Shown here: piece after piece, positions 1 through 64,000 of the stretch | How positions within the stretch are numbered: the stretch's first letter is position 1 | Layout: each line of letters starts with the position of its first letter | Assembly (NCBI GenBank): GCA_035517615.1 | Contig: DATIYM010000007.1 | Span: 36,608-100,607 of the forward strand | DNA from: Gemmatimonadales bacterium | GTDB taxonomy: Bacteria > Gemmatimonadota > Gemmatimonadetes > Gemmatimonadales > GWC2-71-9 | DNA length: 64,000 nucleotides | Direction of reading: 5' to 3' | Made by a program: the position numbers and the translations under genes | Notes under the pieces: generated by a model | The model's input: the letters and a program-made list of their open reading frames with translations, nothing else | What the model was told of the DNA's origin: nothing | Databases searched by the model: none

Positions 1-386
1 AACGCTCCCGCGACGATCTTGCTGACGCTCGGGCGCCACCCCGTCTCGTCGAAGAACCGCTCCATGATGTTTCGCAGCTCCTGCTCGACTTCGGGCCGGT
101 GTTCCAGGACCGCGAGGCAGACCGAGAGAAACGCGGTGTGCGCGCGGTTCAGCGCAGCGGCGTGATGGCGCACCCAGCGTCGCAGCGCGTGCTGGTAGCG
201 CTGGCCGTGCAGCGATCCCGCGATTATGACGCGGTCGTAGCGTTCGGGCCCCAGATCCCGGCCGGCATGACGCGCGTTCACGGCAGTAGCCTCCCAGTGC
301 TCGGAGGCAAACGTATCGGCGACGGCTTCGGCGATTTTCTGGGTGTGCCCGTCGGTGGTTCCATAGACGATCAACACGCGTGGCAT
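1..386 (-). CDS. Flavodoxin-domain protein (HemG-like), 3' end truncated by window edge
   Basis: Not in the ORF track because it runs off the edge. The reverse complement from ATG (cat at 384-386) reads MPRVLIVYGTTDGHTQKIAEAVAD...RYDRVIIAGSLHGQRYQHALRRWV, a flavodoxin-like/HemG-type N-terminus. The + strand ORF 99..449 is its antisense artefact. Confidence 0.6.
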   Translation of the reverse strand, partial: MPRVLIVYGTTDGHTQKIAEAVADTFASEHWEATAVNARHAGRDLGPERYDRVIIAGSLHGQRYQHALRRWVRHHAAALNRAHTAFLSVCLAVLEHRPEVEQELRNIMERFFDETGWRPSVSKIVAGA

Positions 387-616
387 GGCCGCTCCTTGGT
401 GTGCGCTTTGTACATATACGACTCTAGGGCAACCGTGCTTGACGCGTGATGAAATGCGTCTGAAGATTCGTGGTATAAGATTTTTGCTGAGTCTAAAGGT
501 TTCTTCATAGAAGCTTTGCCTGGTCTGGCGGTTGGGCGGGATACGCTATACGGCGTGTTTTCAGCCGGCGCGGCACTCGCGCTGGGTGTGCAGTCATACC
601 ATCACGGAGAGTCCGC

Positions 617-1762
617 ATGTACCTCCCCACGTCCCACCCGTGGGCGGAGGGCGAAACGCTGGGCGCGTATCTCGAAAAACGAGGCGTGACCCGGCGGGAC
701 TTCCTCGCTTTCTGCGCCCAGATGACCACCATCCTCGGGCTTGGCGAGCTGATGACGCCGCGCGTCGCCAGCGCTCTCGCCACGGTGAAGCGTCCCAGTG
801 TGATCTGGTTATCGCTGCAGGAGTGCACCGGTTGCACTGAGTCGGTGCTGCGTACCGAAGCGCCTTCGATCGGCAATCTGGTGCTCGATCTGATATCGCT
901 GGATTTCCAGGAAAACCTCATGGCGGCCGCGGGCCACGCCGCCGAAGGCGCGCTCGCTCAGGCGATGCAGAAGAACGCCGGCGACTATCTCCTGGTCGTC
1001 ACCGGCTCGGTGCCGCTCGCCGATGGTGGGATCTACACGACTATAGCCGGCCGGCCGGTCAAGGAAATTCTCGAGGAAGGCGCGAAGGGCGCCAAGGCGG
1101 TCATCGCCGTCGGGGCGTGCGCGCACTGGGGCAACATCCAGGCATCGCGGCCGAACCCCACCGGAGCCGTGGGCGTGAGCGACATCGTGAAGGACAAGCC
1201 GGTCGTCAACATCGCCGGATGTCCTCCGATTTCCGATGTCATCACGGCCACGATCGTCCACTATCTGACGTTCGGGAAGGTGCCGGCGCTCGATTACGAC
1301 GGGCGCCCGATGTTCGCGTACGGCGCGCGGATTCACGACCAATGTCCGCGGCGCGCGCACTTCGACGCCGGCCAGTTCGTGGAGGAGTTCGATGACGAAG
1401 CGGCCCGCAAGGGCTGGTGCCTGTATCACGTGGGCTGCAAAGGGCCGGCCACCTTCTCGCCCTGTCCCATCTTCATGTGGAATGCCGGGACGAGCTGGCC
1501 GATCGGCGCGGGGCATCCCTGCATTGGCTGCACCGAGCGGCATTTCTGGGATACGATGACGCCGTTCTATGGCCGCTTGCCGGACGTGGCCGGATTCGGC
1601 GTGGAGCGCTATGCCGACACGCTCGGCGCGGCGCTGGCGATCGGGGCGGCCGCGGGCGTGGCGGCGCATGCGGTGGCCACGGGCGTGCATCAGGTTCGCG
1701 AGCGCCGCCGCCTCCCCGTCGTCGAAGGGCAGGGAAAGGGGGACAGCCATGGCGGCCACTAG
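617..1762 (+). CDS. hupS: [NiFe] hydrogenase small subunit, Tat-exported, membrane-anchored
   Basis: 381 aa. Twin-arginine signal (GVTRRDFLAFC). FeS-cluster cysteine motifs QECTGCTES, GACAHWG, GCPP, HPCIGC. Hydrophobic C-terminal anchor. GGAGAG upstream of the ATG. Confidence 0.9.
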   Translation: MYLPTSHPWAEGETLGAYLEKRGVTRRDFLAFCAQMTTILGLGELMTPRVASALATVKRPSVIWLSLQECTGCTESVLRTEAPSIGNLVLDLISLDFQENLMAAAGHAAEGALAQAMQKNAGDYLLVVTGSVPLADGGIYTTIAGRPVKEILEEGAKGAKAVIAVGACAHWGNIQASRPNPTGAVGVSDIVKDKPVVNIAGCPPISDVITATIVHYLTFGKVPALDYDGRPMFAYGARIHDQCPRRAHFDAGQFVEEFDDEAARKGWCLYHVGCKGPATFSPCPIFMWNAGTSWPIGAGHPCIGCTERHFWDTMTPFYGRLPDVAGFGVERYADTLGAALAIGAAAGVAAHAVATGVHQVRERRRLPVVEGQGKGDSHGGH

Positions 1763-3464
1763 AGTCGTCGTCGATCCGATCACTCGGATCGAGGGGCACT
1801 TGCGGATCGAGGCGCAGGCCGAGAACGGGAAGATCACGAATGCCTGGGCCACGTCCACCCAGTTTCGCGGCATCGAGATCATCATGCAGGGGCGCGATCC
1901 CCGGGACGCGTGGGCGTTCACGCAGCGCATCTGTGGCGTCTGCACGGTGGTGCACGCGGTGGCCTCCTGCCGCGCGGTCGAGGACGCACTCGACATCAAG
2001 ATTCCGCCCAACGCGAACATCATTCGCAACCTGATTCACGGGATGCAGTTCGTGCAGGATCACGTGATGCACTTCTATCACCTGCACGCGCTCGACTGGG
2101 TGGACGTGGTGAGCGCGTTGTCCGCCAAGCCGTCGGAGACGGCGGCGATCGCGAAGTCGATTTCGCCCTGGCCGAACAATTCGGAGACGTACTTCGCCGA
2201 GGTACAGAACCGGCTGAAGACGTTCGTGGGATCAGGGCAGCTCGGGATTTTCGCGAACGGCTACTGGGGTCATCCGGCGTACAAACTGCCGCCCGCGGTC
2301 AACCTGCTCGCCGTCGCGCATTATCTCGAGGCGCTCGATTGGCAGCGCGACGTCATTCGGCTGCACACCATTTTCGGCGGCAAGAATCCGCATCCCAACT
2401 TCCTGGTGGGCGGGATGGCCTCGGCCATCAATCTCGAAGCGCGCGCGACCATCAACGCGGCGCGGCTCTCGGAGATCAACGACATGATCGCCCGCACGCA
2501 GCGGTTCGTGGAGCAGGTGTACTTCCCCGATCTGCTCGCGATTGCCGGCTTCTATAAGGAGTGGGCGGCGATCGGCGGTGGCACCGGCAACTACCTCGTG
2601 GCCGGGGAGTTTCCCGAAACCGACGTGCGCGATCTGAACTCCCTCTATTTCCCGCGCGGCATCATCCTCAACAAGGACCTGACCAAGGTCTGGCCGTACG
2701 ATCACAAGCAGGTGCAGGAGTACATCAACAGCTCGTGGTACGAGTACTCGAAGGGTGATGACGCGGGCCTGCACCCGTGGGAAGGCGAAACGAAGGCGAA
2801 GTACACCGGACCGAAGACGCCGTGGACCTATCTCCAGGATGAAAAGAAATACACCTGGATGAAAGCGCCCCGCTACGAAGGGCACGCCATGGAAGTCGGT
2901 CCGCTGGCGCGCATGCTCGTGGCCTACGCCTCGGGACATGAAGACGTGCGGGCGCTCATCAAGGAGCTGATGGATCGTTTGCAAGTGGGCCCTGCCGCGC
3001 TGTTTTCGACACTGGGCCGGACGGCGGCTCGCGGCATCGAGACGGTGTTGATCTCGCGCCGCCTGTCGCACTGGTACACCCAGCTCGTCAACCGCATCAA
3101 GGGTGGCGACACGCAGACGTTCAATCAGGCGAAATGGGATCCCTCCAAGTGGCCGGCGACGGCGCAGGGGTACGGCTTTCTCGACGCGCCTCGCGGCGCG
3201 CTCGGCCACTGGGTACAGATCGACAGCGGCAAGATCTCGCGCTATCAGTGCGTGGTACCGAGCACGTGGAACTGCTCACCGCGCGACGCGAAAGGGCAGC
3301 CGGGCCCCTACGAGGCGGCGCTCATGGATCACCATCCGCTCGTCAAGCCGGATCAGCCGATCGAGATTCTCCGGACGATTCACTCGTTCGATCCGTGCAT
3401 GGCGTGCGGAGTGCACGTGCTCGACGCGACCGGGAACCTCGTCACGTCGGTGAAAGTCCAATGA
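1749..3464 (+). CDS. hupL: [NiFe] hydrogenase large subunit
   Basis: ATG at 1749 gives MAATRVVVDPITRIEGHLRIE and overlaps the small-subunit stop. N-terminal RICGVC and C-terminal DPCMACGVH nickel-ligand motifs, followed by a short C-terminal tail for protease cleavage. The track start at 1569 is an upstream in-frame extension. Confidence 0.92.
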   Translation: MAATRVVVDPITRIEGHLRIEAQAENGKITNAWATSTQFRGIEIIMQGRDPRDAWAFTQRICGVCTVVHAVASCRAVEDALDIKIPPNANIIRNLIHGMQFVQDHVMHFYHLHALDWVDVVSALSAKPSETAAIAKSISPWPNNSETYFAEVQNRLKTFVGSGQLGIFANGYWGHPAYKLPPAVNLLAVAHYLEALDWQRDVIRLHTIFGGKNPHPNFLVGGMASAINLEARATINAARLSEINDMIARTQRFVEQVYFPDLLAIAGFYKEWAAIGGGTGNYLVAGEFPETDVRDLNSLYFPRGIILNKDLTKVWPYDHKQVQEYINSSWYEYSKGDDAGLHPWEGETKAKYTGPKTPWTYLQDEKKYTWMKAPRYEGHAMEVGPLARMLVAYASGHEDVRALIKELMDRLQVGPAALFSTLGRTAARGIETVLISRRLSHWYTQLVNRIKGGDTQTFNQAKWDPSKWPATAQGYGFLDAPRGALGHWVQIDSGKISRYQCVVPSTWNCSPRDAKGQPGPYEAALMDHHPLVKPDQPIEILRTIHSFDPCMACGVHVLDATGNLVTSVKVQ

Positions 3465-4210
3465 GCACGACACGGCATGAAGCCGAGCCGCCCGGCGGGT
3501 TCGCACGCCGGGTTGGCCCCGCGTCGGGGAATTACCGCTGGGTGTATCTGTGGGAGTGGCCGATCCGCGCGATGCACTGGGCGGCCGTGGCGTCGATCGT
3601 CACGCTCGTCGCGACCGGCTTCTACATCGGCGCGCCGTATTTCATGACGAGCGGCGAGGCGAGCAGCCACTTCCTCATGGGCCGGATACGGTTCCTGCAC
3701 TTTGCCGCGGCCGGAGTGCTCGTCGCCACGGCGATTGTCCGTGTGTATTGGCTCATCGCCGGGAATCAGTTCGAGCGCTGGCGCGCCCTGTTCCCCATCC
3801 GCAAGCAGGATTGGATCAACCTGTTCAAGCAGATCAAGTTCTACCTGATGATCCGGCCCGAAGACGCGCCTCAATACCTCGGGCACAATCCGCTGCAGCA
3901 GCTCAGTTACACCGGCCTTTACCTCGTCGCCGGTATCATGGTGGTCACAGGGTTCGCCATGTACGGGCAGTCGCATCCGGGCGGCCTGTGGTACAACTTG
4001 TTCGGCTGGGTGGTCCCGTTTCTGGGCGGCATCCAGATCGTGCACTTCGTGCATCACGTCCTGACCTGGGTGTTTCTCATTTTCCTGCCCGTGCATTTGT
4101 ACCTCGCGCTCCGGGCCGACATTCTCGAGCGTACGGGAACGATCTCGTCGATCATCAGCGGCGGTCGATTCGTGAAGGCGGACGTGGAGTATGTCGATCA
4201 GCCGAAATGA
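3461..4210 (+). CDS. hupC: Ni/Fe-hydrogenase b-type cytochrome subunit
   Basis: ATGA overlap with the large-subunit stop. MSTTRHEAEPP..., polytopic membrane protein with conserved His residues (HWAAV, HFAAA, HFVHHVLTW), typical of HyaC/HupC. Confidence 0.8.
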   Translation: MSTTRHEAEPPGGFARRVGPASGNYRWVYLWEWPIRAMHWAAVASIVTLVATGFYIGAPYFMTSGEASSHFLMGRIRFLHFAAAGVLVATAIVRVYWLIAGNQFERWRALFPIRKQDWINLFKQIKFYLMIRPEDAPQYLGHNPLQQLSYTGLYLVAGIMVVTGFAMYGQSHPGGLWYNLFGWVVPFLGGIQIVHFVHHVLTWVFLIFLPVHLYLALRADILERTGTISSIISGGRFVKADVEYVDQPK

Positions 4211-4712
4211 CGTGAGACGCGGGACTGTGGTGATCGGTCTCGGCAATCCGATCATGGGGGACGATGGGATCGGCATCGCGGCGCTCGAGCGGCTCCGCGA
4301 CACTTGGGATGTCCCGGACGACGTCGAGCTGGTGGACGGGGGTACGTGGGGGCTCACCCTGCTGCCGATCATCGAAGACGCGGGCGCGGTGCTGCTGATC
4401 GACGCGATCGATACTGGGTCAGCCCCGGGGACCGACGCGGTCATCCTCCGCGATCAGCTTCCCAAACACCTCGCGACCAAAGTCTCGCCGCATCAAGTCG
4501 ATCTCCAAGACGTGCTCGCACTGGCGGAATTGCGAGGCACGCTACCCGACCGTACCGTGGCCATTGGCCTGCAGCCCGCGATCGTGGAGATGACGAGCGG
4601 GTTGAGCGACGCGCTCCGCGCGCGGGTCGATCACTTGGTGCTGCTGGTCGTGGGGATGCTCGAGAGCTGGGGACACCGGTGCACAGCGAAGCCGGAGCCC
4701 GCGCGTGCATGA
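4191..4712 (+). CDS. hupD: Hydrogenase maturation endopeptidase (HyaD/HupD/HybD family)
   Basis: VVIGLGNPIMGDDGIGIAAL N-terminal motif and DGGTWG. The start could also be the in-frame GTG at 4212, immediately after the cytochrome b stop. Confidence 0.85.
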   Translation: MSISRNDVRRGTVVIGLGNPIMGDDGIGIAALERLRDTWDVPDDVELVDGGTWGLTLLPIIEDAGAVLLIDAIDTGSAPGTDAVILRDQLPKHLATKVSPHQVDLQDVLALAELRGTLPDRTVAIGLQPAIVEMTSGLSDALRARVDHLVLLVVGMLESWGHRCTAKPEPARA

Positions 4713-4956
4713 AATGAGTATCGCCCTCGAGGTCTGCCGGATCGCCGAGACGCAGGCGCCCCCGGAGCAGGTCGTACGGGTGGGTGTCGAAGTCGGCGAC
4801 GACGCCGGGGTCGAGGTGTCGAATCTCGAATTTTGTCTCGAGGCGTTGCTCAACGAGCCGCCGTTCGCGGGGGCGACGCCCCTGATCAGCCGAGTCCCGG
4901 GAGACGTGCTGCGCGTGAGCTACCTGGATGTGGACGATGGCCGTCCGGACGATTGA
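4705..4956 (+). CDS. hypA: HypA-like nickel insertion protein, short form lacking the zinc-ribbon cysteines
   Basis: GTG start gives the canonical MHEMS nickel-binding N-terminus. Only 83 aa, with no CxxC...CxxC motifs. Lies between the protease gene and hypB with overlaps on both sides. Confidence 0.7.
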   Translation: MHEMSIALEVCRIAETQAPPEQVVRVGVEVGDDAGVEVSNLEFCLEALLNEPPFAGATPLISRVPGDVLRVSYLDVDDGRPDD

Positions 4957-5602
4957 AGTCCGGGAGCGAGTGCTCGCGAAGAACGACGAGCTCGCCGAGG
5001 ATGTGCGGCGGCGGCTTGGCGAAGCTCGGGTGCGCTCGTTCAATCTCGTGTCCTCGCCCGGGTCGGGAAAAACGACCCTGCTCGAGCGAACGCTGGCCGC
5101 CCTGGGGGACGAGATCGGGATCGCAGTCATCACGGGCGACGTGCAGACGCAAAACGACGCCGACCGGCTCGCGCGGCACACCGACCGTCTGGTGCAGGCG
5201 GTCATCACGAATGGCGCGTGTCATCTCGATGCGCGTCAGGTGGCGACGGCGCTCGAGGCGATCGATCTCTCCGCGATCGAGCTGCTGTTCATCGAGAACG
5301 TCGGGAACCTCGTTTGTCCCGCGGCCTGGGACCTGGGGGAGGACGCCAAGATCGTGATCCTTTCGGTGACCGAAGGAGAGGATAAGCCGCTCAAATACCC
5401 GAGCATGTTTCAGCAGGCACGCTACGCTGTGCTCAATAAGATGGATTTGCTGCCGTACGCGCCCTTCGACGTGAAGCAGGCGGTCGGCTTCGCCCGGCAG
5501 GTAAACCCGGAACTCGAGTTCTTCTATACGTCGGCCCTGGCTCCGAACGGCATGGACGAGTGGTTCGGCTTCCTAAGGTCGCAGGTGCGAGGCATGTTCT
5601 AG
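4928..5602 (+). CDS. hypB: Hydrogenase nickel incorporation GTPase HypB
   Basis: P-loop SSPGSGKTTLLE, ENVGNLVCPA and NKMDL GTPase motifs. No His-rich or CxxCGC N-terminus. Confidence 0.9.
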   Translation: MWTMAVRTIEVRERVLAKNDELAEDVRRRLGEARVRSFNLVSSPGSGKTTLLERTLAALGDEIGIAVITGDVQTQNDADRLARHTDRLVQAVITNGACHLDARQVATALEAIDLSAIELLFIENVGNLVCPAAWDLGEDAKIVILSVTEGEDKPLKYPSMFQQARYAVLNKMDLLPYAPFDVKQAVGFARQVNPELEFFYTSALAPNGMDEWFGFLRSQVRGMF

Positions 5603-5604
5603 CC

Positions 5605-5901
5605 ATGTGCCTCGGCGTACCGGGAAAGGTCGTTGCGGTGAACGGGCAGCTCGCCACAGTGGATTTCTGGGGCGTGCGCCGCGAGACGCGGCTCGACGTG
5701 ATCGATGAGCCGGTCGGTCCCGGCGATTACATCCTGAATCATGTCGGATTCGCGATCCGGAAGATTCCCGCCGCGGATATCCAGGAGACGCTCGCGCTGT
5801 ACGAGCTGCTGCTGAAAGAGGCCGAAGGCGACATGATGGCGAGCGACATCCGCGGTGAAATCAGCGCAGCCCGCGAGCGGGGCGAGGGATCCAATGCTTG
5901 A
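5605..5901 (+). CDS. hypC: Hydrogenase assembly chaperone HypC/HupF
   Basis: MCLGVPGKVV N-terminus with the essential Cys2, from ATG at 5605. The track ORF begins upstream at 5560. Confidence 0.88.
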   Translation: MCLGVPGKVVAVNGQLATVDFWGVRRETRLDVIDEPVGPGDYILNHVGFAIRKIPAADIQETLALYELLLKEAEGDMMASDIRGEISAARERGEGSNA

Positions 5902-7030
5902 GACGCTGCGGACGACCGAAGCGGCCGGCCAGCTCCGGTTTCGTGACCCCGCAAAGGCAAAGGAGCTGGCGCAGGCGCTCGACAAGGTCACGGCCGACGT
6001 GGGGCGCGCGCCCGTGTCGGTCATGCACGTGTGCGGCAGCCACGAGCAATCGATCGCCAAATTCGGCCTGCGCTCGATTCTGCCGAAGACGTTGAATGTG
6101 ATCATGGGGCCGGGCTGCCCGGTGTGCGTCACCGACGTCCCCGAGGTGGATGAAGCCGTCGTGCTCGCACAGGACGGCCTCCGGATCGCGACCTACGGCG
6201 ACATGCTGAAAGTGCCGGGGACGGCGCTGTCGCTCGCGGACGCCCAGTCCCATGGCGCGCACATCGACGTCGTCTACAGCGCAGCCGAAGCCGTGGAGCT
6301 GGCGCGTGACACCACGGACGAGGTGGTGTTCTTCGCGAGCGGTTTCGAGACCACGGCCGTCGCGACGGCGGCAGTCGTGCTGGCCGAACCACCGGCGAAC
6401 TTCTCGGTGCTTTCGGCGCACAAGTACATCCCGCCGGTCATGGAGATCGTGGCCGAGATGCCGGGAACGAAAGTGGAAGGCTTCCTTGCGGCCGGGCATG
6501 CGGCCACGATTACCGGGTCGGCGATCTTCGACCGGTTTGTCGACCGTCATCACATTCCGGTCGTGGTCGCCGGATTCGAGCCGCTCGACATTCTCGCCGG
6601 GCTCGTGAAGCTCGTGGAGCTGGTTCGCGACGGAACGCCGCGGGTGGAGAACATGTACCCGCGCTGCGTGACACCGCTTGGCAATCGCAACGCGCAGCAG
6701 CAATTGTGGCGCGTGTTCCGTACGGTGGGCGGGATGTGGCGCGGGATCGCGCACGTGCCGAACGGGAACCTCAGGCTGCGTGATGAGTTCGCGCGCGTGG
6801 ACACGCGGAAGAAGTTCCGGATCGACGTGAAGCGGCTTTGGAACAATGCGCCGTCTACGCTCACGCAACTGTGCATGTGCGGAGACATCATGGCGGGAAT
6901 CGCATCGCCCTCGCATTGCTCGCTGTTCGGCAAGGAATGCACACCCGACAATCCGGTGGGCGCGTGCATGGTGTCGAGCGAGGGGACGTGCCGGATCTGG
7001 CACCAGTACGGAGGCCATCCGGACCTGTGA
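5894..7030 (+). CDS. hypD: Hydrogenase formation protein HypD
   Basis: Motifs CGSHE, GPGCPVC, GFETT and PVGACMVSSEGTC. ATG at 5894 overlaps the hypC stop. Confidence 0.9.
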   Translation: MLETLRTTEAAGQLRFRDPAKAKELAQALDKVTADVGRAPVSVMHVCGSHEQSIAKFGLRSILPKTLNVIMGPGCPVCVTDVPEVDEAVVLAQDGLRIATYGDMLKVPGTALSLADAQSHGAHIDVVYSAAEAVELARDTTDEVVFFASGFETTAVATAAVVLAEPPANFSVLSAHKYIPPVMEIVAEMPGTKVEGFLAAGHAATITGSAIFDRFVDRHHIPVVVAGFEPLDILAGLVKLVELVRDGTPRVENMYPRCVTPLGNRNAQQQLWRVFRTVGGMWRGIAHVPNGNLRLRDEFARVDTRKKFRIDVKRLWNNAPSTLTQLCMCGDIMAGIASPSHCSLFGKECTPDNPVGACMVSSEGTCRIWHQYGGHPDL

Positions 7031-8088
7031 GCGTCACGCTGAAGCCTGGGACGTCGGGCCTGATCGGTCGTGACGAGATTGTGACGCTGAAGCACGGCGC
7101 CGGCGGCCGGGCCATGCGTACACTGATTCAAGAAACGCTGGCGGCCGGATTTCTCGACGCGCCGGCTTCGGGCATTGGGCTCGCGGCCATGGACGACGGC
7201 GCGGCGCTCAAGCTGGGCGACCGCTGGCTGGTGGTGACCACCGACTCGCACGTGGTGCATCCCGTGTTTTTCCCGGGCGGCGACATTGGCAGGCTGGCGA
7301 TCGCGGGAACGGTGAATGACCTGGCCATGATGGGCGCCACCGAGCCCGCGGGCCTCACCTGCGCGGTCATTCTGGAAGAAGGCTTCCGGCGCTCCGACCT
7401 GGAGCGGATTCAGCGCTCGATGCTCGACACGTGCCGGGAAGCGGGCGTGACCGTGATCACCGGCGACACGAAGGTGATGGGACGTGGTGAGCTCGACGGC
7501 ATCGTCATCAACACGACCGGCGTGGCGCTCACGGATCGCGTGGTTCCGGACTCCGGGCTGCTCCCGGGTGATCGGATCATCGTCACGGGGACAATCGGCG
7601 ATCACGGCATCGCGCTGATGGCGCGGCGCCACGCGATCGCTTTCGACGCGCCGCTCGAGTCCGATGTCGCGCCGATCAACGCGCTGATCCGGGCCGCGCT
7701 TGCGGCCGCACCGGGCGAGGTCACCGCGATGAAAGACCCGACGCGCGGCGGCGTGGCCAGCGCGCTGCACGAGATGGCCGAGAAGAGTGGTGTGGAGATC
7801 GTGATCGAGGAGCCCGCGGTACCCGTGCATCCGGTGGTCCGCTCGGCGGCGGAGATGTTGGGCCTCGATCCGTTCCACATCGCGAACGAGGGCAAGGCAC
7901 TCATCGGCGTCCGTCCCGCTTCCGCGGAGCGCGTGCTCGCGGCCCTGCGAGCGCATCCACGGGGCAGCGAAGCCGCGATCATCGGGACCGTGTCGGATGC
8001 TCACGCGGGCCGGGTCGTGCTCGATACCGGGCTGGGACGGCGACTGCTGGCCGAGCCGGAAGGAGAACCGCTTCCGCGGATCTGCTGA
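7027..8088 (+). CDS. hypE: Hydrogenase expression/formation protein HypE
   Basis: GTGA overlap with the hypD stop. TLKHGAGG N-terminal motif, AIR-synthase-like body, and the C-terminal PRIC cysteine motif. Confidence 0.88.
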   Translation: MSVTLKPGTSGLIGRDEIVTLKHGAGGRAMRTLIQETLAAGFLDAPASGIGLAAMDDGAALKLGDRWLVVTTDSHVVHPVFFPGGDIGRLAIAGTVNDLAMMGATEPAGLTCAVILEEGFRRSDLERIQRSMLDTCREAGVTVITGDTKVMGRGELDGIVINTTGVALTDRVVPDSGLLPGDRIIVTGTIGDHGIALMARRHAIAFDAPLESDVAPINALIRAALAAAPGEVTAMKDPTRGGVASALHEMAEKSGVEIVIEEPAVPVHPVVRSAAEMLGLDPFHIANEGKALIGVRPASAERVLAALRAHPRGSEAAIIGTVSDAHAGRVVLDTGLGRRLLAEPEGEPLPRIC

Positions 8089-8109
8089 CGGGTGGTGAGG
8101 AGGCAGCGA

Positions 8110-8634
8110 ATGATCGAGCAAGCGACCAAGCCGGTGTCCCGCGAGCCCCACCTCGTCGAGCGTCCGTCGCAAACGATGGCGGTCATCTACACGCAGGGAG
8201 AGCCGCGCAGTTCGGCCGATCGGGCGTTACCGGCGCTCTACTCTGCCGTCTATCACCTTCGGTCCGTGCTCAAGCGGGAAGGGCGGGCATTCAAGATCGA
8301 TCACCTGCGGGCCCGGTGGCCCGACGCGCACCGCGTGCCCCGTGAGCGCTGGACGGCGATCTGGGGATTGCCGATACCTGCCGACGTGAAGGAGATCATC
8401 GCGCGGAAGGCGGGGTTTTCCGTGCTGCGCGAAGTGTGGGACTACGGACTCGTCGCGGAGATCCTGCACGTGGGGCCGTATGCGAGCGAAGGAGACAGCG
8501 TGCGGGCCCTGCACGCGTTCATCGCCGAGCAGGGGTACGAGACGTCCGGACCGCATGAGGAGGAATACCTCACGGCGCGCCGCGCGCGGACGCAGCAGAC
8601 CCTCATCCGGTATCCGATTCGCCCCAAACCGTGA
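8110..8634 (+). CDS. GyrI-like small-molecule-binding domain protein
   Basis: GAGGAGG RBS precedes ATG 8110. About 175 aa, with ...VAEILHVGPYASEGDSVRALHAFIAEQGYE..GPHEEEYL, typical of GyrI-like/effector-binding domains. Confidence 0.55.
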   Translation: MIEQATKPVSREPHLVERPSQTMAVIYTQGEPRSSADRALPALYSAVYHLRSVLKREGRAFKIDHLRARWPDAHRVPRERWTAIWGLPIPADVKEIIARKAGFSVLREVWDYGLVAEILHVGPYASEGDSVRALHAFIAEQGYETSGPHEEEYLTARRARTQQTLIRYPIRPKP

Positions 8635-9467
8635 TGCCTCACATCCAGATGACCAGAGACGGCGCGGTCGGGATCATCACGATCGATCGCCGCGAGCGCT
8701 TCAATTCGCTCGACGTCCAGACGGCTCAGGACTTCCGCAAAGCGGGATTGCAGTTCGCCCGCGACGAGACCGTCCGCTGCGTGGTGATCAGGGGCGCGGG
8801 TGGCGTGTTCTCGAGCGGCGCCGACCTCAAGTACATCCGCGAGCAGGGCGACACGCACGATTTCGGATATCTCCAGCCCGAGCAGGTCGGACCCGGCAAG
8901 GGTTTCGGCGAGAGTTTCAAGCAGATCCTCGAGTACCTGCACAGCACCATCTCCGAGATCAAGCGCGCGCCGAAGCCGTTTATTGCCGCGGTGGATGGCG
9001 TGGCCGCGGCGGGCGGATTCGGGATCGCGATGGCGTGCGACCTCGTATTCGCGTCGACGCGGGCGAGCTTCGAGTGGGCCTATCACAAGACCGCGCTGAC
9101 GGGCGCCGAGAGCTCGACGTTCTTCCTGCCGCGTCTGATCGGGCTGCGCAAGGCGATGGAGCTCGTGCTGCTGAACCCGCGCCTGTCGGCCGAACAGGCA
9201 CTCGAGTGGAAGCTCATCACCGGGGTCTTTCCCGTCGAGGATTTCGAGCGCGAGCTCGCCGGGGTCGCGCAGCGGCTCGCGGCGGGCCCCACGCGCGCCT
9301 ACGCCGTCGCCAAGAGCCTGCTCAATCAAGCCGCGGGCGTGGACCAGCTCGATTTCCACCTCGATGAGGAGTTACAGCAGCTCGCGCGAATCGCCGACAC
9401 GCCCGACTTTACGGCAGGACTACGCGCGTTCTTCGCGCGCGAAGCCGCAAAGTTCAGCGGTCAGTAA
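8631..9467 (+). CDS. Enoyl-CoA hydratase/isomerase (crotonase) family protein
   Basis: VGIITIDRRERFNSL...GAGGVFSSGADLK...AAVDGVAAAGGFGIAMACD, the crotonase oxyanion-hole pattern. Confidence 0.85.
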   Translation: MMPHIQMTRDGAVGIITIDRRERFNSLDVQTAQDFRKAGLQFARDETVRCVVIRGAGGVFSSGADLKYIREQGDTHDFGYLQPEQVGPGKGFGESFKQILEYLHSTISEIKRAPKPFIAAVDGVAAAGGFGIAMACDLVFASTRASFEWAYHKTALTGAESSTFFLPRLIGLRKAMELVLLNPRLSAEQALEWKLITGVFPVEDFERELAGVAQRLAAGPTRAYAVAKSLLNQAAGVDQLDFHLDEELQQLARIADTPDFTAGLRAFFAREAAKFSGQ

Positions 9468-9738
9468 TTCCGGCCGCTCGTTCCTTCGCAGTCGCCTTTC
9501 CGGCGGTCATCGACCGTCGGTTCGATACGAGGCCGGAAATGGCCGTGGCCGTGATTATCAGGTACATGAAGAACCCGTACACGCACGCGGGATAGCCGAA
9601 TACCGTTCCGGGAACGCCCGGCGCGGGACACGTGAACGCGCTCTGACCGAAGAGCTCGTGATAGGTGAGGACGCCGGAAAAAATCAACCCGAAGCCCGAG
9701 ATTGCGAGAATCACCTGGAGTGCGCGCCGCATCGTCAT
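9454..9738 (-). CDS. Small integral membrane protein, unknown function
   Basis: 94 aa with hydrophobic helices and two conserved-looking Cys (TCPAPG...GYPAC). Its 3' end overlaps the convergent crotonase gene by 14 nt. Confidence 0.45.
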   Translation of the reverse strand: MTMRRALQVILAISGFGLIFSGVLTYHELFGQSAFTCPAPGVPGTVFGYPACVYGFFMYLIITATAISGLVSNRRSMTAGKATAKERAAGITDR

Positions 9739-9913
9739 CTGGTTTCTCCCCCGTGAGGGTTCTGCATATCAATAGCCATCCAGGATGCCGGGCTGCATGA
9801 GAATCGCATGAACCTGCCATCAGGTTGGTGCCCCGTCTGAAGACTCCTTCATCATCCGTTCACCCACCCGTTGAACGCCTCGCGCTACACTCGAAGTGGA
9901 CACAGGAGGTCCC

Positions 9914-10324
9914 ATGGCCACGGGAGCGCATCGTCTGATGATCGCATTGCTATTCGCGCTGGCTCAAGGCGCGGTGACGGCGCCGGGCATCGAGGGACAG
10001 GTGCTCGATCCACGCGCGGGCATTTTCGTTGCGCGCGGCTGCACCGAATGCCACGGCATCTGGGCGCTGCATCTGCGCGCCAGATCGGACGTCGGGCCCG
10101 ACCTCACCTTCGCGTACGCGGACGTCCAGACACGGTTCAACGAAAACCTCGCGGCATTTCTCCACAATCCGAGCGGGGTGATGCGGCTCATGCTGGTGGA
10201 GCACGTGCACCTGAGTCTCGCGGATCGCGATTCGATCACGCACGTGCTCGAAGGGATTTATCTCGAGCACCGTGCCCAGCTCGATGATCATGCGATTCCG
10301 ATTGCCGGTGACACACCGCGGTGA
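9914..10324 (+). CDS. Exported monoheme c-type cytochrome
   Basis: AGGAGG RBS before ATG 9914. Signal-like MATGAHRLMIALLFALAQG. Single CTECH heme-binding motif. Confidence 0.7.
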   Translation: MATGAHRLMIALLFALAQGAVTAPGIEGQVLDPRAGIFVARGCTECHGIWALHLRARSDVGPDLTFAYADVQTRFNENLAAFLHNPSGVMRLMLVEHVHLSLADRDSITHVLEGIYLEHRAQLDDHAIPIAGDTPR

Positions 10325-10338
10325 CCCGAGGAGGGCGT

Positions 10339-11391
10339 ATGGCAGACGTCATGCTGCAGCCGGTCATGGAAGCGCTGGGGGAGGAGTTTCCGATCGAGGG
10401 ATCGGCGCGCGATCAGCTGCGCGCGGCCGTGAAGTACGCTATCCTCGCACCGTCGAGCCATAACAGCCAGCCGTGGGTGTTTCGGATCGGCAACGACCAT
10501 CTCGAAATGTTCGCCGATCGCTCGCGCCGCCTGCCGGTAGTCGATCCCGACGACCGCGAGCTCGTGATCAGCTGCGGGGGCGCATTGTTCATGCTGCGCC
10601 TCGCGCTCAGGAACTTCGGGATCGGTGAACACACGGAGCTGCTGCCCGATCCCGCAAAGCCGGACTTGCTGGCGCGCGTTCGGATCGGTGGCAGTGCCGC
10701 GCCCTCGGATGTCGAGCACGCCTTGTTCACCGCGATTCGGCTGCGCCACACGGATCGGTCGGCCTACGAGACGAGAAGTGTTCCTCCCGAGCTGCTGCAC
10801 GCACTCGCGAGCGCCGCGGAGCGCGAGGGCGCGTGGCTGGTCACGATCGACGATCCGAGCATCCGCGGGCATGTGGCCGACCTCGTCGGCCTGGCCGACC
10901 GCGTCCAGATGGCGGATGTCGAATTCCGCCGGGAGCTGGCCAAATGGCTGCGTCCCAATGTCACGCGCCGACACGATGGTATGCCGGGATACGCGCTCGG
11001 GAGAGGTGGTTTCGCGTCGATCACGCACCCGCTCGTAATCCGCCGGTTCGACGTGGGCGGGGGTCAGGCCGCGGGAGACGAAGAGCTGGTGCGCGGATCG
11101 CCGACGCTGAGCGTGCTCGGTACGGCGGGCGAGCATCCGAGGGCATGGCTGTCGTGCGGTCAGGCGCTGGCTCATGTTCTCCTGCGGGCGCAGGTTGAAG
11201 GCGTAACGGCGTCGTTCCTGAATCAGCCGATCGAGGTGACGCGCGTCCGTCGGCTGCTCGAGATGATCGTGGGCCACGTGGGGCACGTGCAGCTTCTGCT
11301 CCGGCTCGGCTACAGCACGCATTCCCAGCTGCGTCCCACGCCGCGGCGTCCGATTGCGGACGTGATCGATTCGGTGGAAGGCGCCGCATGA
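10339..11391 (+). CDS. Acg-family (double nitroreductase-fold) FMN-binding oxidoreductase
   Basis: About 350 aa. AILAPSSHNSQPWVFRI...LEMFADRSRRLPVVDPDDRELVISCGGALFMLRLALRNFG resembles the Acg/Rv3131 family. GAGGAGGG RBS before ATG 10339. Confidence 0.7.
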   Translation: MADVMLQPVMEALGEEFPIEGSARDQLRAAVKYAILAPSSHNSQPWVFRIGNDHLEMFADRSRRLPVVDPDDRELVISCGGALFMLRLALRNFGIGEHTELLPDPAKPDLLARVRIGGSAAPSDVEHALFTAIRLRHTDRSAYETRSVPPELLHALASAAEREGAWLVTIDDPSIRGHVADLVGLADRVQMADVEFRRELAKWLRPNVTRRHDGMPGYALGRGGFASITHPLVIRRFDVGGGQAAGDEELVRGSPTLSVLGTAGEHPRAWLSCGQALAHVLLRAQVEGVTASFLNQPIEVTRVRRLLEMIVGHVGHVQLLLRLGYSTHSQLRPTPRRPIADVIDSVEGAA

Positions 11392-12158
11392 ATCGAGTAG
11401 CGGGCAAGGTGGCACTGGTCACGGGTGCCGCGATGGGAATCGGCCGAGCCTGTGCCGGGCTGCTTGCGGCCGAGGCTGCGAGTGTATTCCTGACCGACCT
11501 CGATCGCGATCAGGGCGAGCAAGCGGCGCGCGAGCTGTGCGGGTCCGGCCGGAACGCGCGGTTTCTGCCGCACGATGTCTCGAGTGAATCCGATTGGGAT
11601 CGCGTGATGCAGGCGGTCGTCTCGCAGTGCGGACGACTCGACATCCTGGTCAACAACGCCGGGATCGGCGTCACGGGTGACGTGGAGCACACCACGCTCG
11701 AGTCGTGGCACCGCGTGCTGCGGGTGAATCTCGACGGCGTGTTTCTCGGCACGCGCGCGGGGGTGCAGGCGATGCGCGCGACGGGGAACGGGTCGATCGT
11801 GAACATATCGTCCATCGAGGGTCTGATCGGCGATCCCGATCTCGCGGCCTACAACGCGAGCAAGGGGGCGGTGCGGCTCCTGACCAAATCGGCCGCTCTG
11901 TACTGCGCGAGGGAGAAGCTCGCGATCCGGGTCAACTCGGTTCATCCCGGATACATCAAGACGCCAATGGTCGAGAACGCGATGCGAGCAGCTCCGGACC
12001 CTGACGGGATGCGGCGGCATCTCGAAAGCCTGCATCCCGTGGGTCACCTGGGTGAACCCGACGACGTCGCTTATGGCGTACTGTATCTCGCATCCGATGA
12101 AGCAAAGTTCGTTACCGGCTCCGAGCTGGTGATCGACGGCGGCTACACGGCACAGTGA
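11388..12158 (+). CDS. Short-chain dehydrogenase/reductase (SDR)
   Basis: ATGA overlap with the upstream gene. TGAAMGIG cofactor motif, NNAG, and the YNASKGAV catalytic Tyr-x3-Lys. Confidence 0.88.
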   Translation: MNRVAGKVALVTGAAMGIGRACAGLLAAEAASVFLTDLDRDQGEQAARELCGSGRNARFLPHDVSSESDWDRVMQAVVSQCGRLDILVNNAGIGVTGDVEHTTLESWHRVLRVNLDGVFLGTRAGVQAMRATGNGSIVNISSIEGLIGDPDLAAYNASKGAVRLLTKSAALYCAREKLAIRVNSVHPGYIKTPMVENAMRAAPDPDGMRRHLESLHPVGHLGEPDDVAYGVLYLASDEAKFVTGSELVIDGGYTAQ

Positions 12159-12159
12159 G

Positions 12160-13449
12160 TTGACCATGCTCCAGCTCGATACGACGGCGGCGAGTGAGCT
12201 CGCGGTCGCGGCGTTGGCGGGGCTTGCGGTCGGAATCGAGCGCGAGTGGTCGGGCCATGCGAGTGGGCCGGGAGCGCGGTTCGCGGGCGCTCGCACGTTT
12301 CTCCTGCTCGGCATCCTGGGCGGCCTCGCGGGCTGGCTGATCGGCGGTGGCGAGCTCGCGGCCGGTGTGGCATTACTCGCGGCGGGGTGCGCGTTGACGG
12401 TGGCGGCGTACATCATGACCGCCCGGCTGCCGGCCCTGAATCCGGAAGCGCCGAGCGTCGAAGGGACGACAGAGGTCGCCGCGCTTCTCGTGCTCGGTCT
12501 TGGTATGGTGGCCGGGCTCGGCTTCCCGCTCCTCACCAGTGCCGTCGTGTCGGTGATGGTGCTGGCGCTCATCGAGAAGACCAGGATCCACGGCGCAATC
12601 CGGCAGCTCGGCGAAACGGAATTTGCCGCGGCGCTGCAATTCGCCGTGCTCGCGCTCGTCGTCCTGCCGCTACTCCCCGAAGGTCCATACGGGCCGTACG
12701 GCAGCATCCGCCCCCGCGCATTGTGGACAGCGGTCTTGCTGTTCTCCGCGATCAATTTCGCGGGGTACGTCGCGCGCCGCGCGGTCGGGCTCCGTCGTGG
12801 CTATCGGCTTACCGGGCTCGTGGGCGGTCTGGTCTCGAGCACGGCGGTTACGCTGAGCTTCTCGCGTGAAAGCCGTGCTGAGCCGGCGGCGGGTTGGGCG
12901 CTCGCGTCGGGGGTCATCGGGGCCTGCACGGTGTTGTGCATTCGCGTGCTGGTTTTTTCGGGACTGCTCAACGGGCCGGTGGCCGTGACTCTGGTGCCGT
13001 ACGTCATTCCGGTGCTGCTCGTGGGCGCGGGACTGGTTGCGCTGGCGCTCCGCCGCCCGGAGCCGGATCAGGAGCCTTCCGGCGCTCTCGTTCTCAAGAG
13101 TCCGCTCGGGCTCTGGGCGGCGATCAAGATGGCCGCCGCGTTCCAGCTCGTGCTGATCGTGGTGCCCTATGTCCAGGAATTGTGGGGACCGACCGCGGTC
13201 AATGCCACGGCGGCGCTGCTCGGACTCACGGACATGGACGCGTTGACCTATGCCATGACACGGCTGGCCCCGGAACATGCAACCGCCGCGGCCGCGGCGC
13301 AGGGAATCGCGGTGGGGATTCTCTCGAACACGGTGTTCAAGCTGGCCATTGCGCTCGTGCTGGGGGTGGGGGCATACCGAAAGGTGGCGGGCTCGGGCCT
13401 GCTCGCTCTCGCGGCTGCGAGCGGCATCGGGTTATGGATTGTTCATTAG
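12160..13449 (+). CDS. MgtC/SapB-family membrane protein with DUF4010-type C-terminal extension
   Basis: 429 aa polytopic protein with N-terminal GLAVGIEREW (MgtC signature). Starts 2 nt after the SDR stop. Confidence 0.6.
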   Translation: MTMLQLDTTAASELAVAALAGLAVGIEREWSGHASGPGARFAGARTFLLLGILGGLAGWLIGGGELAAGVALLAAGCALTVAAYIMTARLPALNPEAPSVEGTTEVAALLVLGLGMVAGLGFPLLTSAVVSVMVLALIEKTRIHGAIRQLGETEFAAALQFAVLALVVLPLLPEGPYGPYGSIRPRALWTAVLLFSAINFAGYVARRAVGLRRGYRLTGLVGGLVSSTAVTLSFSRESRAEPAAGWALASGVIGACTVLCIRVLVFSGLLNGPVAVTLVPYVIPVLLVGAGLVALALRRPEPDQEPSGALVLKSPLGLWAAIKMAAAFQLVLIVVPYVQELWGPTAVNATAALLGLTDMDALTYAMTRLAPEHATAAAAAQGIAVGILSNTVFKLAIALVLGVGAYRKVAGSGLLALAAASGIGLWIVH

Positions 13450-13467
13450 CCCCTTAGCTTCCCTGCT

Positions 13468-13737
13468 ATGAGCCGACCCGATCTGCATCAGCTCCTCACG
13501 GAGCTGCACGAGCAGCTGCTCGAAGCCCGCTCGGTCGATCCCAAGGACCAGGCGCTGTTGCGTCACTTGGCCGAGGACATTCGCGCGCTGACAGCTGCGC
13601 GTCCCACTGCTCCTCCCGAGTATCCGATCATTCGGCAACGTCTGATGGACGGGGTGTCAGCCTTCGATGCGTCGCATCCGCAACTTGCCAGGGCGCTGGC
13701 GAACCTGATCGATACGCTCGCGCTGTACAACATCTAA
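13468..13737 (+). CDS. Small helical protein (DUF4404-like)
   Basis: 89 aa: MSRPDLHQLLTELHEQLLEARSVDPKDQALLRHL... The family assignment is from memory of this pattern only. Confidence 0.4.
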   Translation: MSRPDLHQLLTELHEQLLEARSVDPKDQALLRHLAEDIRALTAARPTAPPEYPIIRQRLMDGVSAFDASHPQLARALANLIDTLALYNI

Positions 13738-14513
13738 AAGCGGTCCGTGCGCTGCTTTCCCACGGCCGTGACGAGAAACAGTCCCGCCGCAATCGCAATG
13801 ATGAGGGGTCCACTTTCCTTCCCCCAGCGGTTGGCGAGCCATAAGCCGGCCAACGTGGACGCCAGGGCCACGATCACCGAGATGGTGAACATGCCCGTCA
13901 GATCCCGCGCGAGCCGGCGCGCGGTCGCGGCGGGAATGATGATCAACGAGCCCATCAACAGCACGCCCAGGTAGCGCAAACCCAACGCGATCGTGAACGC
14001 GAACGCGAGCAGGTAGAGCAGGTTCAACCGCGGCACGTTGATCCCGGTCGTGAGGGCGACGTCGGGTGAGAGCAGTGTGACGATCATGCGATCGCGCGCG
14101 GCGATCACGAACACGATGACGGCCGCCGCTCCCATTATGCCCGTTGCCACTTCCCACGTCGGGAGGGTTCCGGGGCCCCCGAACAGCGCATCCATCAGCT
14201 GGTCGCCGCTCGTGACCAGCGCGCCGATGGCCAGCGCGCTGGAGAACACAACGCCGATGATCGTTTCGGTCGCGAGATGGGTGCGGCGCTCGAGCGCCCA
14301 AATGAGGATGGCGCCGAGGCAGAGTGCCACGAGCGCGCCCATGACGGGATGCAGCCGCAGCAGCAGGGCGAGCCCGATTCCCGGCAGCGCCACGTGCGAC
14401 AGCGCGTCAGCGGCGAGCGTCATGCGCCGCATCAGGGCGAAGCAGCCGAGCAGCCCCGCCGCGACGGCCATGGAGGCCGAAAGCACGATGGCGCTAGGAG
14501 GCAGAGTGGTCAT
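13734..14513 (-). CDS. Metal (Zn/Mn-type) ABC transporter permease, ABC-3 family
   Basis: 259 aa polytopic protein with ZnuB/MntB-like sequence (DALSHVALPGIGLALL). Confidence 0.75.
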   Translation of the reverse strand: MTTLPPSAIVLSASMAVAAGLLGCFALMRRMTLAADALSHVALPGIGLALLLRLHPVMGALVALCLGAILIWALERRTHLATETIIGVVFSSALAIGALVTSGDQLMDALFGGPGTLPTWEVATGIMGAAAVIVFVIAARDRMIVTLLSPDVALTTGINVPRLNLLYLLAFAFTIALGLRYLGVLLMGSLIIIPAATARRLARDLTGMFTISVIVALASTLAGLWLANRWGKESGPLIIAIAAGLFLVTAVGKQRTDRF

Positions 14514-15207
14514 GAGTGTAGAAGCTCAGGGGCGTGCCGTAGACTTGCGAGAGGAGCGTGGGCGTCAGCACCTGACGAGGATTCCCGAAGCAGGTGTGCT
14601 CGGGCGAGAGGCAGAGCACGTTGGTCGCATGCTGCGAGACGATGTTGACCTCGTGCGAGATCATGAGCACGGTAACCCCGTGCTCCGTGCGAAGGCGGTG
14701 CACGGTCTCGTACAGCTGTTCCTGGCCGGGCTCGTCCACGCCGGCGGTCGCTTCGTCGAGCAAGAGGACGGTGGGCCTGCCGAGCATGGCGAACGCGATC
14801 AGCAGGCGCTGAAACTGCCCGCCCGACAGGGTGCCGATCAGACTCCCCGTCACGTCGCTCGAGATTCCCACGCTCTCGAGCGCTTGCTCGACGTCGCTGC
14901 GCGACGCGTGGGCGAGGCGCGCGCGCGCCCGGAGCAGATCGCCGCCCGTGATCGGGAGGTCGCGTTCGAGATCGAGCTTTTGCGGCACATAGCCGAGGCG
15001 GGTGTTCGGCGCCCAGCGGATGGTGCCCGCATGGGGGATGGCGCCGACCAGCGCGCGAAACAGCACCGTCTTGCCCGAACCGTTCGGGCCGATAACGGCG
15101 AGCGTCGATCCTTCAGGGACCGCAAAGGAGAGATCGTTCAGCACTTCGAGGGATCCGAAGCGCACCGTCAAATGCTCGACGGTGAGCGCGGGGGTTGGAG
15201 CGGTCAT
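14494..15207 (-). CDS. Metal ABC transporter ATP-binding protein (ZnuC-like)
   Basis: Walker A GPNGSGKT, signature LSGGQFQR, Walker B LLLDEA. Overlaps the permease gene by 20 nt. Confidence 0.8.
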   Translation of the reverse strand: MTAPTPALTVEHLTVRFGSLEVLNDLSFAVPEGSTLAVIGPNGSGKTVLFRALVGAIPHAGTIRWAPNTRLGYVPQKLDLERDLPITGGDLLRARARLAHASRSDVEQALESVGISSDVTGSLIGTLSGGQFQRLLIAFAMLGRPTVLLLDEATAGVDEPGQEQLYETVHRLRTEHGVTVLMISHEVNIVSQHATNVLCLSPEHTCFGNPRQVLTPTLLSQVYGTPLSFYTHDHSAS

Positions 15208-15243
15208 ATGCTGTAATCTACCGGGCGACGGTTAGATTGCCGC

Positions 15244-17001
15244 GTGCGCTTCGCCACGCTCGCGGAAACCTTCTCCCGGCTCGAAGCGAGCGGCCGCCGC
15301 CTCGCCGCGCTCGAGATCATCACCCGGCTGTTCGCCGCGGCGTCGCATACCGAGCTCCGGGACATCGTGTATCTGCTCCAGGGCCGCCTCCGCCCGCCCT
15401 ACGAGCCGATCGAATTCGGCGTGGGCGAGGCGCTCCTCATCCGCACCATTGCCCGAGCGAGCGGCGCGGCCCCAGCCCAGGTGGTGCAGCGGTTCAAGCG
15501 GACGGGCGATCTGGGGCTTGCCGCCGAATCTCTGCTGGAACGTCCACGCAGCGGATCGCGGAAGCGCGTGCTTCACGTCCGGGAAGCGTACGAGTCATTG
15601 TACGCCATCGCGGTCACGGGCGGTGCAGGGTCCGTCGAGCAGAAGACGCGGCTCGCCGAAGCGCTGTTGCGACGCGCGGCCCCGCTCGAGGCGCGCTATC
15701 TCGTGCGCATCATCCAGGGACGCCTGCGCCTCGGGATTGGAGACGCCACGCTGCTCGAAGCCGCCGCGCTCGGGGCGCTTGGCGACCGGAGCAAGAAGCC
15801 GCTGCTCGAACACGCGTACAACGTCCGATCCGATCTTGGTGGCGTGATCGCGCTCGCCTACCGGTCGGGCGCCAGAGCGCTGCACCGGGTAACGCCGCAA
15901 GTGGGCGTCCCCGTTCGTCCCGAGCTGGCCCAGCGCCTCGCGTCGGCTACCGCGATCGTCGCACGGCTGGGCACGGTTGACGCAGAGCCCAAATACGACG
16001 GATTCCGGCTGCAGCTGCACCGCGACGGCGCACGTACCTGGGCATTCTCGCGCCGGCTCGAAAACGTGTCCGCGATGTTTCCCGATCTCACCAACGCGCT
16101 GCGCCGGCAGCTCACGGTGCGCAAAGCGATCCTCGAAGGCGAGGCAGTGGTGTACGATCCGGAGAATCGCCGGTTCCAGTCATTCCAGGTGACCATCAGC
16201 CGAAAACGGAAACACGATGTTGCGGGAGCCGCCAAGCGCCTGCCGCTCCGGCTGTTCGCGTTCGACCTGCTGTATGCGGGTGAGCGCAGCTACCTGGCGG
16301 AGCCGTTACGGGTGCGGCACCGCCGGCTGGCCCAGATCGTCCGGGGCGGACGCCGCGATCCACTCGTCGTCACGGAAGTCACGACGACATCCAACCCCGC
16401 CGAGCTGGAAGCGTACTTCACCAGAATGCTCGCTCAGGGTCTCGAAGGGATCGTTGCGAAACGCCCCGATGCGCCGTACCGGGCCGGCGCCCGCGGATTC
16501 GATTGGGTGAAGCTGAAGCGCTCCTATCAGTCCAAGTTGCGTGACACGATCGACGTCGTGCTCATCGGTTACCTGACCGGTCGGGGCAAGCGGGTGGCGC
16601 TGGGCGTCGGTTCGCTGCTCGGCGCCGTCTACGACCCCGCGCATGATCGCTTCCGCACGGTCGCCAAGATCGGGTCCGGTCTCACGGAGGCGGGATGGAA
16701 ATCGCTCAGGGCCACGCTCGACCGGGACGCGCGCCCGACCAAGCCCGCGCGGGTCGACTCGCTGATCATTCCCGACGTCTGGGTCGAACCGCGCGTCGTG
16801 GTCGAAGTGCTGGCGGACGAGATCACGCGCTCGCCGCGCCACACCGCCGGACGACATGAGGGCGAACCGGGGTACGCCCTGCGGTTCCCGCGTCTGCTCA
16901 ATATTCGAACCGACAAGGGGCCTGAGGACGCGACCACCGAGGCGGAGGTGGTCAGGATGTACGGAATGCAGGGAGGTAGCACTCGTTCACGTACTGTTTG
17001 A
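15244..17001 (+). CDS. ATP-dependent DNA ligase with N-terminal DNA-binding domain (archaeal/eukaryal-like)
   Basis: GTG start. 585 aa. Adenylation motif I EPKYDGFR, EGIVAK, and the OB-fold tail FPR. Confidence 0.85.
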   Translation: MRFATLAETFSRLEASGRRLAALEIITRLFAAASHTELRDIVYLLQGRLRPPYEPIEFGVGEALLIRTIARASGAAPAQVVQRFKRTGDLGLAAESLLERPRSGSRKRVLHVREAYESLYAIAVTGGAGSVEQKTRLAEALLRRAAPLEARYLVRIIQGRLRLGIGDATLLEAAALGALGDRSKKPLLEHAYNVRSDLGGVIALAYRSGARALHRVTPQVGVPVRPELAQRLASATAIVARLGTVDAEPKYDGFRLQLHRDGARTWAFSRRLENVSAMFPDLTNALRRQLTVRKAILEGEAVVYDPENRRFQSFQVTISRKRKHDVAGAAKRLPLRLFAFDLLYAGERSYLAEPLRVRHRRLAQIVRGGRRDPLVVTEVTTTSNPAELEAYFTRMLAQGLEGIVAKRPDAPYRAGARGFDWVKLKRSYQSKLRDTIDVVLIGYLTGRGKRVALGVGSLLGAVYDPAHDRFRTVAKIGSGLTEAGWKSLRATLDRDARPTKPARVDSLIIPDVWVEPRVVVEVLADEITRSPRHTAGRHEGEPGYALRFPRLLNIRTDKGPEDATTEAEVVRMYGMQGGSTRSRTV

Positions 17002-19123
17002 GCATGCGATGCGCGCTGAACTGGCGTCCGGATACCCGCATCGCATTGCGCATCTTCTCGATCCAGCCCATGGGCACGTTCCGCTCGTCACGCGCATAGT
17101 ACAGCGGAATGATCTGCTGCTCCAACAAGTCGTAGAATGCCGCCGCATCGTGCGCGTCGGCGTCCGTTCCCTCGGGCGCCAGCGGTATCGCCCAGCCATT
17201 CGTGCCATCGAAGCCTTCGGCCCACCATCCGTCGAGGGTGCTCAACTGCGGGACGCCGTTCATGGCGGCCTTCATGCCGCTCGTGCCGCATGCCTCGAGC
17301 GGCACTCGCGGGACGTTGAGCCAGACGTCCACTCCCTGGACGAGCCGGTGCGCCAGGTGCATGCCGTAGTCTTCGAGAAACGCGATTCTCCCCTCGAACC
17401 GGACATCGCGGCTCAGCTCGTACACGTGCTGGAGAACGTGCTTCCCGGGGTCGTCGGCCGGATGCGCTTTTCCGGCAAACAGGATCTGCACCGGCCGCCA
17501 CGGATTCACGAGCAGCGTGCGCAGCCGATCCAGATCGCGAAACAGGAGATCAGCACGCTTGTAGGTGGCAAACCGGCGGGCAAACCCCAATGTCAGCGCG
17601 CGCTCGTCGATGAGCGTGCCGGCACCCACGATGTGCTGCGACTCCTTCCATTCGTCCGCCCAGCGGCGGCGCGCCTCCTCGCGGATCGCCCGTGCAAGGA
17701 TTCGTTTGCGCTCCATATGCATGGCCCAGAGCGCGGCGTCATCGAGCGCCAGCATTCGGTCCCACACAGCGGCGTCGTCCTCGTGGTCGACCCACGTACG
17801 GCCGAACTGCCTGTCGAGCAACGCGGTGAGGTGGCGCGACAACCAGGTCGTGACGTGGACCCCGTTCGTCACGTACCCAATCGGCACCTGATCCACCGGC
17901 AGGTCGGGCCAGAGATCGCGCCACAACTCTCGCGAGACGGTTTGGTGCTTCCGTGAGACGGCGTTCACCCGCGCGGACAGCCGGATGGCGAGGACCGGCA
18001 TGTGAAATCGCGCGTCGCCCCCCTGGCCGCGTCTCCCGAGCTGGGCGATCGTTTCCCGCGTCACCCCCAGGTCGTCCCAGATGCGTCCCGTACAAGCCTC
18101 GATTTGCTCGAGCGTAAAGGCGTCGTCCGCGGCCGGCACCGGGGTATGCGTGGTGAAGATACTGGCCTCCCGCACCTGCCGGACGGCATCGGAATATGGA
18201 ACCTTCTGCGCCACGAGCTCGCGCACGCGTTCGAGCAGCATGAACGCCGCGTGTCCTTCGTTCGCGTGCCACACGGCGGGTTCGTCCCCGAGGGCGCGGA
18301 GCACCCGGACGCCACCCACGCCCAGGATCCATTCCTGCTGGAGGCGGAGCTCGAGTCCACCGGCGTAGAGCCGGTGGGTCAGCTCGCGGTCGGCGGGCTC
18401 GTTCTCCTCGAGATCGGTGTCGAGGAGATAGACCGGCACCCGCCCCACGAGGATACGCCATGCCCCCACGCATACCGTCCGCTTTCCCATTTGCAGCGTC
18501 GCAAGACACGGGTCACCGCCCGCGCCGAGCACACGATCGAGTGGCGTGAGCGTGGGATCGAAGGATTCATCCGCGTCTTCTTGCCAGCCATCGAGTCTCA
18601 GTCGCTGATCGAAATAGCCGCGGGTGTACAGGAGGCCGACGCCGATCAGCGGCACGCCAAGATCGGAGGCGCTCTTCGTGTGGTCGCCCGCCAGAATTCC
18701 GAGGCCTCCCGAGTAGATCGGCACGGAATTGTGCAGCCCGAATTCCGCACAGAAGTACGCGACGGGCCGATCCCCGATTCCGGAATGCTCCTTGCCGAAC
18801 CACGTACCGTCGGACCGGGCAAGACTGCGGTACTGCGCGAGCACGGCGTCGTAGCGCGCGACGAAATCGGAATCGGCCGCACAGGCGGCGAGCCGCCTCG
18901 AATCCACCTGGCGCAGCAGCGCAATCGGGTTATGACGTGTGAGATGCCAGAGGGTGTAGTCGATCGACCAGAACAGCGCCTGGGCCTCCGCGCTCCAGCT
19001 CCACCAAAGATTGCGGGCGATTTCGCTCAGTCCCGCGATTCGCGGGGGCAGGGGGGGCTCCAGTGAACCGATCGTCAAGCGCTCAGTGTCGCTCGCGAAC
19101 CACGCGCCACTGGCCCGTGACAC
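16952..19123 (-). CDS. glgP: Alpha-glucan (glycogen/maltodextrin) phosphorylase, GT35
   Basis: 723 aa. GGLGILAGDHTKSASDLGVPLIGVGLLY and the PLP-lysine region EACGTSGMKAAMNG. Confidence 0.88.
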   Translation of the reverse strand: MSRASGAWFASDTERLTIGSLEPPLPPRIAGLSEIARNLWWSWSAEAQALFWSIDYTLWHLTRHNPIALLRQVDSRRLAACAADSDFVARYDAVLAQYRSLARSDGTWFGKEHSGIGDRPVAYFCAEFGLHNSVPIYSGGLGILAGDHTKSASDLGVPLIGVGLLYTRGYFDQRLRLDGWQEDADESFDPTLTPLDRVLGAGGDPCLATLQMGKRTVCVGAWRILVGRVPVYLLDTDLEENEPADRELTHRLYAGGLELRLQQEWILGVGGVRVLRALGDEPAVWHANEGHAAFMLLERVRELVAQKVPYSDAVRQVREASIFTTHTPVPAADDAFTLEQIEACTGRIWDDLGVTRETIAQLGRRGQGGDARFHMPVLAIRLSARVNAVSRKHQTVSRELWRDLWPDLPVDQVPIGYVTNGVHVTTWLSRHLTALLDRQFGRTWVDHEDDAAVWDRMLALDDAALWAMHMERKRILARAIREEARRRWADEWKESQHIVGAGTLIDERALTLGFARRFATYKRADLLFRDLDRLRTLLVNPWRPVQILFAGKAHPADDPGKHVLQHVYELSRDVRFEGRIAFLEDYGMHLAHRLVQGVDVWLNVPRVPLEACGTSGMKAAMNGVPQLSTLDGWWAEGFDGTNGWAIPLAPEGTDADAHDAAAFYDLLEQQIIPLYYARDERNVPMGWIEKMRNAMRVSGRQFSAHRMLKQYVNECYLPAFRTS

Positions 19124-19589
19124 CGCCCACGACGGGACCGGGCGTACTCACGAACGTCCCGGCGATCGTGTCGCCCGTGAGACGGCCGTCGAATGTCGTC
19201 AAGACGCGGTCGCCGCTTGCGGGATCGGCATACGGCATAAGCTCGCCGTGCACCCGGTCCCCCTCGATTCGCACGAGGTGAATGGTGAGTGCCGTGGGCA
19301 TGGCCGTGGACGGCCGGCCCACGAGCTCCGGATCGTGCCACGGCCTGAGGGGAGCGCCGAACTGCGCTGGGACCATCATGATCACGCCCGATGCCGAGTC
19401 ACCATGCGGGTTCGCAGACACCGTGAAATCGATCGAACCCGCGCGCCCAGTGTTTTCGCTACCGTACTCACCGGTCCAGTGGCCGACCAGCGTTTGGACG
19501 TCAGTGGGTGCGCCTACCAGCGAGACTGGAGCGCGGTGGGTTGCGCAGGCAGCCAGCAAGACCAGAGCACATTCTGTGGTTCGGATCAT
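19083..19589 (-). CDS. Hypothetical lipoprotein
   Basis: Lipobox-like ALVLLAAC after a short basic N-terminus. No recognisable domain. Confidence 0.5.
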   Translation of the reverse strand: MIRTTECALVLLAACATHRAPVSLVGAPTDVQTLVGHWTGEYGSENTGRAGSIDFTVSANPHGDSASGVIMMVPAQFGAPLRPWHDPELVGRPSTAMPTALTIHLVRIEGDRVHGELMPYADPASGDRVLTTFDGRLTGDTIAGTFVSTPGPVVGGVTGQWRVVRERH

Positions 19590-19653
19590 ATAATCGAGGC
19601 AAGAGTCTCGTGAACATTGGCGTGGGCGACCGGAATTAGGGAGTGGCTGACTG

Positions 19654-20115
19654 ATGGCGAAGGAAAGCGCCGGGATTCTCCTGTTTCACAGGGATCCGGC
19701 TTCCTCGGCTCTGCTGGTCCTGCTGGTGCATCCGGGTGGTCCTTTCTGGGCACGGAAGGACGCGGGCGCCTGGTCGATTCCCAAAGGCGAGATCAATCCC
19801 GGCGAGGATCGCCTGGCGTGTGCGCGCCGCGAGCTGAAAGAGGAGGCGGGATGCACGGCCGACGGCGCACCAGTGCCACTCAAACCGTTGAAGCAACCAA
19901 GCGGCAAGCTCGTGCACGCCTGGGCAGTCGAGGGCGATTGCGATCCGGCGCTCGGGGGCAGTGACTTTGCGATGGAGTGGCCGCCCCAATCGGGCAAGCA
20001 GATGCGTTTTCCGGAAGTGGACCGAGCCGAGTGGTTTACGGTGGAACGCGCGCTGGAAAAGATTCTGCCGGGCCAACGCGGTTTTCTAGAGCAACTGGTG
20101 CAGCTGCTCAGCTGA
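19654..20115 (+). CDS. NUDIX hydrolase
   Basis: NUDIX box GEINPGEDRLACARRELKEEAG. Confidence 0.85.
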   Translation: MAKESAGILLFHRDPASSALLVLLVHPGGPFWARKDAGAWSIPKGEINPGEDRLACARRELKEEAGCTADGAPVPLKPLKQPSGKLVHAWAVEGDCDPALGGSDFAMEWPPQSGKQMRFPEVDRAEWFTVERALEKILPGQRGFLEQLVQLLS

Positions 20116-20117
20116 CT

Positions 20118-20149
20118 CGGGCGACCCGCTTTCCGAATCCGGTCGCCCG
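20118..20149. terminator. Candidate hairpin between convergent genes
   Basis: Perfect 9-bp inverted repeat CGGGCGACC...GGTCGCCCG with a 14-nt loop, starting 3 nt after the NUDIX stop. No clear U-tract. Confidence 0.35.
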
Positions 20150-20193
20150 CGTCTCGATCGACCTGAGGTTCGCTCAGCACGCCGAGCATGGGC

Positions 20194-20373
20194 TCACTCT
20201 TCGCGCATCTGTTCGACTTCGATCTTCAGCTTGCCCACTTCGCCGCGCAGCTCGTCGAGCTCTTGGGTGTGCCGCTCCACGGCTTTGAGATGGTGCTCGA
20301 TTTGATCGATCCTGCCCTCGAGGGCAGCGAGTCGCTGCTCGATCGTGGTGCCGGTACGTGTCGCGATCGCCAT
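20194..20373 (-). CDS. Small coiled-coil protein (59 aa)
   Basis: AAGGGGAGG RBS before ATG (cat at 20371-20373). Heptad-like MAIATRTGTTIEQRLAALEGRIDQIEHHLKAVERHTQELDELRGEVGKLKIEVEQMREE. The 289-aa track ORF is an artefactual upstream extension into the ldt gene. Confidence 0.5.
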   Translation of the reverse strand: MAIATRTGTTIEQRLAALEGRIDQIEHHLKAVERHTQELDELRGEVGKLKIEVEQMREE

Positions 20374-20462
20374 TGCGGCCTCCCCTTTGTGGTTTACCGA
20401 GAAATTCCCACGTGCACGCTCGCCGCGGGGGCCTGAGGGAAGTATGAACGCACGATGAGCGT

Positions 20463-22010
20463 TCATTGGCCCGCGAGCATCCTGTCCCAGCCATAGACGT
20501 CGTCCCGGAATTGCAGCGTGCCATCGGGATCGACCCACGCCGTCCAGTACGACACGTAAACCGGGATGCCGCGCTCGAGCGTCACGACGCGCGTTTCTGG
20601 CCCGCGCATGGCGCTGTCCACCGAGTCGCGTGGCCACTGCGCCGAATCGGCGAGCAGGATGCGGGCGAGCTGGGCCGCTCGCTCGGCGCGTATGCAGCCG
20701 TGACTGAAGGCTCGTATGCGCTGCTCGAATAACGAACGCTGCGGCGTATCGTGGATGTAGGAGCCGAAGCGGTTTGCGAACTCGAATTTCACGCCGCCGA
20801 GCGGGTTGGTCGCCCCGGGAGCTTGCACGAGACGCAGGGAATACGAGGAGTCGTTGAGGGCGCGCCAATCGACGGCGTGCCGATCCACCGGGCGCCACGC
20901 GCCGTTGGTCCACCGGAGTACGGTTATGCGCTCGCGCGCGAGATAGCCGGTGTCCCGCAACACGAAAGGGACGACCTCGGCAAGCACGATCTTCTTCGGA
21001 ATGTCCCACGACGGGTGAAAGATGAGGTTCGTGACCCGCGAGATGATGATGGGCGTGGGCCAATCGACACGTCCGACGATCGCGCGCATCGTCAGCACGG
21101 CCGTATCGTGACCCACGAGGGCGAGGGAGAACGCGGCGCTGTTGACCATGATGTAGCGCTCGCCCAGGCGGCGGGGCAGCCAGCGCCAGCGCTCGAGATT
21201 CAGCTCGATCTGGCGTATGCGCTGTTCGACCGGGACGTTCAGCGCAGCGCGCGTGGCCGCTCCGACAATCCCATCCGCTTCGAGTCCGTGCTTCGCTTGA
21301 AATCGGAGGACACGCCGAGCCAGCGCTCCATCAAAGCGGTCGTCCGCAGTCTCGGTGGCGTCTCCGTCGTCTTCGGCCGCAAGCCGACGTCTCAAGTCGA
21401 GCACGCGGATACCGCGCGCGCCGGGTGCCAGATCCGGCCCGTTCGAGAGCGAATCCCAGCCGCCCCGCTCGGCGATGGAGTGATAGCGCTCCAGCGCCGC
21501 GCGAAGGCCCGTGTATCCGCGCTGCGGCGGAGCGAGGCGCCGCAGTACGGTATCCAGGGGAAGGGAATCGAGGGCCCGGCCGAGGTCGCTGAACCGGATC
21601 GGCGCGGGTGCCGCCGACCAGAGGCTGTCTCTCGGCCCGGGACGGAATCGGCCGGCGGAGACGTCCCGGGCGTACGCGAGCAGGATGCGCGTCAGCCTGA
21701 GCTCGGTCTCAATCGCCGAATCGGGCCCGGTCGTTCGCGATTCGAGCGCGTAGCGCCGTGGGTCCAGGCCATCTTCGTCCGCGTGTCCGAGGACGGTCGT
21801 GAGCCGCATCGCCGCTGGTTTCACCGTGGTATCCGAAATCCAGAACGGACGATACGCCCGCGACCCGTAGACCTCGATCAGGACTCGGCGCTCGGAAGAA
21901 TCTGAATCTGCGGCCACCCGGGCCGCGAGGAGGTTTGCCGTTCCCTGAGCCGACACGATCGGGGAGAGCGCGACCTGCAGTCCGCATAGCACAAACCACG
22001 ACCCCTTCAC
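20463..22010 (-). CDS. L,D-transpeptidase (YcbB/LdtD-like) with peptidoglycan-binding domain
   Basis: 515 aa. Signal peptide, PG-binding-like LRFQAKHGLEADGIVG, and the YkuD catalytic motif SHGCIR. Confidence 0.85.
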   Translation of the reverse strand: MKGSWFVLCGLQVALSPIVSAQGTANLLAARVAADSDSSERRVLIEVYGSRAYRPFWISDTTVKPAAMRLTTVLGHADEDGLDPRRYALESRTTGPDSAIETELRLTRILLAYARDVSAGRFRPGPRDSLWSAAPAPIRFSDLGRALDSLPLDTVLRRLAPPQRGYTGLRAALERYHSIAERGGWDSLSNGPDLAPGARGIRVLDLRRRLAAEDDGDATETADDRFDGALARRVLRFQAKHGLEADGIVGAATRAALNVPVEQRIRQIELNLERWRWLPRRLGERYIMVNSAAFSLALVGHDTAVLTMRAIVGRVDWPTPIIISRVTNLIFHPSWDIPKKIVLAEVVPFVLRDTGYLARERITVLRWTNGAWRPVDRHAVDWRALNDSSYSLRLVQAPGATNPLGGVKFEFANRFGSYIHDTPQRSLFEQRIRAFSHGCIRAERAAQLARILLADSAQWPRDSVDSAMRGPETRVVTLERGIPVYVSYWTAWVDPDGTLQFRDDVYGWDRMLAGQ

Positions 22011-22164
22011 GAGGCCTTCAGCCTCCCTTCTCAGGCGCCGAGGTTTCGACAGATCCGAACGCGGAGCGACGATGATTGCCGTTAACGACGACAGGAGCGA
22101 CCGGCGCGACCATGATTGCGGCGCTCCGGGTACTTCATCGCAGCGGCTTCAGTTCGTTCGTCGC

Positions 22165-22782
22165 CTAACCGCTGCTCTCCGCCACGGTCCGCATGACGTC
22201 GGTCGTGGTCACGATACCGACCAGCTTGCTATGATCCATGACCACCGCGCGGTGGATCCGCTGCTTCAGCATGTACGCGGCGGCGTCGCGAACCGTGGTC
22301 TCGGGAGACACGGCCCGGACGCCACGACTCATTGCCTCGCCCACCGTGTGCTCGGCAAGGACGTCCCATTCAGGCCCGGCCAGCTCCTTGAATCGCTCCG
22401 TCACGTCCGCTCCGGCGTCGGACCACAATTCGCCGAAGTATGCACTGGGCGGAGCATCTTCGGCGTCCGGCTCCCACTCCACCGGCTCCGCTTCTTCGAC
22501 GTCGTCCTCCTCGACTGGCTGGGTGCGCTCGGTGGGGACGCCGGGAATATCGGCTTCGAACGCGAGGACGTCGTTGGCAGACAGCGTGCCCACCACTCGG
22601 TCACCGGCGACCACCGGCGCGCCCGTGATACGGTGAGTCGAGAGCAACTCGACGGCGTCACGCAGGGTGAGCTCGGCGTCGAGGACCAGCACCTCGCTGG
22701 ACATGATGTCTCGCACGACGGGCCCCGTGCCGGGGGCTTTGGGGTGCTGGGTGCGCCTGGCGGTTTCGTGTTTCATGACCAT
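22165..22782 (-). CDS. CBS-pair domain protein with acidic linker
   Basis: Two CBS motifs (VRDIMSSEVLVLD...GAPVV; VGEAMSRGVRAVSPE...RAVVMD...VGIVTTTDV) separated by a Glu/Asp-rich insert. Confidence 0.8.
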   Translation of the reverse strand: MVMKHETARRTQHPKAPGTGPVVRDIMSSEVLVLDAELTLRDAVELLSTHRITGAPVVAGDRVVGTLSANDVLAFEADIPGVPTERTQPVEEDDVEEAEPVEWEPDAEDAPPSAYFGELWSDAGADVTERFKELAGPEWDVLAEHTVGEAMSRGVRAVSPETTVRDAAAYMLKQRIHRAVVMDHSKLVGIVTTTDVMRTVAESSG

Positions 22783-22861
22783 CCTCCCGAATCAAGGGTC
22801 CCGGTTCAGGAGTCAACCTGCACGAGCCGCCCTAAAGGCTTGGTGAAGGCTCCGTGAGCGA

Positions 22862-23893
22862 TCACTCACCGAGTTTGAGCACGGCTCTTCCCGAGAGCAG
22901 AGCGGTTGCGACGCAGAGCGGGAGGAAGAAGTAAATGACGCGGTAGGCCACGAGCGCGCTGAAGATGGCGCCGCGGCGATATGAGCCACCCAGCATGGCG
23001 AGCACGACGGCCTCGAATATGCCGATCCCCCCTGGCAGCTGCGCGATCAGCGCCGCGATCTGGCCGAGGATGAACACCTCGAAAAAGCCAAAGAAGGCGA
23101 CGGCCTGTGAACCGGGGAGCAGCACGAAGAGCGCTGCTCCTGAGAGTGTCCAGTCCGCGAGCGACACGACGATTTGTTGCACGGCAAACGATGGCGACGG
23201 TGGTTCGAGCCTCCAGCGCATCACGTGGAACGGCTTGCCCCAGAGACTCCAGGCCAGATACGCGAGGACCCCCGCCAAGGCAACGAAGCCGAGTGGCTGC
23301 GTCGAAGACACACGCAGCCCGATGAGACGGGGCACGGCGGCTGGCTCGAGCAGGAAGGCCAGGGCCGCAGCTGTGAGCAATCCCACCGTGTAGGTGACCA
23401 GGTTGAGGAATACGAGCTCGGTCGTCTCGGCGGTGGTGAGCCCCCAGCGCGAATAGAACCGATAGCGGACAGACCCGCCCACGAACAGCGAGAGGGGAAT
23501 GTTGTTGGCGAGTGCGTATCCGATGAACGATGCGAGCACAATCCTGCTGATCGCGAGGGAACGGCGGAGGAACCGCAGCGCGATGATGTCGTAGCCGGCC
23601 AGCGCGAGATAGCCGAGGACAGTCAGGGCGAATGAGGCGACGAGCCGATTCGGGCGGAGCGAACGGAATTCTCCGATGAGCTCGTGTATCGAGACTTCGC
23701 GGAGTTGGCGGCGCACGATCCAGAGAGCTCCCGCGAGCAACGCGAGCTCGACGATCCAGCCCAATGCGCGCAGCAGTGGCCGTGATCGGGCGGTGGGCCG
23801 CTCGGCGGTCGGTGTGCGTGTCGCCACGGGGACCGAAGCTGCATGCGGGATTTCCCGCGCGCCAGCGCGGCCTCGAACACTCAGGATTCTCAT
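22862..23893 (-). CDS. Flippase-like / lysyl-PG-synthase-TM-like (UPF0104) membrane protein
   Basis: 343 aa polytopic membrane protein whose pattern is consistent with the LPG_synthase_TM family. Assignment by eye. Confidence 0.5.
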   Translation of the reverse strand: MRILSVRGRAGAREIPHAASVPVATRTPTAERPTARSRPLLRALGWIVELALLAGALWIVRRQLREVSIHELIGEFRSLRPNRLVASFALTVLGYLALAGYDIIALRFLRRSLAISRIVLASFIGYALANNIPLSLFVGGSVRYRFYSRWGLTTAETTELVFLNLVTYTVGLLTAAALAFLLEPAAVPRLIGLRVSSTQPLGFVALAGVLAYLAWSLWGKPFHVMRWRLEPPSPSFAVQQIVVSLADWTLSGAALFVLLPGSQAVAFFGFFEVFILGQIAALIAQLPGGIGIFEAVVLAMLGGSYRRGAIFSALVAYRVIYFFLPLCVATALLSGRAVLKLGE

Positions 23894-23958
23894 CCTGGGT
23901 TCACCATTCCCTCACTCGAGCCGGGCGAGCGTACCACAGCATCTGAAATGGGGGATTT

Positions 23959-25050
23959 GTGATTGCTCACCCGGGCGCGCTCGAGGAAGTCGAAGCTCCT
24001 CGGCAAGCGGTACCTCCTGCCCCGGAGCCCATCCCACGAAAGGGGTGGAGCAAACGACGGCAGATAATCGTCGCCGCGCTCGCGGCGGCAATCCTGCTCG
24101 CGTCCGGCCTGCTCCTGTTACTACGGCGCGCTGGGGCCAGCGCGCGCTCGCTCGGGGCCACGGGGACCGTCGAGGCGACGGAGGCCGTGCTGGGCTTCGC
24201 AGCGGCGGGCCGCATCGCGGAAATCCGAGTTCACGAGGGCGACACCGCCTCAGCCGGCGGGGTGCTCGCGGTTCTCGATACCGCGCAGGTGATGGCGCGC
24301 TTGCGTCAGGCGGAAGCGGCGGTGGGAGTGGCGGCGGCACAGCTCGCGGATTTGCGGCGTGGATCACGTCCGCAGGAACTGGAAGACCGTCGCCAGGCGG
24401 TTACGGCCGCGCAGCGCAACCTGGACCAGGCGAATCTCGACTGGAACCGCATGCGCGAGCTGACGAACGCGGTAAGCCAGCAGTCGATCGACGCCGCCCG
24501 GACCTCGCGCGACATCGCGCAGGCACGTTACGAGCAGGCCCGCCAGGAACTCGATCTGGCGGTCGCGGGCAGCCGGCCCGAACAGATCGCCGGAGCGGCT
24601 GCCGGTCTCGAGGCTGCGCATGCGCAGGCGGGGCTCGCAGCAGCCGTCGTCCGCGACTACTTCATCATTAGCCCGTTCGCGGGGCTCGTCACCGTGCGCG
24701 CCCGCGAGCCGGGCGAGTCGGTCGTCCCCGGGAACGCCGTGCTGAGCGTCATGAACCCGGAGGACCGCTGGGTCCGGATCTACGTGCCCGAAAACCGGCT
24801 GGGCGCCGTGCGCATCGGCCAGCAGGCCACGATCACGATTGACGCCTTTCCACATCGTTCATTCTCGGGCGTGGTGAGCTGGATTTCGCCCGAGGCGGAG
24901 TTCACTCCGCGAAACGTCCAAACCCAGGACGAACGGGTGAAACTCGTGTACGCGGCCAAAGTGCGCATTACCAACGATGCCGCGCTGGCCTTGAAACCCG
25001 GCACTCCCGCCGACGTGCGTCTCGACCTCAATCTGAACGAGAGCAGGTAA
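23959..25050 (+). CDS. HlyD-family periplasmic adaptor (YbhG-like)
   Basis: GTG start. N-terminal TM helix, coiled-coil middle, beta-barrel C-terminus (PGTPADVRL). Confidence 0.8.
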   Translation: MIAHPGALEEVEAPRQAVPPAPEPIPRKGWSKRRQIIVAALAAAILLASGLLLLLRRAGASARSLGATGTVEATEAVLGFAAAGRIAEIRVHEGDTASAGGVLAVLDTAQVMARLRQAEAAVGVAAAQLADLRRGSRPQELEDRRQAVTAAQRNLDQANLDWNRMRELTNAVSQQSIDAARTSRDIAQARYEQARQELDLAVAGSRPEQIAGAAAGLEAAHAQAGLAAAVVRDYFIISPFAGLVTVRAREPGESVVPGNAVLSVMNPEDRWVRIYVPENRLGAVRIGQQATITIDAFPHRSFSGVVSWISPEAEFTPRNVQTQDERVKLVYAAKVRITNDAALALKPGTPADVRLDLNLNESR

Positions 25051-25056
25051 GAGCCA

Positions 25057-25977
25057 ATGCCCGCGATCGCGCTGCAGTCGTTGACGCGCGCGTTCGGATC
25101 GGTCGTCGCGGTCTCGGATCTCACCTTTGCGGTCGACGCCGGCGCGCTGGTGGGCCTCGTGGGGCCGGACGGGGCGGGGAAGACGACCACGCTTCGCATG
25201 CTGGCCGGCGTGCTCCGGCCCACGAGCGGCGACGCTCTTGTAGATGGATCGAGCGTGACGCGCGACCCCGAAGCGCTGAAGCCGCACATCGCGTACATGT
25301 CGCAGCGGTTCGGGCTCTATCCGGACCTGACGGTCGCCGAGAATATCGAGTTTTATGCCGATGTGTATCGCGTCGGTCGCGCGGAGCGGAGCGAGCGCCT
25401 GGAGCGGCTGTATCAATTCTCGGGTCTCGGACCGTTTCACTCTCGCCGGGCCGGGGCCCTCTCGGGGGGAATGAAGCAAAAACTGGGGCTGTGCTGTGCC
25501 CTGATTCACCAACCTCGCATCCTGCTGCTCGATGAGCCCACCTTCGGCGTCGATCCGGTATCCCGGCACGAGCTGTGGCGCTTCGTCAACCAGATGGTGG
25601 CCGAAGGCGTGACGGTGCTCGTCTCGACGGCATATCTCGACGAGGCGGAGCGCTGCGACCGCGTGGCCCTGCTGGACCACGGACGCCTGCTCGCGTTCGA
25701 TGCTCCTAAAGTCCTCCAGGAGGGCCTGGAGGGGACGATGCTCGAAATCCAGTTGTCGGATGCGCGGGCGGGAGCTCGGGCCCTGCGCGCTGTGGAGGGC
25801 GTCCGCAGCGCGGTGGTGGTGGGAGACGTGGTTCACGTGCTGCTCCCGAGCGATGCCGACAGCTGGTCACGGGCACTCGCCCGGCTCGGCGCGGACGGGA
25901 TCAAGGTACAGGACGCCCGCCCCATCATCCCGTCGCTCGAGGACGTGTTCATCTCGCGCGTGGCGGGCGGGCGGTGA
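25057..25977 (+). CDS. ABC transporter ATP-binding protein
   Basis: GPDGAGKTT, LSGGMKQK, LLLDEPT. Confidence 0.88.
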   Translation: MPAIALQSLTRAFGSVVAVSDLTFAVDAGALVGLVGPDGAGKTTTLRMLAGVLRPTSGDALVDGSSVTRDPEALKPHIAYMSQRFGLYPDLTVAENIEFYADVYRVGRAERSERLERLYQFSGLGPFHSRRAGALSGGMKQKLGLCCALIHQPRILLLDEPTFGVDPVSRHELWRFVNQMVAEGVTVLVSTAYLDEAERCDRVALLDHGRLLAFDAPKVLQEGLEGTMLEIQLSDARAGARALRAVEGVRSAVVVGDVVHVLLPSDADSWSRALARLGADGIKVQDARPIIPSLEDVFISRVAGGR

Positions 25978-25980
25978 CGC

Positions 25981-26928
25981 ATGGTCCGCGCGATAGCGGC
26001 GATCGAAGCGGAGCACCTGACCCGGCGGTTCGGGGATTTCGACGCCGTGCTCGATCTCTCTCTCGCGGTGTCTCCCGGCGAGGTCTTCGGTCTCGTCGGG
26101 CCCAACGGCGCCGGCAAGACCACCTTGATGCGGATGCTCACGGGCCTGCTGGCACCGACTTCGGGGCGTGCCCACGTTGCGGGGTTCGACATCACGCACG
26201 AGCGCGCGCTCGTGAAGCAGCACATCGGGTATATGGCGCAGCTGTTCTGTCTCTATCCCGAGCTCACGGTGCGAGAGAATCTTGAGTTCTTCGGGGGTCT
26301 CTATGGCCTCGAGCCTCGCGCGCTGGCCGAGCGGCGAGCATGGGCGTTGTCGACCGCCGGACTCGAGGGGCATGAAGATCAGGTCACCTCCGAGCTGCCG
26401 CTCGGCTGGAAGCAGCGCCTGTCCCTGGCTGCGGCGGTCATGCACGAGCCCGAGATCCTCGTGCTCGACGAGCCCACTTCAGGCGTGGATCCGGTATCAC
26501 GCCGCTCGTTTTGGGATTTGGTCGAGACGCTTGCCGAGCGGGGAAAGACCATTCTCATCAGCACCCATCACATCGAAGAAGCCGAATATTGCGATCGCAT
26601 CGCGCTCATGAACCGTGCTCGTCTGATTGCACTCGGCGCTCCGCGCGAGTTGAAACACGAGCTCACGGGGCGCGTGCTCGAGCTCGAGGTGACCGGTCTG
26701 GAGCGTGCCGTCGACGTTCTGGAGCGAGTCGCCGGGGTGCAGAACGTGGCGATGTTCGGCCGGCGGTTGCACGTCGCGGTGCTCGATCAGGCGTCGGCGC
26801 TCCGCGAATTCCCCGGCCTGCTGCAACGCGCTGGCGTGGCGCTGAACGCGATGACGGCCGTCGAGCCGACGCTCGAGGACGCGGTGATGCTGTTGATCCG
26901 TCGCGCGGGGGGAGCGGTGGCAGGATGA
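25981..26928 (+). CDS. ABC transporter ATP-binding protein (second copy)
   Basis: GPNGAGKTT, a degenerate signature LPLGWKQR, LVLDEPT. Confidence 0.85.
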   Translation: MVRAIAAIEAEHLTRRFGDFDAVLDLSLAVSPGEVFGLVGPNGAGKTTLMRMLTGLLAPTSGRAHVAGFDITHERALVKQHIGYMAQLFCLYPELTVRENLEFFGGLYGLEPRALAERRAWALSTAGLEGHEDQVTSELPLGWKQRLSLAAAVMHEPEILVLDEPTSGVDPVSRRSFWDLVETLAERGKTILISTHHIEEAEYCDRIALMNRARLIALGAPRELKHELTGRVLELEVTGLERAVDVLERVAGVQNVAMFGRRLHVAVLDQASALREFPGLLQRAGVALNAMTAVEPTLEDAVMLLIRRAGGAVAG

Positions 26929-28043
26929 GGCTCCTCGAGCTCGATCGCCTGCTCGCCGTCGCCCGCAAGGAGTGGCGCCAGCTGCGCCGTGACGTGCGCA
27001 GCCTGCTGCTCGCGTTCGGGGTCCCGTTACAGCTGCTCCTGTTGTTCGGTTACGCGATCAGCTGGGACGTGCGTGACATCCCCACGGCGGTGTTGGACCA
27101 GGACGGCACCGCGGCGAGCCGCAGTCTGATCGATGCGTTCCGAAGCGCGGGGTACTTCCATGTCGTCCGCTGGCTGTCGACGCCGGCGGACGCCGGAGCG
27201 GTCCTCGCCCGGGGGCGTGCCAGCGTCGTGCTGGTCATTCCCGAGCGCTTCCAGGCGTCGCTCCAGGCCGGACGTCCCCCCGGGCTACAGCTCTTGCTCG
27301 ATGGCAGTGACGCGAACACCGCCACCGTGTCGCTCGGATATGCCAACGCCATCGTGACGAGCTGGTCGCCCGAGCCGCGGATCCGCGTGGCCGTGACGGG
27401 GGTGGATCCACAGGCGCGGGTGTGGTACAACGAGGACCTCGAGAGCCGCAAAGTTCTCGTGCCGGGGCTCGTGGCCACGATCATGATGATGATCGGCTCG
27501 CTGCTCACGGCCATGACCATCGCGCGCGAATGGGAGCGCGGCTCGATGGAGCAGCTGGCGGCCACGCCGATCCGGCCCCGAGAAATCGTGCTCGGCAAGC
27601 TGCTTCCCTACATCGGTATCGGCATGGCGGACGTTGCGTTCACGATCGCGCTCGGAGCCATCCTGTTTCGCGTGCCGTTCCGCGGCAACCCCGCGGTGCT
27701 GTTCGCGGCGGCGCTCCTGTTTCTCGTCGGTATGTGCGGCGTGGGCATCACGATCAGCGCGATCGCGAAATCGCAGCGGCTGGCGGTGCAGCTCAGCATG
27801 CTGCTTACGTATCTGCCGGGAATGATTCTCTCGGGCGCCATGTTCGACATCTCCACCATGCCCCGGGTGCTCCAGGCCGTAAGCTGGGCCGTGCCGGCCC
27901 GATACTTCGTCGTCATCCTCCGCGGCGTCCTGCTCAAGGGAGTGAGCCTCGCCGATCTGTGGGTACCGCTCCTTGCTCAGGTGGTGTTCGCGGTGCTCGC
28001 GCTGACGCTGGCGCTGCACGCGTTTCGGAAGGAGCTGGCGTGA
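26925..28043 (+). CDS. ABC-2 type exporter permease (YbhS/YbhR-like)
   Basis: ATGA overlap with the ATPase stop. MRLLELDRLLAVARKEWRQLRRD N-terminus. The track ORF start at 26511 is an artefact. Confidence 0.82.
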   Translation: MRLLELDRLLAVARKEWRQLRRDVRSLLLAFGVPLQLLLLFGYAISWDVRDIPTAVLDQDGTAASRSLIDAFRSAGYFHVVRWLSTPADAGAVLARGRASVVLVIPERFQASLQAGRPPGLQLLLDGSDANTATVSLGYANAIVTSWSPEPRIRVAVTGVDPQARVWYNEDLESRKVLVPGLVATIMMMIGSLLTAMTIAREWERGSMEQLAATPIRPREIVLGKLLPYIGIGMADVAFTIALGAILFRVPFRGNPAVLFAAALLFLVGMCGVGITISAIAKSQRLAVQLSMLLTYLPGMILSGAMFDISTMPRVLQAVSWAVPARYFVVILRGVLLKGVSLADLWVPLLAQVVFAVLALTLALHAFRKELA

Positions 28044-29167
28044 TGTCGCGCGCGTCGCTGCGCCGGCTTTGGCAGATGATCCGCAAGGAGTTCCGCCAGC
28101 TGCGGCGCGACCCGCGTGTGCTCACCATGATGTTGATCTCGCCCCTGCTGCAACTCCTGGTCTACGGCTACGCCGTGACCACCGACGTCCGGAACGTCCG
28201 GACGATCGTGCTCGATCGGGATGGGACGCAAGTCTCACGCGTCGTCACGGACGCGTTGACGGCTTCGGGGTACTTCGAGTTGACTGGATACGCCTCCCGG
28301 CCCCGCGACCTCGTCCGCGCTCTGGACCGCGGCACCGCGCTGATCGCGATCGATATTCCCCGAGGCTTCGCGCAAGCGCTCGCCGACGGCTCGCGGGCGC
28401 CGATCCAGGTGCTCGTGGATGGAACCAACGCGAACACCGCCAACGTCGCGAGTGGCTACGTGGCGCTGATCGCCCGGCACGCCGCTGCTCAATGGACCCC
28501 GCCGGCGGCGAGCCAACCCGCGACCGCCCCCGTGGCGTTCGAGCCGCGGGTGTGGTACAACCCCGGCCTCGAGGCACGGATCTGGTACGTTCCCGGCACC
28601 GCGGGAGTCATCATCGTGAACCTGTGTCTCATCCTCACCGCGCTCGCCGTCGTCCGGGAGCGGGAGGAAGGGACACTCGAGCAGCTCCTGGTCACGCCGA
28701 TCCAACCGCTCGAGATCCTGATCGGCAAGACGCTGCCCGTGGCGACCATCGTGTTGTTCGATGTCGCCATGGTCGCAGCCCTGGGGGCGCTGCTGTTCCA
28801 TGTGCCGTTCCGCGGCAGTGTGCTGGCATTCGGACTGTCGAGCGTGCTGTTCGTATTTGCCGGCCTGGGAGCCGGGCTGCTGCTGTCGACGGTGACGCAA
28901 ACGCAACAGCAGGCATCGATGTCGATGGGGCTCGTGATGATGCCCGTCAACATGCTGTCGGGCTTCGTGTTTCCAATTACGAGCATGCCGCGCGTCGTGC
29001 AGTGGCTGACGCTCCTCAATCCGCTGCGTTATGAGATCGACGTGCTGCGGGGTGTGTTCCTGCGCGGGGTGGGGTTCAGCGCACTGTGGCCGCAATTCCT
29101 GATGCTCGCCCTGATGGCCATTGCGCTCCTGCTCATCGCCGCGCGACGGTTCCAACAGACCCTCTGA
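28043..29167 (+). CDS. ABC-2 type exporter permease (second copy)
   Basis: TGATG overlap. MSRASLRRLWQMIRKEFRQLRRD is paralogous to the preceding permease. Confidence 0.82.
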   Translation: MSRASLRRLWQMIRKEFRQLRRDPRVLTMMLISPLLQLLVYGYAVTTDVRNVRTIVLDRDGTQVSRVVTDALTASGYFELTGYASRPRDLVRALDRGTALIAIDIPRGFAQALADGSRAPIQVLVDGTNANTANVASGYVALIARHAAAQWTPPAASQPATAPVAFEPRVWYNPGLEARIWYVPGTAGVIIVNLCLILTALAVVREREEGTLEQLLVTPIQPLEILIGKTLPVATIVLFDVAMVAALGALLFHVPFRGSVLAFGLSSVLFVFAGLGAGLLLSTVTQTQQQASMSMGLVMMPVNMLSGFVFPITSMPRVVQWLTLLNPLRYEIDVLRGVFLRGVGFSALWPQFLMLALMAIALLLIAARRFQQTL

Positions 29168-29204
29168 AAGAGCGCTCGTGACAGCGGACGGTCGGCGTCC
29201 TCCG

Positions 29205-29840
29205 ATGCCCGAAGACGGCTCGAGACACATTGTGCGGTCACTCGCCTGGGATCTGGCGCTGAACGCCACGATTCCAGTTGCGTGTTACGTGCTCGCGAAG
29301 CGCTACATCTCGTCTTCGGAAATGACGGCGCTGCTTTTCGCGACCGCGTTCCCCACGCTCAAGAGTATCTACGACCTGCTGCGCCATCATGAGGCCGATC
29401 CAGTCACGGTGTTGGTGTTGCTCGGCATTGTGACCAGCATCGTCGCGCTCTGGTTCGGAGGCGGTGCCCGGGTGCTCTTGATCCGGGAATCGTTCTTCAC
29501 CGGTGCATTTGGTATCGCGTGTCTCGTCTCACTCCTCTTCCCGCGGCCGATCATGTTTTATTTCGGACGCCATTTCATCGCGGGCCGCGATCCGGAACAA
29601 CGAAGAATTTTCGAAAGTCGGTGGCAATACCCCAGCGCCCGCCGAGCTCACCGGCTGGTAACGGCCGTGTGGGGAGTAGTGTACGTGGGCGAGTTTGGTC
29701 TGCGCGTGGCGCTGGCGTTTACGCTGCCAACGGCGATCGCTCTCATTCTGGCACCCACGCTGCTCGGTGTTGCGACCATCGCGACGATCATCTGGACGTT
29801 TCGCTACGCGCGAAACGTGCGCGCTGGCATACCAGCGTGA
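29205..29840 (+). CDS. Conserved polytopic membrane protein, unknown function (paralog of 40317..41051)
   Basis: RSLAWDLALNATIPVACYV...LLIRESFFTGAFG...PRPIMFYFGRHF...RLVTAVWGVVYVGEF aligns along its length with the minus-strand paralog. An in-frame GTG at 29178 is an alternative start. Confidence 0.6.
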   Translation: MPEDGSRHIVRSLAWDLALNATIPVACYVLAKRYISSSEMTALLFATAFPTLKSIYDLLRHHEADPVTVLVLLGIVTSIVALWFGGGARVLLIRESFFTGAFGIACLVSLLFPRPIMFYFGRHFIAGRDPEQRRIFESRWQYPSARRAHRLVTAVWGVVYVGEFGLRVALAFTLPTAIALILAPTLLGVATIATIIWTFRYARNVRAGIPA

Positions 29841-29863
29841 TGTCTTGAAGCGAGGGAAAATCG

Positions 29864-30694
29864 ATGAACACAATACTGCTGGCCGCGCACGGCGGCGAGA
29901 GTGCCGAAGGGGCGGTTCGCGTCGCCGCCAAGCTCGCGGATCGACTCAAGACGAAGCTCAACGTGCTCTGCGTCCTCGAGCCGCTCCCGGTTGTGGACTA
30001 CGGCTATTTGGCGACGGTCCCGCCAACCCAGGAGCAGTACGACATGCTATCGGAAGCACTGCGTGGCGCAGTGACCAACCAGTTCCGCCGCTGCGGACAA
30101 GCCGAGTGCGCCCCACTCGTCGAGATCGGGTTTGCAGCGCCGGAAATTGCCCGTGCGGCACGAGAGCAGGGTGCGGCGTTGACCGTCATGGGCCTCGGTC
30201 CCCACCATGCACTCGATCGGGCACTCGGTGGCGAGACGGCGCTGCAGCTGGTGCAGATCGCGAGCACTCCGGTGCTCGCGCTTCCGGGCACCGTGGCCGA
30301 CATCCCACGACGGGTGATGGCCGCGATCGATTTCACGCCAACGAGCATTCGTGCCGCCCGCGTGCCGCTTCTGTGGTTGGGGGCCGGTGACGTACTACAG
30401 CTCGTCCACGTCAGTGCCGCTGAAGCGTCCGGCTCGGACGCTCGACTGGAAAAACTCAAAGCCGAGATGGCGGCGGAAACGCGAGCAACCATCGAAACCC
30501 ACGAGCTGCGGGGAGAGGCTGCGCGCGCGCTGCTCGAGCATGCGGCCGCGTCCCGCAGCGATTTGATTACCGCGGGTACGCACGGCTACGGCATCTGGAA
30601 GCGCCTGACCCTGGGAAGCGTCGCTTCGAAACTGGTTCGTCTTTCGCCCGTGGGCGTATTGATCGCCCCGCTCGGTTCGGTGTCCCAGGCCTGA
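29864..30694 (+). CDS. Tandem universal stress protein (2 x UspA domains)
   Basis: 276 aa with two Usp domains. The C-terminal ATP-binding motif is GTHGYGIWKRLTLGSVASKLV. Confidence 0.85.
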   Translation: MNTILLAAHGGESAEGAVRVAAKLADRLKTKLNVLCVLEPLPVVDYGYLATVPPTQEQYDMLSEALRGAVTNQFRRCGQAECAPLVEIGFAAPEIARAAREQGAALTVMGLGPHHALDRALGGETALQLVQIASTPVLALPGTVADIPRRVMAAIDFTPTSIRAARVPLLWLGAGDVLQLVHVSAAEASGSDARLEKLKAEMAAETRATIETHELRGEAARALLEHAAASRSDLITAGTHGYGIWKRLTLGSVASKLVRLSPVGVLIAPLGSVSQA

Positions 30695-30700
30695 CTGCTG

Positions 30701-31489
30701 CTATTCGGGCCAGCGCAGCAGCGCGGCGAGTCCATCGATCTCGGCCGTCATATTGGGATCGTGCACCACGACCACCGCCGCACCCTGAGCCAGCGCATCG
30801 CCCACGGCGGCGCGGACCAGATCCCCAACCGGAAGCGCGAGCCCTTCCTCCTCGCATTCCGAGCGTGCCAGCGCGAGCCGGCGGGAACGCGTGCAGCGAA
30901 ATCCGGAGAGGCGCGTGCCATCCGCGACCAGCAGCGTCCGAACCTGTCCGTGCCAGAGCGCATGCGTGGTTTCGCGGACCCCGTTCGTGGAGCGTCCCGT
31001 TCCCAACCCGTGCCGCATCGCGGCCACGAGCGCGCGTTCCGTCGCCGGACGCTGCCTAATTCGCGCGGCGTCGACCGCGCTGCGAACGATACTCGGGGTG
31101 ACCGTGGTCGGATTCAGGCGCACGGCGCCGATCAGCCGGTTCGCGAGTGGAGCGGGAAGCGCGCGTACCAGCGCCGACACGGCGGTCTTGGGACCCGCCA
31201 CGAGCAGCGGCTGGTGCGACCGCCGCTCGATCTGCTCGATCCGGCCCAGCACGTTACGGAGATGCCGGCGCTCCTCTTCGTCCACTCGGCCGTGGTACTC
31301 TTGTTCGCCCCAACCGGGTCCACCCTGCCGGTCGCTGTGGAAACGGCCGCCCCGCATGGCGGGAGAATCGAGGCAGGGTAGCTCGGTCGCCTCCCGCTCG
31401 TTGACCTCGAAGAACCGGGCGTGGGCGCGATCGAGAACAATGGCGAGTACCCGCTCGCTCGCTGCATTCGTCGCGGTCGTCATGGTCAC
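30701..31489 (-). CDS. eRF1/Pelota-like protein (bacterial aeRF1 / host-attachment-type)
   Basis: N-terminal [16 protein letters not shown] and [18 protein letters not shown] (host-attachment-like). The C-terminal half has [11 protein letters not shown]...AAVVVVHDP...[10 protein letters not shown], resembling eRF1 domain 3. The start overlaps the groEL stop (GTG 31489 or ATG 31483). Confidence 0.55.
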
Positions 31490-33108
31490 ATCTCCTCTCC
31501 GGCCCCAACGGGCGCCGGTAGCTTCGGTTCGGGAATCTCGGTGAGCGTCGCTTCCGTCAGGAGCAGGATGCTCGCGACGGACACCGCATTTTCGAGAGCA
31601 ATGCGAACTACCTTGGTTGGATCGATGATGCCCGCGTCGAGAAGATTGACGTACGTCCCACGCGCCGCATCGAAGCCAAAGTCGCCCGTGCCCGCGCGCA
31701 TGCGATCGACGACCACCCCGCCATCCACGGCCGAATTCTCCGCGATCTGCCGCGTGGGGATCTCGAGCGCATGCCGGAGGATCAGCATGCCGGTGCGCTC
31801 GTCCCCAGCGGCCTTCTCGGCCTCGCGCTCGAGCGGTTCGATCGCCCGGAGCAGGGAGAGCCCGCCTCCCGGCACGATGCCCTCGGCAATGGCGGCCTTG
31901 GTGGCGCTGATGGCGTCATCGAAGGCTTCCTTCCGGCTCTTGAGCTCCGTCTCCGACGGCGCCCCTACGCGGATCACCGCCACTCCACCGGCCAGCTTGG
32001 CCAGACGTTCCTCGAGCTTTTCCCGATCGTAGTCAGAGGTAGCGTCCTTGATCTGTTTACGCAGCTCGTCACAGCGGCCGGTGATGACGGGTTTCGCCCC
32101 AACGCCCCCGATGATCGTCGTATCCTCTCGGTCGGAGACCACGCGCTCGGCCTGGCCCAGGTCGGCGAGTGAAACGTGCTCGAGCTTGACGCCGATCTCT
32201 TCGGCGATGAGCCGTCCGCCGGTGAGAATCGCCATGTCCTCGAGCATGGCTTTGCGGCGATCGCCAAATCCGGGGGCCTTCACGGCGATACAACCGAGGG
32301 TGCCGCGGATCTTGTTCACGACCAGCGTGGCGAGGGCTTCCCCCTCCACGTCCTCGGCGACAACCAGGAGTCCGCGGCCTTCCTTGGCGACCTGCTCGAG
32401 CAGCGGGAGCAGATCCTTGAGGTTCGTGATGCGTTTCTCGTACAGCAACAGATACGGGTGCTCGAGCGCCGCCTCCATTTTCGTGGGATCCGTCACGAAG
32501 TAGGGCGAGAGATAGCCGCGGTCGAATTGCATCCCCTTGACGACTTCGAGCGCCGTTTCGGTGCCCTTGGCCTCTTCGACGGTAATCGCGCCTTCAGGGC
32601 CCACTTTCTCCACCGCGTCGGCGACCAGCTCGCCGATGGCGGGATCGTTGTGAGCGGAAATAGCCGCGACCTGAGCCTTCTCACGCCGAGTCTTGACCGG
32701 CTGTGAGAGCTGTTTGATCGAATCGACAGTGAGATGTAGGGCGCGATCGAGCCCGCGTTTCAAATCGATGGCGCTCGCACCAGCCGCGACGTTCTTGAGC
32801 CCTTCCGCGAAGATCGCATGGGCCAACAGCGTGGCGGTCGTGGTTCCATCGCCCACGGCGTCCCCGGTTCGAGAAGCGGCCTCGCGGAGCACCTGCGCGC
32901 CGAGGTTCTCCTCCGGGTCCTTCAAGTCGACCTCTTTGGCGATGGTGACTCCGTCGTTGCAGACAAGGGGCGTGCCCCACTTCTTTTCGATCAGCACGCA
33001 CTTCGATTTCGGGCCCAGGGTCACGCGCACGGCGTCGGCCAAGGTGGTGGCCCCGCGCAGGACTTTTTCCCGCGCCGCGGCCTCGAAGGTCAACTGTTTG
33101 TGTGCCAT
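31486..33108 (-). CDS. groEL: Chaperonin GroEL (divergent paralog, no adjacent groES)
   Basis: 540 aa. [28 protein letters not shown]. The C-terminus is ...[10 protein letters not shown] rather than a GGM repeat. Confidence 0.92.
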
Positions 33109-33117
33109 GCGCTCTCC

Positions 33118-33675
33118 TTAGCCCTGCGTCTTTGCCGATTGGCGGGCGGCGAGCCGGACGCTCGAGGCCTGCGGGCCCAGGTCCCCCGGCTCTTCGTGGA
33201 AGTGGACGAGACTGCCGACGTCCAGACGGCCAAATGCGTCATCCAGCACGCTGTGCGCGTCGAAGTAGATGTCACGGCCGTCCGCCGATTCGAGAAATCC
33301 GTAGCCACTGAGCGGGTAGTATTGCGTCACCGTTCCGACCGGCTCGTGCTCGTGCTGTTTCACGGCACCGCGCTGCACGCGGGCGAAGTCCTCGAGACGC
33401 CGCCGCGCGGCGTGGAATGCCTCGTCGAGCGCCGTCCGCAGCTCGTTGGCAGGTTGGCGATTGACGACGACTTCCCCTCCCGGCAACCCCAGATCGAGGC
33501 GCACCTGGTATTGATCGCTATCGCTCAGATGCCTGCGTCGTGGGATCTCGATCGTAACGCCGCAGCTCGTGATACGGCCGTATGCATGATTCAGCCGCTC
33601 GATGCGTTCGCGGACGTCTCGCTCGATTTCCGGAGTGAGGGAGATGGATTTGGCCACAATGCGGGGCGGCAACAT
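33118..33675 (-). CDS. Ribosome hibernation factor (HPF/RaiA, S30AE) fused to a cold-shock domain
   Basis: GGAGG RBS 5 nt before ATG (cat at 33673-33675). The N-terminal half, ISLTPEIERDVRERIERLNHAYGRITSCGVTIE...YQVRLDLGLPGGEVVV...ALDEAFHAARRRLEDF, fits the S30AE fold. The C-terminal half, GTVTQYYPLSGYGFLESADGRDIYFDAHSV...GPQASSVR, fits a CSD. The track start at 33840 is an upstream extension. Confidence 0.7.
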   Translation of the reverse strand: MLPPRIVAKSISLTPEIERDVRERIERLNHAYGRITSCGVTIEIPRRRHLSDSDQYQVRLDLGLPGGEVVVNRQPANELRTALDEAFHAARRRLEDFARVQRGAVKQHEHEPVGTVTQYYPLSGYGFLESADGRDIYFDAHSVLDDAFGRLDVGSLVHFHEEPGDLGPQASSVRLAARQSAKTQG

Positions 33676-33826
33676 GGAACCTCCGTAATTGGATTCCCCG
33701 GTAACCTGCCCCACGAGCCATGAAGAATCGCTGAGATCGCCTGCAAGCTTCTCTCGCATCGCCTTCACCGTCCCCTCACGGGGCCGATGCCAGCATTCGA
33801 AAGTCTCATTCACCCGGAGGATTCGT

Positions 33827-34507
33827 ATGGCAATCGACATCGAGCCACAGGCCGACGCTCTGGAACGCGAGGTCTACAAGGAGCTCGTGTGGGAGCCCTC
33901 GGTGGACGCATTGAACGTCGACGTGATGGGGCGCCCAAATGGCGTGATCGTGCTGACGGGAGTGGTCCGGAACTACGCCGAGAAGGTGACGGCCGAACGG
34001 GCGGCGCGGCGCGTCAAAGGCGTGCAATCGGTGGTGAACGAACTCGATGTGCGCCTCGCGAGCTCACACGAGCGGAGCGACGTGGATTTGGCGGACGCCG
34101 TCGTGCAAGCGCTCGAGTGGGACGTGCTCGTTCCCCCGAGGCGGATTCAGGCGCGCGTCGCGGACGGCTGCGTGCGTCTCGAGGGGCAGGTCGATTGGAA
34201 CTACCAGCGCGAGGCGGCCGCAGAAGCGGTGCACCGCCTGGCCGGCGTCAAAGGCGTGACCAATCTGATCAAGGTCTCGTCTCAGCTGACCGTTCCCAAC
34301 GTCAAGGCGCTCATCGAGGCCGCGCTGCGGCGCTCCGCCGAGCTGGACGCCCAGGCGATCGACGTCGACGTTCAGGGACGGGTCGTGATGCTTCGCGGCA
34401 GGGTGCAGTCGTGGGCGGAGCGTGACGCAGCGGAGACGGCAGCCTGGTCGGCCCCCGGGGTCACGGGCGTGCTGGACGAGATCGAAGTCGCGCCGGCCGA
34501 GGCGTAA
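33827..34507 (+). CDS. BON-domain protein (multiple BON repeats, OsmY-like)
   Basis: GGAGG RBS before ATG 33827. Repeated pattern V.V..G.V.L.G.V.....K..AE.AA..V.GV..V.NEL.V. Paralog at 54658..55341. Confidence 0.8.
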   Translation: MAIDIEPQADALEREVYKELVWEPSVDALNVDVMGRPNGVIVLTGVVRNYAEKVTAERAARRVKGVQSVVNELDVRLASSHERSDVDLADAVVQALEWDVLVPPRRIQARVADGCVRLEGQVDWNYQREAAAEAVHRLAGVKGVTNLIKVSSQLTVPNVKALIEAALRRSAELDAQAIDVDVQGRVVMLRGRVQSWAERDAAETAAWSAPGVTGVLDEIEVAPAEA

Positions 34508-35817
34508 TGACGCACGCTGCACCGGTGGAGACGTGGGCTCGACCCGCCATGGCGCCGGTGCAGTCGCCCCCCGGGTCGATCGTCCGGAAGACGGGCATCC
34601 GACTGGCTTGGCGGGAAACGTTTGGCGTCGCGTTCGAATCGTTGCGCACCAACGCGCTCCGCTCCCTGCTCACGATGCTCGGGATTATCATCGGGGTAGG
34701 GGCCGTGATCACAATGGTTGCCCTCGGCTCGGGCGCTCAGCGCGCCATTCAAGCCCGCATTCAGGCACTCGGCCCCACGCTGCTGACGGTGTACCCGGGC
34801 CAGAGCTTCACTCGCGGCGTCGCGAGCGGCACGCGCGTGAGTCTCACGCTCGACGACGATACCGCGCTCGCGAGCCACCCTCGGTTGATGAGCGCGGTCG
34901 TGCCCGAACTGGTGCGGAATCTGCAGATCCAGCAAGGCGACCAGAATATCAACGTGAATGTCGTGGGAACGACGGCCAATTATGCTCGGGTCCACGAGTA
35001 CACCGTCACCGCCGGCCGCATGTTCACAACCGGTGATGACGCGGCGCGACGGCGCATCGCGGTGCTCGGGGCGTCCATTCCCGCGATGGTCAACTCCGAT
35101 CGGCAGGCCATCGTCGGAACGCAGATCCTTGTTCGGGGAATTCCGTTCGAAGTGGTCGGCGTGCTGTCGGAGAAGGGTTCCCAGGGCTCGTTCACGAACC
35201 CCGACGAGCAGATTCTCGTCCCGCTTGCTACCGCCCGCTATCGCGTGCTCGGCACCGACCGGCTGCGCAGCATCACGGTCCAGGCGGCGAACATAGATTC
35301 CATGAATCTCACGATGATCGAGATCGAACGCGTACTCAGGCGACAGCATCATATCCGCCCCGGTGAGGACAACGACTTTCAGATCCTCAGCCCGACGTCG
35401 ATCCTGAGCACGTTTCAGGAGACCGCCGAGACATTCTCCGCGCTGCTCGCGAGCATTGCCGCCATCAGTCTGCTGGTGGGCGGCATCGGGATCATGAACA
35501 TCATGCTCGTGTCCGTGACCGAGCGGACCCGCGAAATCGGGTTGCGCAAAGCCGCCGGCGCCAGGTCGGTCGACATTCTGCTGCAGTTCCTGGTGGAAGC
35601 GCTGGTGCTGGCGCTCTCAGGGGGAGCGATCGGAATCACATTCGGGGTGATTGGCGCGCTCGGCGTCTCATCGGTCGCGCACTGGAACACGACGATTGCG
35701 CCGAGCGCGGTCGCGATCGCGTTTGGCTTCAGCGCCGCGGTTGGCCTGTTCTTCGGGATCTGGCCCGCCCGCCGGGCCGCGCGACTCGATCCGATCGAGG
35801 CACTGCGGTACGAGTAG
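34507..35817 (+). CDS. MacB/FtsX-type ABC transporter permease (no adjacent ATPase)
   Basis: TAATG overlap with the BON gene. N-terminal TM helix, a large extracytoplasmic domain, and the C-terminal FtsX motif GIGIMNIMLVSVTERTREIGLRKAAGA. Confidence 0.85.
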   Translation: MTHAAPVETWARPAMAPVQSPPGSIVRKTGIRLAWRETFGVAFESLRTNALRSLLTMLGIIIGVGAVITMVALGSGAQRAIQARIQALGPTLLTVYPGQSFTRGVASGTRVSLTLDDDTALASHPRLMSAVVPELVRNLQIQQGDQNINVNVVGTTANYARVHEYTVTAGRMFTTGDDAARRRIAVLGASIPAMVNSDRQAIVGTQILVRGIPFEVVGVLSEKGSQGSFTNPDEQILVPLATARYRVLGTDRLRSITVQAANIDSMNLTMIEIERVLRRQHHIRPGEDNDFQILSPTSILSTFQETAETFSALLASIAAISLLVGGIGIMNIMLVSVTERTREIGLRKAAGARSVDILLQFLVEALVLALSGGAIGITFGVIGALGVSSVAHWNTTIAPSAVAIAFGFSAAVGLFFGIWPARRAARLDPIEALRYE

Positions 35818-35836
35818 GCTCGCGCTGCTGAGCTGC

Positions 35837-36685
35837 GTGGCGTTGGTTGGTGCGATCGCGCCGCCCGTGGCCGTGTCCATTCGCCCTGAACGCCCGGAGC
35901 AGGGCTCGCTCGCCGTTATCTCGCTCGCTTCGAGCGACCGATTGCCTGAAGGAGCAGCGGCGGGCGAGCCTCTCCATTTCCATACCGACTCGGCCGGCTA
36001 CTGGGCGATCCTGGGCATTCCGCTGTTTCAGCGCGAGAGTCTGCCCGTGACGATCGAAACCTGGCATGCCGACTTCGACGTCGGCGGCAGCTCCGAGACC
36101 ACACTCGTGTATGTGCCGGTCGTGACGCGTTCCGAGCCAGGCGAGCGGCTGCGCGTGGCGCCGCGTTTCGCGGAGCCGGTGGATTCGGCACTGCTCGAGC
36201 GCGTCGCGCGGGAGCGGGAAATCGCGCGCGAGGCGCGCGCCCGCTCTCAGGACATGCCGCGGTTGTGGACGCATGCCTTTCTCCGACCCGTTGCCGGCAG
36301 GGTCACGAGTCCGTTCGCGGCCCACCGGGCATGGCCGGGGAACGAGGCCGACACCGCGCCGGGCGCATTCCACGATGGCGTCGACCTCGCAGGCGCTGCC
36401 GGAACGCGGGTGCGGGTCGCAAATCGCGGAGTCGTGGTGATCGTCGGAGACTGGTATTACGGCGGCACGGTGATCTTCGTCGACCACGGCGGTGGACTGG
36501 TGACGGCCTATCAGCATCTCAGCCGCGTAGAGGTCGCCGTGGGCGACACGGTGGCACGCGGCCAGGTGATTGGACTCGTCGGGGCGACCGGGCGTGTCAC
36601 GGGCCCTCACTTGCACTGGAGTGCGTCCTACGGGGCCGTGCTGGTAGACCCACTGTCGCTACTCACGCTCGCTATCCCAGACTAA
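35837..36685 (+). CDS. M23 (LytM-type) peptidoglycan endopeptidase; start codon uncertain
   Basis: HDGVDLAG...GGLVTAYQHLS...GATGRVTGPHLHW zinc-peptidase motifs. The signal-like LALLSCVALVGAIAPP lies just after the permease stop, but no ATG/GTG/TTG precedes it in frame, so GTG 35837 is only a placeholder. Confidence 0.75.
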   Translation: MALVGAIAPPVAVSIRPERPEQGSLAVISLASSDRLPEGAAAGEPLHFHTDSAGYWAILGIPLFQRESLPVTIETWHADFDVGGSSETTLVYVPVVTRSEPGERLRVAPRFAEPVDSALLERVAREREIAREARARSQDMPRLWTHAFLRPVAGRVTSPFAAHRAWPGNEADTAPGAFHDGVDLAGAAGTRVRVANRGVVVIVGDWYYGGTVIFVDHGGGLVTAYQHLSRVEVAVGDTVARGQVIGLVGATGRVTGPHLHWSASYGAVLVDPLSLLTLAIPD

Positions 36686-36725
36686 TTGGCTCGCTTCGCG
36701 CAGTTGTGGCCGGGCTCGCGCGCCG

Positions 36726-37961
36726 TCAGAGTCCGTGAGCTCGATCGGCGCGGGCGGGAAATCGTGGAATGCGCACCATGAACGTCGAGCCGTTGCCAGG
36801 CGTGCTCTCGAGCGCGATCTCGCCTCCCATCATCCGCGCCAGCCGGCGTGACAACGTCAGGGCCAATCCAGTTCCTGCGATCTCCTGCTGTGATCCAACG
36901 TAGGCGTTGAACACTTGCTCGTGGCGTTCCGGCGCAATGCCCGGCCCCTGATCGGCAATACAGAAGGACAGCGTCTCGTCGGTGGCCCGCACGGTGATCT
37001 CGACACGGGCCGTCGGAGGACTGTGTTGAATCGCGTTCCGTAGGAGATTCACGAGGATTTGCCGGACGCGCTTGCAGTCGACCAGGGCAGGGATCGCAGT
37101 GTGAATTGCCGGGATTTCCAGCCGCACACCCGCGCTATCAGCCATGGGCCCGACCGTCCGCAGCGCTTCTGCGAGAATGCTGTCGGCGCCGGCCTCCTCA
37201 GGCGTGATCCGCAGTCGTCCCGCATCCAGGCGCGAGAGATCGAGCAGGTCGTTCAGCAGCTGCACCGAATCCTCGGCTGCTTCCATGGCGTGCAGCGCGG
37301 CGGGAGGTGGCGACTTCCCGCTGCCGCGTACCAGAAGGTCGAGCCACCCGTACACCCCCGTGAGCGCATTGCGCAGTTCGTGATTCATCATCGCGTAGAA
37401 CCGGTCACGCGAAGACTGAAACTCCCGCAGCTGTTGCATCAGCCGGGCATTTTCGATGGCAACGCCGGCTTTGCGCGCCAGCAGCATCGCGATCCGTTCG
37501 TCCTCGGCGCTGAATTCGTCCGCCCCCTGCTTCTCCGTGAGGTAGAGATTTCCGAACACTCGGTGTTGCGCCATGATCGGCACGCCCAGAAACGATCGCA
37601 TGGCCGGATGATGCGACGGGAATCCGTACCGTGCGGCATGCTGCTGGATATCGGCGATGCGCACGGGACGCGGGTCGCGAATCACGACGCCCAGCAGTCC
37701 GTGCCCGCTGGGCAACGCCCCAATTCGGTCGCGCTGTGTGGCCGTTAACCCCGATGTGACAAACTCCACCAGCGCCGTGTGTTGTTCGTTGAGCACTCCC
37801 AGCGCCGCATACCGCGCGCCCACGATATCCCGGGCGGCGTCCGCGACGCGTTGCAACACGCCGCCCAGCGTATGCTCGGCGAAGATATCGAGGCCCGCGG
37901 AAAGCAGTCGCTCGAGCTGCGCTCGCGGTTGGAGCTGTGTGGTGACTCGTGGTGGGGCCAT
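36726..37961 (-). CDS. Soluble GAF-HisKA-HATPase sensor histidine kinase, DevS/DosT-like GAF
   Basis: 411 aa with no TM segments. GAF region: ARYAALGVL...LVEFVTSGL...LPSGHGLLG...YGFPSHHPAMRSFLGVPI...VFGNLYLTEK. H-box MMNHELRNALT. HATPase N/G boxes. Confidence 0.8.
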   Translation of the reverse strand: MAPPRVTTQLQPRAQLERLLSAGLDIFAEHTLGGVLQRVADAARDIVGARYAALGVLNEQHTALVEFVTSGLTATQRDRIGALPSGHGLLGVVIRDPRPVRIADIQQHAARYGFPSHHPAMRSFLGVPIMAQHRVFGNLYLTEKQGADEFSAEDERIAMLLARKAGVAIENARLMQQLREFQSSRDRFYAMMNHELRNALTGVYGWLDLLVRGSGKSPPPAALHAMEAAEDSVQLLNDLLDLSRLDAGRLRITPEEAGADSILAEALRTVGPMADSAGVRLEIPAIHTAIPALVDCKRVRQILVNLLRNAIQHSPPTARVEITVRATDETLSFCIADQGPGIAPERHEQVFNAYVGSQQEIAGTGLALTLSRRLARMMGGEIALESTPGNGSTFMVRIPRFPARADRAHGL

Positions 37962-38145
37962 GAACCGCTCACTGACGTAGTACTAAAGGGAACCGGCTTT
38001 CTGCGCTCTTCGGGTTCTATCCTACTTGTATCTCAGGGTTAATCCTAGATAATTGGCTGAACCGAACGCATCCCTAATGCTTAGGGAACATCCTTACGGT
38101 TTGAAGTTCCGGGTCCACGGGAAAGCCGCTAGAAGGAGTCTCGTG

Positions 38146-39759
38146 ATGCGAGGTCATTGGTTCGGCTCGATCGCCGGCGCTGGTCTGTGTTGCGGCGTGG
38201 TGTTGTTCATCGGTGGCTGTAAGACAACCGAGGTGCAATACGTCGCGCAGCCGCAATTCAAGCCGGGACCGGATTCGACAAATGGATTCCTCGGCTACTA
38301 CACGGTCAGCACGAAGCAGACGAATTGCGGAAATTGCCATGTGAGTGCGCAGACGTCCTGGATCGGGACGAAGCACGCGCAGGCGTGGGCCGATCTCCAG
38401 GGATCGGGACATGCATCGAGCTCCTGCAATGGATGCCATGCCGTTTCCCAGTTAGGCAATAGCGTCGGACACCCGGCCGGTTATCTGGTCGCCTCCGATT
38501 CGGCCTATCACGACGTGCAATGCGAGAATTGCCACGGCCCAGGGCACACACACGCCTCGAGCCCCACGCAGGCCAACGAACCACTCGCGTCGATCCACGT
38601 GGACACAGGGCTGACCAATGGCTGTGGCGGCTGCCACACCGGAGTCCATGAGCCCTTTGTTGATCAGTGGGTGCAATCCGCGCATGGTTCGGGTCCCGGG
38701 TTCGCGCACGCGGTGGGGAACACGAGCTGCACGCCCTGCCACGAAGGCAAAGCTGCCATGACGGTCAAGTTTCACGTGACGGGAGCGTTCGTCGAGAAGA
38801 CCGATACCTCGAATCAACGGATCGTGTGCACGGTATGCCACGATCCCCACGGGACCGCCGGCTACGAAGGCCAGTTGCGGGCATCGATTGCGACCCCCAC
38901 GACGGACAATCTGTGCGTGTCCTGCCACTCCCGCACGGCCACACCGCCGTGGCCGGTGGCCACAGGCACCTCGGCATCCCGTGGTCCGCACGGCGCGCAA
39001 GGTCTGCTCGTTATCGGTCAGAACGTCGGGTGGATTCCGCCCAACTTCCAATACGATACGAATCAAATCGTCTCGAGTCACGGCACAGCGGCAAATCCGC
39101 GCCTCTGCGCCACCTGCCACGTCTCGACCGAGACGATCACCGATAAGGCGACGGGTGCCTTCCAATTCCAGAGTGTGGGCCATCTGTTCACCGCCGCGTC
39201 GTGCATCGATCCGGGTACCGGCCTGCCTACGACCAGCACGTCGTGTCCCATTGGGCAGCGGGATTTCAATGCGTGCGTCAATTCCGGCTGTCACTTGACC
39301 GCTCAAGCGGCGAGCTCCGCATTCCAGGCGGAGCAGGCCAGTCTCGACAATCTGCTGGATCAACTGTGGGTGGACTCGAACAACAACGGGATCATCGATG
39401 CGACCGACGGCGGGCTGCTGGCGCAGATGGTCGCCCGCGGCAGCGCCGCCGATTCCGCGCAGCTGAATTTCGGCAGCAGCACAACGACCGTCGCGAAGGG
39501 AACGATCTGGAACGCTGCTCTCGGGGCCACCGATGACCGGACCTATTGGCTGGCCGGCACCGTGTTCGGGAAGAGCTGGGCCGCGCACGCGTCCGCGGGC
39601 AACGGCGTCCACAATCCGTTCCTGCTCGAAGCGCTGCTTTCCGCATCCATCGCGGCGCTCCACACGGCGAGCGGCTTGACGCCCACGGTGCCTCTGGACC
39701 TGCGAATCCGGGCGACGCCTCCACCCGGCGTGCGGGTACGCTTGTCTTCGCGGCAGTAA
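38146..39759 (+). CDS. Lipoprotein multiheme cytochrome c (8 CxxCH plus one CxxxxCH)
   Basis: AGAAGGAG RBS before ATG 38146. Lipobox LFIGGC. Heme motifs CGNCH, CNGCH, CENCH, CGGCH, CTPCH, CTVCH, CVSCH, CATCH, and CVNSGCH. Confidence 0.85.
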   Translation: MRGHWFGSIAGAGLCCGVVLFIGGCKTTEVQYVAQPQFKPGPDSTNGFLGYYTVSTKQTNCGNCHVSAQTSWIGTKHAQAWADLQGSGHASSSCNGCHAVSQLGNSVGHPAGYLVASDSAYHDVQCENCHGPGHTHASSPTQANEPLASIHVDTGLTNGCGGCHTGVHEPFVDQWVQSAHGSGPGFAHAVGNTSCTPCHEGKAAMTVKFHVTGAFVEKTDTSNQRIVCTVCHDPHGTAGYEGQLRASIATPTTDNLCVSCHSRTATPPWPVATGTSASRGPHGAQGLLVIGQNVGWIPPNFQYDTNQIVSSHGTAANPRLCATCHVSTETITDKATGAFQFQSVGHLFTAASCIDPGTGLPTTSTSCPIGQRDFNACVNSGCHLTAQAASSAFQAEQASLDNLLDQLWVDSNNNGIIDATDGGLLAQMVARGSAADSAQLNFGSSTTTVAKGTIWNAALGATDDRTYWLAGTVFGKSWAAHASAGNGVHNPFLLEALLSASIAALHTASGLTPTVPLDLRIRATPPPGVRVRLSSRQ

Positions 39760-39867
39760 CTCGGCGCCCGGCCGTTTGCCCGTCGAGCTGTGGTCGTTGG
39801 AGGAGGCGCGATCCCAGTGCGTTGAACACGGGGGAATCGCGTTCGAGCTTGCGACCGGGGAGGCGGG

Positions 39868-40320
39868 CTATTCGTGCACGCGCGCGATTTCTACAGAACA
39901 GGGCGCGTGGCGCGCGACGGCTTCAGAGACGCTCCCTAGCAGGAAGCGATCTAATCCGGTGCGGCCGTGTGAGCCGACCACGATCACATCGGGATGCCAG
40001 TCCGCTGCAATGTCCAGGATCAGGGCGCGCGGGTCGCCCTCTTCAACTGCGGCGACGACCTCGAGCCCCCCTTTCTTGAGCGTGTCTGCCGCCCTGCGTA
40101 CGAGCGCGTCGGCCTTTCGCAACCGTGCTTCACGCAAGGCATCCAGCTCCGCCGGTTTCCACATGCCCATTTCGGCTCCGGACAGGAGTGATGGAATGAG
40201 AATACCGGCGGGCTCGACAACGTGGAGGATGCGCACCTCGGTACCTGGCCCCCGCGCGAGCACCGCGCGGGTAGCGGCTTCGGACGGCTCCGATTCATCG
40301 ATGGCGAGGAGAACCTTCAT
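39868..40320 (-). CDS. Universal stress protein (single UspA domain)
   Basis: MKVLLAIDESEPSEAA...VVGSHGRTGLDRFLLGSVSEAVARHAPCSVEI. The 347-aa track ORF is an artefactual upstream extension. Confidence 0.85.
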   Translation of the reverse strand: MKVLLAIDESEPSEAATRAVLARGPGTEVRILHVVEPAGILIPSLLSGAEMGMWKPAELDALREARLRKADALVRRAADTLKKGGLEVVAAVEEGDPRALILDIAADWHPDVIVVGSHGRTGLDRFLLGSVSEAVARHAPCSVEIARVHE

Positions 40321-41051
40321 CCGGCGTCGCTTTCTCTTCTGGCTGCGCGGTTGTCGCCCGTCGGGGACGGCAACTGCACAATTTCTGCGCCGATGCGATT
40401 CGCGTACCAGAATGTCCAGACAATGGTGACGATGGTTGCAAGTCCGAGCACGATAGGGCAAACGATGAGCACGACGACGGCTGGCGAGGTGTAAACCAGC
40501 GCAACGCGCAGCATGAACTCGCCGACGAAGACCAATCCCCATGCCGTCGTTACGAGCCGGTAGGCCCGTCGGGGCGCAGGTTTCTCTGCCTGAGCGTTGA
40601 AAGCCAGGCGACGCACCAGGTCTTTGCCGGCCACGAAATACCGCGCGAAATAGAACATCAGCGGCCGGCGCAGCAACAACGAAAGCAAACACAGCGCGCC
40701 AAATGCTCCTGTGGAAAACGACTCGCGAATGAGGAGTATTCGAGGGTCGCCGCCAAGGAATACCGGGACTATGCCCGTCAGAAGTCCGATGGCGACGAGA
40801 ATGGTTACCGGATCCAACTCGCGCCGACGAGACACATCGTACCCGCTCTTCACCAGTGGAAATGCGGTGGCGATCGCAAGCGCCAGGAACTCGGAAGTTG
40901 ACAGGAACCATCGTGCTACGACGTAGCAGACGACCGGCACGGTGGTGTTGAAAACAATGTCCCAGGCCAACGTGCGAATCAACGCCCTATCGGGGGAGTC
41001 GCGAGAGACAGGGGAATGGGGCCGAAGGATGCTCGAGGGTGCCAAGCTCAT
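40317..41051 (-). CDS. Conserved polytopic membrane protein, unknown function (paralog of 29205..29840)
   Basis: RTLAWDIVFNTTVPVVCYV...LLIRESFSTGAFG...RRPLMFYFARYF...RLVTTAWGLVFVGEF. ATGA-coupled to the downstream USP gene. Start at M25 or M18 of the track ORF. Confidence 0.6.
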   Translation of the reverse strand: MSLAPSSILRPHSPVSRDSPDRALIRTLAWDIVFNTTVPVVCYVVARWFLSTSEFLALAIATAFPLVKSGYDVSRRRELDPVTILVAIGLLTGIVPVFLGGDPRILLIRESFSTGAFGALCLLSLLLRRPLMFYFARYFVAGKDLVRRLAFNAQAEKPAPRRAYRLVTTAWGLVFVGEFMLRVALVYTSPAVVVLIVCPIVLGLATIVTIVWTFWYANRIGAEIVQLPSPTGDNRAARRESDAG

Positions 41052-41258
41052 GGAATACTTGCCTCTGATCATGAACACAGGCGCTCCTTGATGATCAAAC
41101 CTTAGAGATCCAATGATGAACACCAGCGCCCTTCGGTCATGAAGATCCGCTTATGGTTCCCAATCCCGATGCAGCGCACGTTTCCGCCAGACTTCAGGAA
41201 GATTTCAGGTGACCTGGAGCAGGTTCGCGGGCGAACCGAACTTCGGATGAGGCGTGTG

Positions 41259-41654
41259 ATGAATGCCGTGATCCAAGAGGCGACGTCTGCGGTGCTGGAG
41301 ACGATCCAGAAGCGCCGGTCCGTGCGGTGCTCGCGCCCACGGCTATGCATCGTGAGCCGTGGGCGTTTGTCGTTATCCAGGACCGCGGGGTGTTACAGCG
41401 GCTTTCCGACCGTACTGTCGCGATCGCGGCGCAGAAACCTCATGCTCGCCGCCTGCGAGCTCGGTCTCGGAACCTGCTGCATTGGCTTTGCCGTGCCAGT
41501 GCTCAACACTGCAGACGTGAAGCAGGAGCTCGGCATTCCGGCTGATGTAACGGCAGTTGCACCGATCATCGTTGGCGTCCCGAGCGACGATACGGCACCA
41601 ATCCCTCGCAAAGCTCCCGATGTTCTGCGGTGGATCCAGGCCGCAGTCAGATGA
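41259..41654 (+). pseudogene. Decayed nitroreductase paralog (frameshift plus two internal deletions)
   Basis: Segments homologous to the intact gene at 51481..52044 lie in two frames. MNAVIQEATSAVLETIQKRRSVR is in frame 0, APTAMHREPWAFVVIQDRGVLQRLSDRTVA is in another frame (track ORF 41327..41545), and frame 0 resumes with NLMLAACELGLGTCCIGFAVPVLN...DVLRWIQ. About 20 and about 45 residues of the intact protein have no counterpart. Confidence 0.7.
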
Positions 41655-42619
41655 GAACGATCACTATCGAAGAACACTGCGCCAGCCCGGGATATCTCGA
41701 GGGAGCGGGACGCCACCTTCAAGGGCACGCAACTCACTTCACCGGCCTTGGCGCCGGGCTGCTCGACCAGCTGCGCGATGTGGACGAGCGGCGTCTGTCC
41801 GAGATGGACGCGGCTGGCATCGACATGCAGGTCCTCTCGCTCACGTCGCCGGGAGCGGAGCAGCTTACCGGGAGCGAGGCCGAAACCGTAGCCCGCGATG
41901 CAAACGACTTCATCGCGGCGGCGGTTGCGCGCCATCCGAACCGGTTCGCCGGGTTCGGAACGATTCCTGTCGCATCGCCGCACACGGCAGCCGACGAGCT
42001 GGAGCGTCTCGTCGCACGCGGTTTCAAAGGCGTCATGATCAACGGGCACGCGCGCGGCCGCTATCTCGATGACCAGGCCTTCTGGCCAATCCTCGAACGC
42101 GCGCAGTCGCTGAACGTCCCGATCTATCTCCATCCGACGGAGCCGCCGCGTGGCGTCGTCGAAACCTGGTATCAGGGATTTTCGCCTGGTGTCAGCTACC
42201 TGCTCGCGAACGCGGGTTGGGGATGGCACATCGAAACGGCCGTGCACGTGATCCGCATGATTCTTGGTGGTGTGTTCGATCGCTTCCCGCGACTACAAGT
42301 CATCGTCGGACATCTGGGTGAGGGACTGCCGTTCATGATTCGGCGGCTCGACATCATGCCACCCGCGCTGACGCGGCTCGAGCGGCCCGTCAGCGCGTAT
42401 CTCCGGGACCACATTCACTATACCATCAGTGGGTTCAACTTCGCGGCTACGTTCCTCGATCTCTTGCTCGAAGTCGGTGTGGACCGAATCATGTTTTCGG
42501 CGGATTACCCCTACGCCTCGATGCACGCGGCTCGAGCGTTCCTTGACCAACTGCCAGTCAGTCCTGCCGACCGTGAGCGTATCGCGCACACGAACGCCGA
42601 ACGGCTGCTTGCACTCTAG
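41651..42619 (+). CDS. Amidohydrolase-2 family metal-dependent hydrolase/decarboxylase
   Basis: MRTITIEEHC..., DAAGIDMQVLS, INGH, and FSADYPY motifs typical of the ACMSD-like amidohydrolase_2 family. The ATG overlaps the pseudogene stop. Confidence 0.75.
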   Translation: MRTITIEEHCASPGYLEGAGRHLQGHATHFTGLGAGLLDQLRDVDERRLSEMDAAGIDMQVLSLTSPGAEQLTGSEAETVARDANDFIAAAVARHPNRFAGFGTIPVASPHTAADELERLVARGFKGVMINGHARGRYLDDQAFWPILERAQSLNVPIYLHPTEPPRGVVETWYQGFSPGVSYLLANAGWGWHIETAVHVIRMILGGVFDRFPRLQVIVGHLGEGLPFMIRRLDIMPPALTRLERPVSAYLRDHIHYTISGFNFAATFLDLLLEVGVDRIMFSADYPYASMHAARAFLDQLPVSPADRERIAHTNAERLLAL

Positions 42620-42809
42620 GGTCAGAAGAACCTCTTCACGGCACTTTCAGACTCTCCTAACACAACGCTGATTACCCTGTGCTCAAGGGTCGGGCAGTTA
42701 GGAGGTGCTGGTTGCAGTTCCGATACCTCCAGGACTCCGATACTCGGGGCCTTCCGTAAGCGGTCGTTCGCCGCTTGCCCGACCCAATCCCGTTGCTGGG
42801 CCTTGCCAC

Positions 42810-43838
42810 ATGTTATTCTGGTGTCCGCGCCACGCTGTGCCTACCGCCGCGATCCTCATCGCGGCCGCATGCGCCAAGCCTCAGCCGGCTCCGCCGCCTG
42901 CACCGGAACAGTGGCAGCTCAGCTCCGAACAGCTCGAGCAGCTCGTCGCGCCCATCGCGCTATATCCCGACGCGCTCGTGGCGCAGATTCTCGCCGCGTC
43001 CACCTATCCCGTCCAGATCGTCGAAGCCGAACGATGGATCGCCGACCGACCCGATCTCACGGGCGATATGCTCGCGGACGCCGTCGACAGCGAGGACTGG
43101 GACCCGAGCGTTAAGGGCCTGACGCAGTTCCCGGTCGTGCTGGCGATGCTCGATTCGAATCTGGCGTGGACGTCCGCCCTTGGCGACGCATACGTGAATC
43201 AACCCGACGATGTGCTCGATGCGGTGCAGGCAATGCGCGATCGCGCGCGCCGCGCCGGAACGCTCACCAGCACGCCCCAGCAGACGGTCGAAAATGACGG
43301 GGATGTGATCATCATCGCGCCGGTGGGGCCGGACGTGGTGTGGATCCCGGTGTTCGACCCCTGCTACGTCTACGGCGCACCGGTGGTCATGTATCCGGGC
43401 TTCGTCACCGGATGTATCGTGACACGGCCACCGCAAATCGTCTTTTACAACAGCGTGTGGATCGGTCCGCCGGTCCACGGCCGCTGTTGCGGCTGGCGCT
43501 GGTGGGCGTGGTCATGGGATTGGCACCGGCGCATCATGTACTACGACCGCACGGCCTACGTATCGCACACGAACACCTTCGTGGCCCGGCGCCATCCGGG
43601 GGGGCCCGCTCCCGTCCGCCCGACGAACCCGAACGAGCGCAGGCCGGCGCCTGGTGCACGCGACACTCGCGGCACGAGCTCTGGTGCGTTCAGCGGCCAG
43701 GCTCCCGGAGGAACGACACGACGGGCCTCGGACCGAGGCAAGGCGAGCGCCGGGTCGAGGGACAAGCAGAAGCCGAAACCGGATCGCAAGGGCGGCGATC
43801 GTAAGTCGAGCGGACAAAGCCGGAGAGACAAACAATGA
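42810..43838 (+). CDS. DUF3300-family secreted/lipoprotein with basic low-complexity tail
   Basis: Lipobox-like ILIAAAC. LEQLVAPIALYPDALVAQILAASTYPVQIVEAERW is the DUF3300 signature. The C-terminus is Arg/Gly/Lys-rich. Confidence 0.7.
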   Translation: MLFWCPRHAVPTAAILIAAACAKPQPAPPPAPEQWQLSSEQLEQLVAPIALYPDALVAQILAASTYPVQIVEAERWIADRPDLTGDMLADAVDSEDWDPSVKGLTQFPVVLAMLDSNLAWTSALGDAYVNQPDDVLDAVQAMRDRARRAGTLTSTPQQTVENDGDVIIIAPVGPDVVWIPVFDPCYVYGAPVVMYPGFVTGCIVTRPPQIVFYNSVWIGPPVHGRCCGWRWWAWSWDWHRRIMYYDRTAYVSHTNTFVARRHPGGPAPVRPTNPNERRPAPGARDTRGTSSGAFSGQAPGGTTRRASDRGKASAGSRDKQKPKPDRKGGDRKSSGQSRRDKQ

Positions 43839-44521
43839 CCCGGCTCATGGGGATGATGCTGATACTCGTGGCGATTGCCGCGCCGTCTGCGGCGCAACAA
43901 CCCCTGCAACGGACGTTCGCATCGCCCGATGAAGCCGCCGCGGCCCTGTTCAACGCCGCGGAGCAACATGACAGTACAGCGGCGCAGGCGATCCTCGGTC
44001 CGACGTGGCGGGAGCTCGTGCTCTCGGGCGACTCGGCACGAGATGCCAGGGATATCGACCAATTCGTCCGGAACTACAAGGAAATGCACCGGACTGCGGA
44101 GAATGCCGACGGCACGACCACGCTCTACGTGGGAGCCGAGAACTGGCCGCTACCGATTCCTCTCGCCCAACGGAATGGCGCCTGGTACTTCGACGCCGAC
44201 GCGGGGAAGAAAGAGATCCTGTTCCGCCGGATCGGCGAGAACGAGCTCGCGGCCATCGCGATCTGTCGCCAGGTCGCGGTGGGCGTGGCAGCGGACACGG
44301 GTGAGCGGCAAGGCTATCACTATCGGCTGGTGCAACAGGGCGAGAGCCGGGTGGCGATCGCCTATCCAGCGGAGTACGGCATTTCCGGCGTGATGACGTT
44401 CTACGCCGGAGCCGACAGCGTGGTGTACCAGAAGGACCTGGGCGTGGAGACGACGGCAACAGCCCAGGCGCTCGGCGCTCATCAGCCGGACAAGAGCTGG
44501 CAGCGTATCAACGAAAAGTGA
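43835..44521 (+). CDS. DUF2950-family secreted protein
   Basis: ATGA-coupled to the DUF3300 gene. Signal peptide, then FASPDEAAAALFNAAEQHD...WPLPIPL...GAWYFD, typical of DUF2950. Confidence 0.65.
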   Translation: MTRLMGMMLILVAIAAPSAAQQPLQRTFASPDEAAAALFNAAEQHDSTAAQAILGPTWRELVLSGDSARDARDIDQFVRNYKEMHRTAENADGTTTLYVGAENWPLPIPLAQRNGAWYFDADAGKKEILFRRIGENELAAIAICRQVAVGVAADTGERQGYHYRLVQQGESRVAIAYPAEYGISGVMTFYAGADSVVYQKDLGVETTATAQALGAHQPDKSWQRINEK

Positions 44522-44542
44522 TCCTTCGCGCGGGGAGGAAAC

Positions 44543-44983
44543 ATGTCAGCAGGTCGGATTTGCAGTCGGACCGTCATCACGGCGGTTCCCGATGAGTCGG
44601 TGCGAGAGGCCGCACAGCGAATGGCGCATCATGGCGTGGGTACGCTGGTCGTGGTGAAGGCGGGCGGCAGCGGGAATGAGCCCATCGGCATCGTGACGGA
44701 TCGCGACATTGCGATGCGGTGCGTAGCGGAGGGCCGCGACCCTGATACGCTGGCCGTGTCGAGCATCATGGCGCAGCCGTTGCGCGTGATCGATCAGGAC
44801 ATGGCGATCGAGCACGCGATCGTGCGCATGGCCGAGGCGGGAGCGCGCCGGCTGGTCGTGATCGGCAAAGGCAACACTCTGGTGGGTATCCTCAGTCTCG
44901 ACGACATCCTCGAGCTTCTATCGGATGAGTTCAGTCCGATTCATCGCCTGCTGGAGCATCAGGAGCCAATCTTGACGAGCTGA
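44543..44983 (+). CDS. CBS-pair domain protein
   Basis: 146 aa with two CBS motifs (HHGVGTLVVV...GIVTDRDI; GARRLVVI...VGILSLDDI). Confidence 0.85.
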   Translation: MSAGRICSRTVITAVPDESVREAAQRMAHHGVGTLVVVKAGGSGNEPIGIVTDRDIAMRCVAEGRDPDTLAVSSIMAQPLRVIDQDMAIEHAIVRMAEAGARRLVVIGKGNTLVGILSLDDILELLSDEFSPIHRLLEHQEPILTS

Positions 44984-45018
44984 GGGAATACGAACCTGAG
45001 GAGGAGATTGACGCACTC

Positions 45019-45252
45019 ATGAAAGCCTACGTGTTTATCGGCGCTTCGACTGCCGCCGGTCCGGCAATGGTGGCCCAACAGGTCCGCAGGATTCCGGGTG
45101 TCCAAACCGCGGATCTCTGTTGGGGACAGCCCGACATTATCGCGGTGGCGGAAGCCGCCGACGTGCGGGCGCTCCAGGAACTGGTACTGAACAAGATCCA
45201 GCAGGTTACCGGCGTGAGCCAGACCGATTCGCACCTGGTCTGCGAGCCGTAG
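45019..45252 (+). CDS. Stand-alone Lrp/AsnC ligand-binding (RAM) domain protein
   Basis: 77 aa: MKAYVFI......V...IPGV..A....G..D.I...EA.D...L...V...I....GV..T. No HTH domain. Confidence 0.6.
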   Translation: MKAYVFIGASTAAGPAMVAQQVRRIPGVQTADLCWGQPDIIAVAEAADVRALQELVLNKIQQVTGVSQTDSHLVCEP

Positions 45253-45313
45253 GCGGCCATCGTGATTCGGGGACCGTGTCACACCTCGAGGTGAACGGTC
45301 GCGAGCGCGAGCG

Positions 45314-46276
45314 TCAACCTGGAAACGCCGGCTCCCCATTCGCCGCGTGCCAATGCCTGATGCCGTCCCAGATTTCCTCGGCAGTTTCGGCGTACCAGAA
45401 CAGCTCTCGGTCTTCTTCTTCGATCACCCCTTCGTCGACGAGAAAATCCACGTCGAATGCGCGACGCCAATAGTCGCGACCCACGAGCACCACCGGGAGC
45501 GGTTTGATCTTGCGTGTCTGAATCAACGCGAGCGTCTCGAACAGCTCATCGAACGTTCCGTAGCCGCCGGGAAACGCAACCAGGGCGCGGGCACGCAACA
45601 AGAAATGCAGCTTGCGCATGGCGAAGTAGTGGAACTGGAGGCACAGCTCGGGTGTGACGTAGGGGTTCGGAAACTGTTCCTGCGGCAGGTTGATATTCAG
45701 GCCGACGGACTTGACGCCCACATCGTACGCCCCCCGGTTCGCCGCCTCCATGATCCCCGGGCCTCCGCCCGTAACGATCACGGTGCGTCGCTCGGGCGCC
45801 GCCTTGGCCATGAGCTCGGAGAGCCGGCCGAATTCCCGCGCGACATCGTAGTAGCCGCTCTTCGCGAGAATACGCTCGGCAATCTGGAGCTTCCGGCGAG
45901 TCTCGCGGTTCGCCGGGTCGCGCGCGAGCAGCGCGCGCAGCTCCGCGACGCGGCGCCCCGCCGCTTTCGGCTCACAGATGCGTGTCCCACCGAACACCAC
46001 CACAGTGTGCCGGATCCCGTGCAGCTCGAGCAGCCGTTCGGCCTTGTAGTAATCCAGCTGTAACCGCACGGCGCGCATGTCGTCGCGCGCGAGAAAATCC
46101 AGGTCCCGGTCCGCCGGCCGGTAGCTCGGACTGTCGAGGATGGCGCGGACGCGCCCTGGAGCGCTAGGATCCTCCTCGGGAGATTTCGGGGTCTCCGACG
46201 GAAGCGGCTCACGGCGGGCTTGCGGATGCGGGGGAGTCGGGATCACGACTCGTGGCTTCGCGTCATCGGTGTTCAT
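45314..46276 (-). CDS. LOG-family / TIGR00730 nucleotide 5'-monophosphate nucleosidase-like protein
   Basis: VVFGGTR, TGGGPGIMEAANRGA, and PGGYGTFDELFE motifs, preceded by a Pro-rich N-terminal extension. Confidence 0.75.
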   Translation of the reverse strand: MNTDDAKPRVVIPTPPHPQARREPLPSETPKSPEEDPSAPGRVRAILDSPSYRPADRDLDFLARDDMRAVRLQLDYYKAERLLELHGIRHTVVVFGGTRICEPKAAGRRVAELRALLARDPANRETRRKLQIAERILAKSGYYDVAREFGRLSELMAKAAPERRTVIVTGGGPGIMEAANRGAYDVGVKSVGLNINLPQEQFPNPYVTPELCLQFHYFAMRKLHFLLRARALVAFPGGYGTFDELFETLALIQTRKIKPLPVVLVGRDYWRRAFDVDFLVDEGVIEEEDRELFWYAETAEEIWDGIRHWHAANGEPAFPG

Positions 46277-46339
46277 GCCGCTCCTTGGATTCGGTTCCGA
46301 ACGATTGCCAGGGTGTCACCGTAGCACCTGAAGAGGAAT

Positions 46340-47149
46340 ATGGATGAACGGCCGGCCATCGAAACCGAGCAGCTGACGCGAATCTTCAGCGGAAGCGAAG
46401 TGCCGGCCGTCGATCACCTCGATCTCCGCGTCCCGCGGGGCGTGATCTTCGGATTACTCGGCCCGAACGGCGCCGGGAAGAGCACCACGATCAAAATGTT
46501 GACGACGCTGCTCCCCCCCACATCCGGGCACGCGCGGGTCGCCGGGTTTGATATCGAGCGGCAGGCACCGCGCGTGCGGACACGCATCGGCTACGTCCCG
46601 CAGCTGCTTTCCGCGGACGGCGGATTGACCGGTCGCGAGAATCTGCTGCTCTCGGCGCGACTGTACCGGGTCCCGGCCGGCGCGCGCGACCGCCGCATCG
46701 CGGATTCGCTGGCGTTCATGGACCTCGAGGACGCGGCCGACCACCTCGTGCGCACCTACTCCGGAGGAATGATTCGCCGCCTCGAGATTGCTCAGGCCAT
46801 GTTGCACGAGCCCGAAGTGTTGTTCCTCGATGAGCCCACCATCGGATTGGATCCTGTCGCGCGCCGCGCGGTGTGGGAGCGGTTACGCGAGCTCAAGCGC
46901 CGGTCCGCGACCACGATCCTGCTCACCACCCATGACATGGAGGAAGCCGACGCGCTGTGCGATACGCTTGCCATCATGCATCAGGGCCTCGTGGCGCTGG
47001 CGGGAGCGCCCGCAGCGCTCAAGGCCACCCTCGGCACGGATGCCACACTGGAGGACGTGTTCATCGCCACGGTTGGCGGATCGATCGAGGAGGGAGGGAG
47101 TTATCGTGACGTCCGTCGCGCGCGCAACACCGCCCACCGGCTGGGCTAA
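46340..47149 (+). CDS. ABC transporter ATP-binding protein (DrrA-like)
   Basis: GPNGAGKST, YSGGMIRR, LFLDEPT. Confidence 0.88.
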   Translation: MDERPAIETEQLTRIFSGSEVPAVDHLDLRVPRGVIFGLLGPNGAGKSTTIKMLTTLLPPTSGHARVAGFDIERQAPRVRTRIGYVPQLLSADGGLTGRENLLLSARLYRVPAGARDRRIADSLAFMDLEDAADHLVRTYSGGMIRRLEIAQAMLHEPEVLFLDEPTIGLDPVARRAVWERLRELKRRSATTILLTTHDMEEADALCDTLAIMHQGLVALAGAPAALKATLGTDATLEDVFIATVGGSIEEGGSYRDVRRARNTAHRLG

Positions 47150-47930
47150 GGGCGGCGCGATCGCGGGGTTCGTCAGCTCGGCACTCGCGATCGCGGAGAT
47201 GGAGGCGCGCAAGCTGGCGCGCGATCCCACCGAGCTCGTGAGCCGCGCCGTGCAGCCGGTGCTGTGGTTGATCGTCTTTGGCCAAGTGTTCACTCGAACC
47301 CGGGCGATCCCGACTGGGGCGCTCTCTTATCTGGAGTTCATGGCTCCGGGCGTGCTCGCGCAAGGCGTGCTGTTCACGGCCATTTTCTACGGAATTGCGG
47401 TGATTTGGGAGCGTGATCTCGGGATCATCCACAAGCAGCTCGCGAGTCCGGCACCGCGGGCGAGCCTCGTGCTGGGAAAGGCAATCGCCGCCGGCGTGCG
47501 CGGCCTGCCCCAGGCGATCATCATTTTTGTGCTCGCCGCGGTGCTGGGACTGCGCCTCGAGCTGGGCGTCGTCCCGTTGGGGATCGTGCTGGCGCTCGTA
47601 CTCCTCGGCGCGGCCACGTTTGCCACGTTCTCACTGATCGTCGCCTGCATCGTGAAGACGCGCGAGCGGTTCATGGGAATCGGGCAGCTGCTCACGATGC
47701 CGCTGTTCTTCGCGAGTAACGCGATCTATCCGCTCGAGCTGATGCCGGCCTGGCTCCGCGCCGTCGCACACGTCAATCCGCTGACGTATCTGGTCGATGG
47801 GCTGCGGGCGGAGATGATCGCGGGCGCCACGAGCCGGTTCGGTGTGCTCACGGATCTCGGGCTTCTGTTCGTGCTGCTCACGGCGCTCGTGCTCCTGGCG
47901 GCTCGCCTGTATCCCGGGTTGGCCCGCTGA
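47106..47930 (+). CDS. ABC-2 type exporter permease (DrrB-like); start uncertain
   Basis: Six predicted TM helices. In-frame GTG at 47106 overlaps the ATPase 3' end. The track start at 46788 is implausible. Confidence 0.75.
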   Translation: MTSVARATPPTGWAKGGAIAGFVSSALAIAEMEARKLARDPTELVSRAVQPVLWLIVFGQVFTRTRAIPTGALSYLEFMAPGVLAQGVLFTAIFYGIAVIWERDLGIIHKQLASPAPRASLVLGKAIAAGVRGLPQAIIIFVLAAVLGLRLELGVVPLGIVLALVLLGAATFATFSLIVACIVKTRERFMGIGQLLTMPLFFASNAIYPLELMPAWLRAVAHVNPLTYLVDGLRAEMIAGATSRFGVLTDLGLLFVLLTALVLLAARLYPGLAR

Positions 47931-47995
47931 GAAACACTCAGGGCGATTTCAGAAAGGCTTCACGGGAGAGCGGGTAGTGTGGGGCATCAGCTCCC

Positions 47996-48487
47996 GTGAG
48001 GTTTGCCGTGAGATTCTTGCTTCCTGTCCTTCTTGTGGCATGCGGAATGGCCGCGTGCGGCTCCGTGATCATGACGGCGCATCCACCACTCGAGTCTCGC
48101 GGGCTCAAACCGGGAGCCAAGTTCCGCGTCGTCGCCACGATTGCGGCGAACGGGTCGAACGACGCGATTCGGGTTTCGAGGCACGTGCGCGAACGCTTGA
48201 ACGCCGCGGGGATTCCGGCGGTAGCGAGCGGCGGCCGGTGGGAAAGGCAGTACGAGGCCATCCGGGAGATCTGCCAGCGCACCGACGTCCTAGTCGATGG
48301 TGTCGTGATCGTGGACGTCACGGTGCTCGCCCTGATCGATTGCGAGAACGGGCTGACGGCGTACACCGTCAGCGGCCAGACGGGGAGCCCGGGCATCGAC
48401 GTACTTACCGACCGTCTGATAGCGTTCTTGAACGAGGGTCCTGAGGGACCACCCCAGACGTTCGGCACCGAGCGGCCGATCTCGTAG
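47996..48487 (+). CDS. Hypothetical lipoprotein
   Basis: Signal/lipobox LLPVLLVACG. No recognisable domain. Confidence 0.45.
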   Translation: MRFAVRFLLPVLLVACGMAACGSVIMTAHPPLESRGLKPGAKFRVVATIAANGSNDAIRVSRHVRERLNAAGIPAVASGGRWERQYEAIREICQRTDVLVDGVVIVDVTVLALIDCENGLTAYTVSGQTGSPGIDVLTDRLIAFLNEGPEGPPQTFGTERPIS

Positions 48488-48592
48488 GTCCGGCTCATCC
48501 CGCGCTGCAGCGGTTCTTCACGCGGGGTTCACGGACTCCTCAGATGCTCCCGATAGGCTTGAGGATAAGCGAAGCAACCTACGGAGGCGGTT

Positions 48593-49402
48593 ATGAACGG
48601 GAAGCACGCAGGACGGCGGGTGGTGTCCATGATCCTTTTTGCGGGCAGCGGATTTTTGCTCGCTCTGGCCGGAGTCGCTCGTGCCCAGAGCACGCAGAGT
48701 GGGAGCGCCGACGTACGGCACTACACGGTGGACCCGCGCACGAGTCTGGTGTGGTGGCAGGTGAATCCCCACATGAAACATCTTTGGGCGACCACGTGCC
48801 CGCTCGATCCGTCATGGCTGCCTGGCGAAGGACGCAGCTCGGGGATGGGCGTCGACGAGCATATGTTCGATTTCCCGCCCGAGGATACGGTCCACATTCC
48901 GCTGCTCCAGCGCATTCGTGTCCGGCCGGTGTGCACCGAGGCCGTGCATGGTGAGCTCATGACCCCGGACACCGCGACGTGGGCGGAGACGCAGGGGCGG
49001 ATCGTCGTCGACGCGGCCGCCTTGGTGAGCGGCGAGAAGCAGCGGGATGAGTTCACGCGCTCGAGCGTCCTCGAGACCGACAAGTACCCCCAGATCGTCT
49101 TCAACATCGACGAGATTATGGATGTGAAGCGTGCGGGCGATACGACGGCGGCGCTGGCGGTGGGAGAGTTGATGCTGCACGGCAAATCCACGCCCATTGC
49201 CGTCCACCTGCTCTCCTGGCATGAGAACGGGATGCTACGCGTGCGGGGGCGCTGGTACATGACCGCCAACGAGTTGTGGAGCAAGTACGGGATCTCGAAG
49301 CAGGCCATGGCGCTTGGCGTCGGGATGGGGATCTGGAAGCAGCTCTGGATGGGCTTTGATCTCGTGCTCCGCCCCGAGCCACCCACATCCGCCACGCAGT
49401 GA
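48593..49402 (+). CDS. Secreted YceI-like domain protein (tentative)
   Basis: Signal peptide. YTVDPRTSLVWWQV...SGEKQRDEFTRSSVLETDKYPQIVF...GELMLHGKSTPI resembles YceI, with an inserted region. Confidence 0.45.
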   Translation: MNGKHAGRRVVSMILFAGSGFLLALAGVARAQSTQSGSADVRHYTVDPRTSLVWWQVNPHMKHLWATTCPLDPSWLPGEGRSSGMGVDEHMFDFPPEDTVHIPLLQRIRVRPVCTEAVHGELMTPDTATWAETQGRIVVDAAALVSGEKQRDEFTRSSVLETDKYPQIVFNIDEIMDVKRAGDTTAALAVGELMLHGKSTPIAVHLLSWHENGMLRVRGRWYMTANELWSKYGISKQAMALGVGMGIWKQLWMGFDLVLRPEPPTSATQ

Positions 49403-49513
49403 AGGCGGCCCGAACCTTGCTTCGCGCGGTGCGCTATGATTAATGCGATGGATCAATGGTCGTTGGAGTGATGATTGGTGATGTTCGGCAATCCAGCACG
49501 CGGGAGACTAGCC

Positions 49514-49789
49514 ATGGCGATTACAAAGAAGGTTCTGAGGGAAGCGGCCGAGCGAGCGGTAGACCAGGCTCGCACAGAAGGAAAGCGTGCCGCTCAGCGG
49601 GCGGCGCAGCAGCTCGTGGTGGCGGCCGATGCGGCCATTGTCGAGGCGGGGAAGGCGGCGAGGCGGCGCCAGCGCCGGCGGGCGACGAAGCGGGCACTCA
49701 AGGTGGTGGGGAAGGCCGCGCTCGTGGCGGGCGCCGCTACCGCGGCGACTATCGCGATTCGTCGCGCGCGGCGCCGGGCGGCCGAGTAA
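49514..49789 (+). CDS. Small Ala/Arg-rich protein with C-terminal hydrophobic segment
   Basis: 91 aa from ATG 49514. Low complexity, so coding status is uncertain. Confidence 0.3.
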   Translation: MAITKKVLREAAERAVDQARTEGKRAAQRAAQQLVVAADAAIVEAGKAARRRQRRRATKRALKVVGKAALVAGAATAATIAIRRARRRAAE

Positions 49790-49831
49790 TCGTCCGAATC
49801 GACTTCTGCACCTCGCGCACGGTTCCCCCGC

Positions 49832-50197
49832 TCAGGCCGCGTGCGCGAGGCAGGTGCGCGCCCAGGGCAGGACGTCGAGCCGCTCGAACGGAATCGGCTC
49901 GCCTGCCCGCTCGCAAACTCCAAATTCAGCAGGCTTGTTGTACAGGCGCTCGAGTGCGGCGTCGATTTCCGCCAACTCATTCGTCTGACGGGCCGCATTG
50001 GAAGCGTCCAGCTCGCGGTCGGCCGTGTCGGTCCCGAGATCCGCCAGGTGTGATCGCAATGTGGAAAGCTCCCCGGTTTCTTCCTGGATCGTTTCGCGTG
50101 TCTCGGCGGCGTAACGAGCGAGCGACCGCGTCACCCGATCGCGCTCTTCCAGCAGTCTTCGCTCCAGGTGCTTGCGTTGCGCTTTTGTCAAAGGCAT
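49832..50197 (-). CDS. DksA/TraR-family protein with degenerate (2-Cys) zinc finger
   Basis: GAGGA RBS before ATG (cat at 50195-50197). Coiled-coil body with a DxxDxA-like tip region (DTADRELDAS). The C-terminus, VCERAGEPIPFERLDVLPWARTCLAH, has CxxA...CxxH where the canonical form has CxxC...CxxC. Confidence 0.65.
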   Translation of the reverse strand: MPLTKAQRKHLERRLLEERDRVTRSLARYAAETRETIQEETGELSTLRSHLADLGTDTADRELDASNAARQTNELAEIDAALERLYNKPAEFGVCERAGEPIPFERLDVLPWARTCLAHAA

Positions 50198-50231
50198 GTC
50201 ATTCCTCGTGTCGGTGAACGGGCACGCCGCC

Positions 50232-50900
50232 TTACCGCAAGGCATGTCCCGATTGGATCGATGCGCGACCCGTGAGATGGGTCGTGAACCAGTCGCTCGC
50301 AAACGTCGCCACCTGCTCCAGGGTTCCCGATTCTTCGAACAGATGCGTCGCGCCAGGAACGACGATCAGCCGTTTCGAGCACCGGAGCCGCTCGAGCGCA
50401 TCCTCGTTCAATTCCAGCACATCCCAATCGTTTCCGCCGACGATGAGCAGCGTCGGCGCGGTCACGCGACCCAATGCCTCTCCTGCCAGATCGGGACGAC
50501 CGCCGCGCGACACGATCGCGCTGACGGTCCCCGGGTTGTCCGCCGCGGCCACGAGAGCCGCCGCCGCGCCGGTCGAGGCCCCGAAGTAGCCGAGGCCCGC
50601 GGGGTCGATCCCGGTTTCGGAGACGATCCAGCGACGCGCCTGGTCCAAGCGCTCCGCCAGCAGATCAATGGCAAACACATTCCGGCGATTGTCGGCTTCC
50701 AAGTCCGTGAGCAGATCAAACAGCAGCGTCCCGATCCCGGCGCCCTGCAAGGCCTCGGCGACGAACTGATTCCTGGGGCTCAGGCGGCTCGAGCCGCTGC
50801 CGTGCGCAAATAGTACGACCCGCTGGCCGCCTTGTGGCAGCGATAGCGTACCGGGAAGGGCAATTCCGTTGGCTGAGATCATGACTTCCCGAGTGGTCAT
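50232..50900 (-). CDS. Dienelactone hydrolase-family alpha/beta hydrolase
   Basis: AGGAGGAAG RBS before ATG (cat at 50898-50900). VVLFAHGSGSS, nucleophile elbow GASTGA, and a GATH C-terminal His. Confidence 0.7.
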   Translation of the reverse strand: MTTREVMISANGIALPGTLSLPQGGQRVVLFAHGSGSSRLSPRNQFVAEALQGAGIGTLLFDLLTDLEADNRRNVFAIDLLAERLDQARRWIVSETGIDPAGLGYFGASTGAAAALVAAADNPGTVSAIVSRGGRPDLAGEALGRVTAPTLLIVGGNDWDVLELNEDALERLRCSKRLIVVPGATHLFEESGTLEQVATFASDWFTTHLTGRASIQSGHALR

Positions 50901-51097
50901 GGCTTCCTCCTGTATTGCACGACCGAATCTTGTCACCGCGGGAATGAACGGGCGCTGAGGATCATACGAACGTTTCCGATGAAGCTCTCTTCCCGTTGCG
51001 TTTGGATCGTCTTCAGGCCCTAATCGATACCCTGCCATTACCAGGAGGACGGGCCGTGAATGGTTCTGCCGGCGTCCAGAGGAGAGTCGAGAGCTCG

Positions 51098-51481
51098 ATG
51101 ATGACGGGAACGCGCATCGCCGCGTTCTGGCTTGGCGCATTTGCGCCCAGCGCCCTGGTTGTTGGGGCGGCGTTGGCAGGGGACTGGGCTGCTCTCCTCG
51201 GCTTCCAGGGCACGCTTGTGGGTATTGCCCTCGCGTGGTCGTATTGCTGGTTCCGGAGCGGCGCTGCGAACTGGCGCTGGATCTTCTTGAGCGGCTGGGC
51301 TGTGGGCGCGCTCGTCACGGTACTCGCTTGGGTAGGGCGCGGCGCGGAAGCCGAGCGCGGCCTGCTGATCGCCATCATCGAGAGCGGGGTCTACGCGCTG
51401 AGCTTCCGCCTGGTGGCGTTCGCGTTCAGCGGCGCGCCGAGCACGCCGGTCGCACTACCCTCTTCCACACGGGTCATCTGA
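51098..51481 (+). CDS. Small integral membrane protein, unknown function
   Basis: About 127 aa with 4 hydrophobic helices. TGATG-coupled to the nitroreductase gene. Confidence 0.45.
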   Translation: MMTGTRIAAFWLGAFAPSALVVGAALAGDWAALLGFQGTLVGIALAWSYCWFRSGAANWRWIFLSGWAVGALVTVLAWVGRGAEAERGLLIAIIESGVYALSFRLVAFAFSGAPSTPVALPSSTRVI

Positions 51482-52040
51482 TGGACCAGGTCACGGGTCG
51501 CGATCAGGCAGTCCTCGAGACCATTTATCACCGCCGCGCGGTGCGCTCCTTTGGCCCGGACCGGATCGATGAGCAGACCATCCGCACCTTGCTCGCGGCC
51601 GCTGTGCAGGCTCCCACGGCGATGCATCTCGAGCCCTGGACGTTCGTCGTGATTCAGGACCGCGCCGTCCTCGAGCGCTACTCGAATCGCGCTGTCGCGA
51701 TGGTCAAGCCGGATGCCGGGCTGACCCGACTCGTCGCGGCAGGCGGCGACATCTTCCATGGGGCCGGAACGTTGATCGTAATCTGCGGAAAGCCCCTGGG
51801 AGCGTTCGTGGTCGCCGATTGCTGGCTCGCCGGCGAGAACCTGATGCTGGCGGCGGACGCGCTCGGACTCGGAACTTGCTGTATCGGGTTCGCGGTCCCG
51901 CTGTTGAATGCCGCGGAGGTGAAGCGCGAACTCGGCATTCCGGCCGATGTCACTGCCGTAGCGCCAATCATCGTGGGAGTCCCGGCGGACATCGCGCCGC
52001 CTGTATCGCGCAAGCCTCCAGACATTCTGCGGTGGGTCCG

Positions 52041-52044
<4 letters not shown>
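51481..52044 (+). CDS. Nitroreductase-family FMN oxidoreductase (intact)
   Basis: 187 aa. RRAVRSF...APTAMHLEPWTFVVI...GLGTCCIGF. Confidence 0.82.
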
Positions 52045-54539
<2,495 letters not shown>

Positions 54540-54657
54540 TCGCCCATTACCGGCGTCGGGCACGGGATGCATGGTTCTTGCAAGTTCCTTCATATCCACT
54601 TTAACGCGCCGCGCGCACACTCCTAGGCGAGAGCACGAACCAGTAGAGGAGGGTGCC

Positions 54658-55341
54658 ATGCAAAGCGAACTCGAGCTGAAACGACGGGTACGGGACGAGC
54701 TGGGCGGGGAGCCATCGCTCCATCCCGCGCACATTAGTGTTTTCACGGATGATGGCGCGGTAACGCTGCAGGGGACGGTGACGAGCTATGCACAGAAGGT
54801 CGCGGCCGAGGCCGTGTCGCACCGGGTCAGGGATGTGCGCAGCGTGAAGAACGCGCTCGACGTGGTCGTTCCAATCGCCAATCGCCGCAGCGACGCCGAG
54901 ATCACGCAGGCGGTCACGCGATTGTTACAGTGGAATGCAACGATTCCTCGGGATAAGATCCAGGTGCGGGTCGTGGACGGGTGGATCGAGTTGAATGGCA
55001 CGGTCGAGTGGCAGTATCAACGGGTGGCGGCGGAAGCGGCCGTGCAACCGGTACTCGGCGTGCGTGGTGTGAGCAACCTGATCGCGGTGAAGCCCCGTAC
55101 GCCGGCCGGGCAAATCCGGGAGCGTATCACCGCGGCGCTCAAGCGGCGTGCCGATCTCGCGACACGCGATGCGCAGGATGTCGAAGTAGCAGCCGACGGC
55201 AGCGTAGTAACGCTTCGCGGGAAGGTGCATTCCTGGTCGGACCGTGCGCTGATCGAAGCAGCCGCGTGGGGCGCGCCCGGCGTCGCAAAGGTCGAGGATG
55301 AATTGGAAGTCGTATCCGAAGAACCGGAGCTCGCGTTTTAG
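54658..55341 (+). CDS. BON-domain protein (paralog of 33827..34507)
   Basis: AGAGGAGGG RBS before ATG 54658. Same repeated BON pattern, and the two proteins align end to end. Confidence 0.8.
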   Translation: MQSELELKRRVRDELGGEPSLHPAHISVFTDDGAVTLQGTVTSYAQKVAAEAVSHRVRDVRSVKNALDVVVPIANRRSDAEITQAVTRLLQWNATIPRDKIQVRVVDGWIELNGTVEWQYQRVAAEAAVQPVLGVRGVSNLIAVKPRTPAGQIRERITAALKRRADLATRDAQDVEVAADGSVVTLRGKVHSWSDRALIEAAAWGAPGVAKVEDELEVVSEEPELAF

Positions 55342-55344
55342 GCG

Positions 55345-57720
55345 ATGACGGCCGTCGAGACGAACGTCACTGGACCCTTGACGGCCGACGAGGCGCGTGC
55401 CACGGACGCGTACTGGCGCGCCGCGAATTACCTCTCCGTCGGGCAGATCTATCTGCTCGCGAATCCGCTGTTACGGGAGCCGCTGCGCGTGCAGCACGTG
55501 AAGCCGCGGCTCCTCGGCCATTGGGGAACGACGCCAGGCCTGAACTTCATCTACGTGCATTTCAACCGCGTCATCAAGAAATACAATCTCGACGCGATCT
55601 ACATCGCCGGCCCCGGTCACGGTGGCCCCGGGATGGTCGCGAACGCGTATCTCGAGGGCACCTACACTGAGCGGTATCCGGATATCACCCCGGACGTCGC
55701 GGGACTGCAGAAGCTGTTCAAACAGTTTTCCTTTCCCGGCGGCATCCCGAGCCACGCCGCTCCCGAAACCCCCGGTTCGATTCATGAGGGCGGGGAGCTG
55801 GGATACTCGCTCATGCATGCGTTCGGCGCCGCGTTCGACAATCCCGGTCTCACGGTCTGCTGCGTGGTTGGCGACGGTGAGGCCGAGACCGGCCCGCTGG
55901 CCACGAGCTGGCACTCGAGCAAGTTCCTCAATCCCGCGCGCGACGGCGCCGTAATCCCGATTCTGCATTTGAATGGATACAAGATCGCGAACCCCACTGT
56001 GCTGGGACGGATGTCCGATGCCGAGCTGCAGCAGCTATTCACCGGGTACGGCTGGGAGCCGCGCTTTGTCGAAGGCGACGACCCCGACGAGATGCACCAA
56101 CGAATGGCGGCCACGCTGGACGCGATCATTGAGCGCATCCGGGAGATCGAGCGAGCCGCGCGGGCGGGTGAAGCGCAGGGGCGGCCTGAGTGGCCGATGA
56201 TCGTGTTGCGCTCTCCCAAGGGGTGGACCGGACCCAAGTTCGTGGATGGCAAGCCCGTGGAGGGAACGTGGCGCTCGCATCAGGTGCCCGTGTCCGATCC
56301 GGCTGCCCATCCCGAGCACCTGCGCATTCTCGAAGATTGGATGCGGAGCTATCGGCCCGACGAGCTGTTCGACCCGAGCGGGCGTCTGATCCCCGAGCTC
56401 CTTGCCCTCGCGCCCGAGGGCACGCGGCGGATGAGCGCCAATCCGCACGCGAATGGGGGCCTGCTGCTCGAGCCGCTTCGCCTGCCGGATTTCCGAGAGT
56501 ATGCGGTTTCGGTTCCGCAGCCGGGGACCGTCCTGGCGGAAGCCACGCGCGTGACCGGTACGCTGTTACGCGACGTGATGCGGCAGAACACGAGAAATTT
56601 CCGGTTGTTCGGGCCGGACGAGACCGCCTCGAACCGGCTCGAGGCAGTCTATGAAGTGACGGACAAGACCTGGCTCGAACCGATCATTCCCACCGACGAG
56701 CATCTCGCGCCCGACGGCCGGGTCATGGAGGTCTTGAGCGAGCACCTGTGCGAGGGTTGGCTCGAGGGGTACCTGCTCACGGGCCGACACGGGCTGTTCT
56801 CGTGCTACGAGGCGTTCACGCACATCGTGGACGCGATGTTCAATCAGCACGCCAAGTGGCTCAAGGTGAGCCGCAACATCCCGTGGCGAAAGCCGATCGC
56901 CTCGCTGAATTATCTCCTGACCTCGCACGTCTGGCGCCAGGATCACAACGGCTTCAGCCACCAGGACCCCGGCTTCATCGATCACGTCGTCAACAAGCGC
57001 GCGGACGTGGTTCGGGTCTACCTGCCGCCCGATGCGAACACGCTATTGTCCGTCGTCGACCACTGCTTGCGCAGCCGGCACTACGTGAACGTGATCGTGG
57101 CCGGGAAACAGCCGGCGCTGCAGTGGCTCCCCATGGACGCCGCGATCGAGCATTGCCGCGTGGGCGCGGGCGTCTGGGCGTGGGCCGGCACCGACGGCGG
57201 TCGCGAGCCCGATGTGGTCATGGCCTGCGCCGGCGACATTCCCACCGCGGAAACGCTGGCTGCCGTCGACCTGCTACGCCAGCACTATCCCGACATGCGG
57301 ATCCGCGTCGTGAACGTAGTGGATCTGATGGCCCTGGAGCCGCCGAGCCAACACCCCCACGGAATCGACGACGACAGGTTCGACGCCATGTTCACGCGCG
57401 ACCGGCCTGTCATCTTCGCGTATCACGGTTATCCGGCGCTGATTCATCGCCTCACGTACCGGCGGACGAATCACGACAGCTTCCACGTACACGGCTATCG
57501 TGAAGAAGGCACCACGACGACGCCATTCGACATGACCGTGTTGAACGAGCTGGATCGATATCATCTGGCGCTCGATGCGGTAGAGCGCGCCAGCCGGTTT
57601 GCCGCCAATGCGCCGCGCTTCCGCCGGTTCGTGGAGGAGCGGCTGCTCGAGCACCGCGCCTACATCTGCGATCGCGGCGAGGATCCGCCCGAGATCCGTG
57701 ATTGGACGTGGCGCTATTGA
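55345..57720 (+). CDS. xfp: Xylulose-5-P/fructose-6-P phosphoketolase
   Basis: 791 aa. [38 protein letters not shown]. Starts 3 nt after the BON stop. Confidence 0.92.
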
Positions 57721-58859
57721 GAACTCTCGTCCTGAATCTCGGGTCGAGCAGCCAGAAGAGCCGTGTGTATGAATTTGAGGGACCACCCGAGTCCAACCCG
57801 CCGCCGCCCGTGTGGGAACGGAACCTCGAATGGGGCGAAGCACCCGGGAGCCACGGTGCCGCGGTAGCCCAGATTCTCGAGCACGTTCCTTCTCCTCGGA
57901 CGATCGACGTGGTGGGCCATCGCGTGGTGCACGGGGGGCCGAATTACGATGATCCTGTTTGCATCACCGAGACCGTCAAAGCCGAGATCGCGCGCGTCGC
58001 GGAGTACGCTCCGCTGCACAATCGCGCCGCGCTGGACGGGATCGCCGCAGTCGAGCGTCTTCTCGGGCCAGTCCCGCAAGTCGCTGTCTTCGATACTGCG
58101 TTTCATCGGCATCTTCCTCTCGCCGCCGCGGTGTATCCCGGCCCGTACGATTGGTTCAGGACTGGAATCAGGCGCTACGGATTTCACGGCATCAATCATC
58201 AGTACTGCGCGGAGCGCGTAGCCGCGCGGCTCGGGGCGGAAGGGTCCCGCCGGGTGGTCGTCTGCCATCTGGGAAACGGGTGCTCGCTGGCCGCCATTCG
58301 AGACGGCACGAGCATCGACACCACCATGGGATTCACTCCGGTCGATGGCCTGATGATGGGCACGCGCTCGGGGTCGATCGATCCGGGAATTCTCACGTAT
58401 CTGCTCCGGCGATCCTCTCTCGACGCGTCTCAACTTGACGTAGTTCTCAATACGCAGTCAGGCCTGCTCGGCGTATCCGGAGTTTCGGGCGACATGCGAC
58501 GCGTGCTCGCGGCTCGCCGCGCGGGCCATGAACAGGCCACGCTGGCCTTCGACATCTACGTGCATCGGCTGCGTGCGGGAATCGCATCGATGACCGCCAG
58601 TCTCGGCGGTCTCGATGCGCTCGTGTTTACGGCCGGGGTGGGAGAGCACGCGGCGGAGGTGCGCGCAGCAGCCTGTGCGGGGCTCGCGCACCTCGGGGTC
58701 GAGCTCGATCACGAGCAGAATGCTGCGTCGCCGGCCGATGCCGAGATCCAGTCGACGGCGTCGAGAGTCCGCGTGCTGATCATTCGCGCGGAAGAGGATT
58801 GGATGATCGCGAAGGCGTGTTGGAGAGTTCTGGGGGGAAGAGGGAAGGAAGAGGCGTAA
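57702..58859 (+). CDS. ackA: Acetate kinase
   Basis: [25 protein letters not shown], and a C-terminal [10 protein letters not shown]. The 5' end overlaps the xfp stop. Confidence 0.9.
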
Positions 58860-58893
58860 TACACCGCCGGGTACCTTCCCCCTTCCCGAATCT

Positions 58894-59817
58894 CTATGTA
58901 AATGCCGGCTCCGCCCTCGATACTCCGCTTCTCTCCGCTGCCTTGACCGTCACCGGCGCATGGGCCGGCACCACGAGCAATGATGTGGGCAGCTGATTCA
59001 AGAGCCGTTCGGTGACGCTGCCGATCAAGAGGCGATCGACGAAGCCCTTGCCATGCGAGCCTACAACGAGCAGGTCCGCGTGCCAGTCGGCAACTTCGCG
59101 CGCGATCGCGTCGAACGCGAGTCCGTGCCGCGTGATCTTCTCGGCGCTGGGATCGAGCACCAGCGGCCACACCTCGCGCTTCACGTGCTCGTCCAGCAGG
59201 GTGTAATACGACTCCACGTCGTAGGTCGGCGCGTCCGGAAGGATCGGCAGCGGCTCGAACGCGCACATGACGCGCAGCTCGGCTCCCAGCAGCGTCGCGA
59301 ACCGCTCCGCGGTCTTGATCGTCGGCTGCGCCGCATAGGACTGATCCGCGGCCACGAGAATCCGCCGAATCGGCGCGCGCAGCCCGCCCGTTACGAACAG
59401 CGGCACGTCGGTGGTGCGCGCAACATTCAGGGCGGTGCTTCCCGCGAACCAGCGCTCGAGCAGCGTATGATGTTTGCCGCCGAGCACGATCAATCCGGCA
59501 TCGAGCTCGGTCGCGACTTCCTTCAGCACCCAGGTCGGACGCCCGGGACGAATCATGAGGTGCTCCGCAAGCTCGGGTGGAACGATTCCCCACAGTCCAT
59601 GCTGCACTTCGTCCTTCGCCTGGGCCAGGTGCGATTCGCTCAATTCCTGCGCCTGCTCCGGCAGTTCCGCCATCGCGAAGGCGGTCAATACGTCACGCGC
59701 GGCGTGAACGAGCTGGCAGCTCGTTCCCGCGGTGTTCGCCAAGTTGGCGCCGACCGCGCCAGCCCATGCCGCCTCCGGCGAGCTGTCGATACCGACCACA
59801 ATGGGTTTCCACGCCAT
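58894..59817 (-). CDS. Tandem universal stress protein
   Basis: GGAGGG RBS before ATG (cat at 59815-59817). Two Usp domains with GGKHHTLLERWFAGSTALNV and GSHGKGFVDRLLIGSVTERLL. Confidence 0.85.
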   Translation of the reverse strand: MAWKPIVVGIDSSPEAAWAGAVGANLANTAGTSCQLVHAARDVLTAFAMAELPEQAQELSESHLAQAKDEVQHGLWGIVPPELAEHLMIRPGRPTWVLKEVATELDAGLIVLGGKHHTLLERWFAGSTALNVARTTDVPLFVTGGLRAPIRRILVAADQSYAAQPTIKTAERFATLLGAELRVMCAFEPLPILPDAPTYDVESYYTLLDEHVKREVWPLVLDPSAEKITRHGLAFDAIAREVADWHADLLVVGSHGKGFVDRLLIGSVTERLLNQLPTSLLVVPAHAPVTVKAAERSGVSRAEPAFT

Positions 59818-59984
59818 AATGCCCTCCGGAAGAAGTTCCTCACATCGTCTTCGTGTCCTGAACTTCGCGCGCGCACGATGAAGCGAACGTGATGATTGCT
59901 CCAAGAATTCTAGAGGCGGGGTTCATCTCGACTTCATGGCGACGGACGGATATTCCGATCGGACACAGGGGAGGGAGCGGTGCC

Positions 59985-60386
59985 ATGAACGTCGCGGAGC
60001 TGATGCACACCGAGTTGAAGACGATCAGTGTCGATTCCACCATAGGCGATGCCGTGGACGCCTTGGCGGAAGCGCAGGTATCGGCGCTTCCGGTAATCGA
60101 CCGGTTTGGACGCGCTGTCGGCGTGATCTCGACCAAGGATATTCTGAACGCGGAGGCCACGTTTGCGGGGCAGCAGGAACGGGATATACTGTTCGAGCAC
60201 ACGACCGTGCTGGAGATCATGTCCGCCTGGCCGCCGACCATCGGCCCGGAAATCTCGGTTCAGGAAGCGGCGAAACAAATGCTCTATTTCGACGTGCAAC
60301 GGCTGTTCGTCGAGGTGGAGGGAGCCCTGGTGGGCGTGATCTCGCAGAGCGACATCGTCTCGGCCGTGGCGCGCGCCAAGACATAA
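59985..60386 (+). CDS. CBS-pair domain protein
   Basis: GGGGAGGGAG RBS before ATG 59985. 133 aa with two CBS motifs. Confidence 0.85.
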   Translation: MNVAELMHTELKTISVDSTIGDAVDALAEAQVSALPVIDRFGRAVGVISTKDILNAEATFAGQQERDILFEHTTVLEIMSAWPPTIGPEISVQEAAKQMLYFDVQRLFVEVEGALVGVISQSDIVSAVARAKT

Positions 60387-60413
60387 TCGCCTGCGACGAC
60401 GTATTTTTGGAGT

Positions 60414-61655
60414 GTGCAGGGGAACGATTCCACTGAGGTGGCACGCGTTCGCCGCCGGTTCGAGCTGCTGCTCGATGCCGGCGTCGCGATCTTCTCGGAG
60501 CACACGCTCGCGGCGGTGCTGCAGCGGGTGGTCGACTCCGCTCGAGAAGTGGTCGGTGCCAAGTACGCTGCCCTGGGCGTGCTGTCGGCCGACGGGAAGG
60601 GCCTGTCCGAGTTCGTTACTTCTGGCCTCTCGGACGCCGAGCGCGCGCATATCGGCGACCTGCCGAGTGGTCGCGGGTTGCTCGGTCTCGTGATCCGCGA
60701 GCCCCATCCGATTCGTTCCGCCGATATCAAACACCACCCCCAGCGCTTCGGATTCCCGCCCAATCATCCGCCGATGCAATCGTTTCTCGGCGTCCCGGTG
60801 GCTGTGCAGGGTTGCGTATTCGGCAACCTGTATCTCACCGAAAAGGTTGGAGGGACTGAATTCACCGGCGAAGACGAGGCGATCGCCGTCTTCCTCGCGG
60901 CCAAGGCGGCTGTGGCGGTTGAAAACGCGCGACTCCACGAGAAAAGACAGGAATTGTTGCAGCAGGTGCAGGGCATGCAGCGCCAGCGCGATCTGTTCTT
61001 CGCGATGATGAACCATGAGCTACGCAACGCGCTCACCGGCGTGTATGGCTGGGCGGAGCGGCTCGTGCGCGGCAAGGGAAGCCCGGAATCGAAGGGCCAG
61101 GCGGCTCAGGAGGTCTACGAAGCCGCGGAACGGACCATCACACTGCTCAACAATTTTCTCGATCTCACCCGACTCGATGCGGGGAAAGTGCGCCCCGTAT
61201 TCCGCGATCTCGATGTGCACGGCGAGATCGGCCGGGTGCTCGCGAACGTGCGTCCGGCCGCGGAGGCGAAGCGGATCCTGCTGCACGAAGAGTACGCGAA
61301 CGGCATCGCCCTGGTGCGTACCGATCCCGTGCGCCTGGAGCAGATTCTCGTCAACCTGATGAGCAACGCGATCCGCCACAGTCCGGAAGGGGGCACGATC
61401 ACCGTACGCGCTGAGTCGCAGAATGGCGAGGTCCTGTTTTGCGTGCGGGATCAGGGCCCCGGCATTCCACTCGAGCTGCAGAGCCGCATCTTCGAGCCCT
61501 TCGAGCGGTTCGATCCACATTCCGGTTTGGGCACCGGGCTTGGGCTTCCCGTGTCGCGCCGCCTGGCGGAAGTGTTGGGGGGCCGGCTGACCGTGGAGAG
61601 CGCCCCCGGCGCGGGAGCGGCGTTCACCCTCACCCTGCCGGTGTCCGCTGCATGA
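60414..61655 (+). CDS. Soluble GAF-HisKA-HATPase sensor histidine kinase, DevS/DosT-like GAF (paralog of 36726..37961)
   Basis: AKYAALGVL...LSEFVTSGL...LPSGRGLLG...FGFPPNHPPMQSFLGVPV...VFGNLYLTEK. H-box MMNHELRNALT. G-boxes GTGLGLPV. Confidence 0.8.
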   Translation: MQGNDSTEVARVRRRFELLLDAGVAIFSEHTLAAVLQRVVDSAREVVGAKYAALGVLSADGKGLSEFVTSGLSDAERAHIGDLPSGRGLLGLVIREPHPIRSADIKHHPQRFGFPPNHPPMQSFLGVPVAVQGCVFGNLYLTEKVGGTEFTGEDEAIAVFLAAKAAVAVENARLHEKRQELLQQVQGMQRQRDLFFAMMNHELRNALTGVYGWAERLVRGKGSPESKGQAAQEVYEAAERTITLLNNFLDLTRLDAGKVRPVFRDLDVHGEIGRVLANVRPAAEAKRILLHEEYANGIALVRTDPVRLEQILVNLMSNAIRHSPEGGTITVRAESQNGEVLFCVRDQGPGIPLELQSRIFEPFERFDPHSGLGTGLGLPVSRRLAEVLGGRLTVESAPGAGAAFTLTLPVSAA

Positions 61656-61712
61656 AGAATTCCTCAGAAATGCTTTAGCGCCGGTTCAAATGGAACCCCT
61701 TAGGCTGATCTC

Positions 61713-62399
61713 ATGAAAATTCTCGTGGTCGAAGACGATCGCAAAGTTGCCGGCTTCATCGAGCAGGGTTTGCGCGAAGAGGGGTATGCGGTGGACGTCG
61801 CGCTCGACGGCGAGCAGGCGACCATGAATGCGCATGTGTACGAGTACGACCTGGTTGTGCTCGATGTCATGCTCCCCAAGAAAACCGGGCTTCAGATCGC
61901 GAGCGAGCTGCGGCGCGAGGGGCGGAAGACGCCGATTCTCATGCTCACCGCGCGCGACACGACCGAAGATGTGGTCCGGGGCCTCGACGCCGGCGCCGAC
62001 GATTACCTCACCAAGCCCTTCAAGTTCGACGAGCTGCTCGCCCGGGTGCGTGCGCTCGTCCGGCGGGGCGGAGCCAGTCGAACGGAGCTCTTGAGCTACG
62101 GGCCGGTCGAGCTCGACCGCTTGAAGCACAAGGCGAAGGTGAACGGCAAGAAGCTCGATCTGACCCCGAAGGAGTTTCAGCTGCTCGAGCACTTCCTGCT
62201 GCGCCCCGAAGAGGTCGTGCGCCGCACGGAGCTGCTCGAGAAAGTGTGGGACCTGCACTTCGACCCGGAGAGCAACGTGGTCGACGTGCACGTGGGGAAT
62301 CTCCGCCGCAAGCTGCACGAGGCGGCGCACGTGGAGCTCCTGCGCACCGTGCGCGGAGTCGGGTTCCGGCTGCAATCCGGCGATCAGGAAGACGAATGA
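61713..62399 (+). CDS. OmpR-family response regulator (CusR/CopR-like)
   Basis: MKILVVEDD, phospho-acceptor DLVVLDVMLP, and a winged-helix C-terminus LTPKEFQLLE...VRGVGF. Confidence 0.9.
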   Translation: MKILVVEDDRKVAGFIEQGLREEGYAVDVALDGEQATMNAHVYEYDLVVLDVMLPKKTGLQIASELRREGRKTPILMLTARDTTEDVVRGLDAGADDYLTKPFKFDELLARVRALVRRGGASRTELLSYGPVELDRLKHKAKVNGKKLDLTPKEFQLLEHFLLRPEEVVRRTELLEKVWDLHFDPESNVVDVHVGNLRRKLHEAAHVELLRTVRGVGFRLQSGDQEDE

Positions 62400-63811
62400 C
62401 GCAGTCGCTCCGGCGGACACTCGCCGTGCGGTTCGCGGCGACGATGGCCGCCGGACTGGCGCTCGTGTCGGGAGCGTTGTTCCTCGGCATGTCGTATCTC
62501 ATGCACAAGCAGTTCGACCAGGCGCTGGCCGGGGCCGAAGTGCTCGTGGCGGGCCAGGTCGAGAACGGATCCCCCCCTTCGATTTCCGACTTGCTGACCT
62601 CCGCGGATCCGGCGGCCTATGCGCGCACCGTGAACCGCTACGCCGCGCTGCGCCGGCCTTCCGGGGAGCTGATCCGCGCGTTCCCCCTGATCGCGAGCGA
62701 CCTCCCCGTTGATTCGGCGGCGCTCGAGCGCGCCCGCGTCGGGTCGCCGATTTGGGTCGACGGTCTCTGGAAGGGCCAGCCGGTCCGAAGCCTTTATGGG
62801 ATCGTCCCCGAAGCCGGCACCGGAGCCCAGCAGGTGATGCAGGTCGCGGCATACCTCGGCCCGCTGCATCACACCGAAAACCTCGTGCTCCTCGCGCTTG
62901 CAGGCGTGGTGGTGCTCGGCACCGTGGCGACGCTCGTGGGCGGCTGGAATTTCGTGGGCTCCGCGGTTGAGCCCGTCCTCGAGATTACCCGGCAGGCGAC
63001 GCAGATCGAAGCCGGGACGCTGTCGCGGCGCATTGCGGCACATGCCGGAACCGACGAGTACCGCGGGCTCGTGGCCGTGCTCAATCGCATGCTCGAGCGG
63101 CTCGACAACGCCTTCCGAACGCAACGCCGTCTTACGGCCGACGTGGGGCATGAGCTGCGCACGCCGCTCACGGCATTGCGCGGCGAGATCGAGGTCGCGT
63201 TGCGCACCGATCGATCGCCGCGCGAGTATCAGCTGGTATTGAGGAGCGCGCTCGAGGAAATCGCCCATCTCAGCGCGATGAGCGACGACCTGCTGCTCAT
63301 TACGCGCGCCGAGAGTCATCAAGTCGAGCCGCATCGCGTCCCCACCGATCCCAACGCGCTGGTGCGGGCCAGCGTCGCGCAGGTGCGCCGCCGGCTGGAA
63401 GAGAAGGATCTGCGACTCGACGAGTCGCTCGATCGGGCCGTCCAGGACGTGGCGCTCGACCCGGAGCTCGTGTCGCGCGCGCTCGATCACCTGCTCGATA
63501 ACGCGGTGAAGTACACGCCGGAGGGCGGGCGCATCCGCGTCACGACCGAGCCGGCGGCCCCCGCCACGCGCGGCGTCCGGTTCGGAGTCGAGAATACGGG
63601 CTCCGCGATCCCTTCCGCGGACCTGCCGCACATTTTCGAGCCGTTCTTTCGCGCGGACCAGTCGCGGACGCGGGCCGGCGGCGGCCCCGGGTTGGGGCTC
63701 GCCCTGGTCGCGGCAATTGCCGAGCTGCATGGCGGGGCGGCACGCGCCTCGAACCGCAACGGCAGCAGCGTGCGGCTGGAAGTGGAGATCCCCGCGCCGG
63801 CAGCGGCCTGA
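62396..63811 (+). CDS. Membrane sensor histidine kinase with periplasmic loop and HAMP (CusS-like)
   Basis: ATGA overlap with the regulator stop. Two TM segments flank a ~150-aa loop. H-box DVGHELRTPLT, and the C-terminal G2 box GGPGLGLALV. Confidence 0.85.
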   Translation: MTQSLRRTLAVRFAATMAAGLALVSGALFLGMSYLMHKQFDQALAGAEVLVAGQVENGSPPSISDLLTSADPAAYARTVNRYAALRRPSGELIRAFPLIASDLPVDSAALERARVGSPIWVDGLWKGQPVRSLYGIVPEAGTGAQQVMQVAAYLGPLHHTENLVLLALAGVVVLGTVATLVGGWNFVGSAVEPVLEITRQATQIEAGTLSRRIAAHAGTDEYRGLVAVLNRMLERLDNAFRTQRRLTADVGHELRTPLTALRGEIEVALRTDRSPREYQLVLRSALEEIAHLSAMSDDLLLITRAESHQVEPHRVPTDPNALVRASVAQVRRRLEEKDLRLDESLDRAVQDVALDPELVSRALDHLLDNAVKYTPEGGRIRVTTEPAAPATRGVRFGVENTGSAIPSADLPHIFEPFFRADQSRTRAGGGPGLGLALVAAIAELHGGAARASNRNGSSVRLEVEIPAPAAA

Positions 63812-63844
63812 AGGGGAACGGAAGCGGGAAGGGGGAAGTGTAAG

Positions 63845-64000
63845 ATGAAGCTCCTGCGAGCGTATCCACTTCCGTTGCTCGCGGGCCTCGGTCTCCTGAG
63901 CGGGCTCGGTGCCCGCTTTTTGTTTCACGCCCCCACGGTTGCGAACCGCATCGATCTGGTCACGCTGGTCGTCGGCGGGACGCCGCTCGTATTGCAGACG
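63845..64000 (+). CDS. Membrane protein, 5' fragment only (possibly a P-type ATPase; not determinable)
   Basis: MKLLRAYPLPLLAGLGLLSGLGARFLFHAPTVANRIDLVTLVVGGTPLVLQT... Truncated by the window end. Confidence 0.3.
   Translation, partial: MKLLRAYPLPLLAGLGLLSGLGARFLFHAPTVANRIDLVTLVVGGTPLVLQT

Follow-up and report, generated by a model that had tools for sequence, protein, structure and literature searches.

A candidate DosRST-like regulon with an OmpR-type regulator and direct-repeat sites in Gemmatimonadales

Introduction

A 64,000-nucleotide stretch of a soil Gemmatimonadales metagenome-assembled genome (the window) carries many of the gene families that make up the DosR regulon of Mycobacterium tuberculosis, and the question it raises is whether these genes answer to a common regulator and, if so, to which type. 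The survival gene types are those that tuberculosis bacteria have for oxygen exhaustion; here, they would be governed by a different type of master regulator. The initial annotation had tentatively placed this set outside Actinobacteria, in agreement with the source organism. Its observation of a DosR-like family set is confirmed, and its interpretation of that set is partly supported.

Results

Using our own codon-model caller, we identified 70 genes, all of which were scanned against Pfam. Together with NCBIfam and PDB searches, these scans bore out nearly every family that had been named. Pfam recovered three universal stress proteins (USPs; tandem g35 at 29864-30694, tandem g65, and single-domain g44 at 39868-40320), three CBS-pair proteins (g27, g49, and g66), an ATP-dependent DNA ligase (g21), and GroEL (g37, with no adjoining GroES), along with two BON proteins, a multiheme cytochrome, MacB and ABC-2 exporters, and DUF3300/DUF2950 proteins. 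The hibernation-factor fusion is g38 (S30AE plus CSD), the uptake hydrogenase is a group-1 membrane-bound [NiFe] enzyme accompanied by cytochrome b and hypA-E, and the reported internal paralog pairs are genuine. The single Acg-type nitroreductase, g15, aligns with PDB 2ymv along its entire length (E=4e-23); with NCBIfam Rv3131_FMN_oxido, it reaches 336 bits (cutoff, 199). The eRF1-like protein g36 is baeRF/eRF1-like and matched the Rv2629-family model only below threshold. Two assignments required revision. Of two small nitroreductases, g60 is intact and the second is a frameshifted pseudogene (~41324-41639), and the suspected P-type ATPase fragment is real (g70) but of the P1B heavy-metal type, not an analogue of ctpF (P2). 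As had been stated, the window encodes no NarL/GerE-type regulator; its sole response regulator is OmpR-type.

A motif search, which the initial annotation had proposed, revealed a cis-element common to many promoters (Table 1). This newly found TTCA repeat comprises two to four (C)TTCA units that recur in tandem every 11 bp, and ~18 promoters in the window, covering ~40 of the 70 genes, carry it. TTCA-N7-TTCA occurs eight times against 0.73 expected, always in intergenic DNA, and none of 100 shuffles reaches eight. Within intergenic DNA, those eight matches at spacing 7 compare with 0-1 at each other spacing from 0 to 21, and a relaxed two-unit form gives 22 matches at spacing 7 versus 4 or fewer elsewhere. 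When three units are required, with 10 or more of 12 positions matching, 17 intergenic arrays are found at period 11 and 0-2 at the remaining periods from 7 to 15. Start codons lie 25-100 bp downstream of the sites, whose orientation is that of the genes. When the sites are aligned, -10-like positions fall in fixed phase (A at +28, T at +32), with a -10-like TAnnnT ~11-12 bp downstream of the last repeat unit. Class II activator sites of the PhoB/OmpR type have this layout.

Table 1. TTCA arrays, regulator, and sensor kinases in the window
Feature	Position	Strand	Context
Array	439..475	-	Upstream of g01 (flavodoxin_5); left boundary of the candidate island
Array, divergent	9798..9823	-	Upstream of g13 (VKOR-like, 9454-9738, -); also conserved in related locus L087
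Array	9837..9873	+	Upstream of operon g14-g18 (unknown protein, Acg nitroreductase g15 at 10339-11391, SDR, MgtC/DUF4010, DUF4404)
Array	20434..20470	-	Upstream of g25 (59-aa coiled-coil protein, 20194-20373, -)
Array, strong (11/12)	21995..22031	+	No + strand gene downstream; overlaps g26 start; antisense into g27
Array	22833..22869	-	Upstream of g27 (CBS protein, 22165-22776, -)
Array	23889..23914	+	Upstream of operon g29-g35 (23959-30694; HlyD, two ABC ATPases, two ABC-2 permeases, VC0807-family membrane protein, tandem USP)
Array	33742..33778	+	Upstream of operon g39-g41 (BON x3, MacB/FtsX, M23 peptidase; 33827-36685)
Array, weak (9/12)	41095..41120	-	Upstream of g45 (VC0807 family)-g44 (USP), 39868-40982, -
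Array, strong (11/12)	41182..41218	+	Upstream of nitroreductase pseudogene (~41260-41639), then g46 (amidohydrolase)
Array	42624..42660	+	Upstream of g47-g48 (DUF3300, DUF2950); 45 bp from alternative GTG start 42705
Array (11/12)	47937..47962	+	Upstream of g54 (146 aa, no family)
Array, four units (11/12)	48506..48542	+	Upstream of g55 (YceI-like)
Array	50945..50970	-	Upstream of g58 (alpha/beta hydrolase)-g57 (DksA/TraR zinc finger)
Array, weak (9/12)	50990..51015	+	Upstream of g59-g61 (unknown protein, nitroreductase g60, PEP synthase)
Array (9/12)	54578..54603	+	Upstream of g62-g64 (BON x3, phosphoketolase, acetate kinase; 54658-58859)
Array, weak (9/12)	59879..59904	-	Upstream of tandem USP g65 (58894-59817, -)
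Array	59900..59936	+	Upstream of g66 (CBS)-g67 (GAF kinase) operon
Three-unit repeat CTCAG-N6-TTTAG-N6-TTCAA	61663..61688	+	25 bp upstream of g68; predicted autoregulatory site
g42	36726..37961	-	Second DosT-like GAF-HisKA-HATPase kinase, paralog of g67 (Pfam)
g67	60414..61655	+	Cytoplasmic kinase: single DosT/DevS-like heme-type GAF, HisKA, HATPase_c (Pfam)
g68	61713..62399	+	OmpR/PhoB-family response regulator; Pfam Response_reg and Trans_reg_C
g69	62396..63811	+	Membrane HAMP-HisKA kinase; 4-bp overlap with g68 (Pfam)
g70	63845..64000	+	N-terminus of 599-aa P1B-type ATPase, cut by window end; last of g68 operon

The shared motif turns "co-located" into "predicted co-regulated" for those ~40 genes. 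No further sites were found in the 10-kb flanks on either side, including the 10 kb to the left of the g01 array. We lean slightly toward viewing the window as a bounded genomic island of ~64 kb, much of which constitutes one predicted regulon. No TTCA site was detectable in the window scan at the hydrogenase/hyp cluster, the DNA ligase, glucan phosphorylase, the GroEL/HPF-CSD/eRF1-like operon, GAF kinase g42, or the multiheme cytochrome. The set is therefore not a single window-wide regulon.

Conservation was assessed in 1.2 Mb from 80 related genomes. The spacing preference recurs there, with 140 matches at N7 and 126 at N18 compared with ~15-25 elsewhere. Across 81 genomes, the most conserved and most complete array is the one preceding g68; it is found in 65-74 of 81 orthologous promoters (65 with at least 10 of 12 matches), which share the consensus TGAAGnTTCCTTCA-N6-CTTTAGA-N4-GTTCAAcgc-N10-TAGnCT. 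The g14-g18 site and its -10 element (TACACT) are retained in two metagenome loci (80% identical ortholog) where flanking sequence diverges. A USP lies directly downstream of 57/133 sites in related loci versus 3/133 controls (Fisher p=6e-17); the 80 loci are orthologous, so these counts are non-independent events. Other genes directly downstream in relatives encode CBS, flavodoxin_5 (three loci), baeRF, HSP20, BON (the first gene after a site in locus L001), and ABC proteins. By ortholog, a site is present upstream of 21 CBS genes and missing from 3, with corresponding counts of 38 and 4 for g65-type USPs and 10 and 0 for ABC ATPases.

The best PDB matches of g68 are PrrA, DrrD, and MtrA, and no second response regulator is encoded in the window plus its 10-kb flanks (84 kb). 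The predicted ligand of g68 is the TTCA repeat. The canonical operon partner of g68 is the kinase g69. The full length of g70 was read from the source contig beyond the window; its best PDB matches are 7qbz, CopA, and ZntA, it carries the transmembrane motif TPC, and no HMA domain was found in it. In about half of the related genomes, the response regulator operon also contains genes for a globin, an oxidase of the ba3 type (B family), and the P1B ATPase. The globin and oxidase fit a low-oxygen theme, and cultured G. phototrophica at 10% O2 induces a USP and a high-affinity oxidase (PMC11406998).

The grouping of the two GAF kinases with DevS/DosT withstood scrutiny. The g67 sequence matches the DosT GAF-A structure (PDB 2vzw, E=2e-41) and DevS 2w3d (E=5e-35), and the g67 and g42 GAF domains are 45-53% identical to DevS/DosT GAF-A. 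Equivalents of DevS His149 and Tyr171, which serve as heme ligand and distal Tyr (PMC4082495), are conserved in both. Among orthologs, the heme-ligand His is retained in 78/84 and the distal Tyr in 75/84; the His is invariant across 91 family representatives. The dimerization domain is HisKA and not HisKA_3, as had been noted. The two kinases are 50% identical and share the H-box MMNHELRNALTGVYGW; g42 has neither an adjoining regulator nor a TTCA site. Orthologs of g67 occur in 80 Gemmatimonadales genomes, and in 79 of these the GAF kinase lies directly upstream of the g68 ortholog (identity across species-level genomes, 60-88% for the kinase; median, 86% for g68). The H-box/DHp region of g67 and g42 is unlike that of g69, and therefore it is synteny that suggests phosphotransfer from a GAF kinase to g68. 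Both this link and sensing of O2 or NO by the GAF kinases are inferred.

Discussion

The reading that we prefer, at a probability of roughly 0.55, is an analogue of the DosRST regulon in which heme-GAF sensors signal to an OmpR-type regulator acting at a direct-repeat operator. Phosphorylated g68 is predicted to bind the TTCA repeats and would activate both its own operon (g68, HAMP kinase g69, and P1B ATPase g70) and the island promoters. Driven targets would include USPs, CBS proteins, Acg and small nitroreductases, BON proteins, and flavodoxin, as well as phosphoketolase/acetate kinase, PEP synthase, and ABC exporters. Input would come from the cytoplasmic kinases g67 and g42, which probably report O2, NO, or CO, the active kinase being the deoxy or NO/CO-bound form, as in DosT; membrane kinase g69 may add a second signal. 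In such a system, the sensor module would be joined in a new combination to a core of the HisKA type, to OmpR-type regulation, and to an operator made of direct repeats.

An improbable alternative is a CopRS/CusRS-like copper response, with g69 sensing periplasmic metal, g68 as a CopR-type regulator, g70 as an efflux or metallation ATPase, and the GAF kinases as neighbors with a separate or modulatory role. The best NCBIfam matches of g68 and g69 are indeed cztR_silR_copR and cztS_silS_copS, the latter a heavy-metal sensor family, yet both score under the curated cutoffs (232 < 279 and 238 < 293 bits). The TTCA repeat resembles the box bound by Corynebacterium glutamicum CopR, TGAAGATTTnnTGAAGATTT, which is also a direct repeat of 11-bp period and has TCTTCA in its reverse complement (PMC3140484), and the g68 operon ends in a P1B-type ATPase. 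However, that ATPase usually follows the ba3 oxidase and globin, a position that points to supplying the oxidase with copper and not to detoxification. Multicopper-oxidase-type genes are present in related loci, but sites show no enrichment for them downstream (5 with a site versus 7 controls). The periplasmic His residues of g69 are not conserved among 25 orthologs, and no solved metal sensor matches its sensor domain. Characterized CopRS/CusRS regulons are also tiny, whereas USP, CBS, and nitroreductase genes dominate here.

We also consider it unlikely that g68/g69 answer to an envelope or other signal by driving a regulon for general stress or stationary phase, with the DosT-like kinases signaling elsewhere and their adjacency purely historical. 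The overlapping g68-g69 arrangement, the dissimilar DHp sequences, the many envelope-related targets (BON, MacB, M23, ABC-2, and VC0807), and the response of USPs to many stresses would all suit this scenario. It fits less well with an adjacency and kinase identity maintained across 79/80 species-level genomes, the lack of a second response regulator in the 84 kb, a CBS-GAF kinase operon having its own site, and a globin and high-affinity oxidase in the relatives' operon. It is quite doubtful that a regulator encoded elsewhere binds the repeats, making g68 a target and not the master. OmpR-family sites of different regulators do resemble each other, and 84 kb of the genome were inspected; against this, the array before g68 is the most conserved and complete, the sites cluster around the g68/g69 two-component system and end at the island borders, and g68 is unusually conserved, as expected for a protein with many operators. 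Chance or composition is effectively refuted as an explanation, even though USP, CBS, and nitroreductase families are common and AT content is higher between genes than within them, by the spacing- and period-specific peaks within that same intergenic DNA, the recurrence of the spacing peak in 80 other genomes, the fixed phase to the -10 element, and sites kept where flanks diverge.

Among known systems, the DosRST-like reading finds a close counterpart in M. tuberculosis DosS(DevS)/DosT, likewise two paralogous soluble sensor kinases. Beyond the shared heme-pocket His and Tyr, g67 and g42 resemble DosT in having Gly at the DevS Glu87 position. The gene content overlaps in USPs, an Acg-family nitroreductase above the NCBIfam cutoff, CBS proteins, and a small nitroreductase, with an Rv2629-like baeRF and an S30AE hibernation factor also in the island. 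DosS and DosT contain GAF-A and GAF-B followed by HisKA_3, whereas g67 and g42 have a single GAF and HisKA. DosR is NarL-type and recognizes a palindrome, which is not enriched here; g68 is OmpR-type, with an 11-bp-period direct repeat. The Gemmatimonadota system further differs in its phylum, its third, membrane kinase (g69), a P1B ATPase in place of CtpF, and several DosR-type families (baeRF and HPF) without a site.

[quoted passage not shown] 2013, PMC3721108), similarly combines several USPs, BON ("phospholipid-binding") proteins, a nitroreductase, acetate kinase, cytochromes, and a cation ATPase with one common upstream motif at ~17 intergenic points. That motif is an FNR/Anr-type inverted repeat (TGA-N6-TCA); in our window, TTGA-N6-TCAA is absent and no CRP/FNR regulator is encoded. 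Regulator and sensor types also differ, and low-oxygen induction was measured for lxa and is inferred here. C. glutamicum CopRS shares an OmpR-type regulator, a TGAAGA-type direct repeat of 11-bp period, and an operon context with a P-type ATPase and copper enzymes (PMC3140484). In contrast to the single genomic CopR site, there are ~18 in 64 kb here, mostly targeting USP, CBS, and nitroreductase genes, with a heme-GAF kinase attached and candidate metal ligands of g69 not conserved. The architecture itself resembles the PhoB/OmpR class II pho-box: a regulator with receiver domain and winged helix, a regulator gene that is (here, predicted to be) autoregulated, and 11-bp-period tandem direct repeats that replace the -35 element ~10-12 bp upstream of the -10. 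The repeat unit is CTGTCAT for the pho-box and (C)TTCA here, g68 falls under the NCBIfam PhoB cutoff (214 < 296 bits), and the predicted regulon, without pst/pho genes, is instead composed of the families described above.

A probable shared operator of TTCA direct repeats

Motif discovery in the intergenic regions, which the initial annotation had proposed, revealed a shared element of TTCA units recurring 11 bp apart. The pair TTCA-N7-TTCA occurs eight times in the window against 0.73 expected; all eight copies are intergenic, and none of 100 shuffles reached this count. Within intergenic DNA, spacing 7 yielded eight matches, with zero or one at each of the other spacings between 0 and 21, while a relaxed half-site gave 22 matches at spacing 7 versus at most 4 elsewhere. 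Scored over three units, intergenic arrays with at least 10 of 12 matching positions numbered 17 at a period of 11 bp versus 0–2 at the other periods from 7 to 15, and lowering the threshold to 9/12 gave 29 versus 3–5. The spacing peak recurs in 1.2 Mb of sequence from 80 related genomes, with 140 pairs at N7 and 126 at N18 over a background of ~15–25. The shared operator is, in our assessment, very probably real.

Sites lie mostly 25–100 bp 5′ of a start codon and are oriented with the gene. An alignment of 146 sites from the window and related loci shows a third unit, less pronounced, one period farther 5′ and places -10-like positions in fixed phase (A at +28, T at +32), with a second register 11 bp onward. 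Tandem direct repeats in phase with a -10 element constitute the class II activation architecture of PhoB/OmpR-type regulators, and the repeats found here beside promoters, with their period of ~11 bp, have the form of OmpR/PhoB operators, for which the OmpR-type response regulator g68 is the presumed ligand. An inverted copy (TGAAG-N4-CTTCA) often precedes the first direct unit, in about one-third of sites; at the g68 promoter, the g67 stop codon falls within this TGAAG, which ranks with the best-kept positions. Boxes of two other regulator families were also sought in the window: the DosR core GGGAC-N4-GTCCC has three one-mismatch matches versus 3.95 expected, all inside called genes, and the FNR/Anr box TTGA-N6-TCAA has none.

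The predicted regulon comprises ~40 of the 70 window genes (g01–g70). The array scan of the window found no site for the ligase, glucan phosphorylase, NUDIX, or L,D-transpeptidase genes, for g36–38 (eRF1-like, GroEL, and HPF-CSD), for g42, for the multiheme cytochrome, or for g51–53. It likewise found none upstream of the hydrogenase/hyp cluster, so that the earlier casting of the hydrogenase as a DosR-like target was not borne out. No further sites occur in the 10 kb past either window end; the island is thus bounded on the left by the flavodoxin promoter and on the right by the regulator operon. Outside these borders lie genes for a V-type ATPase, which form a complete V/A-type ATPase operon with no TTCA sites immediately left of the island past the flavodoxin gene, and ordinary housekeeping genes.

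Promoters in the window preceded by a TTCA array
Genes downstream	Products	Strength
g01	flavodoxin	
g13		
g14–18	including Acg nitroreductase	
g25		
g27	CBS	
g29–35	exporter, VC0807-family protein, USP	
g39–41	BON, MacB, M23	
g45–44	VC0807-family protein, USP	weak
pseudogene, then g46	nitroreductase pseudogene	
g47–48		
g54		
g55		
g58–57		
g59–61	nitroreductase, PEP synthase	weak
g62–64	BON, phosphoketolase, acetate kinase	
g65	USP	weak
g66–67	CBS, GAF kinase	
g68–70	regulator, kinase, ATPase	

No gene follows on its own strand behind one array (11/12) that ranks with the strongest. This array overlaps the start of g26, the L,D-transpeptidase gene, and is directed antisense into g27 (CBS). 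An antisense RNA or a small unannotated gene might be transcribed from it; alternatively, the array may work in the opposite orientation. At the DUF3300 gene g47, a GTG codon is probably the start in preference to a later alternative, which puts the TTCA array 45 bp upstream, a typical distance.

Coordinates of individual features (window positions unless stated)
Feature	Position	Strand
Inverted plus direct units, example	9837–9862	
Region of uncertain gene call	19083–19653	
Match to a related locus (L028) in that region	19336–19560	+
Array over the g26 start	21995–22031	+
VC0807-family protein, first copy	29205–29840	
g36, baeRF	30701–31489	
g37, GroEL	31486–33108	
g38, S30AE–cold-shock fusion	33118–33768	-
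VC0807-family protein, second copy	40317–40982	
Gap containing the g60 paralog	40983–41650	
Frameshifted copy of g60	~41324–41639	
g47 GTG start, likelier	42705	
g47 start, alternative	42837	
AsnC/Lrp ligand-binding protein	45019–45252	
Inverted plus direct units, example	61653–61690	
Region from the predicted -10 (TAGGCT) to the ATG of g68	61689–61715	
V/A-type ATPase operon, in source-contig DNA left of the window (L086)	1–7634 of L086	

Gene content of the island

Genes were called with a codon log-odds caller, and all 70 predicted proteins were scanned against Pfam. The window has a G+C content of 65% and an even base composition along its length; tRNA and Rfam scans of it returned no tRNA genes or Rfam matches, and no integrase or transposase was seen in the Pfam scan of the 70 proteins. 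The initial annotation had described a DosR-regulon-like hypoxia and dormancy gene set outside Actinobacteria. The host assignment agrees with the 80 best genomic relatives of the GAF kinase g67, all of which are Gemmatimonadales or Gemmatimonadota MAGs.

Pfam recovered the three USP genes counted earlier (g35 and g65 with tandem domains, g44 with a single domain), as well as the three CBS-pair proteins (g27, g49, and g66). The Acg-type double nitroreductase is g15, a member of the Acg family of FMN-binding oxidoreductases by its score against NCBIfam NF047509 (335.9 bits; cutoff, 199), with PDB entry 2ymv aligned over residues 27–340 (E = 4e-23) and the double-nitroreductase fold running along its full length. 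Two small nitroreductases had been proposed; g60 is intact, but the second is a frameshifted copy of g60. This decayed paralog lies within a 668-bp apparent gap between genes, in two pieces in different frames (55% and 75% identity to g60), and retains a near-perfect three-unit site upstream. The suspected P-type ATPase fragment is genuine and consists of the 52 initial codons of g70, a 599-aa gene that the window end truncates; the analogy to ctpF fails, as g70 encodes a P1B heavy-metal-type pump versus the P2 pump of CtpF type. The ATP-dependent DNA ligase, GroEL (g37, without an adjoining GroES), the S30AE–cold-shock-domain fusion (g38), the multiheme cytochrome, the MacB and ABC-2 exporters, the DUF3300 and DUF2950 proteins, and two BON proteins, each triple-BON, are all present, and comparison of the window proteins with each other showed the internal paralog pairs to be real. 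The [NiFe] hydrogenase is encoded together with cytochrome b, a maturation protease, and hypA–E. It belongs to the group-1 membrane-bound enzymes (best match, A. vinosum 3myr, followed by Hyd-1/Hyd-5); assignment to the mycobacterial Huc/Hhy type was rejected given these matches, with Huc far off.

In its USPs, Acg-type nitroreductases, CBS protein, Rv2629-type factor, and hibernation factor, the gene set parallels the DosR regulon, with the limit that the baeRF protein g36 and the HPF-CSD protein g38 lack the shared site and that g36, correctly called eRF1-like, falls below the cutoff of the Rv2629-family "ribosome hibernation factor" model. In g38, an S30AE domain (residues 37–129) is fused to a cold-shock domain (residues 145–205) that replaces the usual C-terminal domain of long HPF; the gene heads an operon with g37 and g36. 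The two VC0807-family membrane proteins, which have no Pfam family, are 55% identical to each other, and each is encoded directly upstream of a USP gene inside a site-bearing operon, an arrangement that looks like a duplicated two-gene module. Directly after the CBS gene g49 lies a gene for a 77-aa protein consisting of an AsnC/Lrp ligand-binding domain alone, without an HTH. In one further region, the gene call is uncertain: the caller took a weak minus-strand ORF (g23), a relative matches the plus strand, and homologs of the region adjoin the GAF kinase in ~20 related loci.

The response regulator g68 and its promoter

The product of g68 combines a receiver with a winged-helix domain (Response_reg, E = 1e-30; Trans_reg_C, E = 9e-26), finds its best PDB matches in PrrA, DrrD, and MtrA, and is the only response regulator within the 84 kb examined. 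In 79 of 80 genomes, its gene follows directly 3′ of the g67 ortholog; the median identity of 86% is a very high value for a protein of this kind. The g67–g68 spacer is a conserved promoter, TGAAGnTTCCTTCA-N6-CTTTAGA-N4-GTTCAAcgc-N10-TAGnCT, followed after ~7–9 nt by ATG, and arrays in this promoter score at least 10/12 in 65 of 81 cases and at least 9/12 in 74 of 81. On the basis of the adjacency, the conserved promoter, and its arrays, we assign the repeats to g68 as their predicted binder. The assignment is well grounded, and g68 probably does bind them. The gene for the HAMP-HisKA kinase g69 overlaps g68 by 4 bp, so that a cognate kinase of the HisKA class shares the operon with the regulator; both genes occur together in 66–67 of 80 related loci, and some of the remaining contigs stop just past the regulator gene. 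The predicted -10 element of g68 ends ~6–9 nt before the ATG, as is also seen in ~20 loci with 50-bp spacers, and this short distance suggests that the g68 mRNA is leaderless or nearly so.

Two candidate heme-GAF sensor kinases

Both GAF kinases of the initial annotation were recovered as GAF-HisKA-HATPase proteins, g67 (413 aa) and g42 (411 aa), and their GAF domains do group with DevS and DosT. The N-terminal domain of g67 matches DosT GAF-A (PDB 2vzw, E = 2e-41) and DevS GAF-A (2w3d, E = 5e-35), and the GAF domains of the two kinases are 45–53% identical to DevS/DosT GAF-A. Each aligns with DevS His149 (DosT H147) and DevS Tyr171 (DosT Y169), which in DevS are the proximal heme ligand and the distal residue discriminating ligands, respectively (PMC4082495). 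The position of DevS Glu87 is Gly in g67 and g42, as in DosT. Of 84 orthologs from related genomes, 78 retain the His and 75 the Tyr, and in a diverse set of 91 proteins representing the DosT-like GAF family the proximal His is invariant. Judged by these residues, g67 and g42 are predicted to contain heme-type GAF-A domains with a proximal His and a distal Tyr.

A single GAF stretch (residues ~30–170) leads directly into HisKA (PF00512) in both kinases, in keeping with the earlier domain call; Pfam detected neither a tandem GAF-A/GAF-B arrangement nor HisKA_3 (PF07730) in either protein. At E ≤ 1e-30, the DosT-like GAF domain is found in 1,827 clusters (50% identity), and 91 mid-sized family representatives included 52 with HisKA_3 and 18 with HisKA, with Euzebya as one named entry among the HisKA-type proteins. 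Four giant proteins (P0135, P0137, P0151, and P0167; 2,000–3,500 aa) contain 9–14 tandem DosT-like GAF copies. The H-box shared by g67 and g42, MMNHELRNALTGVYGW, differs from DVGHELRTPLTALRGE in g69, so it is from synteny that phosphotransfer from the GAF kinases to g68 is predicted.

Conservation and low-oxygen context in related genomes

Across the 80 related loci, a site lies upstream of 224 of the 599 genes having at least 40 bp of upstream spacer. Because the way in which the loci were chosen guarantees orthologs of g66–g69, these were left out of the downstream-gene count; USPs then make up 57 of the 133 first genes after a site, versus 3 of 133 controls (Fisher p = 6e-17). ABC ATPases, flavodoxin_5, CBS, baeRF, HSP20, BON, and Cpn60 proteins and an E1-E2 ATPase also belong to the site-bearing set. 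Members with and without a site number 38 and 4 in the g65-type USP cluster, 19 and 2 in a second USP type cluster, and 21 and 3 in the CBS cluster; since the loci are orthologous, such counts gauge conservation and do not represent independent events. A small footprinting check, a metagenome scan for Acg orthologs that returned three loci only, showed that the site of the Acg operon is kept, along with the -10 element, in two of them (ortholog 80% identical), where the surrounding DNA diverges.

Neighborhood clustering defined the usual operon of the relatives as regulator, HAMP kinase, 137-aa, 46-aa, 158-aa, and 540-aa proteins, and P1B ATPase, with intergenic gaps of -4 to +16 bp. Two of these proteins belong to a ba3-type (B-family) cytochrome c oxidase (1ehk/1xme), the 540-aa one as subunit I (E = 1e-121) and the 158-aa one as subunit II (E = 7e-31); the 137-aa protein is a single-domain globin (1tu9, E = 2e-18), and the 46-aa protein sits where oxidase subunit IIa is expected. 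Oxidases of the ba3 type serve at low O2. The extension with globin, ba3 oxidase, and P1B ATPase is present in ~38–40 of 80 loci (e.g., L002, L011, L012, L014, and L015), and the P1B ATPase in 44 of 80. The regulator operon of the window consists of regulator, kinase, and ATPase only; its oxidase and globin were lost, or were never there, in this genome. A globin and a B-family oxidase under a presumably autoregulated promoter, with a DosT-like sensor alongside, fit microaerobic adaptation, and the operon arrangement suggests that the P1B ATPase may deliver copper to the ba3 oxidase. Cultured G. phototrophica at 10% O2 induced a high-affinity oxidase, hemN, and a USP (PMC11406998), which is circumstantial support for a low-oxygen role.

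A copper response as an alternative

The P1B pump also invites a different reading, in which the regulon is a copper response of the CopRS/CusRS kind. Such a system would be expected next to a P1B-type ATPase or copper enzymes, and g70 does follow g68–g69. The top NCBIfam families of the two proteins are the heavy-metal models cztR_silR_copR and cztS_silS_copS, but the scores stay below the curated cutoffs (232 versus 279 bits for g68, 238 versus 293 bits for g69). The operator offers a further parallel, as CopR of C. glutamicum binds TGAAGATTTnnTGAAGATTT, a repeat of 11-bp period with TCTTCA in its reverse complement (PMC3140484); the regulon itself, however, is much larger than any described for CopRS/CusRS and quite different in content, and multicopper-oxidase-type genes are not enriched behind sites. 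As for the sensor, g69 has His residues on either side of its periplasmic domain (H37 and H158/H159) that resemble those of CusS/CinS in this genome but are not majority residues in 25 orthologs, and the sensor domain has no match among solved structures in the PDB. We therefore keep a copper-sensing g69 only as a rival and consider a copper regulon unlikely. A role for g69 as a second input is compatible with this reading and with the one that we prefer, in which g67 and g42 would signal through g68 to the TTCA arrays of stress genes. For that full model, gas sensing included, we estimate a probability of about 0.55.

Comparison with known systems

The island would work like the DosR regulon without being a member of it. 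DosRST of Mycobacterium combines tandem GAF domains, HisKA_3, a NarL/LuxR-type DosR, and a palindromic box, whereas the island has one GAF domain per kinase, HisKA, an OmpR-type regulator, and no DosR box; a GerE/LuxR HTH domain occurs in none of the 70 window proteins, as the initial annotation had anticipated. The lxa locus of Burkholderia offers another likeness, with USPs, BON, nitroreductase, acetate kinase, and cation ATPase genes sharing one motif (PMC3721108), as they do here. That motif, however, is the FNR/Anr inverted repeat TGA-N6-TCA, and the motif shared in the island is of another kind. Pfam identified no cNMP-binding or Crp HTH protein among the window proteins, and with neither an FNR box nor an FNR-type regulator, the island is not a member of the lxa group. 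The system is best described as an OmpR-type regulon of Gemmatimonadales that is predicted to take its input from a DosT-type heme sensor; our literature searches turned up no account of such a combination.

As a phylum, Gemmatimonadota rank with the most abundant in soil, and to our knowledge almost nothing is known of their stress-survival regulation. The island supplies a concrete, testable regulon, with an operator sequence, candidates for both the regulator and the gas sensors, and ~18 predicted target promoters in one genome, conserved over at least 80 species-level genomes. It also bears on the evolution of dormancy regulons and provides a non-pathogenic system for heme-GAF signaling. 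The DosT-type heme GAF appears as a mobile sensor module (~1,800 protein clusters, about one-fifth on HisKA cores), so a DosR-like gene set can run under a quite different output module. We propose tentatively, at somewhat under even odds, that across Gemmatimonadales the heme-GAF O2/NO sensor known from DosT was recombined with a HisKA core and an OmpR-type regulator into an independent "dormancy switch" that has an operator of its own, (C)TTCA at an 11-bp period, and that one toolkit of USP, Acg nitroreductase, CBS, BON, fermentative ATP genes, and high-affinity oxidase has come at least three times under the control of regulators unrelated to one another (DosR, Anr/FNR, and OmpR type). The conserved unit of bacterial hypoxic persistence would then be the toolkit rather than the regulator, and how an abundant soil phylum persists could be predicted from sequence.

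Follow-up and report, generated by a model that had tools for sequence, protein, structure and literature searches.

The three genes described here, tightly packed on the minus strand in an uncultured soil Gemmatimonadales bacterium, encode an HPFcold, a GroEL and a Balon-like protein, and probably constitute a stress- or dormancy-induced ribosome hibernation operon in which GroEL participates as a co-induced chaperonin. They lie within a 64-kb stretch of DNA, hereafter the window, which was compared with related loci designated by L-numbers; the genome scan used a profile built from 7 sequences.

Adjacency of HPF and baeRF-1 genes was published in 2019 (Burroughs & Aravind, PMC6514570) and that of Balon and RaiA in 2024 (Nature, PMC10901736), HPF–Csp chimeras adjoining Balon were described in 2025 (bioRxiv 10.1101/2025.11.04.686544), and the structure of HPFcold was published in 2026 (Nat Commun, PMC13392368; PDB 9t0z/9tze), so that the core of this "translation shutdown module" is already known. 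A GroEL translationally coupled to Balon did not appear in the papers searched, and neither did Balon proteins without the N domain (N-less) that form one clade and arose within the GroEL-linked lineage. The initial annotation had taken the three-gene unit to be uncharacterized; this does not hold for the published HPF–baeRF/Balon pairing, but it does, within the papers searched, for the GroEL member and its coupling to an N-less Balon. What sets this lineage apart from the known hibernation pairing is that Balon is shortened and coupled to GroEL.

Table 1. Features of the locus in window coordinates, with ribosome-binding sites and junctions as read from the sequence.
Feature	Position	Strand	Description
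HPFcold gene	33118..33675	-	185 aa; S30AE/RaiA domain ~33361-33675, cold-shock domain ~33148-33342
groEL	31486..33108	-	540 aa; PRK12851 subfamily; acidic non-GGM tail; no adjacent groES
Balon/baeRF-1 family gene	30701..31483	-	260 aa (262 from GTG at 31489); N domain absent
Balon-like subdomains	~31100-31456; ~30710-31006	-	Middle RNase-H-like; eRF1_3/Pelota-like C-terminal
Conserved loop of the Balon-like protein	31304..31357	-	18 residues at the topological GGQ/lasso-loop position
Shine-Dalgarno of the HPFcold gene	33680..33684	-	GGAGG, 5 nt before the ATG at 33675
HPFcold stop/groEL ribosome-binding site junction	33109..33120	-	TAAGGAGAGCGC ahead of the groEL ATG
groEL stop/Balon-like start junction	31481..31500	-	GGAGAGGAGATGTGACCATG; final groEL codons form the Shine-Dalgarno of the next gene
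Conserved upstream element	33719..33757	-	AGAAGCTTGCA-N9-CTCAG-N6-CTTCATG; ends 43 nt upstream of the HPFcold ATG
BON/OsmY-like gene	33827..34507	+	Divergent; Pfam BON x3; call from public assemblies
Tandem-USP gene	29864..30694	+	Convergent; Pfam Usp 107 bits; stop 6 nt from the Balon-like stop

Gene order and translational coupling

All three open reading frames that the initial annotation had placed head to tail on the minus strand were recovered. Public gene calls use a 213-aa start for the HPFcold gene; the MLPPRI start adopted here is backed by the family alignment. The TAA stop of this gene is followed by GGAGAGCGC and then by the groEL ATG at 33108, leaving a gap of 9 nt, and the sequence bears out the observation that the stop lies within the groEL ribosome-binding site. 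The gap between HPFcold and GroEL is likewise tight (13 nt) in the related locus L167. At the second junction, the 3' end of groEL reads ...GAG GAG ATG TGA CC ATG, and the Balon-like gene may therefore start either at a stop-overlapping GTG (262 aa), in which case the overlap of the groEL stop with the next start noted earlier holds, or at the ATG 2 nt past the stop, where public gene calls place it (260 aa). The other 14 distinct GroEL-to-baeRF junctions listed also combine GGAGG-containing groEL tail codons with TGATG or TGA(N1-2)ATG. No intrinsic terminator above chance was detected between positions 30400 and 34000. Judging from these sequence features, the trio is arranged for coupled translation and shares a single conserved element at its upstream end.

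The HPFcold gene product

Both domains of the fusion proposed for the first protein score over their Pfam cut-offs, with 39 bits (cut-off 23.7) for the N-terminal S30AE domain (PF02482) and 29.9 bits (cut-off 27) for the cold-shock domain (CSD). A profile of the family aligns along its entire length with PDB 9t0z/9tze (E 1.7e-58 to 9t0z_9, residues 1-181), and BLASTP against the Coxiella HPFcold chain (CBU_0020) returned 34% identity (E 3e-36). Foldseek searches with the AF2 model (pLDDT 86.5) recovered RaiA 8rd8_D and HPF structures (TMt ~0.84) as well as Csp structures (TMt 0.81-0.88). Conservation in the family is concentrated in the CSD, and the aromatic residues of its YGF and YF motifs are invariant across the family alignment. 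By homology, the first gene is assigned to HPFcold, with an S30AE and a cold-shock domain.

The HPFcold of Coxiella (CBU_0020) has been solved on the ribosome, where it binds the 30S decoding center and blocks the mRNA path, while its CSD binds the anti-Shine-Dalgarno 3' end of 16S rRNA (PMC13392368). The Gemmatimonadales protein shares with it two-domain architecture, length and full-length homology and, like the HPF–Csp chimeras, as HPFcold is termed in the 2025 work (bioRxiv 10.1101/2025.11.04.686544), is encoded next to a Balon-type gene. Unlike the Coxiella protein, it belongs to a different phylum, is only a predicted ribosome binder and opens an operon that includes GroEL.

A chaperonin of the PRK12851 subfamily

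The second protein matches Cpn60 (242.8 bits), the GroEL model TIGR02348 (744 bits; cut-off 582) and NF009489, which represents the PRK12851 subfamily (820 bits), and both its ATP-site motif and its apical GroES- and substrate-binding residues, including LATLVV, are conserved with respect to GroEL structures. The sequence is that of an intact, canonical-looking group-I chaperonin of the PRK12851 subfamily. A GGM tail is typical of housekeeping GroELs. The tail of this GroEL is acidic and Pro-rich and lacks GGM repeats, in line with the initial annotation, and among its 120 closest homologs (79-99% identity) 119 carry the same PEPK...EE[MYF] tail type and none has GGM repeats. Also as claimed, groES is missing from the vicinity: a probe validated against PDB GroES proteins retrieved no GroES-like open reading frame, even at E<=10, from the window and 168 related loci (1.43 Mb).

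GroEL paralogs without groES are found in mycobacteria (GroEL1/GroEL2), cyanobacteria (groEL2), Myxococcus and rhizobia. As in such stand-alone paralogs (NF009489/PRK12851), ATPase and apical residues are intact here, groES is missing and the tail is of non-GGM type. Unlike them, this gene sits between two hibernation genes and is coupled to the downstream one, for which its tail codons also serve as ribosome-binding site. PRK12851-type GroELs without groES occur within 2-4 kb of HPFcold in four other phyla, and the papers searched report no function for this subfamily.

A Balon-like protein without the N domain

The third protein scores over the Pfam cut-offs of baeRF_family3 (42.5), baeRF_family10 (37.7), baeRF_family2 (34.9) and Host_attach (33.5), and under that of eRF1_3 (18.3 bits; cut-off 25.8). 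The NCBIfam hibernation models Rv2629_fam (54.6 bits; equivalog cut-off 320), MSMEG_1130_fam (49.0; 480) and AOC03_06830_fam (30.2; 330) align to it only over their C-terminal two thirds, from position ~119-166 on. In sequence terms, the protein is a distant, truncated relative and not an equivalog.

A profile search of the PDB matched Pelota, Rv2629 and Msmeg1130, and the best Foldseek matches of the AF2 model (pLDDT 89) were 8v9j_z (E 5e-14, TMq 0.73), 8v9l_z, 8rdw_B and 8v9k_z, which correspond to ribosome-bound Msmeg1130, Rv2629 and Balon. Structural and profile alignments extend to the C terminus of Rv2629/Msmeg1130, including the terminal ...GLAALLR[FW]. Together with the Host_attach and baeRF matches, they support the eRF1/Pelota-like fold initially ascribed to this protein; profile searches and structure prediction, the checks proposed for the first and third proteins, have recovered S30AE, CSD and eRF1-like folds. 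The modeled C domain is of the eRF1_3/Pelota type, the domain that binds EF-Tu in Balon, and the model places the protein structurally in the Balon hibernation-factor family with middle and C-terminal domains only.

The Balon N domain yielded no HMM match in any frame of the window, and the protein starts at the middle domain. Because GroEL ends 2 nt before its start and no frame carries N-domain signal, a gene-calling artefact was ruled out. At the topological position of the GGQ/lasso loop, between the strand at residues 32-39 and the helix at residues 58-86 of the AF2 model, lies a conserved loop in which, across 42 homologs, D51, P56, G57, G59 and E60 are invariant and R44, G46, F48, H49 and R52 nearly so.

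The P. urativorans Balon and its mycobacterial homologs bind the A site of vacant or translating 70S ribosomes with EF-Tu, and the HP motif in the Balon N domain contacts the decoding center at A1492 and A1913 (PMC10901736). In common with Balon, Rv2629 and Msmeg1130, the protein has the middle and C-terminal fold and the C-terminal ...AALLR[FW], and lacks GGQ and NIKS; as for Balon (PMC10901736) and the baeRF-1 clade (PMC6514570), its gene adjoins an HPF/RaiA-type gene in a stress island. It differs from Balon in the absence of the entire N domain, HP motif included, and in its own invariant loop motif D-x4-PGxGE, and from both Balon and baeRF-1 in being translationally coupled to GroEL, a neighbor found in neither PMC10901736 nor PMC6514570. 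Because the equivalog cut-offs were failed and the HP-bearing N domain is missing, Balon-manner ribosome binding by this protein is an extrapolation.

The initial annotation envisaged a module for both translation shutdown and recovery. Membership in the aeRF1/Pelota superfamily would fit a third protein that acts as a catalytic or rescue release factor, freeing stalled ribosomes in an operon devoted to recovery and not to silencing. So would the match over cut-off to baeRF_family10, a family whose conserved glutamine led Burroughs & Aravind (PMC6514570) to highlight it as potentially catalytic, and the loop glutamine (DRQGG) present in most short forms. Yet the protein has no GGQ, its loop glutamine (Q53) is not conserved in the 42 homologs, relatives having A, H, R, G or N in its place, and there is no N domain to sense the codon or the mRNA channel or to hold a NIKS codon-recognition motif. 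Moreover, its nearest structures are non-catalytic Balons and its partner gene encodes a hibernation factor that obstructs the path of the mRNA. Since both GGQ and the N domain are absent, this was rejected as a leading view and is considered highly improbable. The silencing half of the earlier proposal stands, given HPFcold and the Balon family, whereas release, rescue and recovery are unsupported because the third protein lacks GGQ and the N-terminal decoding-center domain.

Conservation of the arrangement in the Gemmatimonadales

The trio arrangement recurs in independent Gemmatimonadales contigs, beyond what is expected by chance. Writing H, G and B for the HPFcold, GroEL and Balon-like genes, order H-G-B is found in the window, L001, L003, L095 and L096; G-B in L165, L166, L093 and L138; H-B in L004, L101 and L168; B...H-G in L167; and B-G in L046. 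N-less Balon forms make up a single clade that arose within the GroEL-linked lineage, implying that the N domain was lost once. GroEL lies directly upstream of 18 of the 26 informative N-less genes, compared with 3 of the 45 informative full-length genes, an association that is phylogenetically non-independent because the N-less forms are one clade. N-less genes not adjacent to GroEL occur in L004, L101, L168, L099, L104 and L115. The pairing persists even where identity has dropped to 79% for GroEL and to ~41-45% for the Balon-like protein; these comparisons of sequence and gene order show it maintained throughout a clade of Gemmatimonadales in several gene orders.

The usual direct neighbors of HPFcold are phosphoribosyltransferase, CBS, USP or Hsp20 genes, not GroEL or Balon, as judged from its 80 closest genomic relatives. 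Among these 80 loci, Balon-like genes and a directly adjacent GroEL were found only in the Gemmatimonadales, and conservation of the trio across phyla was hence rejected. The gene-order conservation anticipated for the unit is accordingly seen within the Gemmatimonadales, but the three-gene order does not extend across phyla among the loci sampled.

This distribution bears on whether GroEL has a mechanistic link with the N-less Balon beyond that of a co-induced general chaperone, either as a dedicated chaperonin that folds, stores or passes on the Balon-like protein (or the complex of this protein with EF-Tu) or as one required for loading or unloading hibernating ribosomes. In its boldest form, the PRK12851 GroEL would be a working part of Balon hibernation: the two genes would have become coupled first, Balon would then have lost its decoding-center domain, and at the ribosome the chaperonin would keep hold of the two-domain Balon (alone or in its EF-Tu complex), deliver it or take it away, with the subfamily possibly serving HPFcold islands in other phyla. 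Stop/start coupling with a tail-codon Shine-Dalgarno is kept in the 15 distinct GroEL-to-baeRF junctions listed, the pairing outlasts the divergence of both partners, the genes remain clustered despite several rearrangements, the single N-domain loss falls inside the GroEL-linked lineage, and groES-less PRK12851 GroELs lie near HPFcold in the four other phyla. Set against this, the association statistics are non-independent, adjacency has been lost for some N-less genes, neither the substrate surface nor the GroES surface of this GroEL is altered, chaperones such as Hsp20 and DnaK have already been described as general stress-related neighbors of Balon (PMC10901736), and the papers searched offer no support. 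We regard a mechanistic tie as unlikely, and the bolder form as having an equally low probability. A purely general role for GroEL may nevertheless be too modest, because the coupled pairing is tighter than a generic stress neighbor needs.

Upstream element and genomic neighborhood

The conserved element upstream of the HPFcold gene is probably a promoter or regulator site of the operon. The same phased element precedes HPFcold in L001, L002, L003, L004, L030, L095, L096 and L101, and GroEL in L165 and L166. The window contains 6 matches to its core, YTCA-N6-YTTCAYS, where 0.35 would be expected, and the element is common to other stress genes. This sharing suggests that the motif, which was not found in the papers searched, marks a dormancy-type regulon. 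Between 30400 and 34000 there was no match to the sigma-70 consensus above chance, and the window contains no CIRCE heat-shock operator with <=3 mismatches. Scanning the entire window for Rfam families and tRNAs returned nothing, and hence no recognizable leader or thermometer RNA. No response regulator was identified for the shared cis element.

Regulation also weighs on a further account of the chaperonin, as the main housekeeping stand-alone GroEL of the lineage, comparable to actinobacterial groEL2, whose position would be inherited synteny devoid of functional meaning. The protein is fully canonical and over the GroEL equivalog cut-off, and stand-alone essential groEL genes exist in other phyla. 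Against this, the GGM tail is absent across the clade, groEL in the window has no promoter motif of its own and is located behind HPFcold, and in L165 and L166 the element that precedes GroEL is that of the stress regulon. In addition, the linkage outlasts several rearrangements and the PRK12851 subfamily recurs in HPFcold/Hsp20/USP islands of other phyla. A housekeeping identity is therefore considered quite improbable.

The neighborhood is rich in USP, CBS, BON, GAF-kinase, nitroreductase and hydrogenase genes. The mycobacterial DosR dormancy regulon comprises USPs, the CBS protein Hrp1, nitroreductases, the HPF Rv0079 and the Balon Rv2629, and the DosR box is palindromic. Similarly, the island analyzed here holds USP, CBS-pair, nitroreductase, HPF-type and Balon-type genes together with GAF-domain histidine kinases. 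It differs from the DosR regulon in phylum, in the inclusion of GroEL and in its cis element, which is phased and direct-repeat-like, not palindromic. Both Rv2629 and Rv0079 are hypoxia-induced (PMC10901736; bioRxiv 10.1101/2025.11.04.686544).

A model for the operon and its implications

Under the favored reading, a stress- or dormancy-induced hibernation operon with a co-induced chaperonin, and by analogy with solved homologs, the S30AE domain of HPFcold would plug the mRNA/tRNA path at the 30S decoding center while its cold-shock domain would hold the anti-Shine-Dalgarno 3' end of 16S rRNA. The Balon-like protein would occupy the A site on the 50S side, with its conserved loop beside the peptidyl-transferase center and its C domain contacting EF-Tu, and would leave the decoding center to HPFcold, because its N domain is missing. 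From its context, GroEL would be a co-induced stress chaperonin that uses GroES from elsewhere in the genome and may keep the proteome foldable during translation shutdown, as opposed to acting on the ribosome.

The ribosome hibernation field is growing fast: Balon appeared in 2024, followed by the HPF chimeras in 2025 and the structure of HPFcold in 2026. This locus brings both new factor types together in one coupled operon of an environmental phylum. A natural Balon without its presumed decoding-center anchor therefore tests which contacts are essential and whether HPFcold can substitute for them. Should GroEL be no more than a stress chaperone induced alongside the others, the locus would be an ordinary, though compact, stress operon; should the placement of a chaperonin in translational register with Balon be functional, it would tie proteostasis directly to the storage of ribosomes. 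The shared upstream motif, in turn, may provide a handle on the dormancy regulon of the Gemmatimonadales, which are widespread in soil and have seen few of their members cultured.

Results

Three packed genes encode HPFcold, GroEL and a Balon relative

All three minus-strand ORFs were recovered exactly where the initial annotation had placed them, and the first encodes, as proposed there, a fusion of S30AE and cold-shock (CSD) domains, each above its cut-off in Pfam/NCBIfam searches (39 and 29.9 bits, respectively). Searched against the PDB, the family profile matched over its full length (E 1.7e-58) the 183-aa "Ribosome hibernation promoting factor" chain of 9t0z/9tze, with which the window protein shares 34% pairwise identity, and each of the two domains in an AF2 model (pLDDT 86.5) had its own structural matches, RaiA/HPF and Csp proteins respectively. 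The matched PDB chain is CBU_0020 of Coxiella burnetii, called HPFcold; at the decoding centre of the 30S subunit its S30AE domain fills the mRNA/tRNA path, and its CSD wraps around the anti-Shine-Dalgarno 3' end of 16S rRNA (PMC13392368). The first gene product is HPFcold, a fusion found in at least 486 species genomes of a genome-collection scan, spanning Gemmatimonadota, Binatia, Myxococcota, Planctomycetota, Nitrospirota, Acidobacteriota, Cyanobacteria and Proteobacteria.

Public assemblies give this gene a 28-residue N-terminal extension (213 aa), which is probably a miscall, because an 18-member family alignment and a GGAGG site 5 nt before the ATG favour the annotated 185-aa protein beginning MLPPRI. 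The HPFcold stop and the groEL ATG are separated by the nine bases originally reported, GGAGAGCGC. The groEL gene ends in ...GGA GAG GAG ATG TGA, and the third gene may begin either at a GTG overlapping this stop or at an ATG 2 nt past it, the latter being chosen by public gene calls (260 aa). This junction is conserved in related loci, with a Shine-Dalgarno sequence within the last GroEL codons (GGAGAGGAG, GCGGAGG...) followed by TGATG or TGA-N1-2-ATG. Downstream, the stops of the Balon-like gene and a convergent tandem-USP gene lie 6 nt apart, with no terminator-like hairpin between them.

Coordinates of features in the window and in related loci (L numbers) from other genomes or contigs
Locus	Feature	Strand	Position
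Window	HPFcold ATG	minus	33675
Window	HPFcold TAA	minus	33118-33120
Window	Deposited HPFcold extension	minus	33676-33759
Window	groEL ATG	minus	33108
Window	groEL 3' end	minus	31486
Window	Balon-like gene, GTG option	minus	31489
Window	Balon-like gene, ATG option	minus	31483
Window	Between Balon-like and tandem-USP stops		30695-30700
Window	YTCA-N6-YTTCAYS sites	minus	448-464, 3449-3465, 22842-22858, 33719-33735
Window	YTCA-N6-YTTCAYS sites	plus	47948-47964, 59922-59938
Window	Island genes		1569-7030, 22165-22782, 36726-37961, 44543-44983, 51819-54539, 54673-55320, 58894-61655
L017	Tandem repeats		~5700-5800
L033	groES-less GroEL		793-2415
L033	YbaK-type protein		3584-4102
L040	groES-less GroEL		2420-4042
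L050	groES-less GroEL		1284-2894
L050	YbaK-type protein		5457-5954
L079	groES-less GroEL		2864-4483
L087	S30AE-only protein		575-880
L096	S30AE-only protein		4039-4353
L165	RtcB, then short S30AE protein		1-1218
L167	Archease gene with overlapping Balon-like gene		4480-6212

The third protein is a Balon homologue without the N-terminal domain

The third protein matched baeRF_family3/10/2 and Host_attach above cut-off in Pfam and eRF1_3 below threshold. The NCBIfam "ribosome hibernation factor" models Rv2629, MSMEG_1130 and AOC03_06830, the last of which we take to represent the Psychrobacter Balon family, gave weak matches confined to their C-terminal two thirds. In the PDB, the family profile matched Pelota, Rv2629 and Msmeg1130 chains, and the top matches of an AF2 model (pLDDT 89) included ribosome-bound Msmeg1130, Balon and Rv2629 (E 5e-14, TMq 0.73); aRF1 was interspersed with them, and eRF1 and Pelota ranked lower. 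The eRF1/Pelota-like fold of the initial annotation is upheld by these profile and structure matches.

Balon comprises an N domain with an HP motif touching A1492 and A1913, a middle domain whose lasso loop adjoins the peptidyl-transferase centre and a C domain that binds EF-Tu (PMC10901736). The window protein starts at the middle domain, directly downstream of the GroEL gene, and an N-domain HMM derived from full-length relatives had no match in any frame of the window. At the GGQ/lasso position it carries a family-specific loop, RGG[KR]FHSDRxxxPGWGE, with D51, P56, G57, G59 and E60 invariant; it has no GGQ, and the sole Q of the loop is not conserved. The protein is a Balon-family member without an N domain (M+C, or N-less). 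Given the Balon-type matches, the missing N domain, the lack of GGQ and the variable Q, it looks like a non-catalytic A-site binder rather than a release factor. A catalytic release or rescue function, as first suggested from the fold, is very improbable on the same evidence. Family members fall into two length classes (about 260 and about 385-400 aa), and N-less forms are a minority of the ~957 relatives in a library of 50%-identity representatives.

GroEL belongs to a subfamily found near HPFcold in several phyla

The second gene product is a GroEL (744 bits on TIGR02348, NCBIfam) that, as initially noted, lacks GGM repeats in its tail and has no GroES-like ORF within the 64-kb window, the GroES probe having been validated against the PDB. 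By sequence it is a canonical-looking member of the PRK12851 subfamily, whose model NF009489 scored ~80 bits above other GroEL models, and it should be a working, GroES-dependent chaperonin, since its nucleotide-binding and apical GroES/substrate-binding residues are intact. Of the best 120 homologues (79-99% identity; length 539-540 aa in nearly all), almost every one shares a PEPK...EE[MYF]-type tail, and GGM repeats occur in none of them. In four other phyla, groES-less GroELs lie 2-4 kb from HPFcold in Terriglobia (L033), Pirellulales (L040), deltaproteobacterial (L050) and Blastocatellia (L079) genomes; they share an MxHKQxLF N-terminus, a non-GGM tail and a best score on NF009489, and three of these loci have Hsp20 close by as well. 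The pattern hints that one GroEL subfamily is associated with stress islands across phyla. A housekeeping GroEL whose position carries no meaning, a reading that its canonical appearance would suit and these recurrent neighbourhoods speak against, is quite unlikely.

The cluster is conserved in Gemmatimonadales in several permutations

Annotation of 164 related loci with local HMMs, together with lookups of large contigs, revealed several arrangements of the three-gene cluster within Gemmatimonadales: HPFcold–GroEL–Balon (window, L001/L089, L095, L003 with full-length Balon and L096 with a CSD-less HPF), GroEL–Balon (L165, L166, L093, L138 and many short contigs), HPFcold–Balon (L004, L101, L168 and, with full-length Balon, L106, L111, L113, L117 and L124), Balon ... 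HPFcold–GroEL (L167) and Balon–GroEL (L046). A search for co-occurrence across phyla found no such trio outside Gemmatimonadales among the loci compared. Short S30AE-only proteins stand ahead of GroEL–Balon in L096 and directly ahead of Balon in L087; the cluster can thus exist without the CSD.

Among informative genes, 18 of 26 N-less ones have GroEL directly upstream, as against 3 of 45 full-length ones (Fisher p = 4e-8, overstated because all N-less forms constitute one clade). On the neighbour-joining tree that shows this single clade, L003 and L098, two of the three GroEL-linked full-length forms, branch first, and L114 comes next in the sister clade. The simplest history would be an HPFcold–Balon pair that GroEL joined, followed by a single loss of the N domain. 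The main rival to a general stress role for GroEL, a mechanistic tie between it and the N-less Balon, has the conserved junction in its favour; set beside the one-clade origin of the N-less forms, it appears unlikely.

In 80 genomes, the genes next to HPFcold are mostly phosphoribosyltransferase, CBS, USP, FtsX and Hsp20 genes; on the same strand in L001-L080, across phyla, the commonest among 93 flanking ORFs are phosphoribosyltransferase (10), CBS (7), USP (6), FtsX (5), PRPP-synthetase-like (4), Hsp20 (3) and GYD (3) genes. A YbaK-type aminoacyl-tRNA editing-domain protein, possibly a recurrent translation-related partner, is encoded directly 5' of HPFcold in L050 and inside the HPFcold island of L033. 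An archease gene and the start of a full-length Balon-like gene overlap in L167, and in L165 RtcB and a short S30AE protein lie 5 kb upstream of GroEL–Balon, resembling the published Balon–RtcB association.

A phased upstream element and the stress context

A phased element, AGAAGCTTGCA-N9-CTCAG-N6-CTTCATG, ends 43 nt before the HPFcold start and is kept 5' of HPFcold in eight further loci of Gemmatimonadales, as well as 5' of GroEL in clusters led by that gene. Immediately 5' of HPFcold in L017, a groundwater Gemmatimonadetes MAG, we also observed about eight tandem copies of GTCGGTAAGG. We counted six copies of the core YTCA-N6-YTTCAYS in the window, where 0.35 would be expected by chance; five of them lie 40-80 nt before gene starts (flavodoxin-like, CBS-pair, HPFcold, lipoprotein-like and another CBS-pair), which suggests a common stress regulon. 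Between the three genes we found no upstream-type element, sigma-70 match or terminator, a pattern that fits a putative single transcript.

The window also encodes a [NiFe]-hydrogenase (large subunit, with putative hyp maturation genes judged from their N-termini), several USPs, two BON/OsmY-like proteins, three CBS-pair proteins, pyruvate phosphate dikinase and two GAF-HisKA sensor histidine kinases, with no response regulator seen adjacent to the latter, and taken together resembles a persistence island. Nitroreductases, dodecin, RtcB and archease are encoded in addition in related loci, and the gene content resembles that of the DosR dormancy regulon of mycobacteria. Induction by hypoxia has been reported for the Balon homologue Rv2629 and for the HPF isoform Rv0079 (PMC10901736; bioRxiv 10.1101/2025.11.04.686544).

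Discussion

The unit had been presented as uncharacterised, which does not hold for most of its parts: the HPF–baeRF-1 linkage was published in 2019 (PMC6514570), Balon and its RaiA adjacency in 2024 (PMC10901736), HPF–Csp chimeras, whose genes often adjoin Balon, in 2025 (bioRxiv 10.1101/2025.11.04.686544) and the HPFcold structure in 2026 (PMC13392368). Among the papers searched, it stands for the GroEL partner, mentioned neither in the Balon paper and its text supplements (PMC10901736) nor in the 2019 paper (PMC6514570), and for the M+C form, which is not among the architectures explicitly given in the latter. The one paper found to name Balon, GroEL and hibernation together is a review of mycobacterial (p)ppGpp synthetases, with one to three mentions of each.

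The locus is not a new class of system, but is worth reporting to hibernation-factor researchers. It is best read, and with good probability, as a hibernation operon induced by stress or dormancy, in which HPFcold would seal the 30S decoding centre and protect the anti-Shine-Dalgarno sequence, the two-domain Balon homologue would hold the 50S side of the A site, probably alongside EF-Tu, and GroEL would be co-made as a stress chaperonin, with GroES supplied from elsewhere in the genome.

Follow-up and report, generated by a model that had tools for sequence, protein, structure and literature searches.

Paralogous sensor kinases joining a DosT-type, presumably haem-binding GAF domain to a HisKA core in a Gemmatimonadales genome

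The window analysed here, a 64,000-nucleotide stretch of Gemmatimonadales DNA, encodes two sensor kinases, K1 and K2, in which one GAF domain of the DevS/DosT GAF-A type, presumably haem-binding to judge from its sequence, is joined to a HisKA kinase core, and the K2 gene is followed by that of an OmpR/PhoB-family response regulator (Table 1). Taking the evidence as a whole, we consider it probable that K1 and K2 are DosT-like haem gas sensors that drive a hypoxia- or dormancy-type regulon. Domain homology, residue conservation, conservation of gene order and conservation of motifs were computed here, and from them we infer haem binding, ligand identity, on/off polarity and phosphotransfer partners, all of which are worded as predictions below.

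Genes and architecture of K1 and K2

The host is an uncultured soil Gemmatimonadales bacterium. Both kinase reading frames lie at the positions and on the strands originally given for them, and the identical 411-amino acid K1 gene was called by independent pipelines on 17 metagenome contigs. The proposed paralogy is borne out by 50% identity over ~397 residues (E=7e-129), and Pfam recovers the expected single-GAF architecture in both proteins (GAF_2/GAF, HisKA PF00512 and HATPase_c). Neither was thought to have a transmembrane segment, and their peak 19-residue Kyte-Doolittle means of 1.07 (K1) and 1.57 (K2) agree with this; the membrane kinase HK3, encoded nearby, reaches 2.69.

The surroundings of K1 are also as first described: it is divergent from a multihaem cytochrome gene and has no response regulator gene next to it, the convergent gene 40 bp downstream encoding an M23 peptidase. 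K1 is an extra paralogue that is partnerless in this window. Stand-alone receivers encoded beside K1 orthologues are 46–47% identical to the receiver domain of the regulator that adjoins K2, which fits the idea that a kinase-regulator pair was duplicated to give K1. No RNA genes were detected in the window by Rfam or tRNA scans.

Table 1. Features of the window discussed in the text (positions are those of the window)
Feature	Position	Strand	Basis or remark
Putative target operon HPF-CSD/GroEL/Balon-like	30701..33675	-	Pfam, NCBIfam, PDB search
Rv2629/Balon-like ribosome hibernation factor	30701..31489	-	
GroEL	31486..33108	-	
HPF(S30AE)-cold-shock-domain (CSD) fusion	33118..33675	-	
Weaker candidate box, divergent BON gene	33720..33748	+	PWM 7.1–11.7 bits
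Second candidate regulator box, 76 nt before HPF-CSD start (33675)	33751..33779	-	PWM 16.4 bits
K1, soluble sensor kinase GAF-HisKA-HATPase_c, 411 aa	36726..37961	-	ORF, Pfam
K1 HATPase_c, residues 296–400; N, G1 (DQGPGI), F and G2 (GTGLAL) boxes	36762..37076	-	Pfam, alignment
K1 HisKA/DHp, residues 185–248, H-box NHELRNALT	37218..37409	-	Pfam PF00512, AF2, Foldseek
K1 phospho-acceptor His194 codon	37380..37382	-	
K1 GAF domain, residues 30–170, DosT GAF-A type	37452..37874	-	phmmer vs PDB, alignments
K1 distal Tyr140 codon	37542..37544	-	
K1 proximal His118 codon	37608..37610	-	
Lipoprotein multihaem cytochrome c, 8 CXXCH + 1 CX4CH	38146..39759	+	Divergent from K1
Tandem universal stress protein (USP), divergent from CBS-K2 operon	58894..59817	-	Pfam
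Candidate regulator box aTGAAGcgaacgTGATGattgctCCAAGa, 11-bp triple repeat, 79 nt before CBS start codon	59878..59906	+	PWM 13.0 bits
CBS-pair protein, first gene of likely CBS-K2-RR-HK3 operon	59985..60386	+	Pfam; start codon read in sequence
K2, K1 paralogue of the same architecture, 413 aa	60414..61655	+	ORF, Pfam
K2 GAF domain	60498..60923	+	His118 codon 60765..60767; Tyr140 codon 60831..60833
K2 HisKA	60987..61184	+	Phospho-acceptor His201 codon 61014..61016
K2 HATPase_c	61320..61643	+	
OmpR/PhoB-family response regulator, receiver + winged helix	61713..62399	+	Pfam
HK3, membrane HAMP-HisKA kinase	62396..63811	+	ATG overlaps regulator stop (ATGA)

The GAF domain

In a phmmer search against the PDB, K1 residues 34–178 match the DosT GAF-A structure 2vzw with E=6.3e-41 and the DevS GAF-A structures 2w3d, 2y79 and 2y8h with E of about 1e-35 to 1e-36, so the DevS/DosT-type assignment made in the original prediction is well founded. 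Identity to DosT GAF-A is 49% for K1 and 53% for K2, with one 1-residue indel, and all of the motif strings earlier quoted from DosT/DevS GAF-A are present in both domains. His118 (context GFPSHHPAM in K1 and GFPPNHPPM in K2) aligns gap-free with the proximal histidine of DosT (H147) and DosS (H149), the correspondence on which that assignment had leaned; it is conserved in at least 90% of 24 relatives (family alignment A1), and the motif HPxMxxFLGVP is present in all of the 80 loci surveyed. Invariant in alignment A1 are the distal Tyr140 (Y169 in DosT, Y171 in DosS; likewise gap-free), the pocket residues Phe67 and Leu90 (F98 and I121 in DosS), and Gly55, which replaces Glu87 of DosS and matches Gly85 of DosT. 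At the seven positions named as discriminating DosS from DosT (PMC4082495), K1 has the DosT residue at four and K2 at five, and neither has the DosS residue at any. The residue roles are those given in a review and a 2025 preprint (PMC4082495 and PMC12154584), mapped onto K1 and K2 by alignment to DosT and DosS. A neighbor-joining tree of GAF domains groups K1 and K2 with DosS and DosT in one family.

Kinase core and linker

A HisKA rather than HisKA_3 transmitter had been proposed, and Pfam agrees, matching PF00512 in the two kinases with E=4e-10 and 1.5e-13 and giving no match to HisKA_3 (PF07730) in either. The H-box reads HELRNAL, not RDLHD, and the H, N, G1, F and G2 boxes are intact (Pfam, alignment A1); the K1 G2 box is GTGLAL versus GLGL in relatives, a departure that we count against our preferred explanation. 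The Pfam search also found no second GAF (GAF-B) between the haem-type GAF and the core, and His118 is separated from the H-box histidine by 76 residues in K1 and 83 in K2, compared with about 240–250 in two-GAF relatives.

A continuous helix is predicted at K1 residues 152–213, running from the GAF into the DHp (AF2, pLDDT 83, cofactor-free model). The corresponding linker of K2 is one heptad longer, and a 7-residue linker indel divides the kinase family into two length classes. The top Foldseek matches of the K1 model are the cores of HK853, WalK/YycG, CpxA and ZraS. Foldseek with the full-length model was set aside as evidence on the GAF, about which it is uninformative, since kinase cores and phytochromes dominate its matches.

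The adjacent regulator and HK3

The regulator gene starts 57 bp past the K2 stop codon on the same strand. Its product has Response_reg and Trans_reg_C domains (Pfam E=1e-30 and 9e-26), and the receiver residues EDD, D52 (LDVMLP), T and KPF can be read in the sequence. The H-box had been taken as of the OmpR-partner type, and the conserved neighbor of K2 is indeed an OmpR/winged-helix regulator by Pfam; no NarL-type regulator was present among the ~49 window ORFs scanned. An orthologue (70–88% identical) adjoins the kinase gene in 21 of 23 Gemmatimonadota loci, lying 50–140 bp downstream on the same strand in 20 of the 23 and divergently in one. Since the pair is kept in this way K2 is not an orphan, and that label, originally applied to both kinases, fits K1, which has no partner regulator beside it in the window, but must be dropped for K2. 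A CBS orthologue is found upstream of the kinase in several Gemmatimonadota loci.

Of the 21 loci with the regulator, only 9 have an HK3-like kinase behind it, and in the other 12 the GAF kinase is the sole kinase adjacent to it. The curated NCBIfam family nearest to HK3 is the CusS/CopS type (TIGR01386; 238.2 bits, short of the 292.55 cutoff), in a match that covers the HAMP domain onward with the periplasmic domain outside it, and the regulator scores 231.8 bits against CusR/CopR (TIGR01387), likewise under its cutoff of 279.2. DHp helix 1 reads TGVYGW in K1 and K2 versus TALRGE in HK3. It follows that K2, K1 and HK3 need not share one regulator: regulator and HK3 look like a classical pair coupled by the ATGA overlap, both nearest to CusRS, and helix 1 differs.

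A candidate operator

A triple direct repeat with an 11-bp period, TGAAG-N6-TGAAR-N6-GGAAK, is conserved upstream of 10 orthologous kinase genes. A position weight matrix (PWM), built after the aligned upstream regions had been read, was used to scan for it at a threshold of 7 bits. The site upstream of the CBS gene was outside the training set of this matrix, and the HPF-CSD and BON start codons against which the other two boxes of Table 1 are placed were set by alignment and sequence. Independent matches with the right strand and distance include, besides the CBS-K2 and HPF-CSD boxes of the window, those that precede the tandem USP genes of loci L012 (21.5 bits) and L020 (17.9 bits), the K1-type kinase gene of L081 (14.8 bits) and K2 of L001 (10.7 bits), and further matches lie upstream of an Hsp20-like gene in L017 (26.9 bits) and a PPDK gene in L023 (13.7 bits). 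Background matches occur at 0.054 per kb per strand, and enrichment in the window is modest, with 8 hits of at least 9 bits versus 0–5 in shuffles; hits at 42633 and 48504 face away from the nearest gene. No box of 7 bits or more lies in the intergenic region shared by K1 and the cytochrome gene, which serves as the promoter region of K1. From its position and conservation the triple repeat is a candidate operator of the regulator, and the genes behind it are candidate members of its regulon.

Other word searches were unproductive. Naive 9-mer enumeration over the USP/kinase divergent regions yielded GC-rich coding words alone, and the octamer GAAGTTCC, common to the K1/cytochrome and USP/CBS intergenic regions, was dropped as unenriched (4 exact copies versus 1.4 expected, and 46 with one mismatch versus 37).

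Neighboring genes

The divergent USP/kinase arrangement recurs in loci L010, L016, L017, L019, L022 and L023. The last protein of the putative target operon matches NCBIfam NF052289 with E=1e-14, under that family's cutoff, and Balon (Rv2629; PDB 8v9k_z) with E=5e-5. Gene classes of the DosR regulon present in the window are USPs, CBS pairs, S30AE/HPF and an Rv2629/Balon-like factor, with a weak, sub-threshold nitroreductase-like match as a further parallel, and Hsp20 joins them in relatives. The CBS and USP proteins were considered as orthologues of Rv2626c and Rv2623 and rejected as such, PDB searches having given generic family matches alone; the likeness to the DosR regulon is therefore one of gene classes, the Balon/Rv2629-like protein excepted.

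The window also holds a [NiFe]-hydrogenase, besides the multihaem cytochrome, as well as phosphoketolase and acetate kinase genes.

Relatives and known systems

The single GAF domain, which the original prediction took to set these kinases apart, does not do so: DosT-like kinases that likewise have one GAF domain, with HisKA_3 transmitters and NarL-type partners, occur commonly in Acidimicrobiia, Chloroflexota, Dormibacteria and Acidobacteriota. Homologues were sorted into HisKA and HisKA_3 transmitters by an H-box survey, and full-length tblastn matches from Acidimicrobiia, Chloroflexota and other groups were rejected as examples of the same HisKA architecture, Pfam giving HisKA_3 and NarL-type partners. 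A GAF-only word-indexed homologue search was unusable for architecture statistics, all matches being under 290 amino acids and mostly fragments. An exhaustive search of representatives gave 1681 cluster representatives at E<=1e-30, a figure for family size only, and it was rejected as a guide to architecture since multi-GAF giant proteins with additive scores took the top ranks.

By these domain assignments the distinguishing feature of the Gemmatimonadota kinases is their HisKA/OmpR output. Haem GAFs of this kind in Actinomycetota, Chloroflexota and other phyla are coupled to HisKA_3 and NarL-type regulators, and the Gemmatimonadota form is therefore a rewired variant; our literature search found no paper describing a haem-GAF/HisKA/OmpR variant. 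The uncharacterised single-GAF kinases of L028, L039, L048, L056 and L063 resemble K1 and K2 in having one haem-type GAF joined directly through a linker of similar length, and that of L048 has phosphoketolase and acetate kinase genes nearby, as in this window. These kinases nevertheless have HisKA_3, and the regulators examined at L039, L048 and L074 are of the NarL/GerE type; they are DevS minus GAF-B, not rewired. An independent HisKA fusion occurs at L027 in Planomonospora corallina.

DosT (Rv2027c) and DevS/DosS (Rv3132c), the dormancy sensors of M. tuberculosis, have a homologous haem GAF-A that agrees with K1 and K2 in its proximal His, its distal Tyr and its pocket residues, K1 and K2 siding with DosT, not DosS, at the Glu87/Gly85 position. 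Both systems comprise two soluble paralogous sensors, one encoded beside a regulator gene and one elsewhere. K1 and K2 differ in lacking GAF-B and in having a HisKA (PF00512) instead of a HisKA_3 (PF07730) DHp, the partner of K2 is an OmpR/PhoB winged-helix protein whereas DevR/DosR is NarL/LuxR, the K2 operon has a third, membrane kinase, and the host belongs to Gemmatimonadota instead of Actinomycetota. Whereas the DosR box is palindromic, the candidate operator here is a triple direct repeat. HisKA cores are also found in the haem-based sensor kinases FixL (PAS-haem) and AfGcHK (globin-coupled), in which, as proposed for K1 and K2, a cytoplasmic haem gas sensor controls the kinase core through a helical linker; their haem fold is PAS or globin, not GAF, and their partners and regulons differ.

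Proposed mechanism and alternatives

We suggest that each GAF would hold one b-type haem through His118, with Tyr140 hydrogen-bonding the distal ligand. With Gly55 in place of DosS Glu87, the distal channel would be open as in DosT and would favor a stable oxy-ferrous form; the resulting prediction is that O2 is sensed directly and that NO and CO are additional ligands. If the analogy with DosT holds, the kinase would be off when O2-bound or ferric and on when deoxy or when NO- or CO-bound ferrous. A single unbroken helix, linking the last helix of the GAF to helix 1 of the DHp, would carry the signal through a linker of two lengths one heptad apart and into a canonical HisKA core (His194 in K1, His201 in K2). 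K2 would then phosphorylate the OmpR-type regulator encoded just downstream, the translationally coupled HK3 may also feed this regulator, and K1, a diverged paralogue, probably feeds it too, like DosT beside DosS. The regulator is predicted to bind the 11-bp-phased triple repeat and to activate its own operon, the HPF-CSD/GroEL/Balon-like operon and the tandem USPs, as well as Hsp20 in relatives, a regulon that would correspond in function to the dormancy regulon of DosR.

The same kinases could instead respond to something other than O2 tension, namely redox state (ferric/ferrous), NO, CO or H2S, with denitrification or soil trace gases among the conceivable sources, and with a polarity that may differ from that of DosT. 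DosS and DosT bind O2, NO and CO, and redox sensing has been proposed for DosS, where gas versus redox is still debated (PMC4082495); DosS is reported to bind H2S as well (PMC9062744), and the [NiFe]-hydrogenase and multihaem cytochrome place redox or trace-gas metabolism close by. The glycine at the Glu87 position and the mostly DosT-type discriminating residues favor a stable oxy complex and hence O2 sensing, and we regard a non-O2 signal as rather unlikely. Very improbable, to our minds, is that the GAF domains are haem-free and bind some other small molecule or serve dimerisation only, their DosT likeness reflecting ancestry. The GAF superfamily does bind many ligands, and a cofactor is invisible to sequence analysis, but the domains are about half identical to a solved haem domain (49–53%), and a family otherwise only ~50% identical strictly keeps its axial His, its distal Tyr and the Phe and Leu of the pocket, a pattern so selective that it would be difficult to account for if the cofactor were lost.

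A further possibility concerns the output: HK3 might essentially control the regulator as a CusRS-like envelope or metal system, with K1 and K2 signaling elsewhere or acting mainly as phosphatases or modulators, and with kinase-regulator adjacency reflecting co-expression, not partnership. Three observations speak for this: the regulator gene overlaps that of HK3 by ATGA, the DHp helix-1 residues of HK3 differ from those of K1/K2, and regulator and HK3 both score best in NCBIfam against heavy-metal CusRS/CopRS-type models. These scores are under the family cutoffs, though, and the 21 regulator-bearing loci all have the GAF kinase-regulator pair (regulator 70–88% identical), in 12 of them with the GAF kinase as sole neighbor, whereas just 9 have an HK3-like kinase, so that HK3 control seems to us distinctly unlikely, more so than a non-O2 signal. 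Within the preferred reading of K1 and K2 as haem gas sensors, a fuller version is tentative and falls a little short of what we would lean towards: that Gemmatimonadota run a DosR-like hypoxia/dormancy programme through a three-sensor, one-regulator circuit in which two DosT-like haem-GAF kinases and a membrane kinase act on the OmpR-type regulator, which reads the triple repeat. That programme would include USPs, Hsp20, HPF-CSD, the Balon/Rv2629-like factor and CBS, and possibly phosphoketolase/acetate kinase and hydrogenase.

Significance

DosS and DosT serve as the reference for GAF-type haem gas sensors and as drug targets, and how the ligand state is relayed from GAF-A through GAF-B to the HisKA_3 core in them is still unclear (PMC4082495). 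If our explanation is true, the one-GAF/HisKA form is a minimal natural system for the relay from haem ligation to kinase, and a simpler model of it, with a haem GAF, one helix and a structurally well-understood HisKA core, in linker variants one heptad apart. The haem GAF-A would be a portable gas sensor that has been coupled on two or more occasions to different transmitter classes; such modularity, with the same domain coupled to another regulator family and still amid dormancy-type genes, would make this a case of two-component rewiring in which the physiological theme is conserved. Gemmatimonadota are an abundant or dominant soil phylum and are largely uncultured. For their ecology, the sensor, regulator and operator motif would offer a testable handle on low-oxygen persistence in soil.

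The K1 and K2 sensor kinases

The open reading frames of the paralogous kinases K1 and K2 lie where the original prediction placed them (see the table), and their products are 50% identical over nearly their full length. Both carry GAF_2/GAF, HisKA (PF00512) and HATPase_c domains; the Pfam scan found no HisKA_3 domain in either, and a hydrophobicity check found no membrane-spanning stretch, which bears out the predicted shared layout without a transmembrane segment. Their nearest named relatives are proteins of Gemmatimonadales metagenome-assembled genomes (MAGs) annotated just as "GAF domain-containing sensor histidine kinase," which makes the source an uncultured member of that order; no NCBIfam model claims K1 or K2, and an identical K1 protein with the same neighbour genes is present on 17 public metagenome contigs.

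When the K1 sequence is searched against every chain in the PDB, residues 34–178 match the haem-bound GAF-A domain of the Mycobacterium tuberculosis haem sensor kinase DosT (2vzw, E=6e-41), followed by GAF-A of its relative DevS/DosS (E about 1e-35 to 1e-36) and then by kinase cores. In a four-way alignment with one single-residue indel, K1 and K2 are 49% and 53% identical, respectively, to DosT GAF-A and 44–45% identical to that of DosS. The roles of the pocket residues are known from a review (PMC4082495) and a 2025 structural preprint (PMC12154584), and we followed their conservation over 24 relatives. His118 of both kinases aligns with the proximal ligand (DosS His149, DosT His147) and is at least 90% conserved. 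Four other residues are invariant: Tyr140 at the distal ligand contact (DosS Tyr171, DosT Tyr169), Phe67 and Leu90 at the pocket positions of DosS Phe98 and Ile121, and Gly55 at the position of DosS Glu87 (DosT Gly85), which is proposed to restrict the channel. Because these residues map and align, the GAF motif given in the original prediction is real and correctly positioned. Seven positions tell DosS from DosT (PMC4082495); the DosT residue is present at four of these in K1 and five in K2, and the DosS residue at none. On sequence grounds, the K1 and K2 GAF domains very probably bind haem. DosT-like GAF domains also occur inside giant proteins with 10–18 GAF-like stretches (P0248, P0249, P0347 and others; up to 3792 aa) and as apparently stand-alone proteins of 200–290 aa encoded on long contigs (P0154, P0221, P0230).

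The H-box NHELRNALT lies in a PF00512 DHp domain, N, G1, F and G2 boxes can also be recognised, and the kinase core resembles those of HK853, WalK, CpxA and ZraS (Foldseek). In the AlphaFold2 prediction for K1 (mean pLDDT 83), a helix continues unbroken from residue 152 to 213, starting as the last GAF helix and passing through His194. The GAF-to-DHp linker is exactly seven residues longer in K2 and many relatives than in K1, and the haem His and H-box His are 76 or 83 residues apart; a coiled-coil signalling helix would tolerate this one-heptad difference. The core of the original prediction, a DosT-type GAF on a HisKA kinase, is confirmed by the PDB search, the alignment and Pfam.

Locations of the features discussed (nucleotides of the window, or of the named locus in another genome)
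Feature	Location	Strand	Remarks
Two weak PWM matches	438-508		8.9 and 11.1 bits; gap before [NiFe]-hydrogenase genes
[NiFe]-hydrogenase small and large subunits	617-3464
Membrane protein-USP cassette	29121-30694	+
HPF(S30AE)-cold-shock fusion (HPF-CSD), GroEL, Balon/Rv2629-like protein	30701-33675	-	apparent operon; candidate box upstream
Box before HPF-CSD	33751..33779		16.4 bits; 76 nt before start codon
K1	36726..37961	-	411 aa
Multihaem cytochrome c	38146-39759	+
Membrane protein-USP cassette	39868-41123	-
Repeat run	42633-42661	-	intergenic gap
Repeat run	48493-48543	-	intergenic gap
Phosphoketolase (Xfp) region	55345-58859
Box, USP/CBS-K2 intergenic	59878..59906		13.0 bits; 79 nt before CBS start
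K2	60414..61655	+	413 aa
OmpR-type regulator	61713..62399	+
HK3, membrane HAMP-HisKA kinase	62396..63811	+
Stand-alone receiver	L081:11309-11680		downstream of K1 orthologue
Stand-alone receiver	L082:9166-9519		downstream of K1 orthologue
Multihaem cytochrome c	L021:13539-14870
Multihaem cytochrome c	L081:531-2222
Phosphoketolase (Xfp) region	L048:11197-14810
Planomonospora corallina GAF-HisKA protein	L027:10001-11242

Relatives and partner regulator

Relatives were sought in one genome per species, and the window proteins were then mapped onto the resulting loci. A survey of H-boxes in the 80 best loci sets apart three architectures. Class A, one GAF with HisKA, comprises all 23 Gemmatimonadota loci, one Bacillota MAG and Planomonospora corallina; class B, one GAF with HisKA_3, occurs in Acidimicrobiia, Dormibacteria, Acidobacteriota and Chloroflexota, with NarL/GerE regulators nearby in all three loci checked with Pfam (L039, L048, L074); and class C, two GAF domains with HisKA_3, is the classical DevS form of Streptomyces, Solirubrobacterales and mycobacteria. 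The neighbour-joining tree of the GAF domains (without bootstrap) unites the Gemmatimonadota sequences, K1 and K2 included, in one clade adjoining the actinobacterial clade to which DosS and DosT belong. The K1 and K2 domains do not group with non-haem GAFs. The sensor end of K1 and K2 is DosT-like in GAF sequence and pocket residues, whereas their output end lacks three features that define the DevS/DosT family, namely GAF-B, HisKA_3 and a NarL-type partner.

The class A protein of the cultured actinomycete P. corallina TBRC 4489 has a DosT-type GAF followed by the HisKA-type H-box HDLKSPL, and the distal-Tyr pattern has no match in it. Its GAF nests among the Streptomyces class C domains in the same tree, which suggests that this fusion arose independently.

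An OmpR-type regulator 70–88% identical to that of the window adjoins the GAF kinase in 21 of the 23 Gemmatimonadota loci. In 20 of them it follows the kinase in the same orientation, at a distance of 50–140 bp, and in L006 it is divergent; the L016 sequence stops at the kinase, and L013 shows no regulator. K2 is therefore part of a conserved kinase-regulator operon, and the "orphan" label it had been given does not hold. Here the operon has a second sensor, HK3, whose start overlaps the regulator stop codon (ATGA, 62396..62399). Only nine of the 21 loci have an HK3 orthologue after the regulator; the remaining 12 have the GAF kinase as their sole adjacent kinase. The regulator and HK3 are nearest to the CusRS/CopRS type, below the NCBIfam cutoff. 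A TAnnTT (−10-like) hexamer 6–7 nt before the kinase ATG in L011, L014, L017, L018, L019 and L022 suggests leaderless transcripts there; the window CBS-K2 operon differs in having a GGAGG-type ribosome-binding site.

Members of the K1 subfamily are 59–65% identical to K1. In two other genomes a K1 orthologue (P0003, P0006) is followed by a stand-alone receiver of 117–123 aa, 46–47% identical to the receiver domain of the window regulator; the window has no such gene. Both receivers have Ala for the phospho-acceptor Asp (LLAVVLPK/LLALVVPK) and EHP for EDD, and are likely pseudo-receivers. Given these degenerate neighbours, K1 appears to have arisen when a kinase-regulator pair was duplicated long ago, the regulator copy later degenerating. 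With one sensor gene next to the regulator and the other at a distance, the window resembles the mycobacterial set of DosS-DosR and a separate DosT.

A candidate operator

The regions upstream of the kinase in ten loci share a triple direct repeat, TGAAG-N6-TGAAR-N6-GGAAK, whose end lies about 45 to 110 nt ahead of the point where the kinase match begins. Its 11-bp period is a geometry typical of OmpR/PhoB regulators. A scoring matrix (PWM) trained on these ten sites (background 0.054 hits per kb per strand) finds eight matches of at least 9 bits in the window, where 20 local shuffles give 0–5 (about 1.5 on average). Some window matches face away from the closest gene, and a weaker site near the HPF-CSD box faces the divergent BON gene. 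Correctly oriented matches outside the training set precede tandem-USP genes in L012 (21.5 bits) and L020 (17.9), a K1-type kinase in L081 (14.8) and the K2 orthologue in L001 (10.7); in training loci, strong matches stand before other genes too, namely one for an Hsp20-like protein (L017, 26.9 bits) and one for PPDK (L023, 13.7). The presence of boxes before kinase operons, USP and Hsp20-like genes supports, but does not prove, that the regulator autoregulates and governs a stress regulon. No box of at least 7 bits was found in the K1 promoter/K1-cytochrome intergenic region.

Runs of 11-bp-phased TGAAG-like repeats also lie in intergenic gaps at 48493-48543 (four to five units) and 42633-42661. 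Their orientation is away from the genes that come next, which are YceI-like and DUF3300. The weak matches before the [NiFe]-hydrogenase genes may link these to the same regulator.

Gene content around the kinases

Gene classes of the mycobacterial DosR regulon are abundant in the window: three USP, three CBS-pair and two BON-domain genes (the CBS and USP proteins with family-level matches only), the HPF(S30AE)-cold-shock fusion with GroEL and a protein resembling the ribosome hibernation factor Balon/Rv2629, a weak, sub-threshold nitroreductase-like match, and also PPDK, phosphoketolase with acetate kinase, and [NiFe]-hydrogenase. The Balon/Rv2629-like protein matches PDB 8v9k_z (E=5e-5) and, below cutoff, NCBIfam NF052289 (E=1e-14); its apparent operon unites two different hibernation factors, this protein and HPF.

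Phosphoketolase lies within a few kb of a DosT-type GAF kinase in L048, L071, L038, L055 and the window, and three of these five cases have acetate kinase too. Both genes adjoin haem-GAF kinases in the Actinomycetota loci L048 and L071, and the linkage recurs across phyla, in Actinomycetota and in this Gemmatimonadales window. In three genomes a lipoprotein multihaem cytochrome c (eight CXXCH and one CX4CH) is encoded less than 10 kb from the kinase genes. The window also has two paralogous two-gene cassettes, each with a USP gene and a roughly 240–270 aa multi-pass membrane protein (no Pfam family) with the motif ...LAWD...P...CYV....

Relation to known systems

DevS-type systems have been described in mycobacteria and in Streptomyces/Microlunatus, as has the haem GAF of Nostoc All4978. 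The full-text literature searched, from which most subscription-journal papers are missing, yielded no account of a DosT-type GAF coupled to HisKA/OmpR signalling, nor of an equivalent system in Gemmatimonadota. The only related physiology found is in Gemmatimonas phototrophica, where lowered O2 induces a USP, cbb3 oxidase and hemN, with no regulator assigned (PMC11406998). The mechanism proposed for the K1/K2 circuit, taken as a whole, seems to us reasonably probable. K1 and K2 are a variant, with a plausible circuit and a candidate operator, of a kind of sensor already known; they represent a clean natural rewiring rather than something categorically new, and are a potentially useful minimal model.
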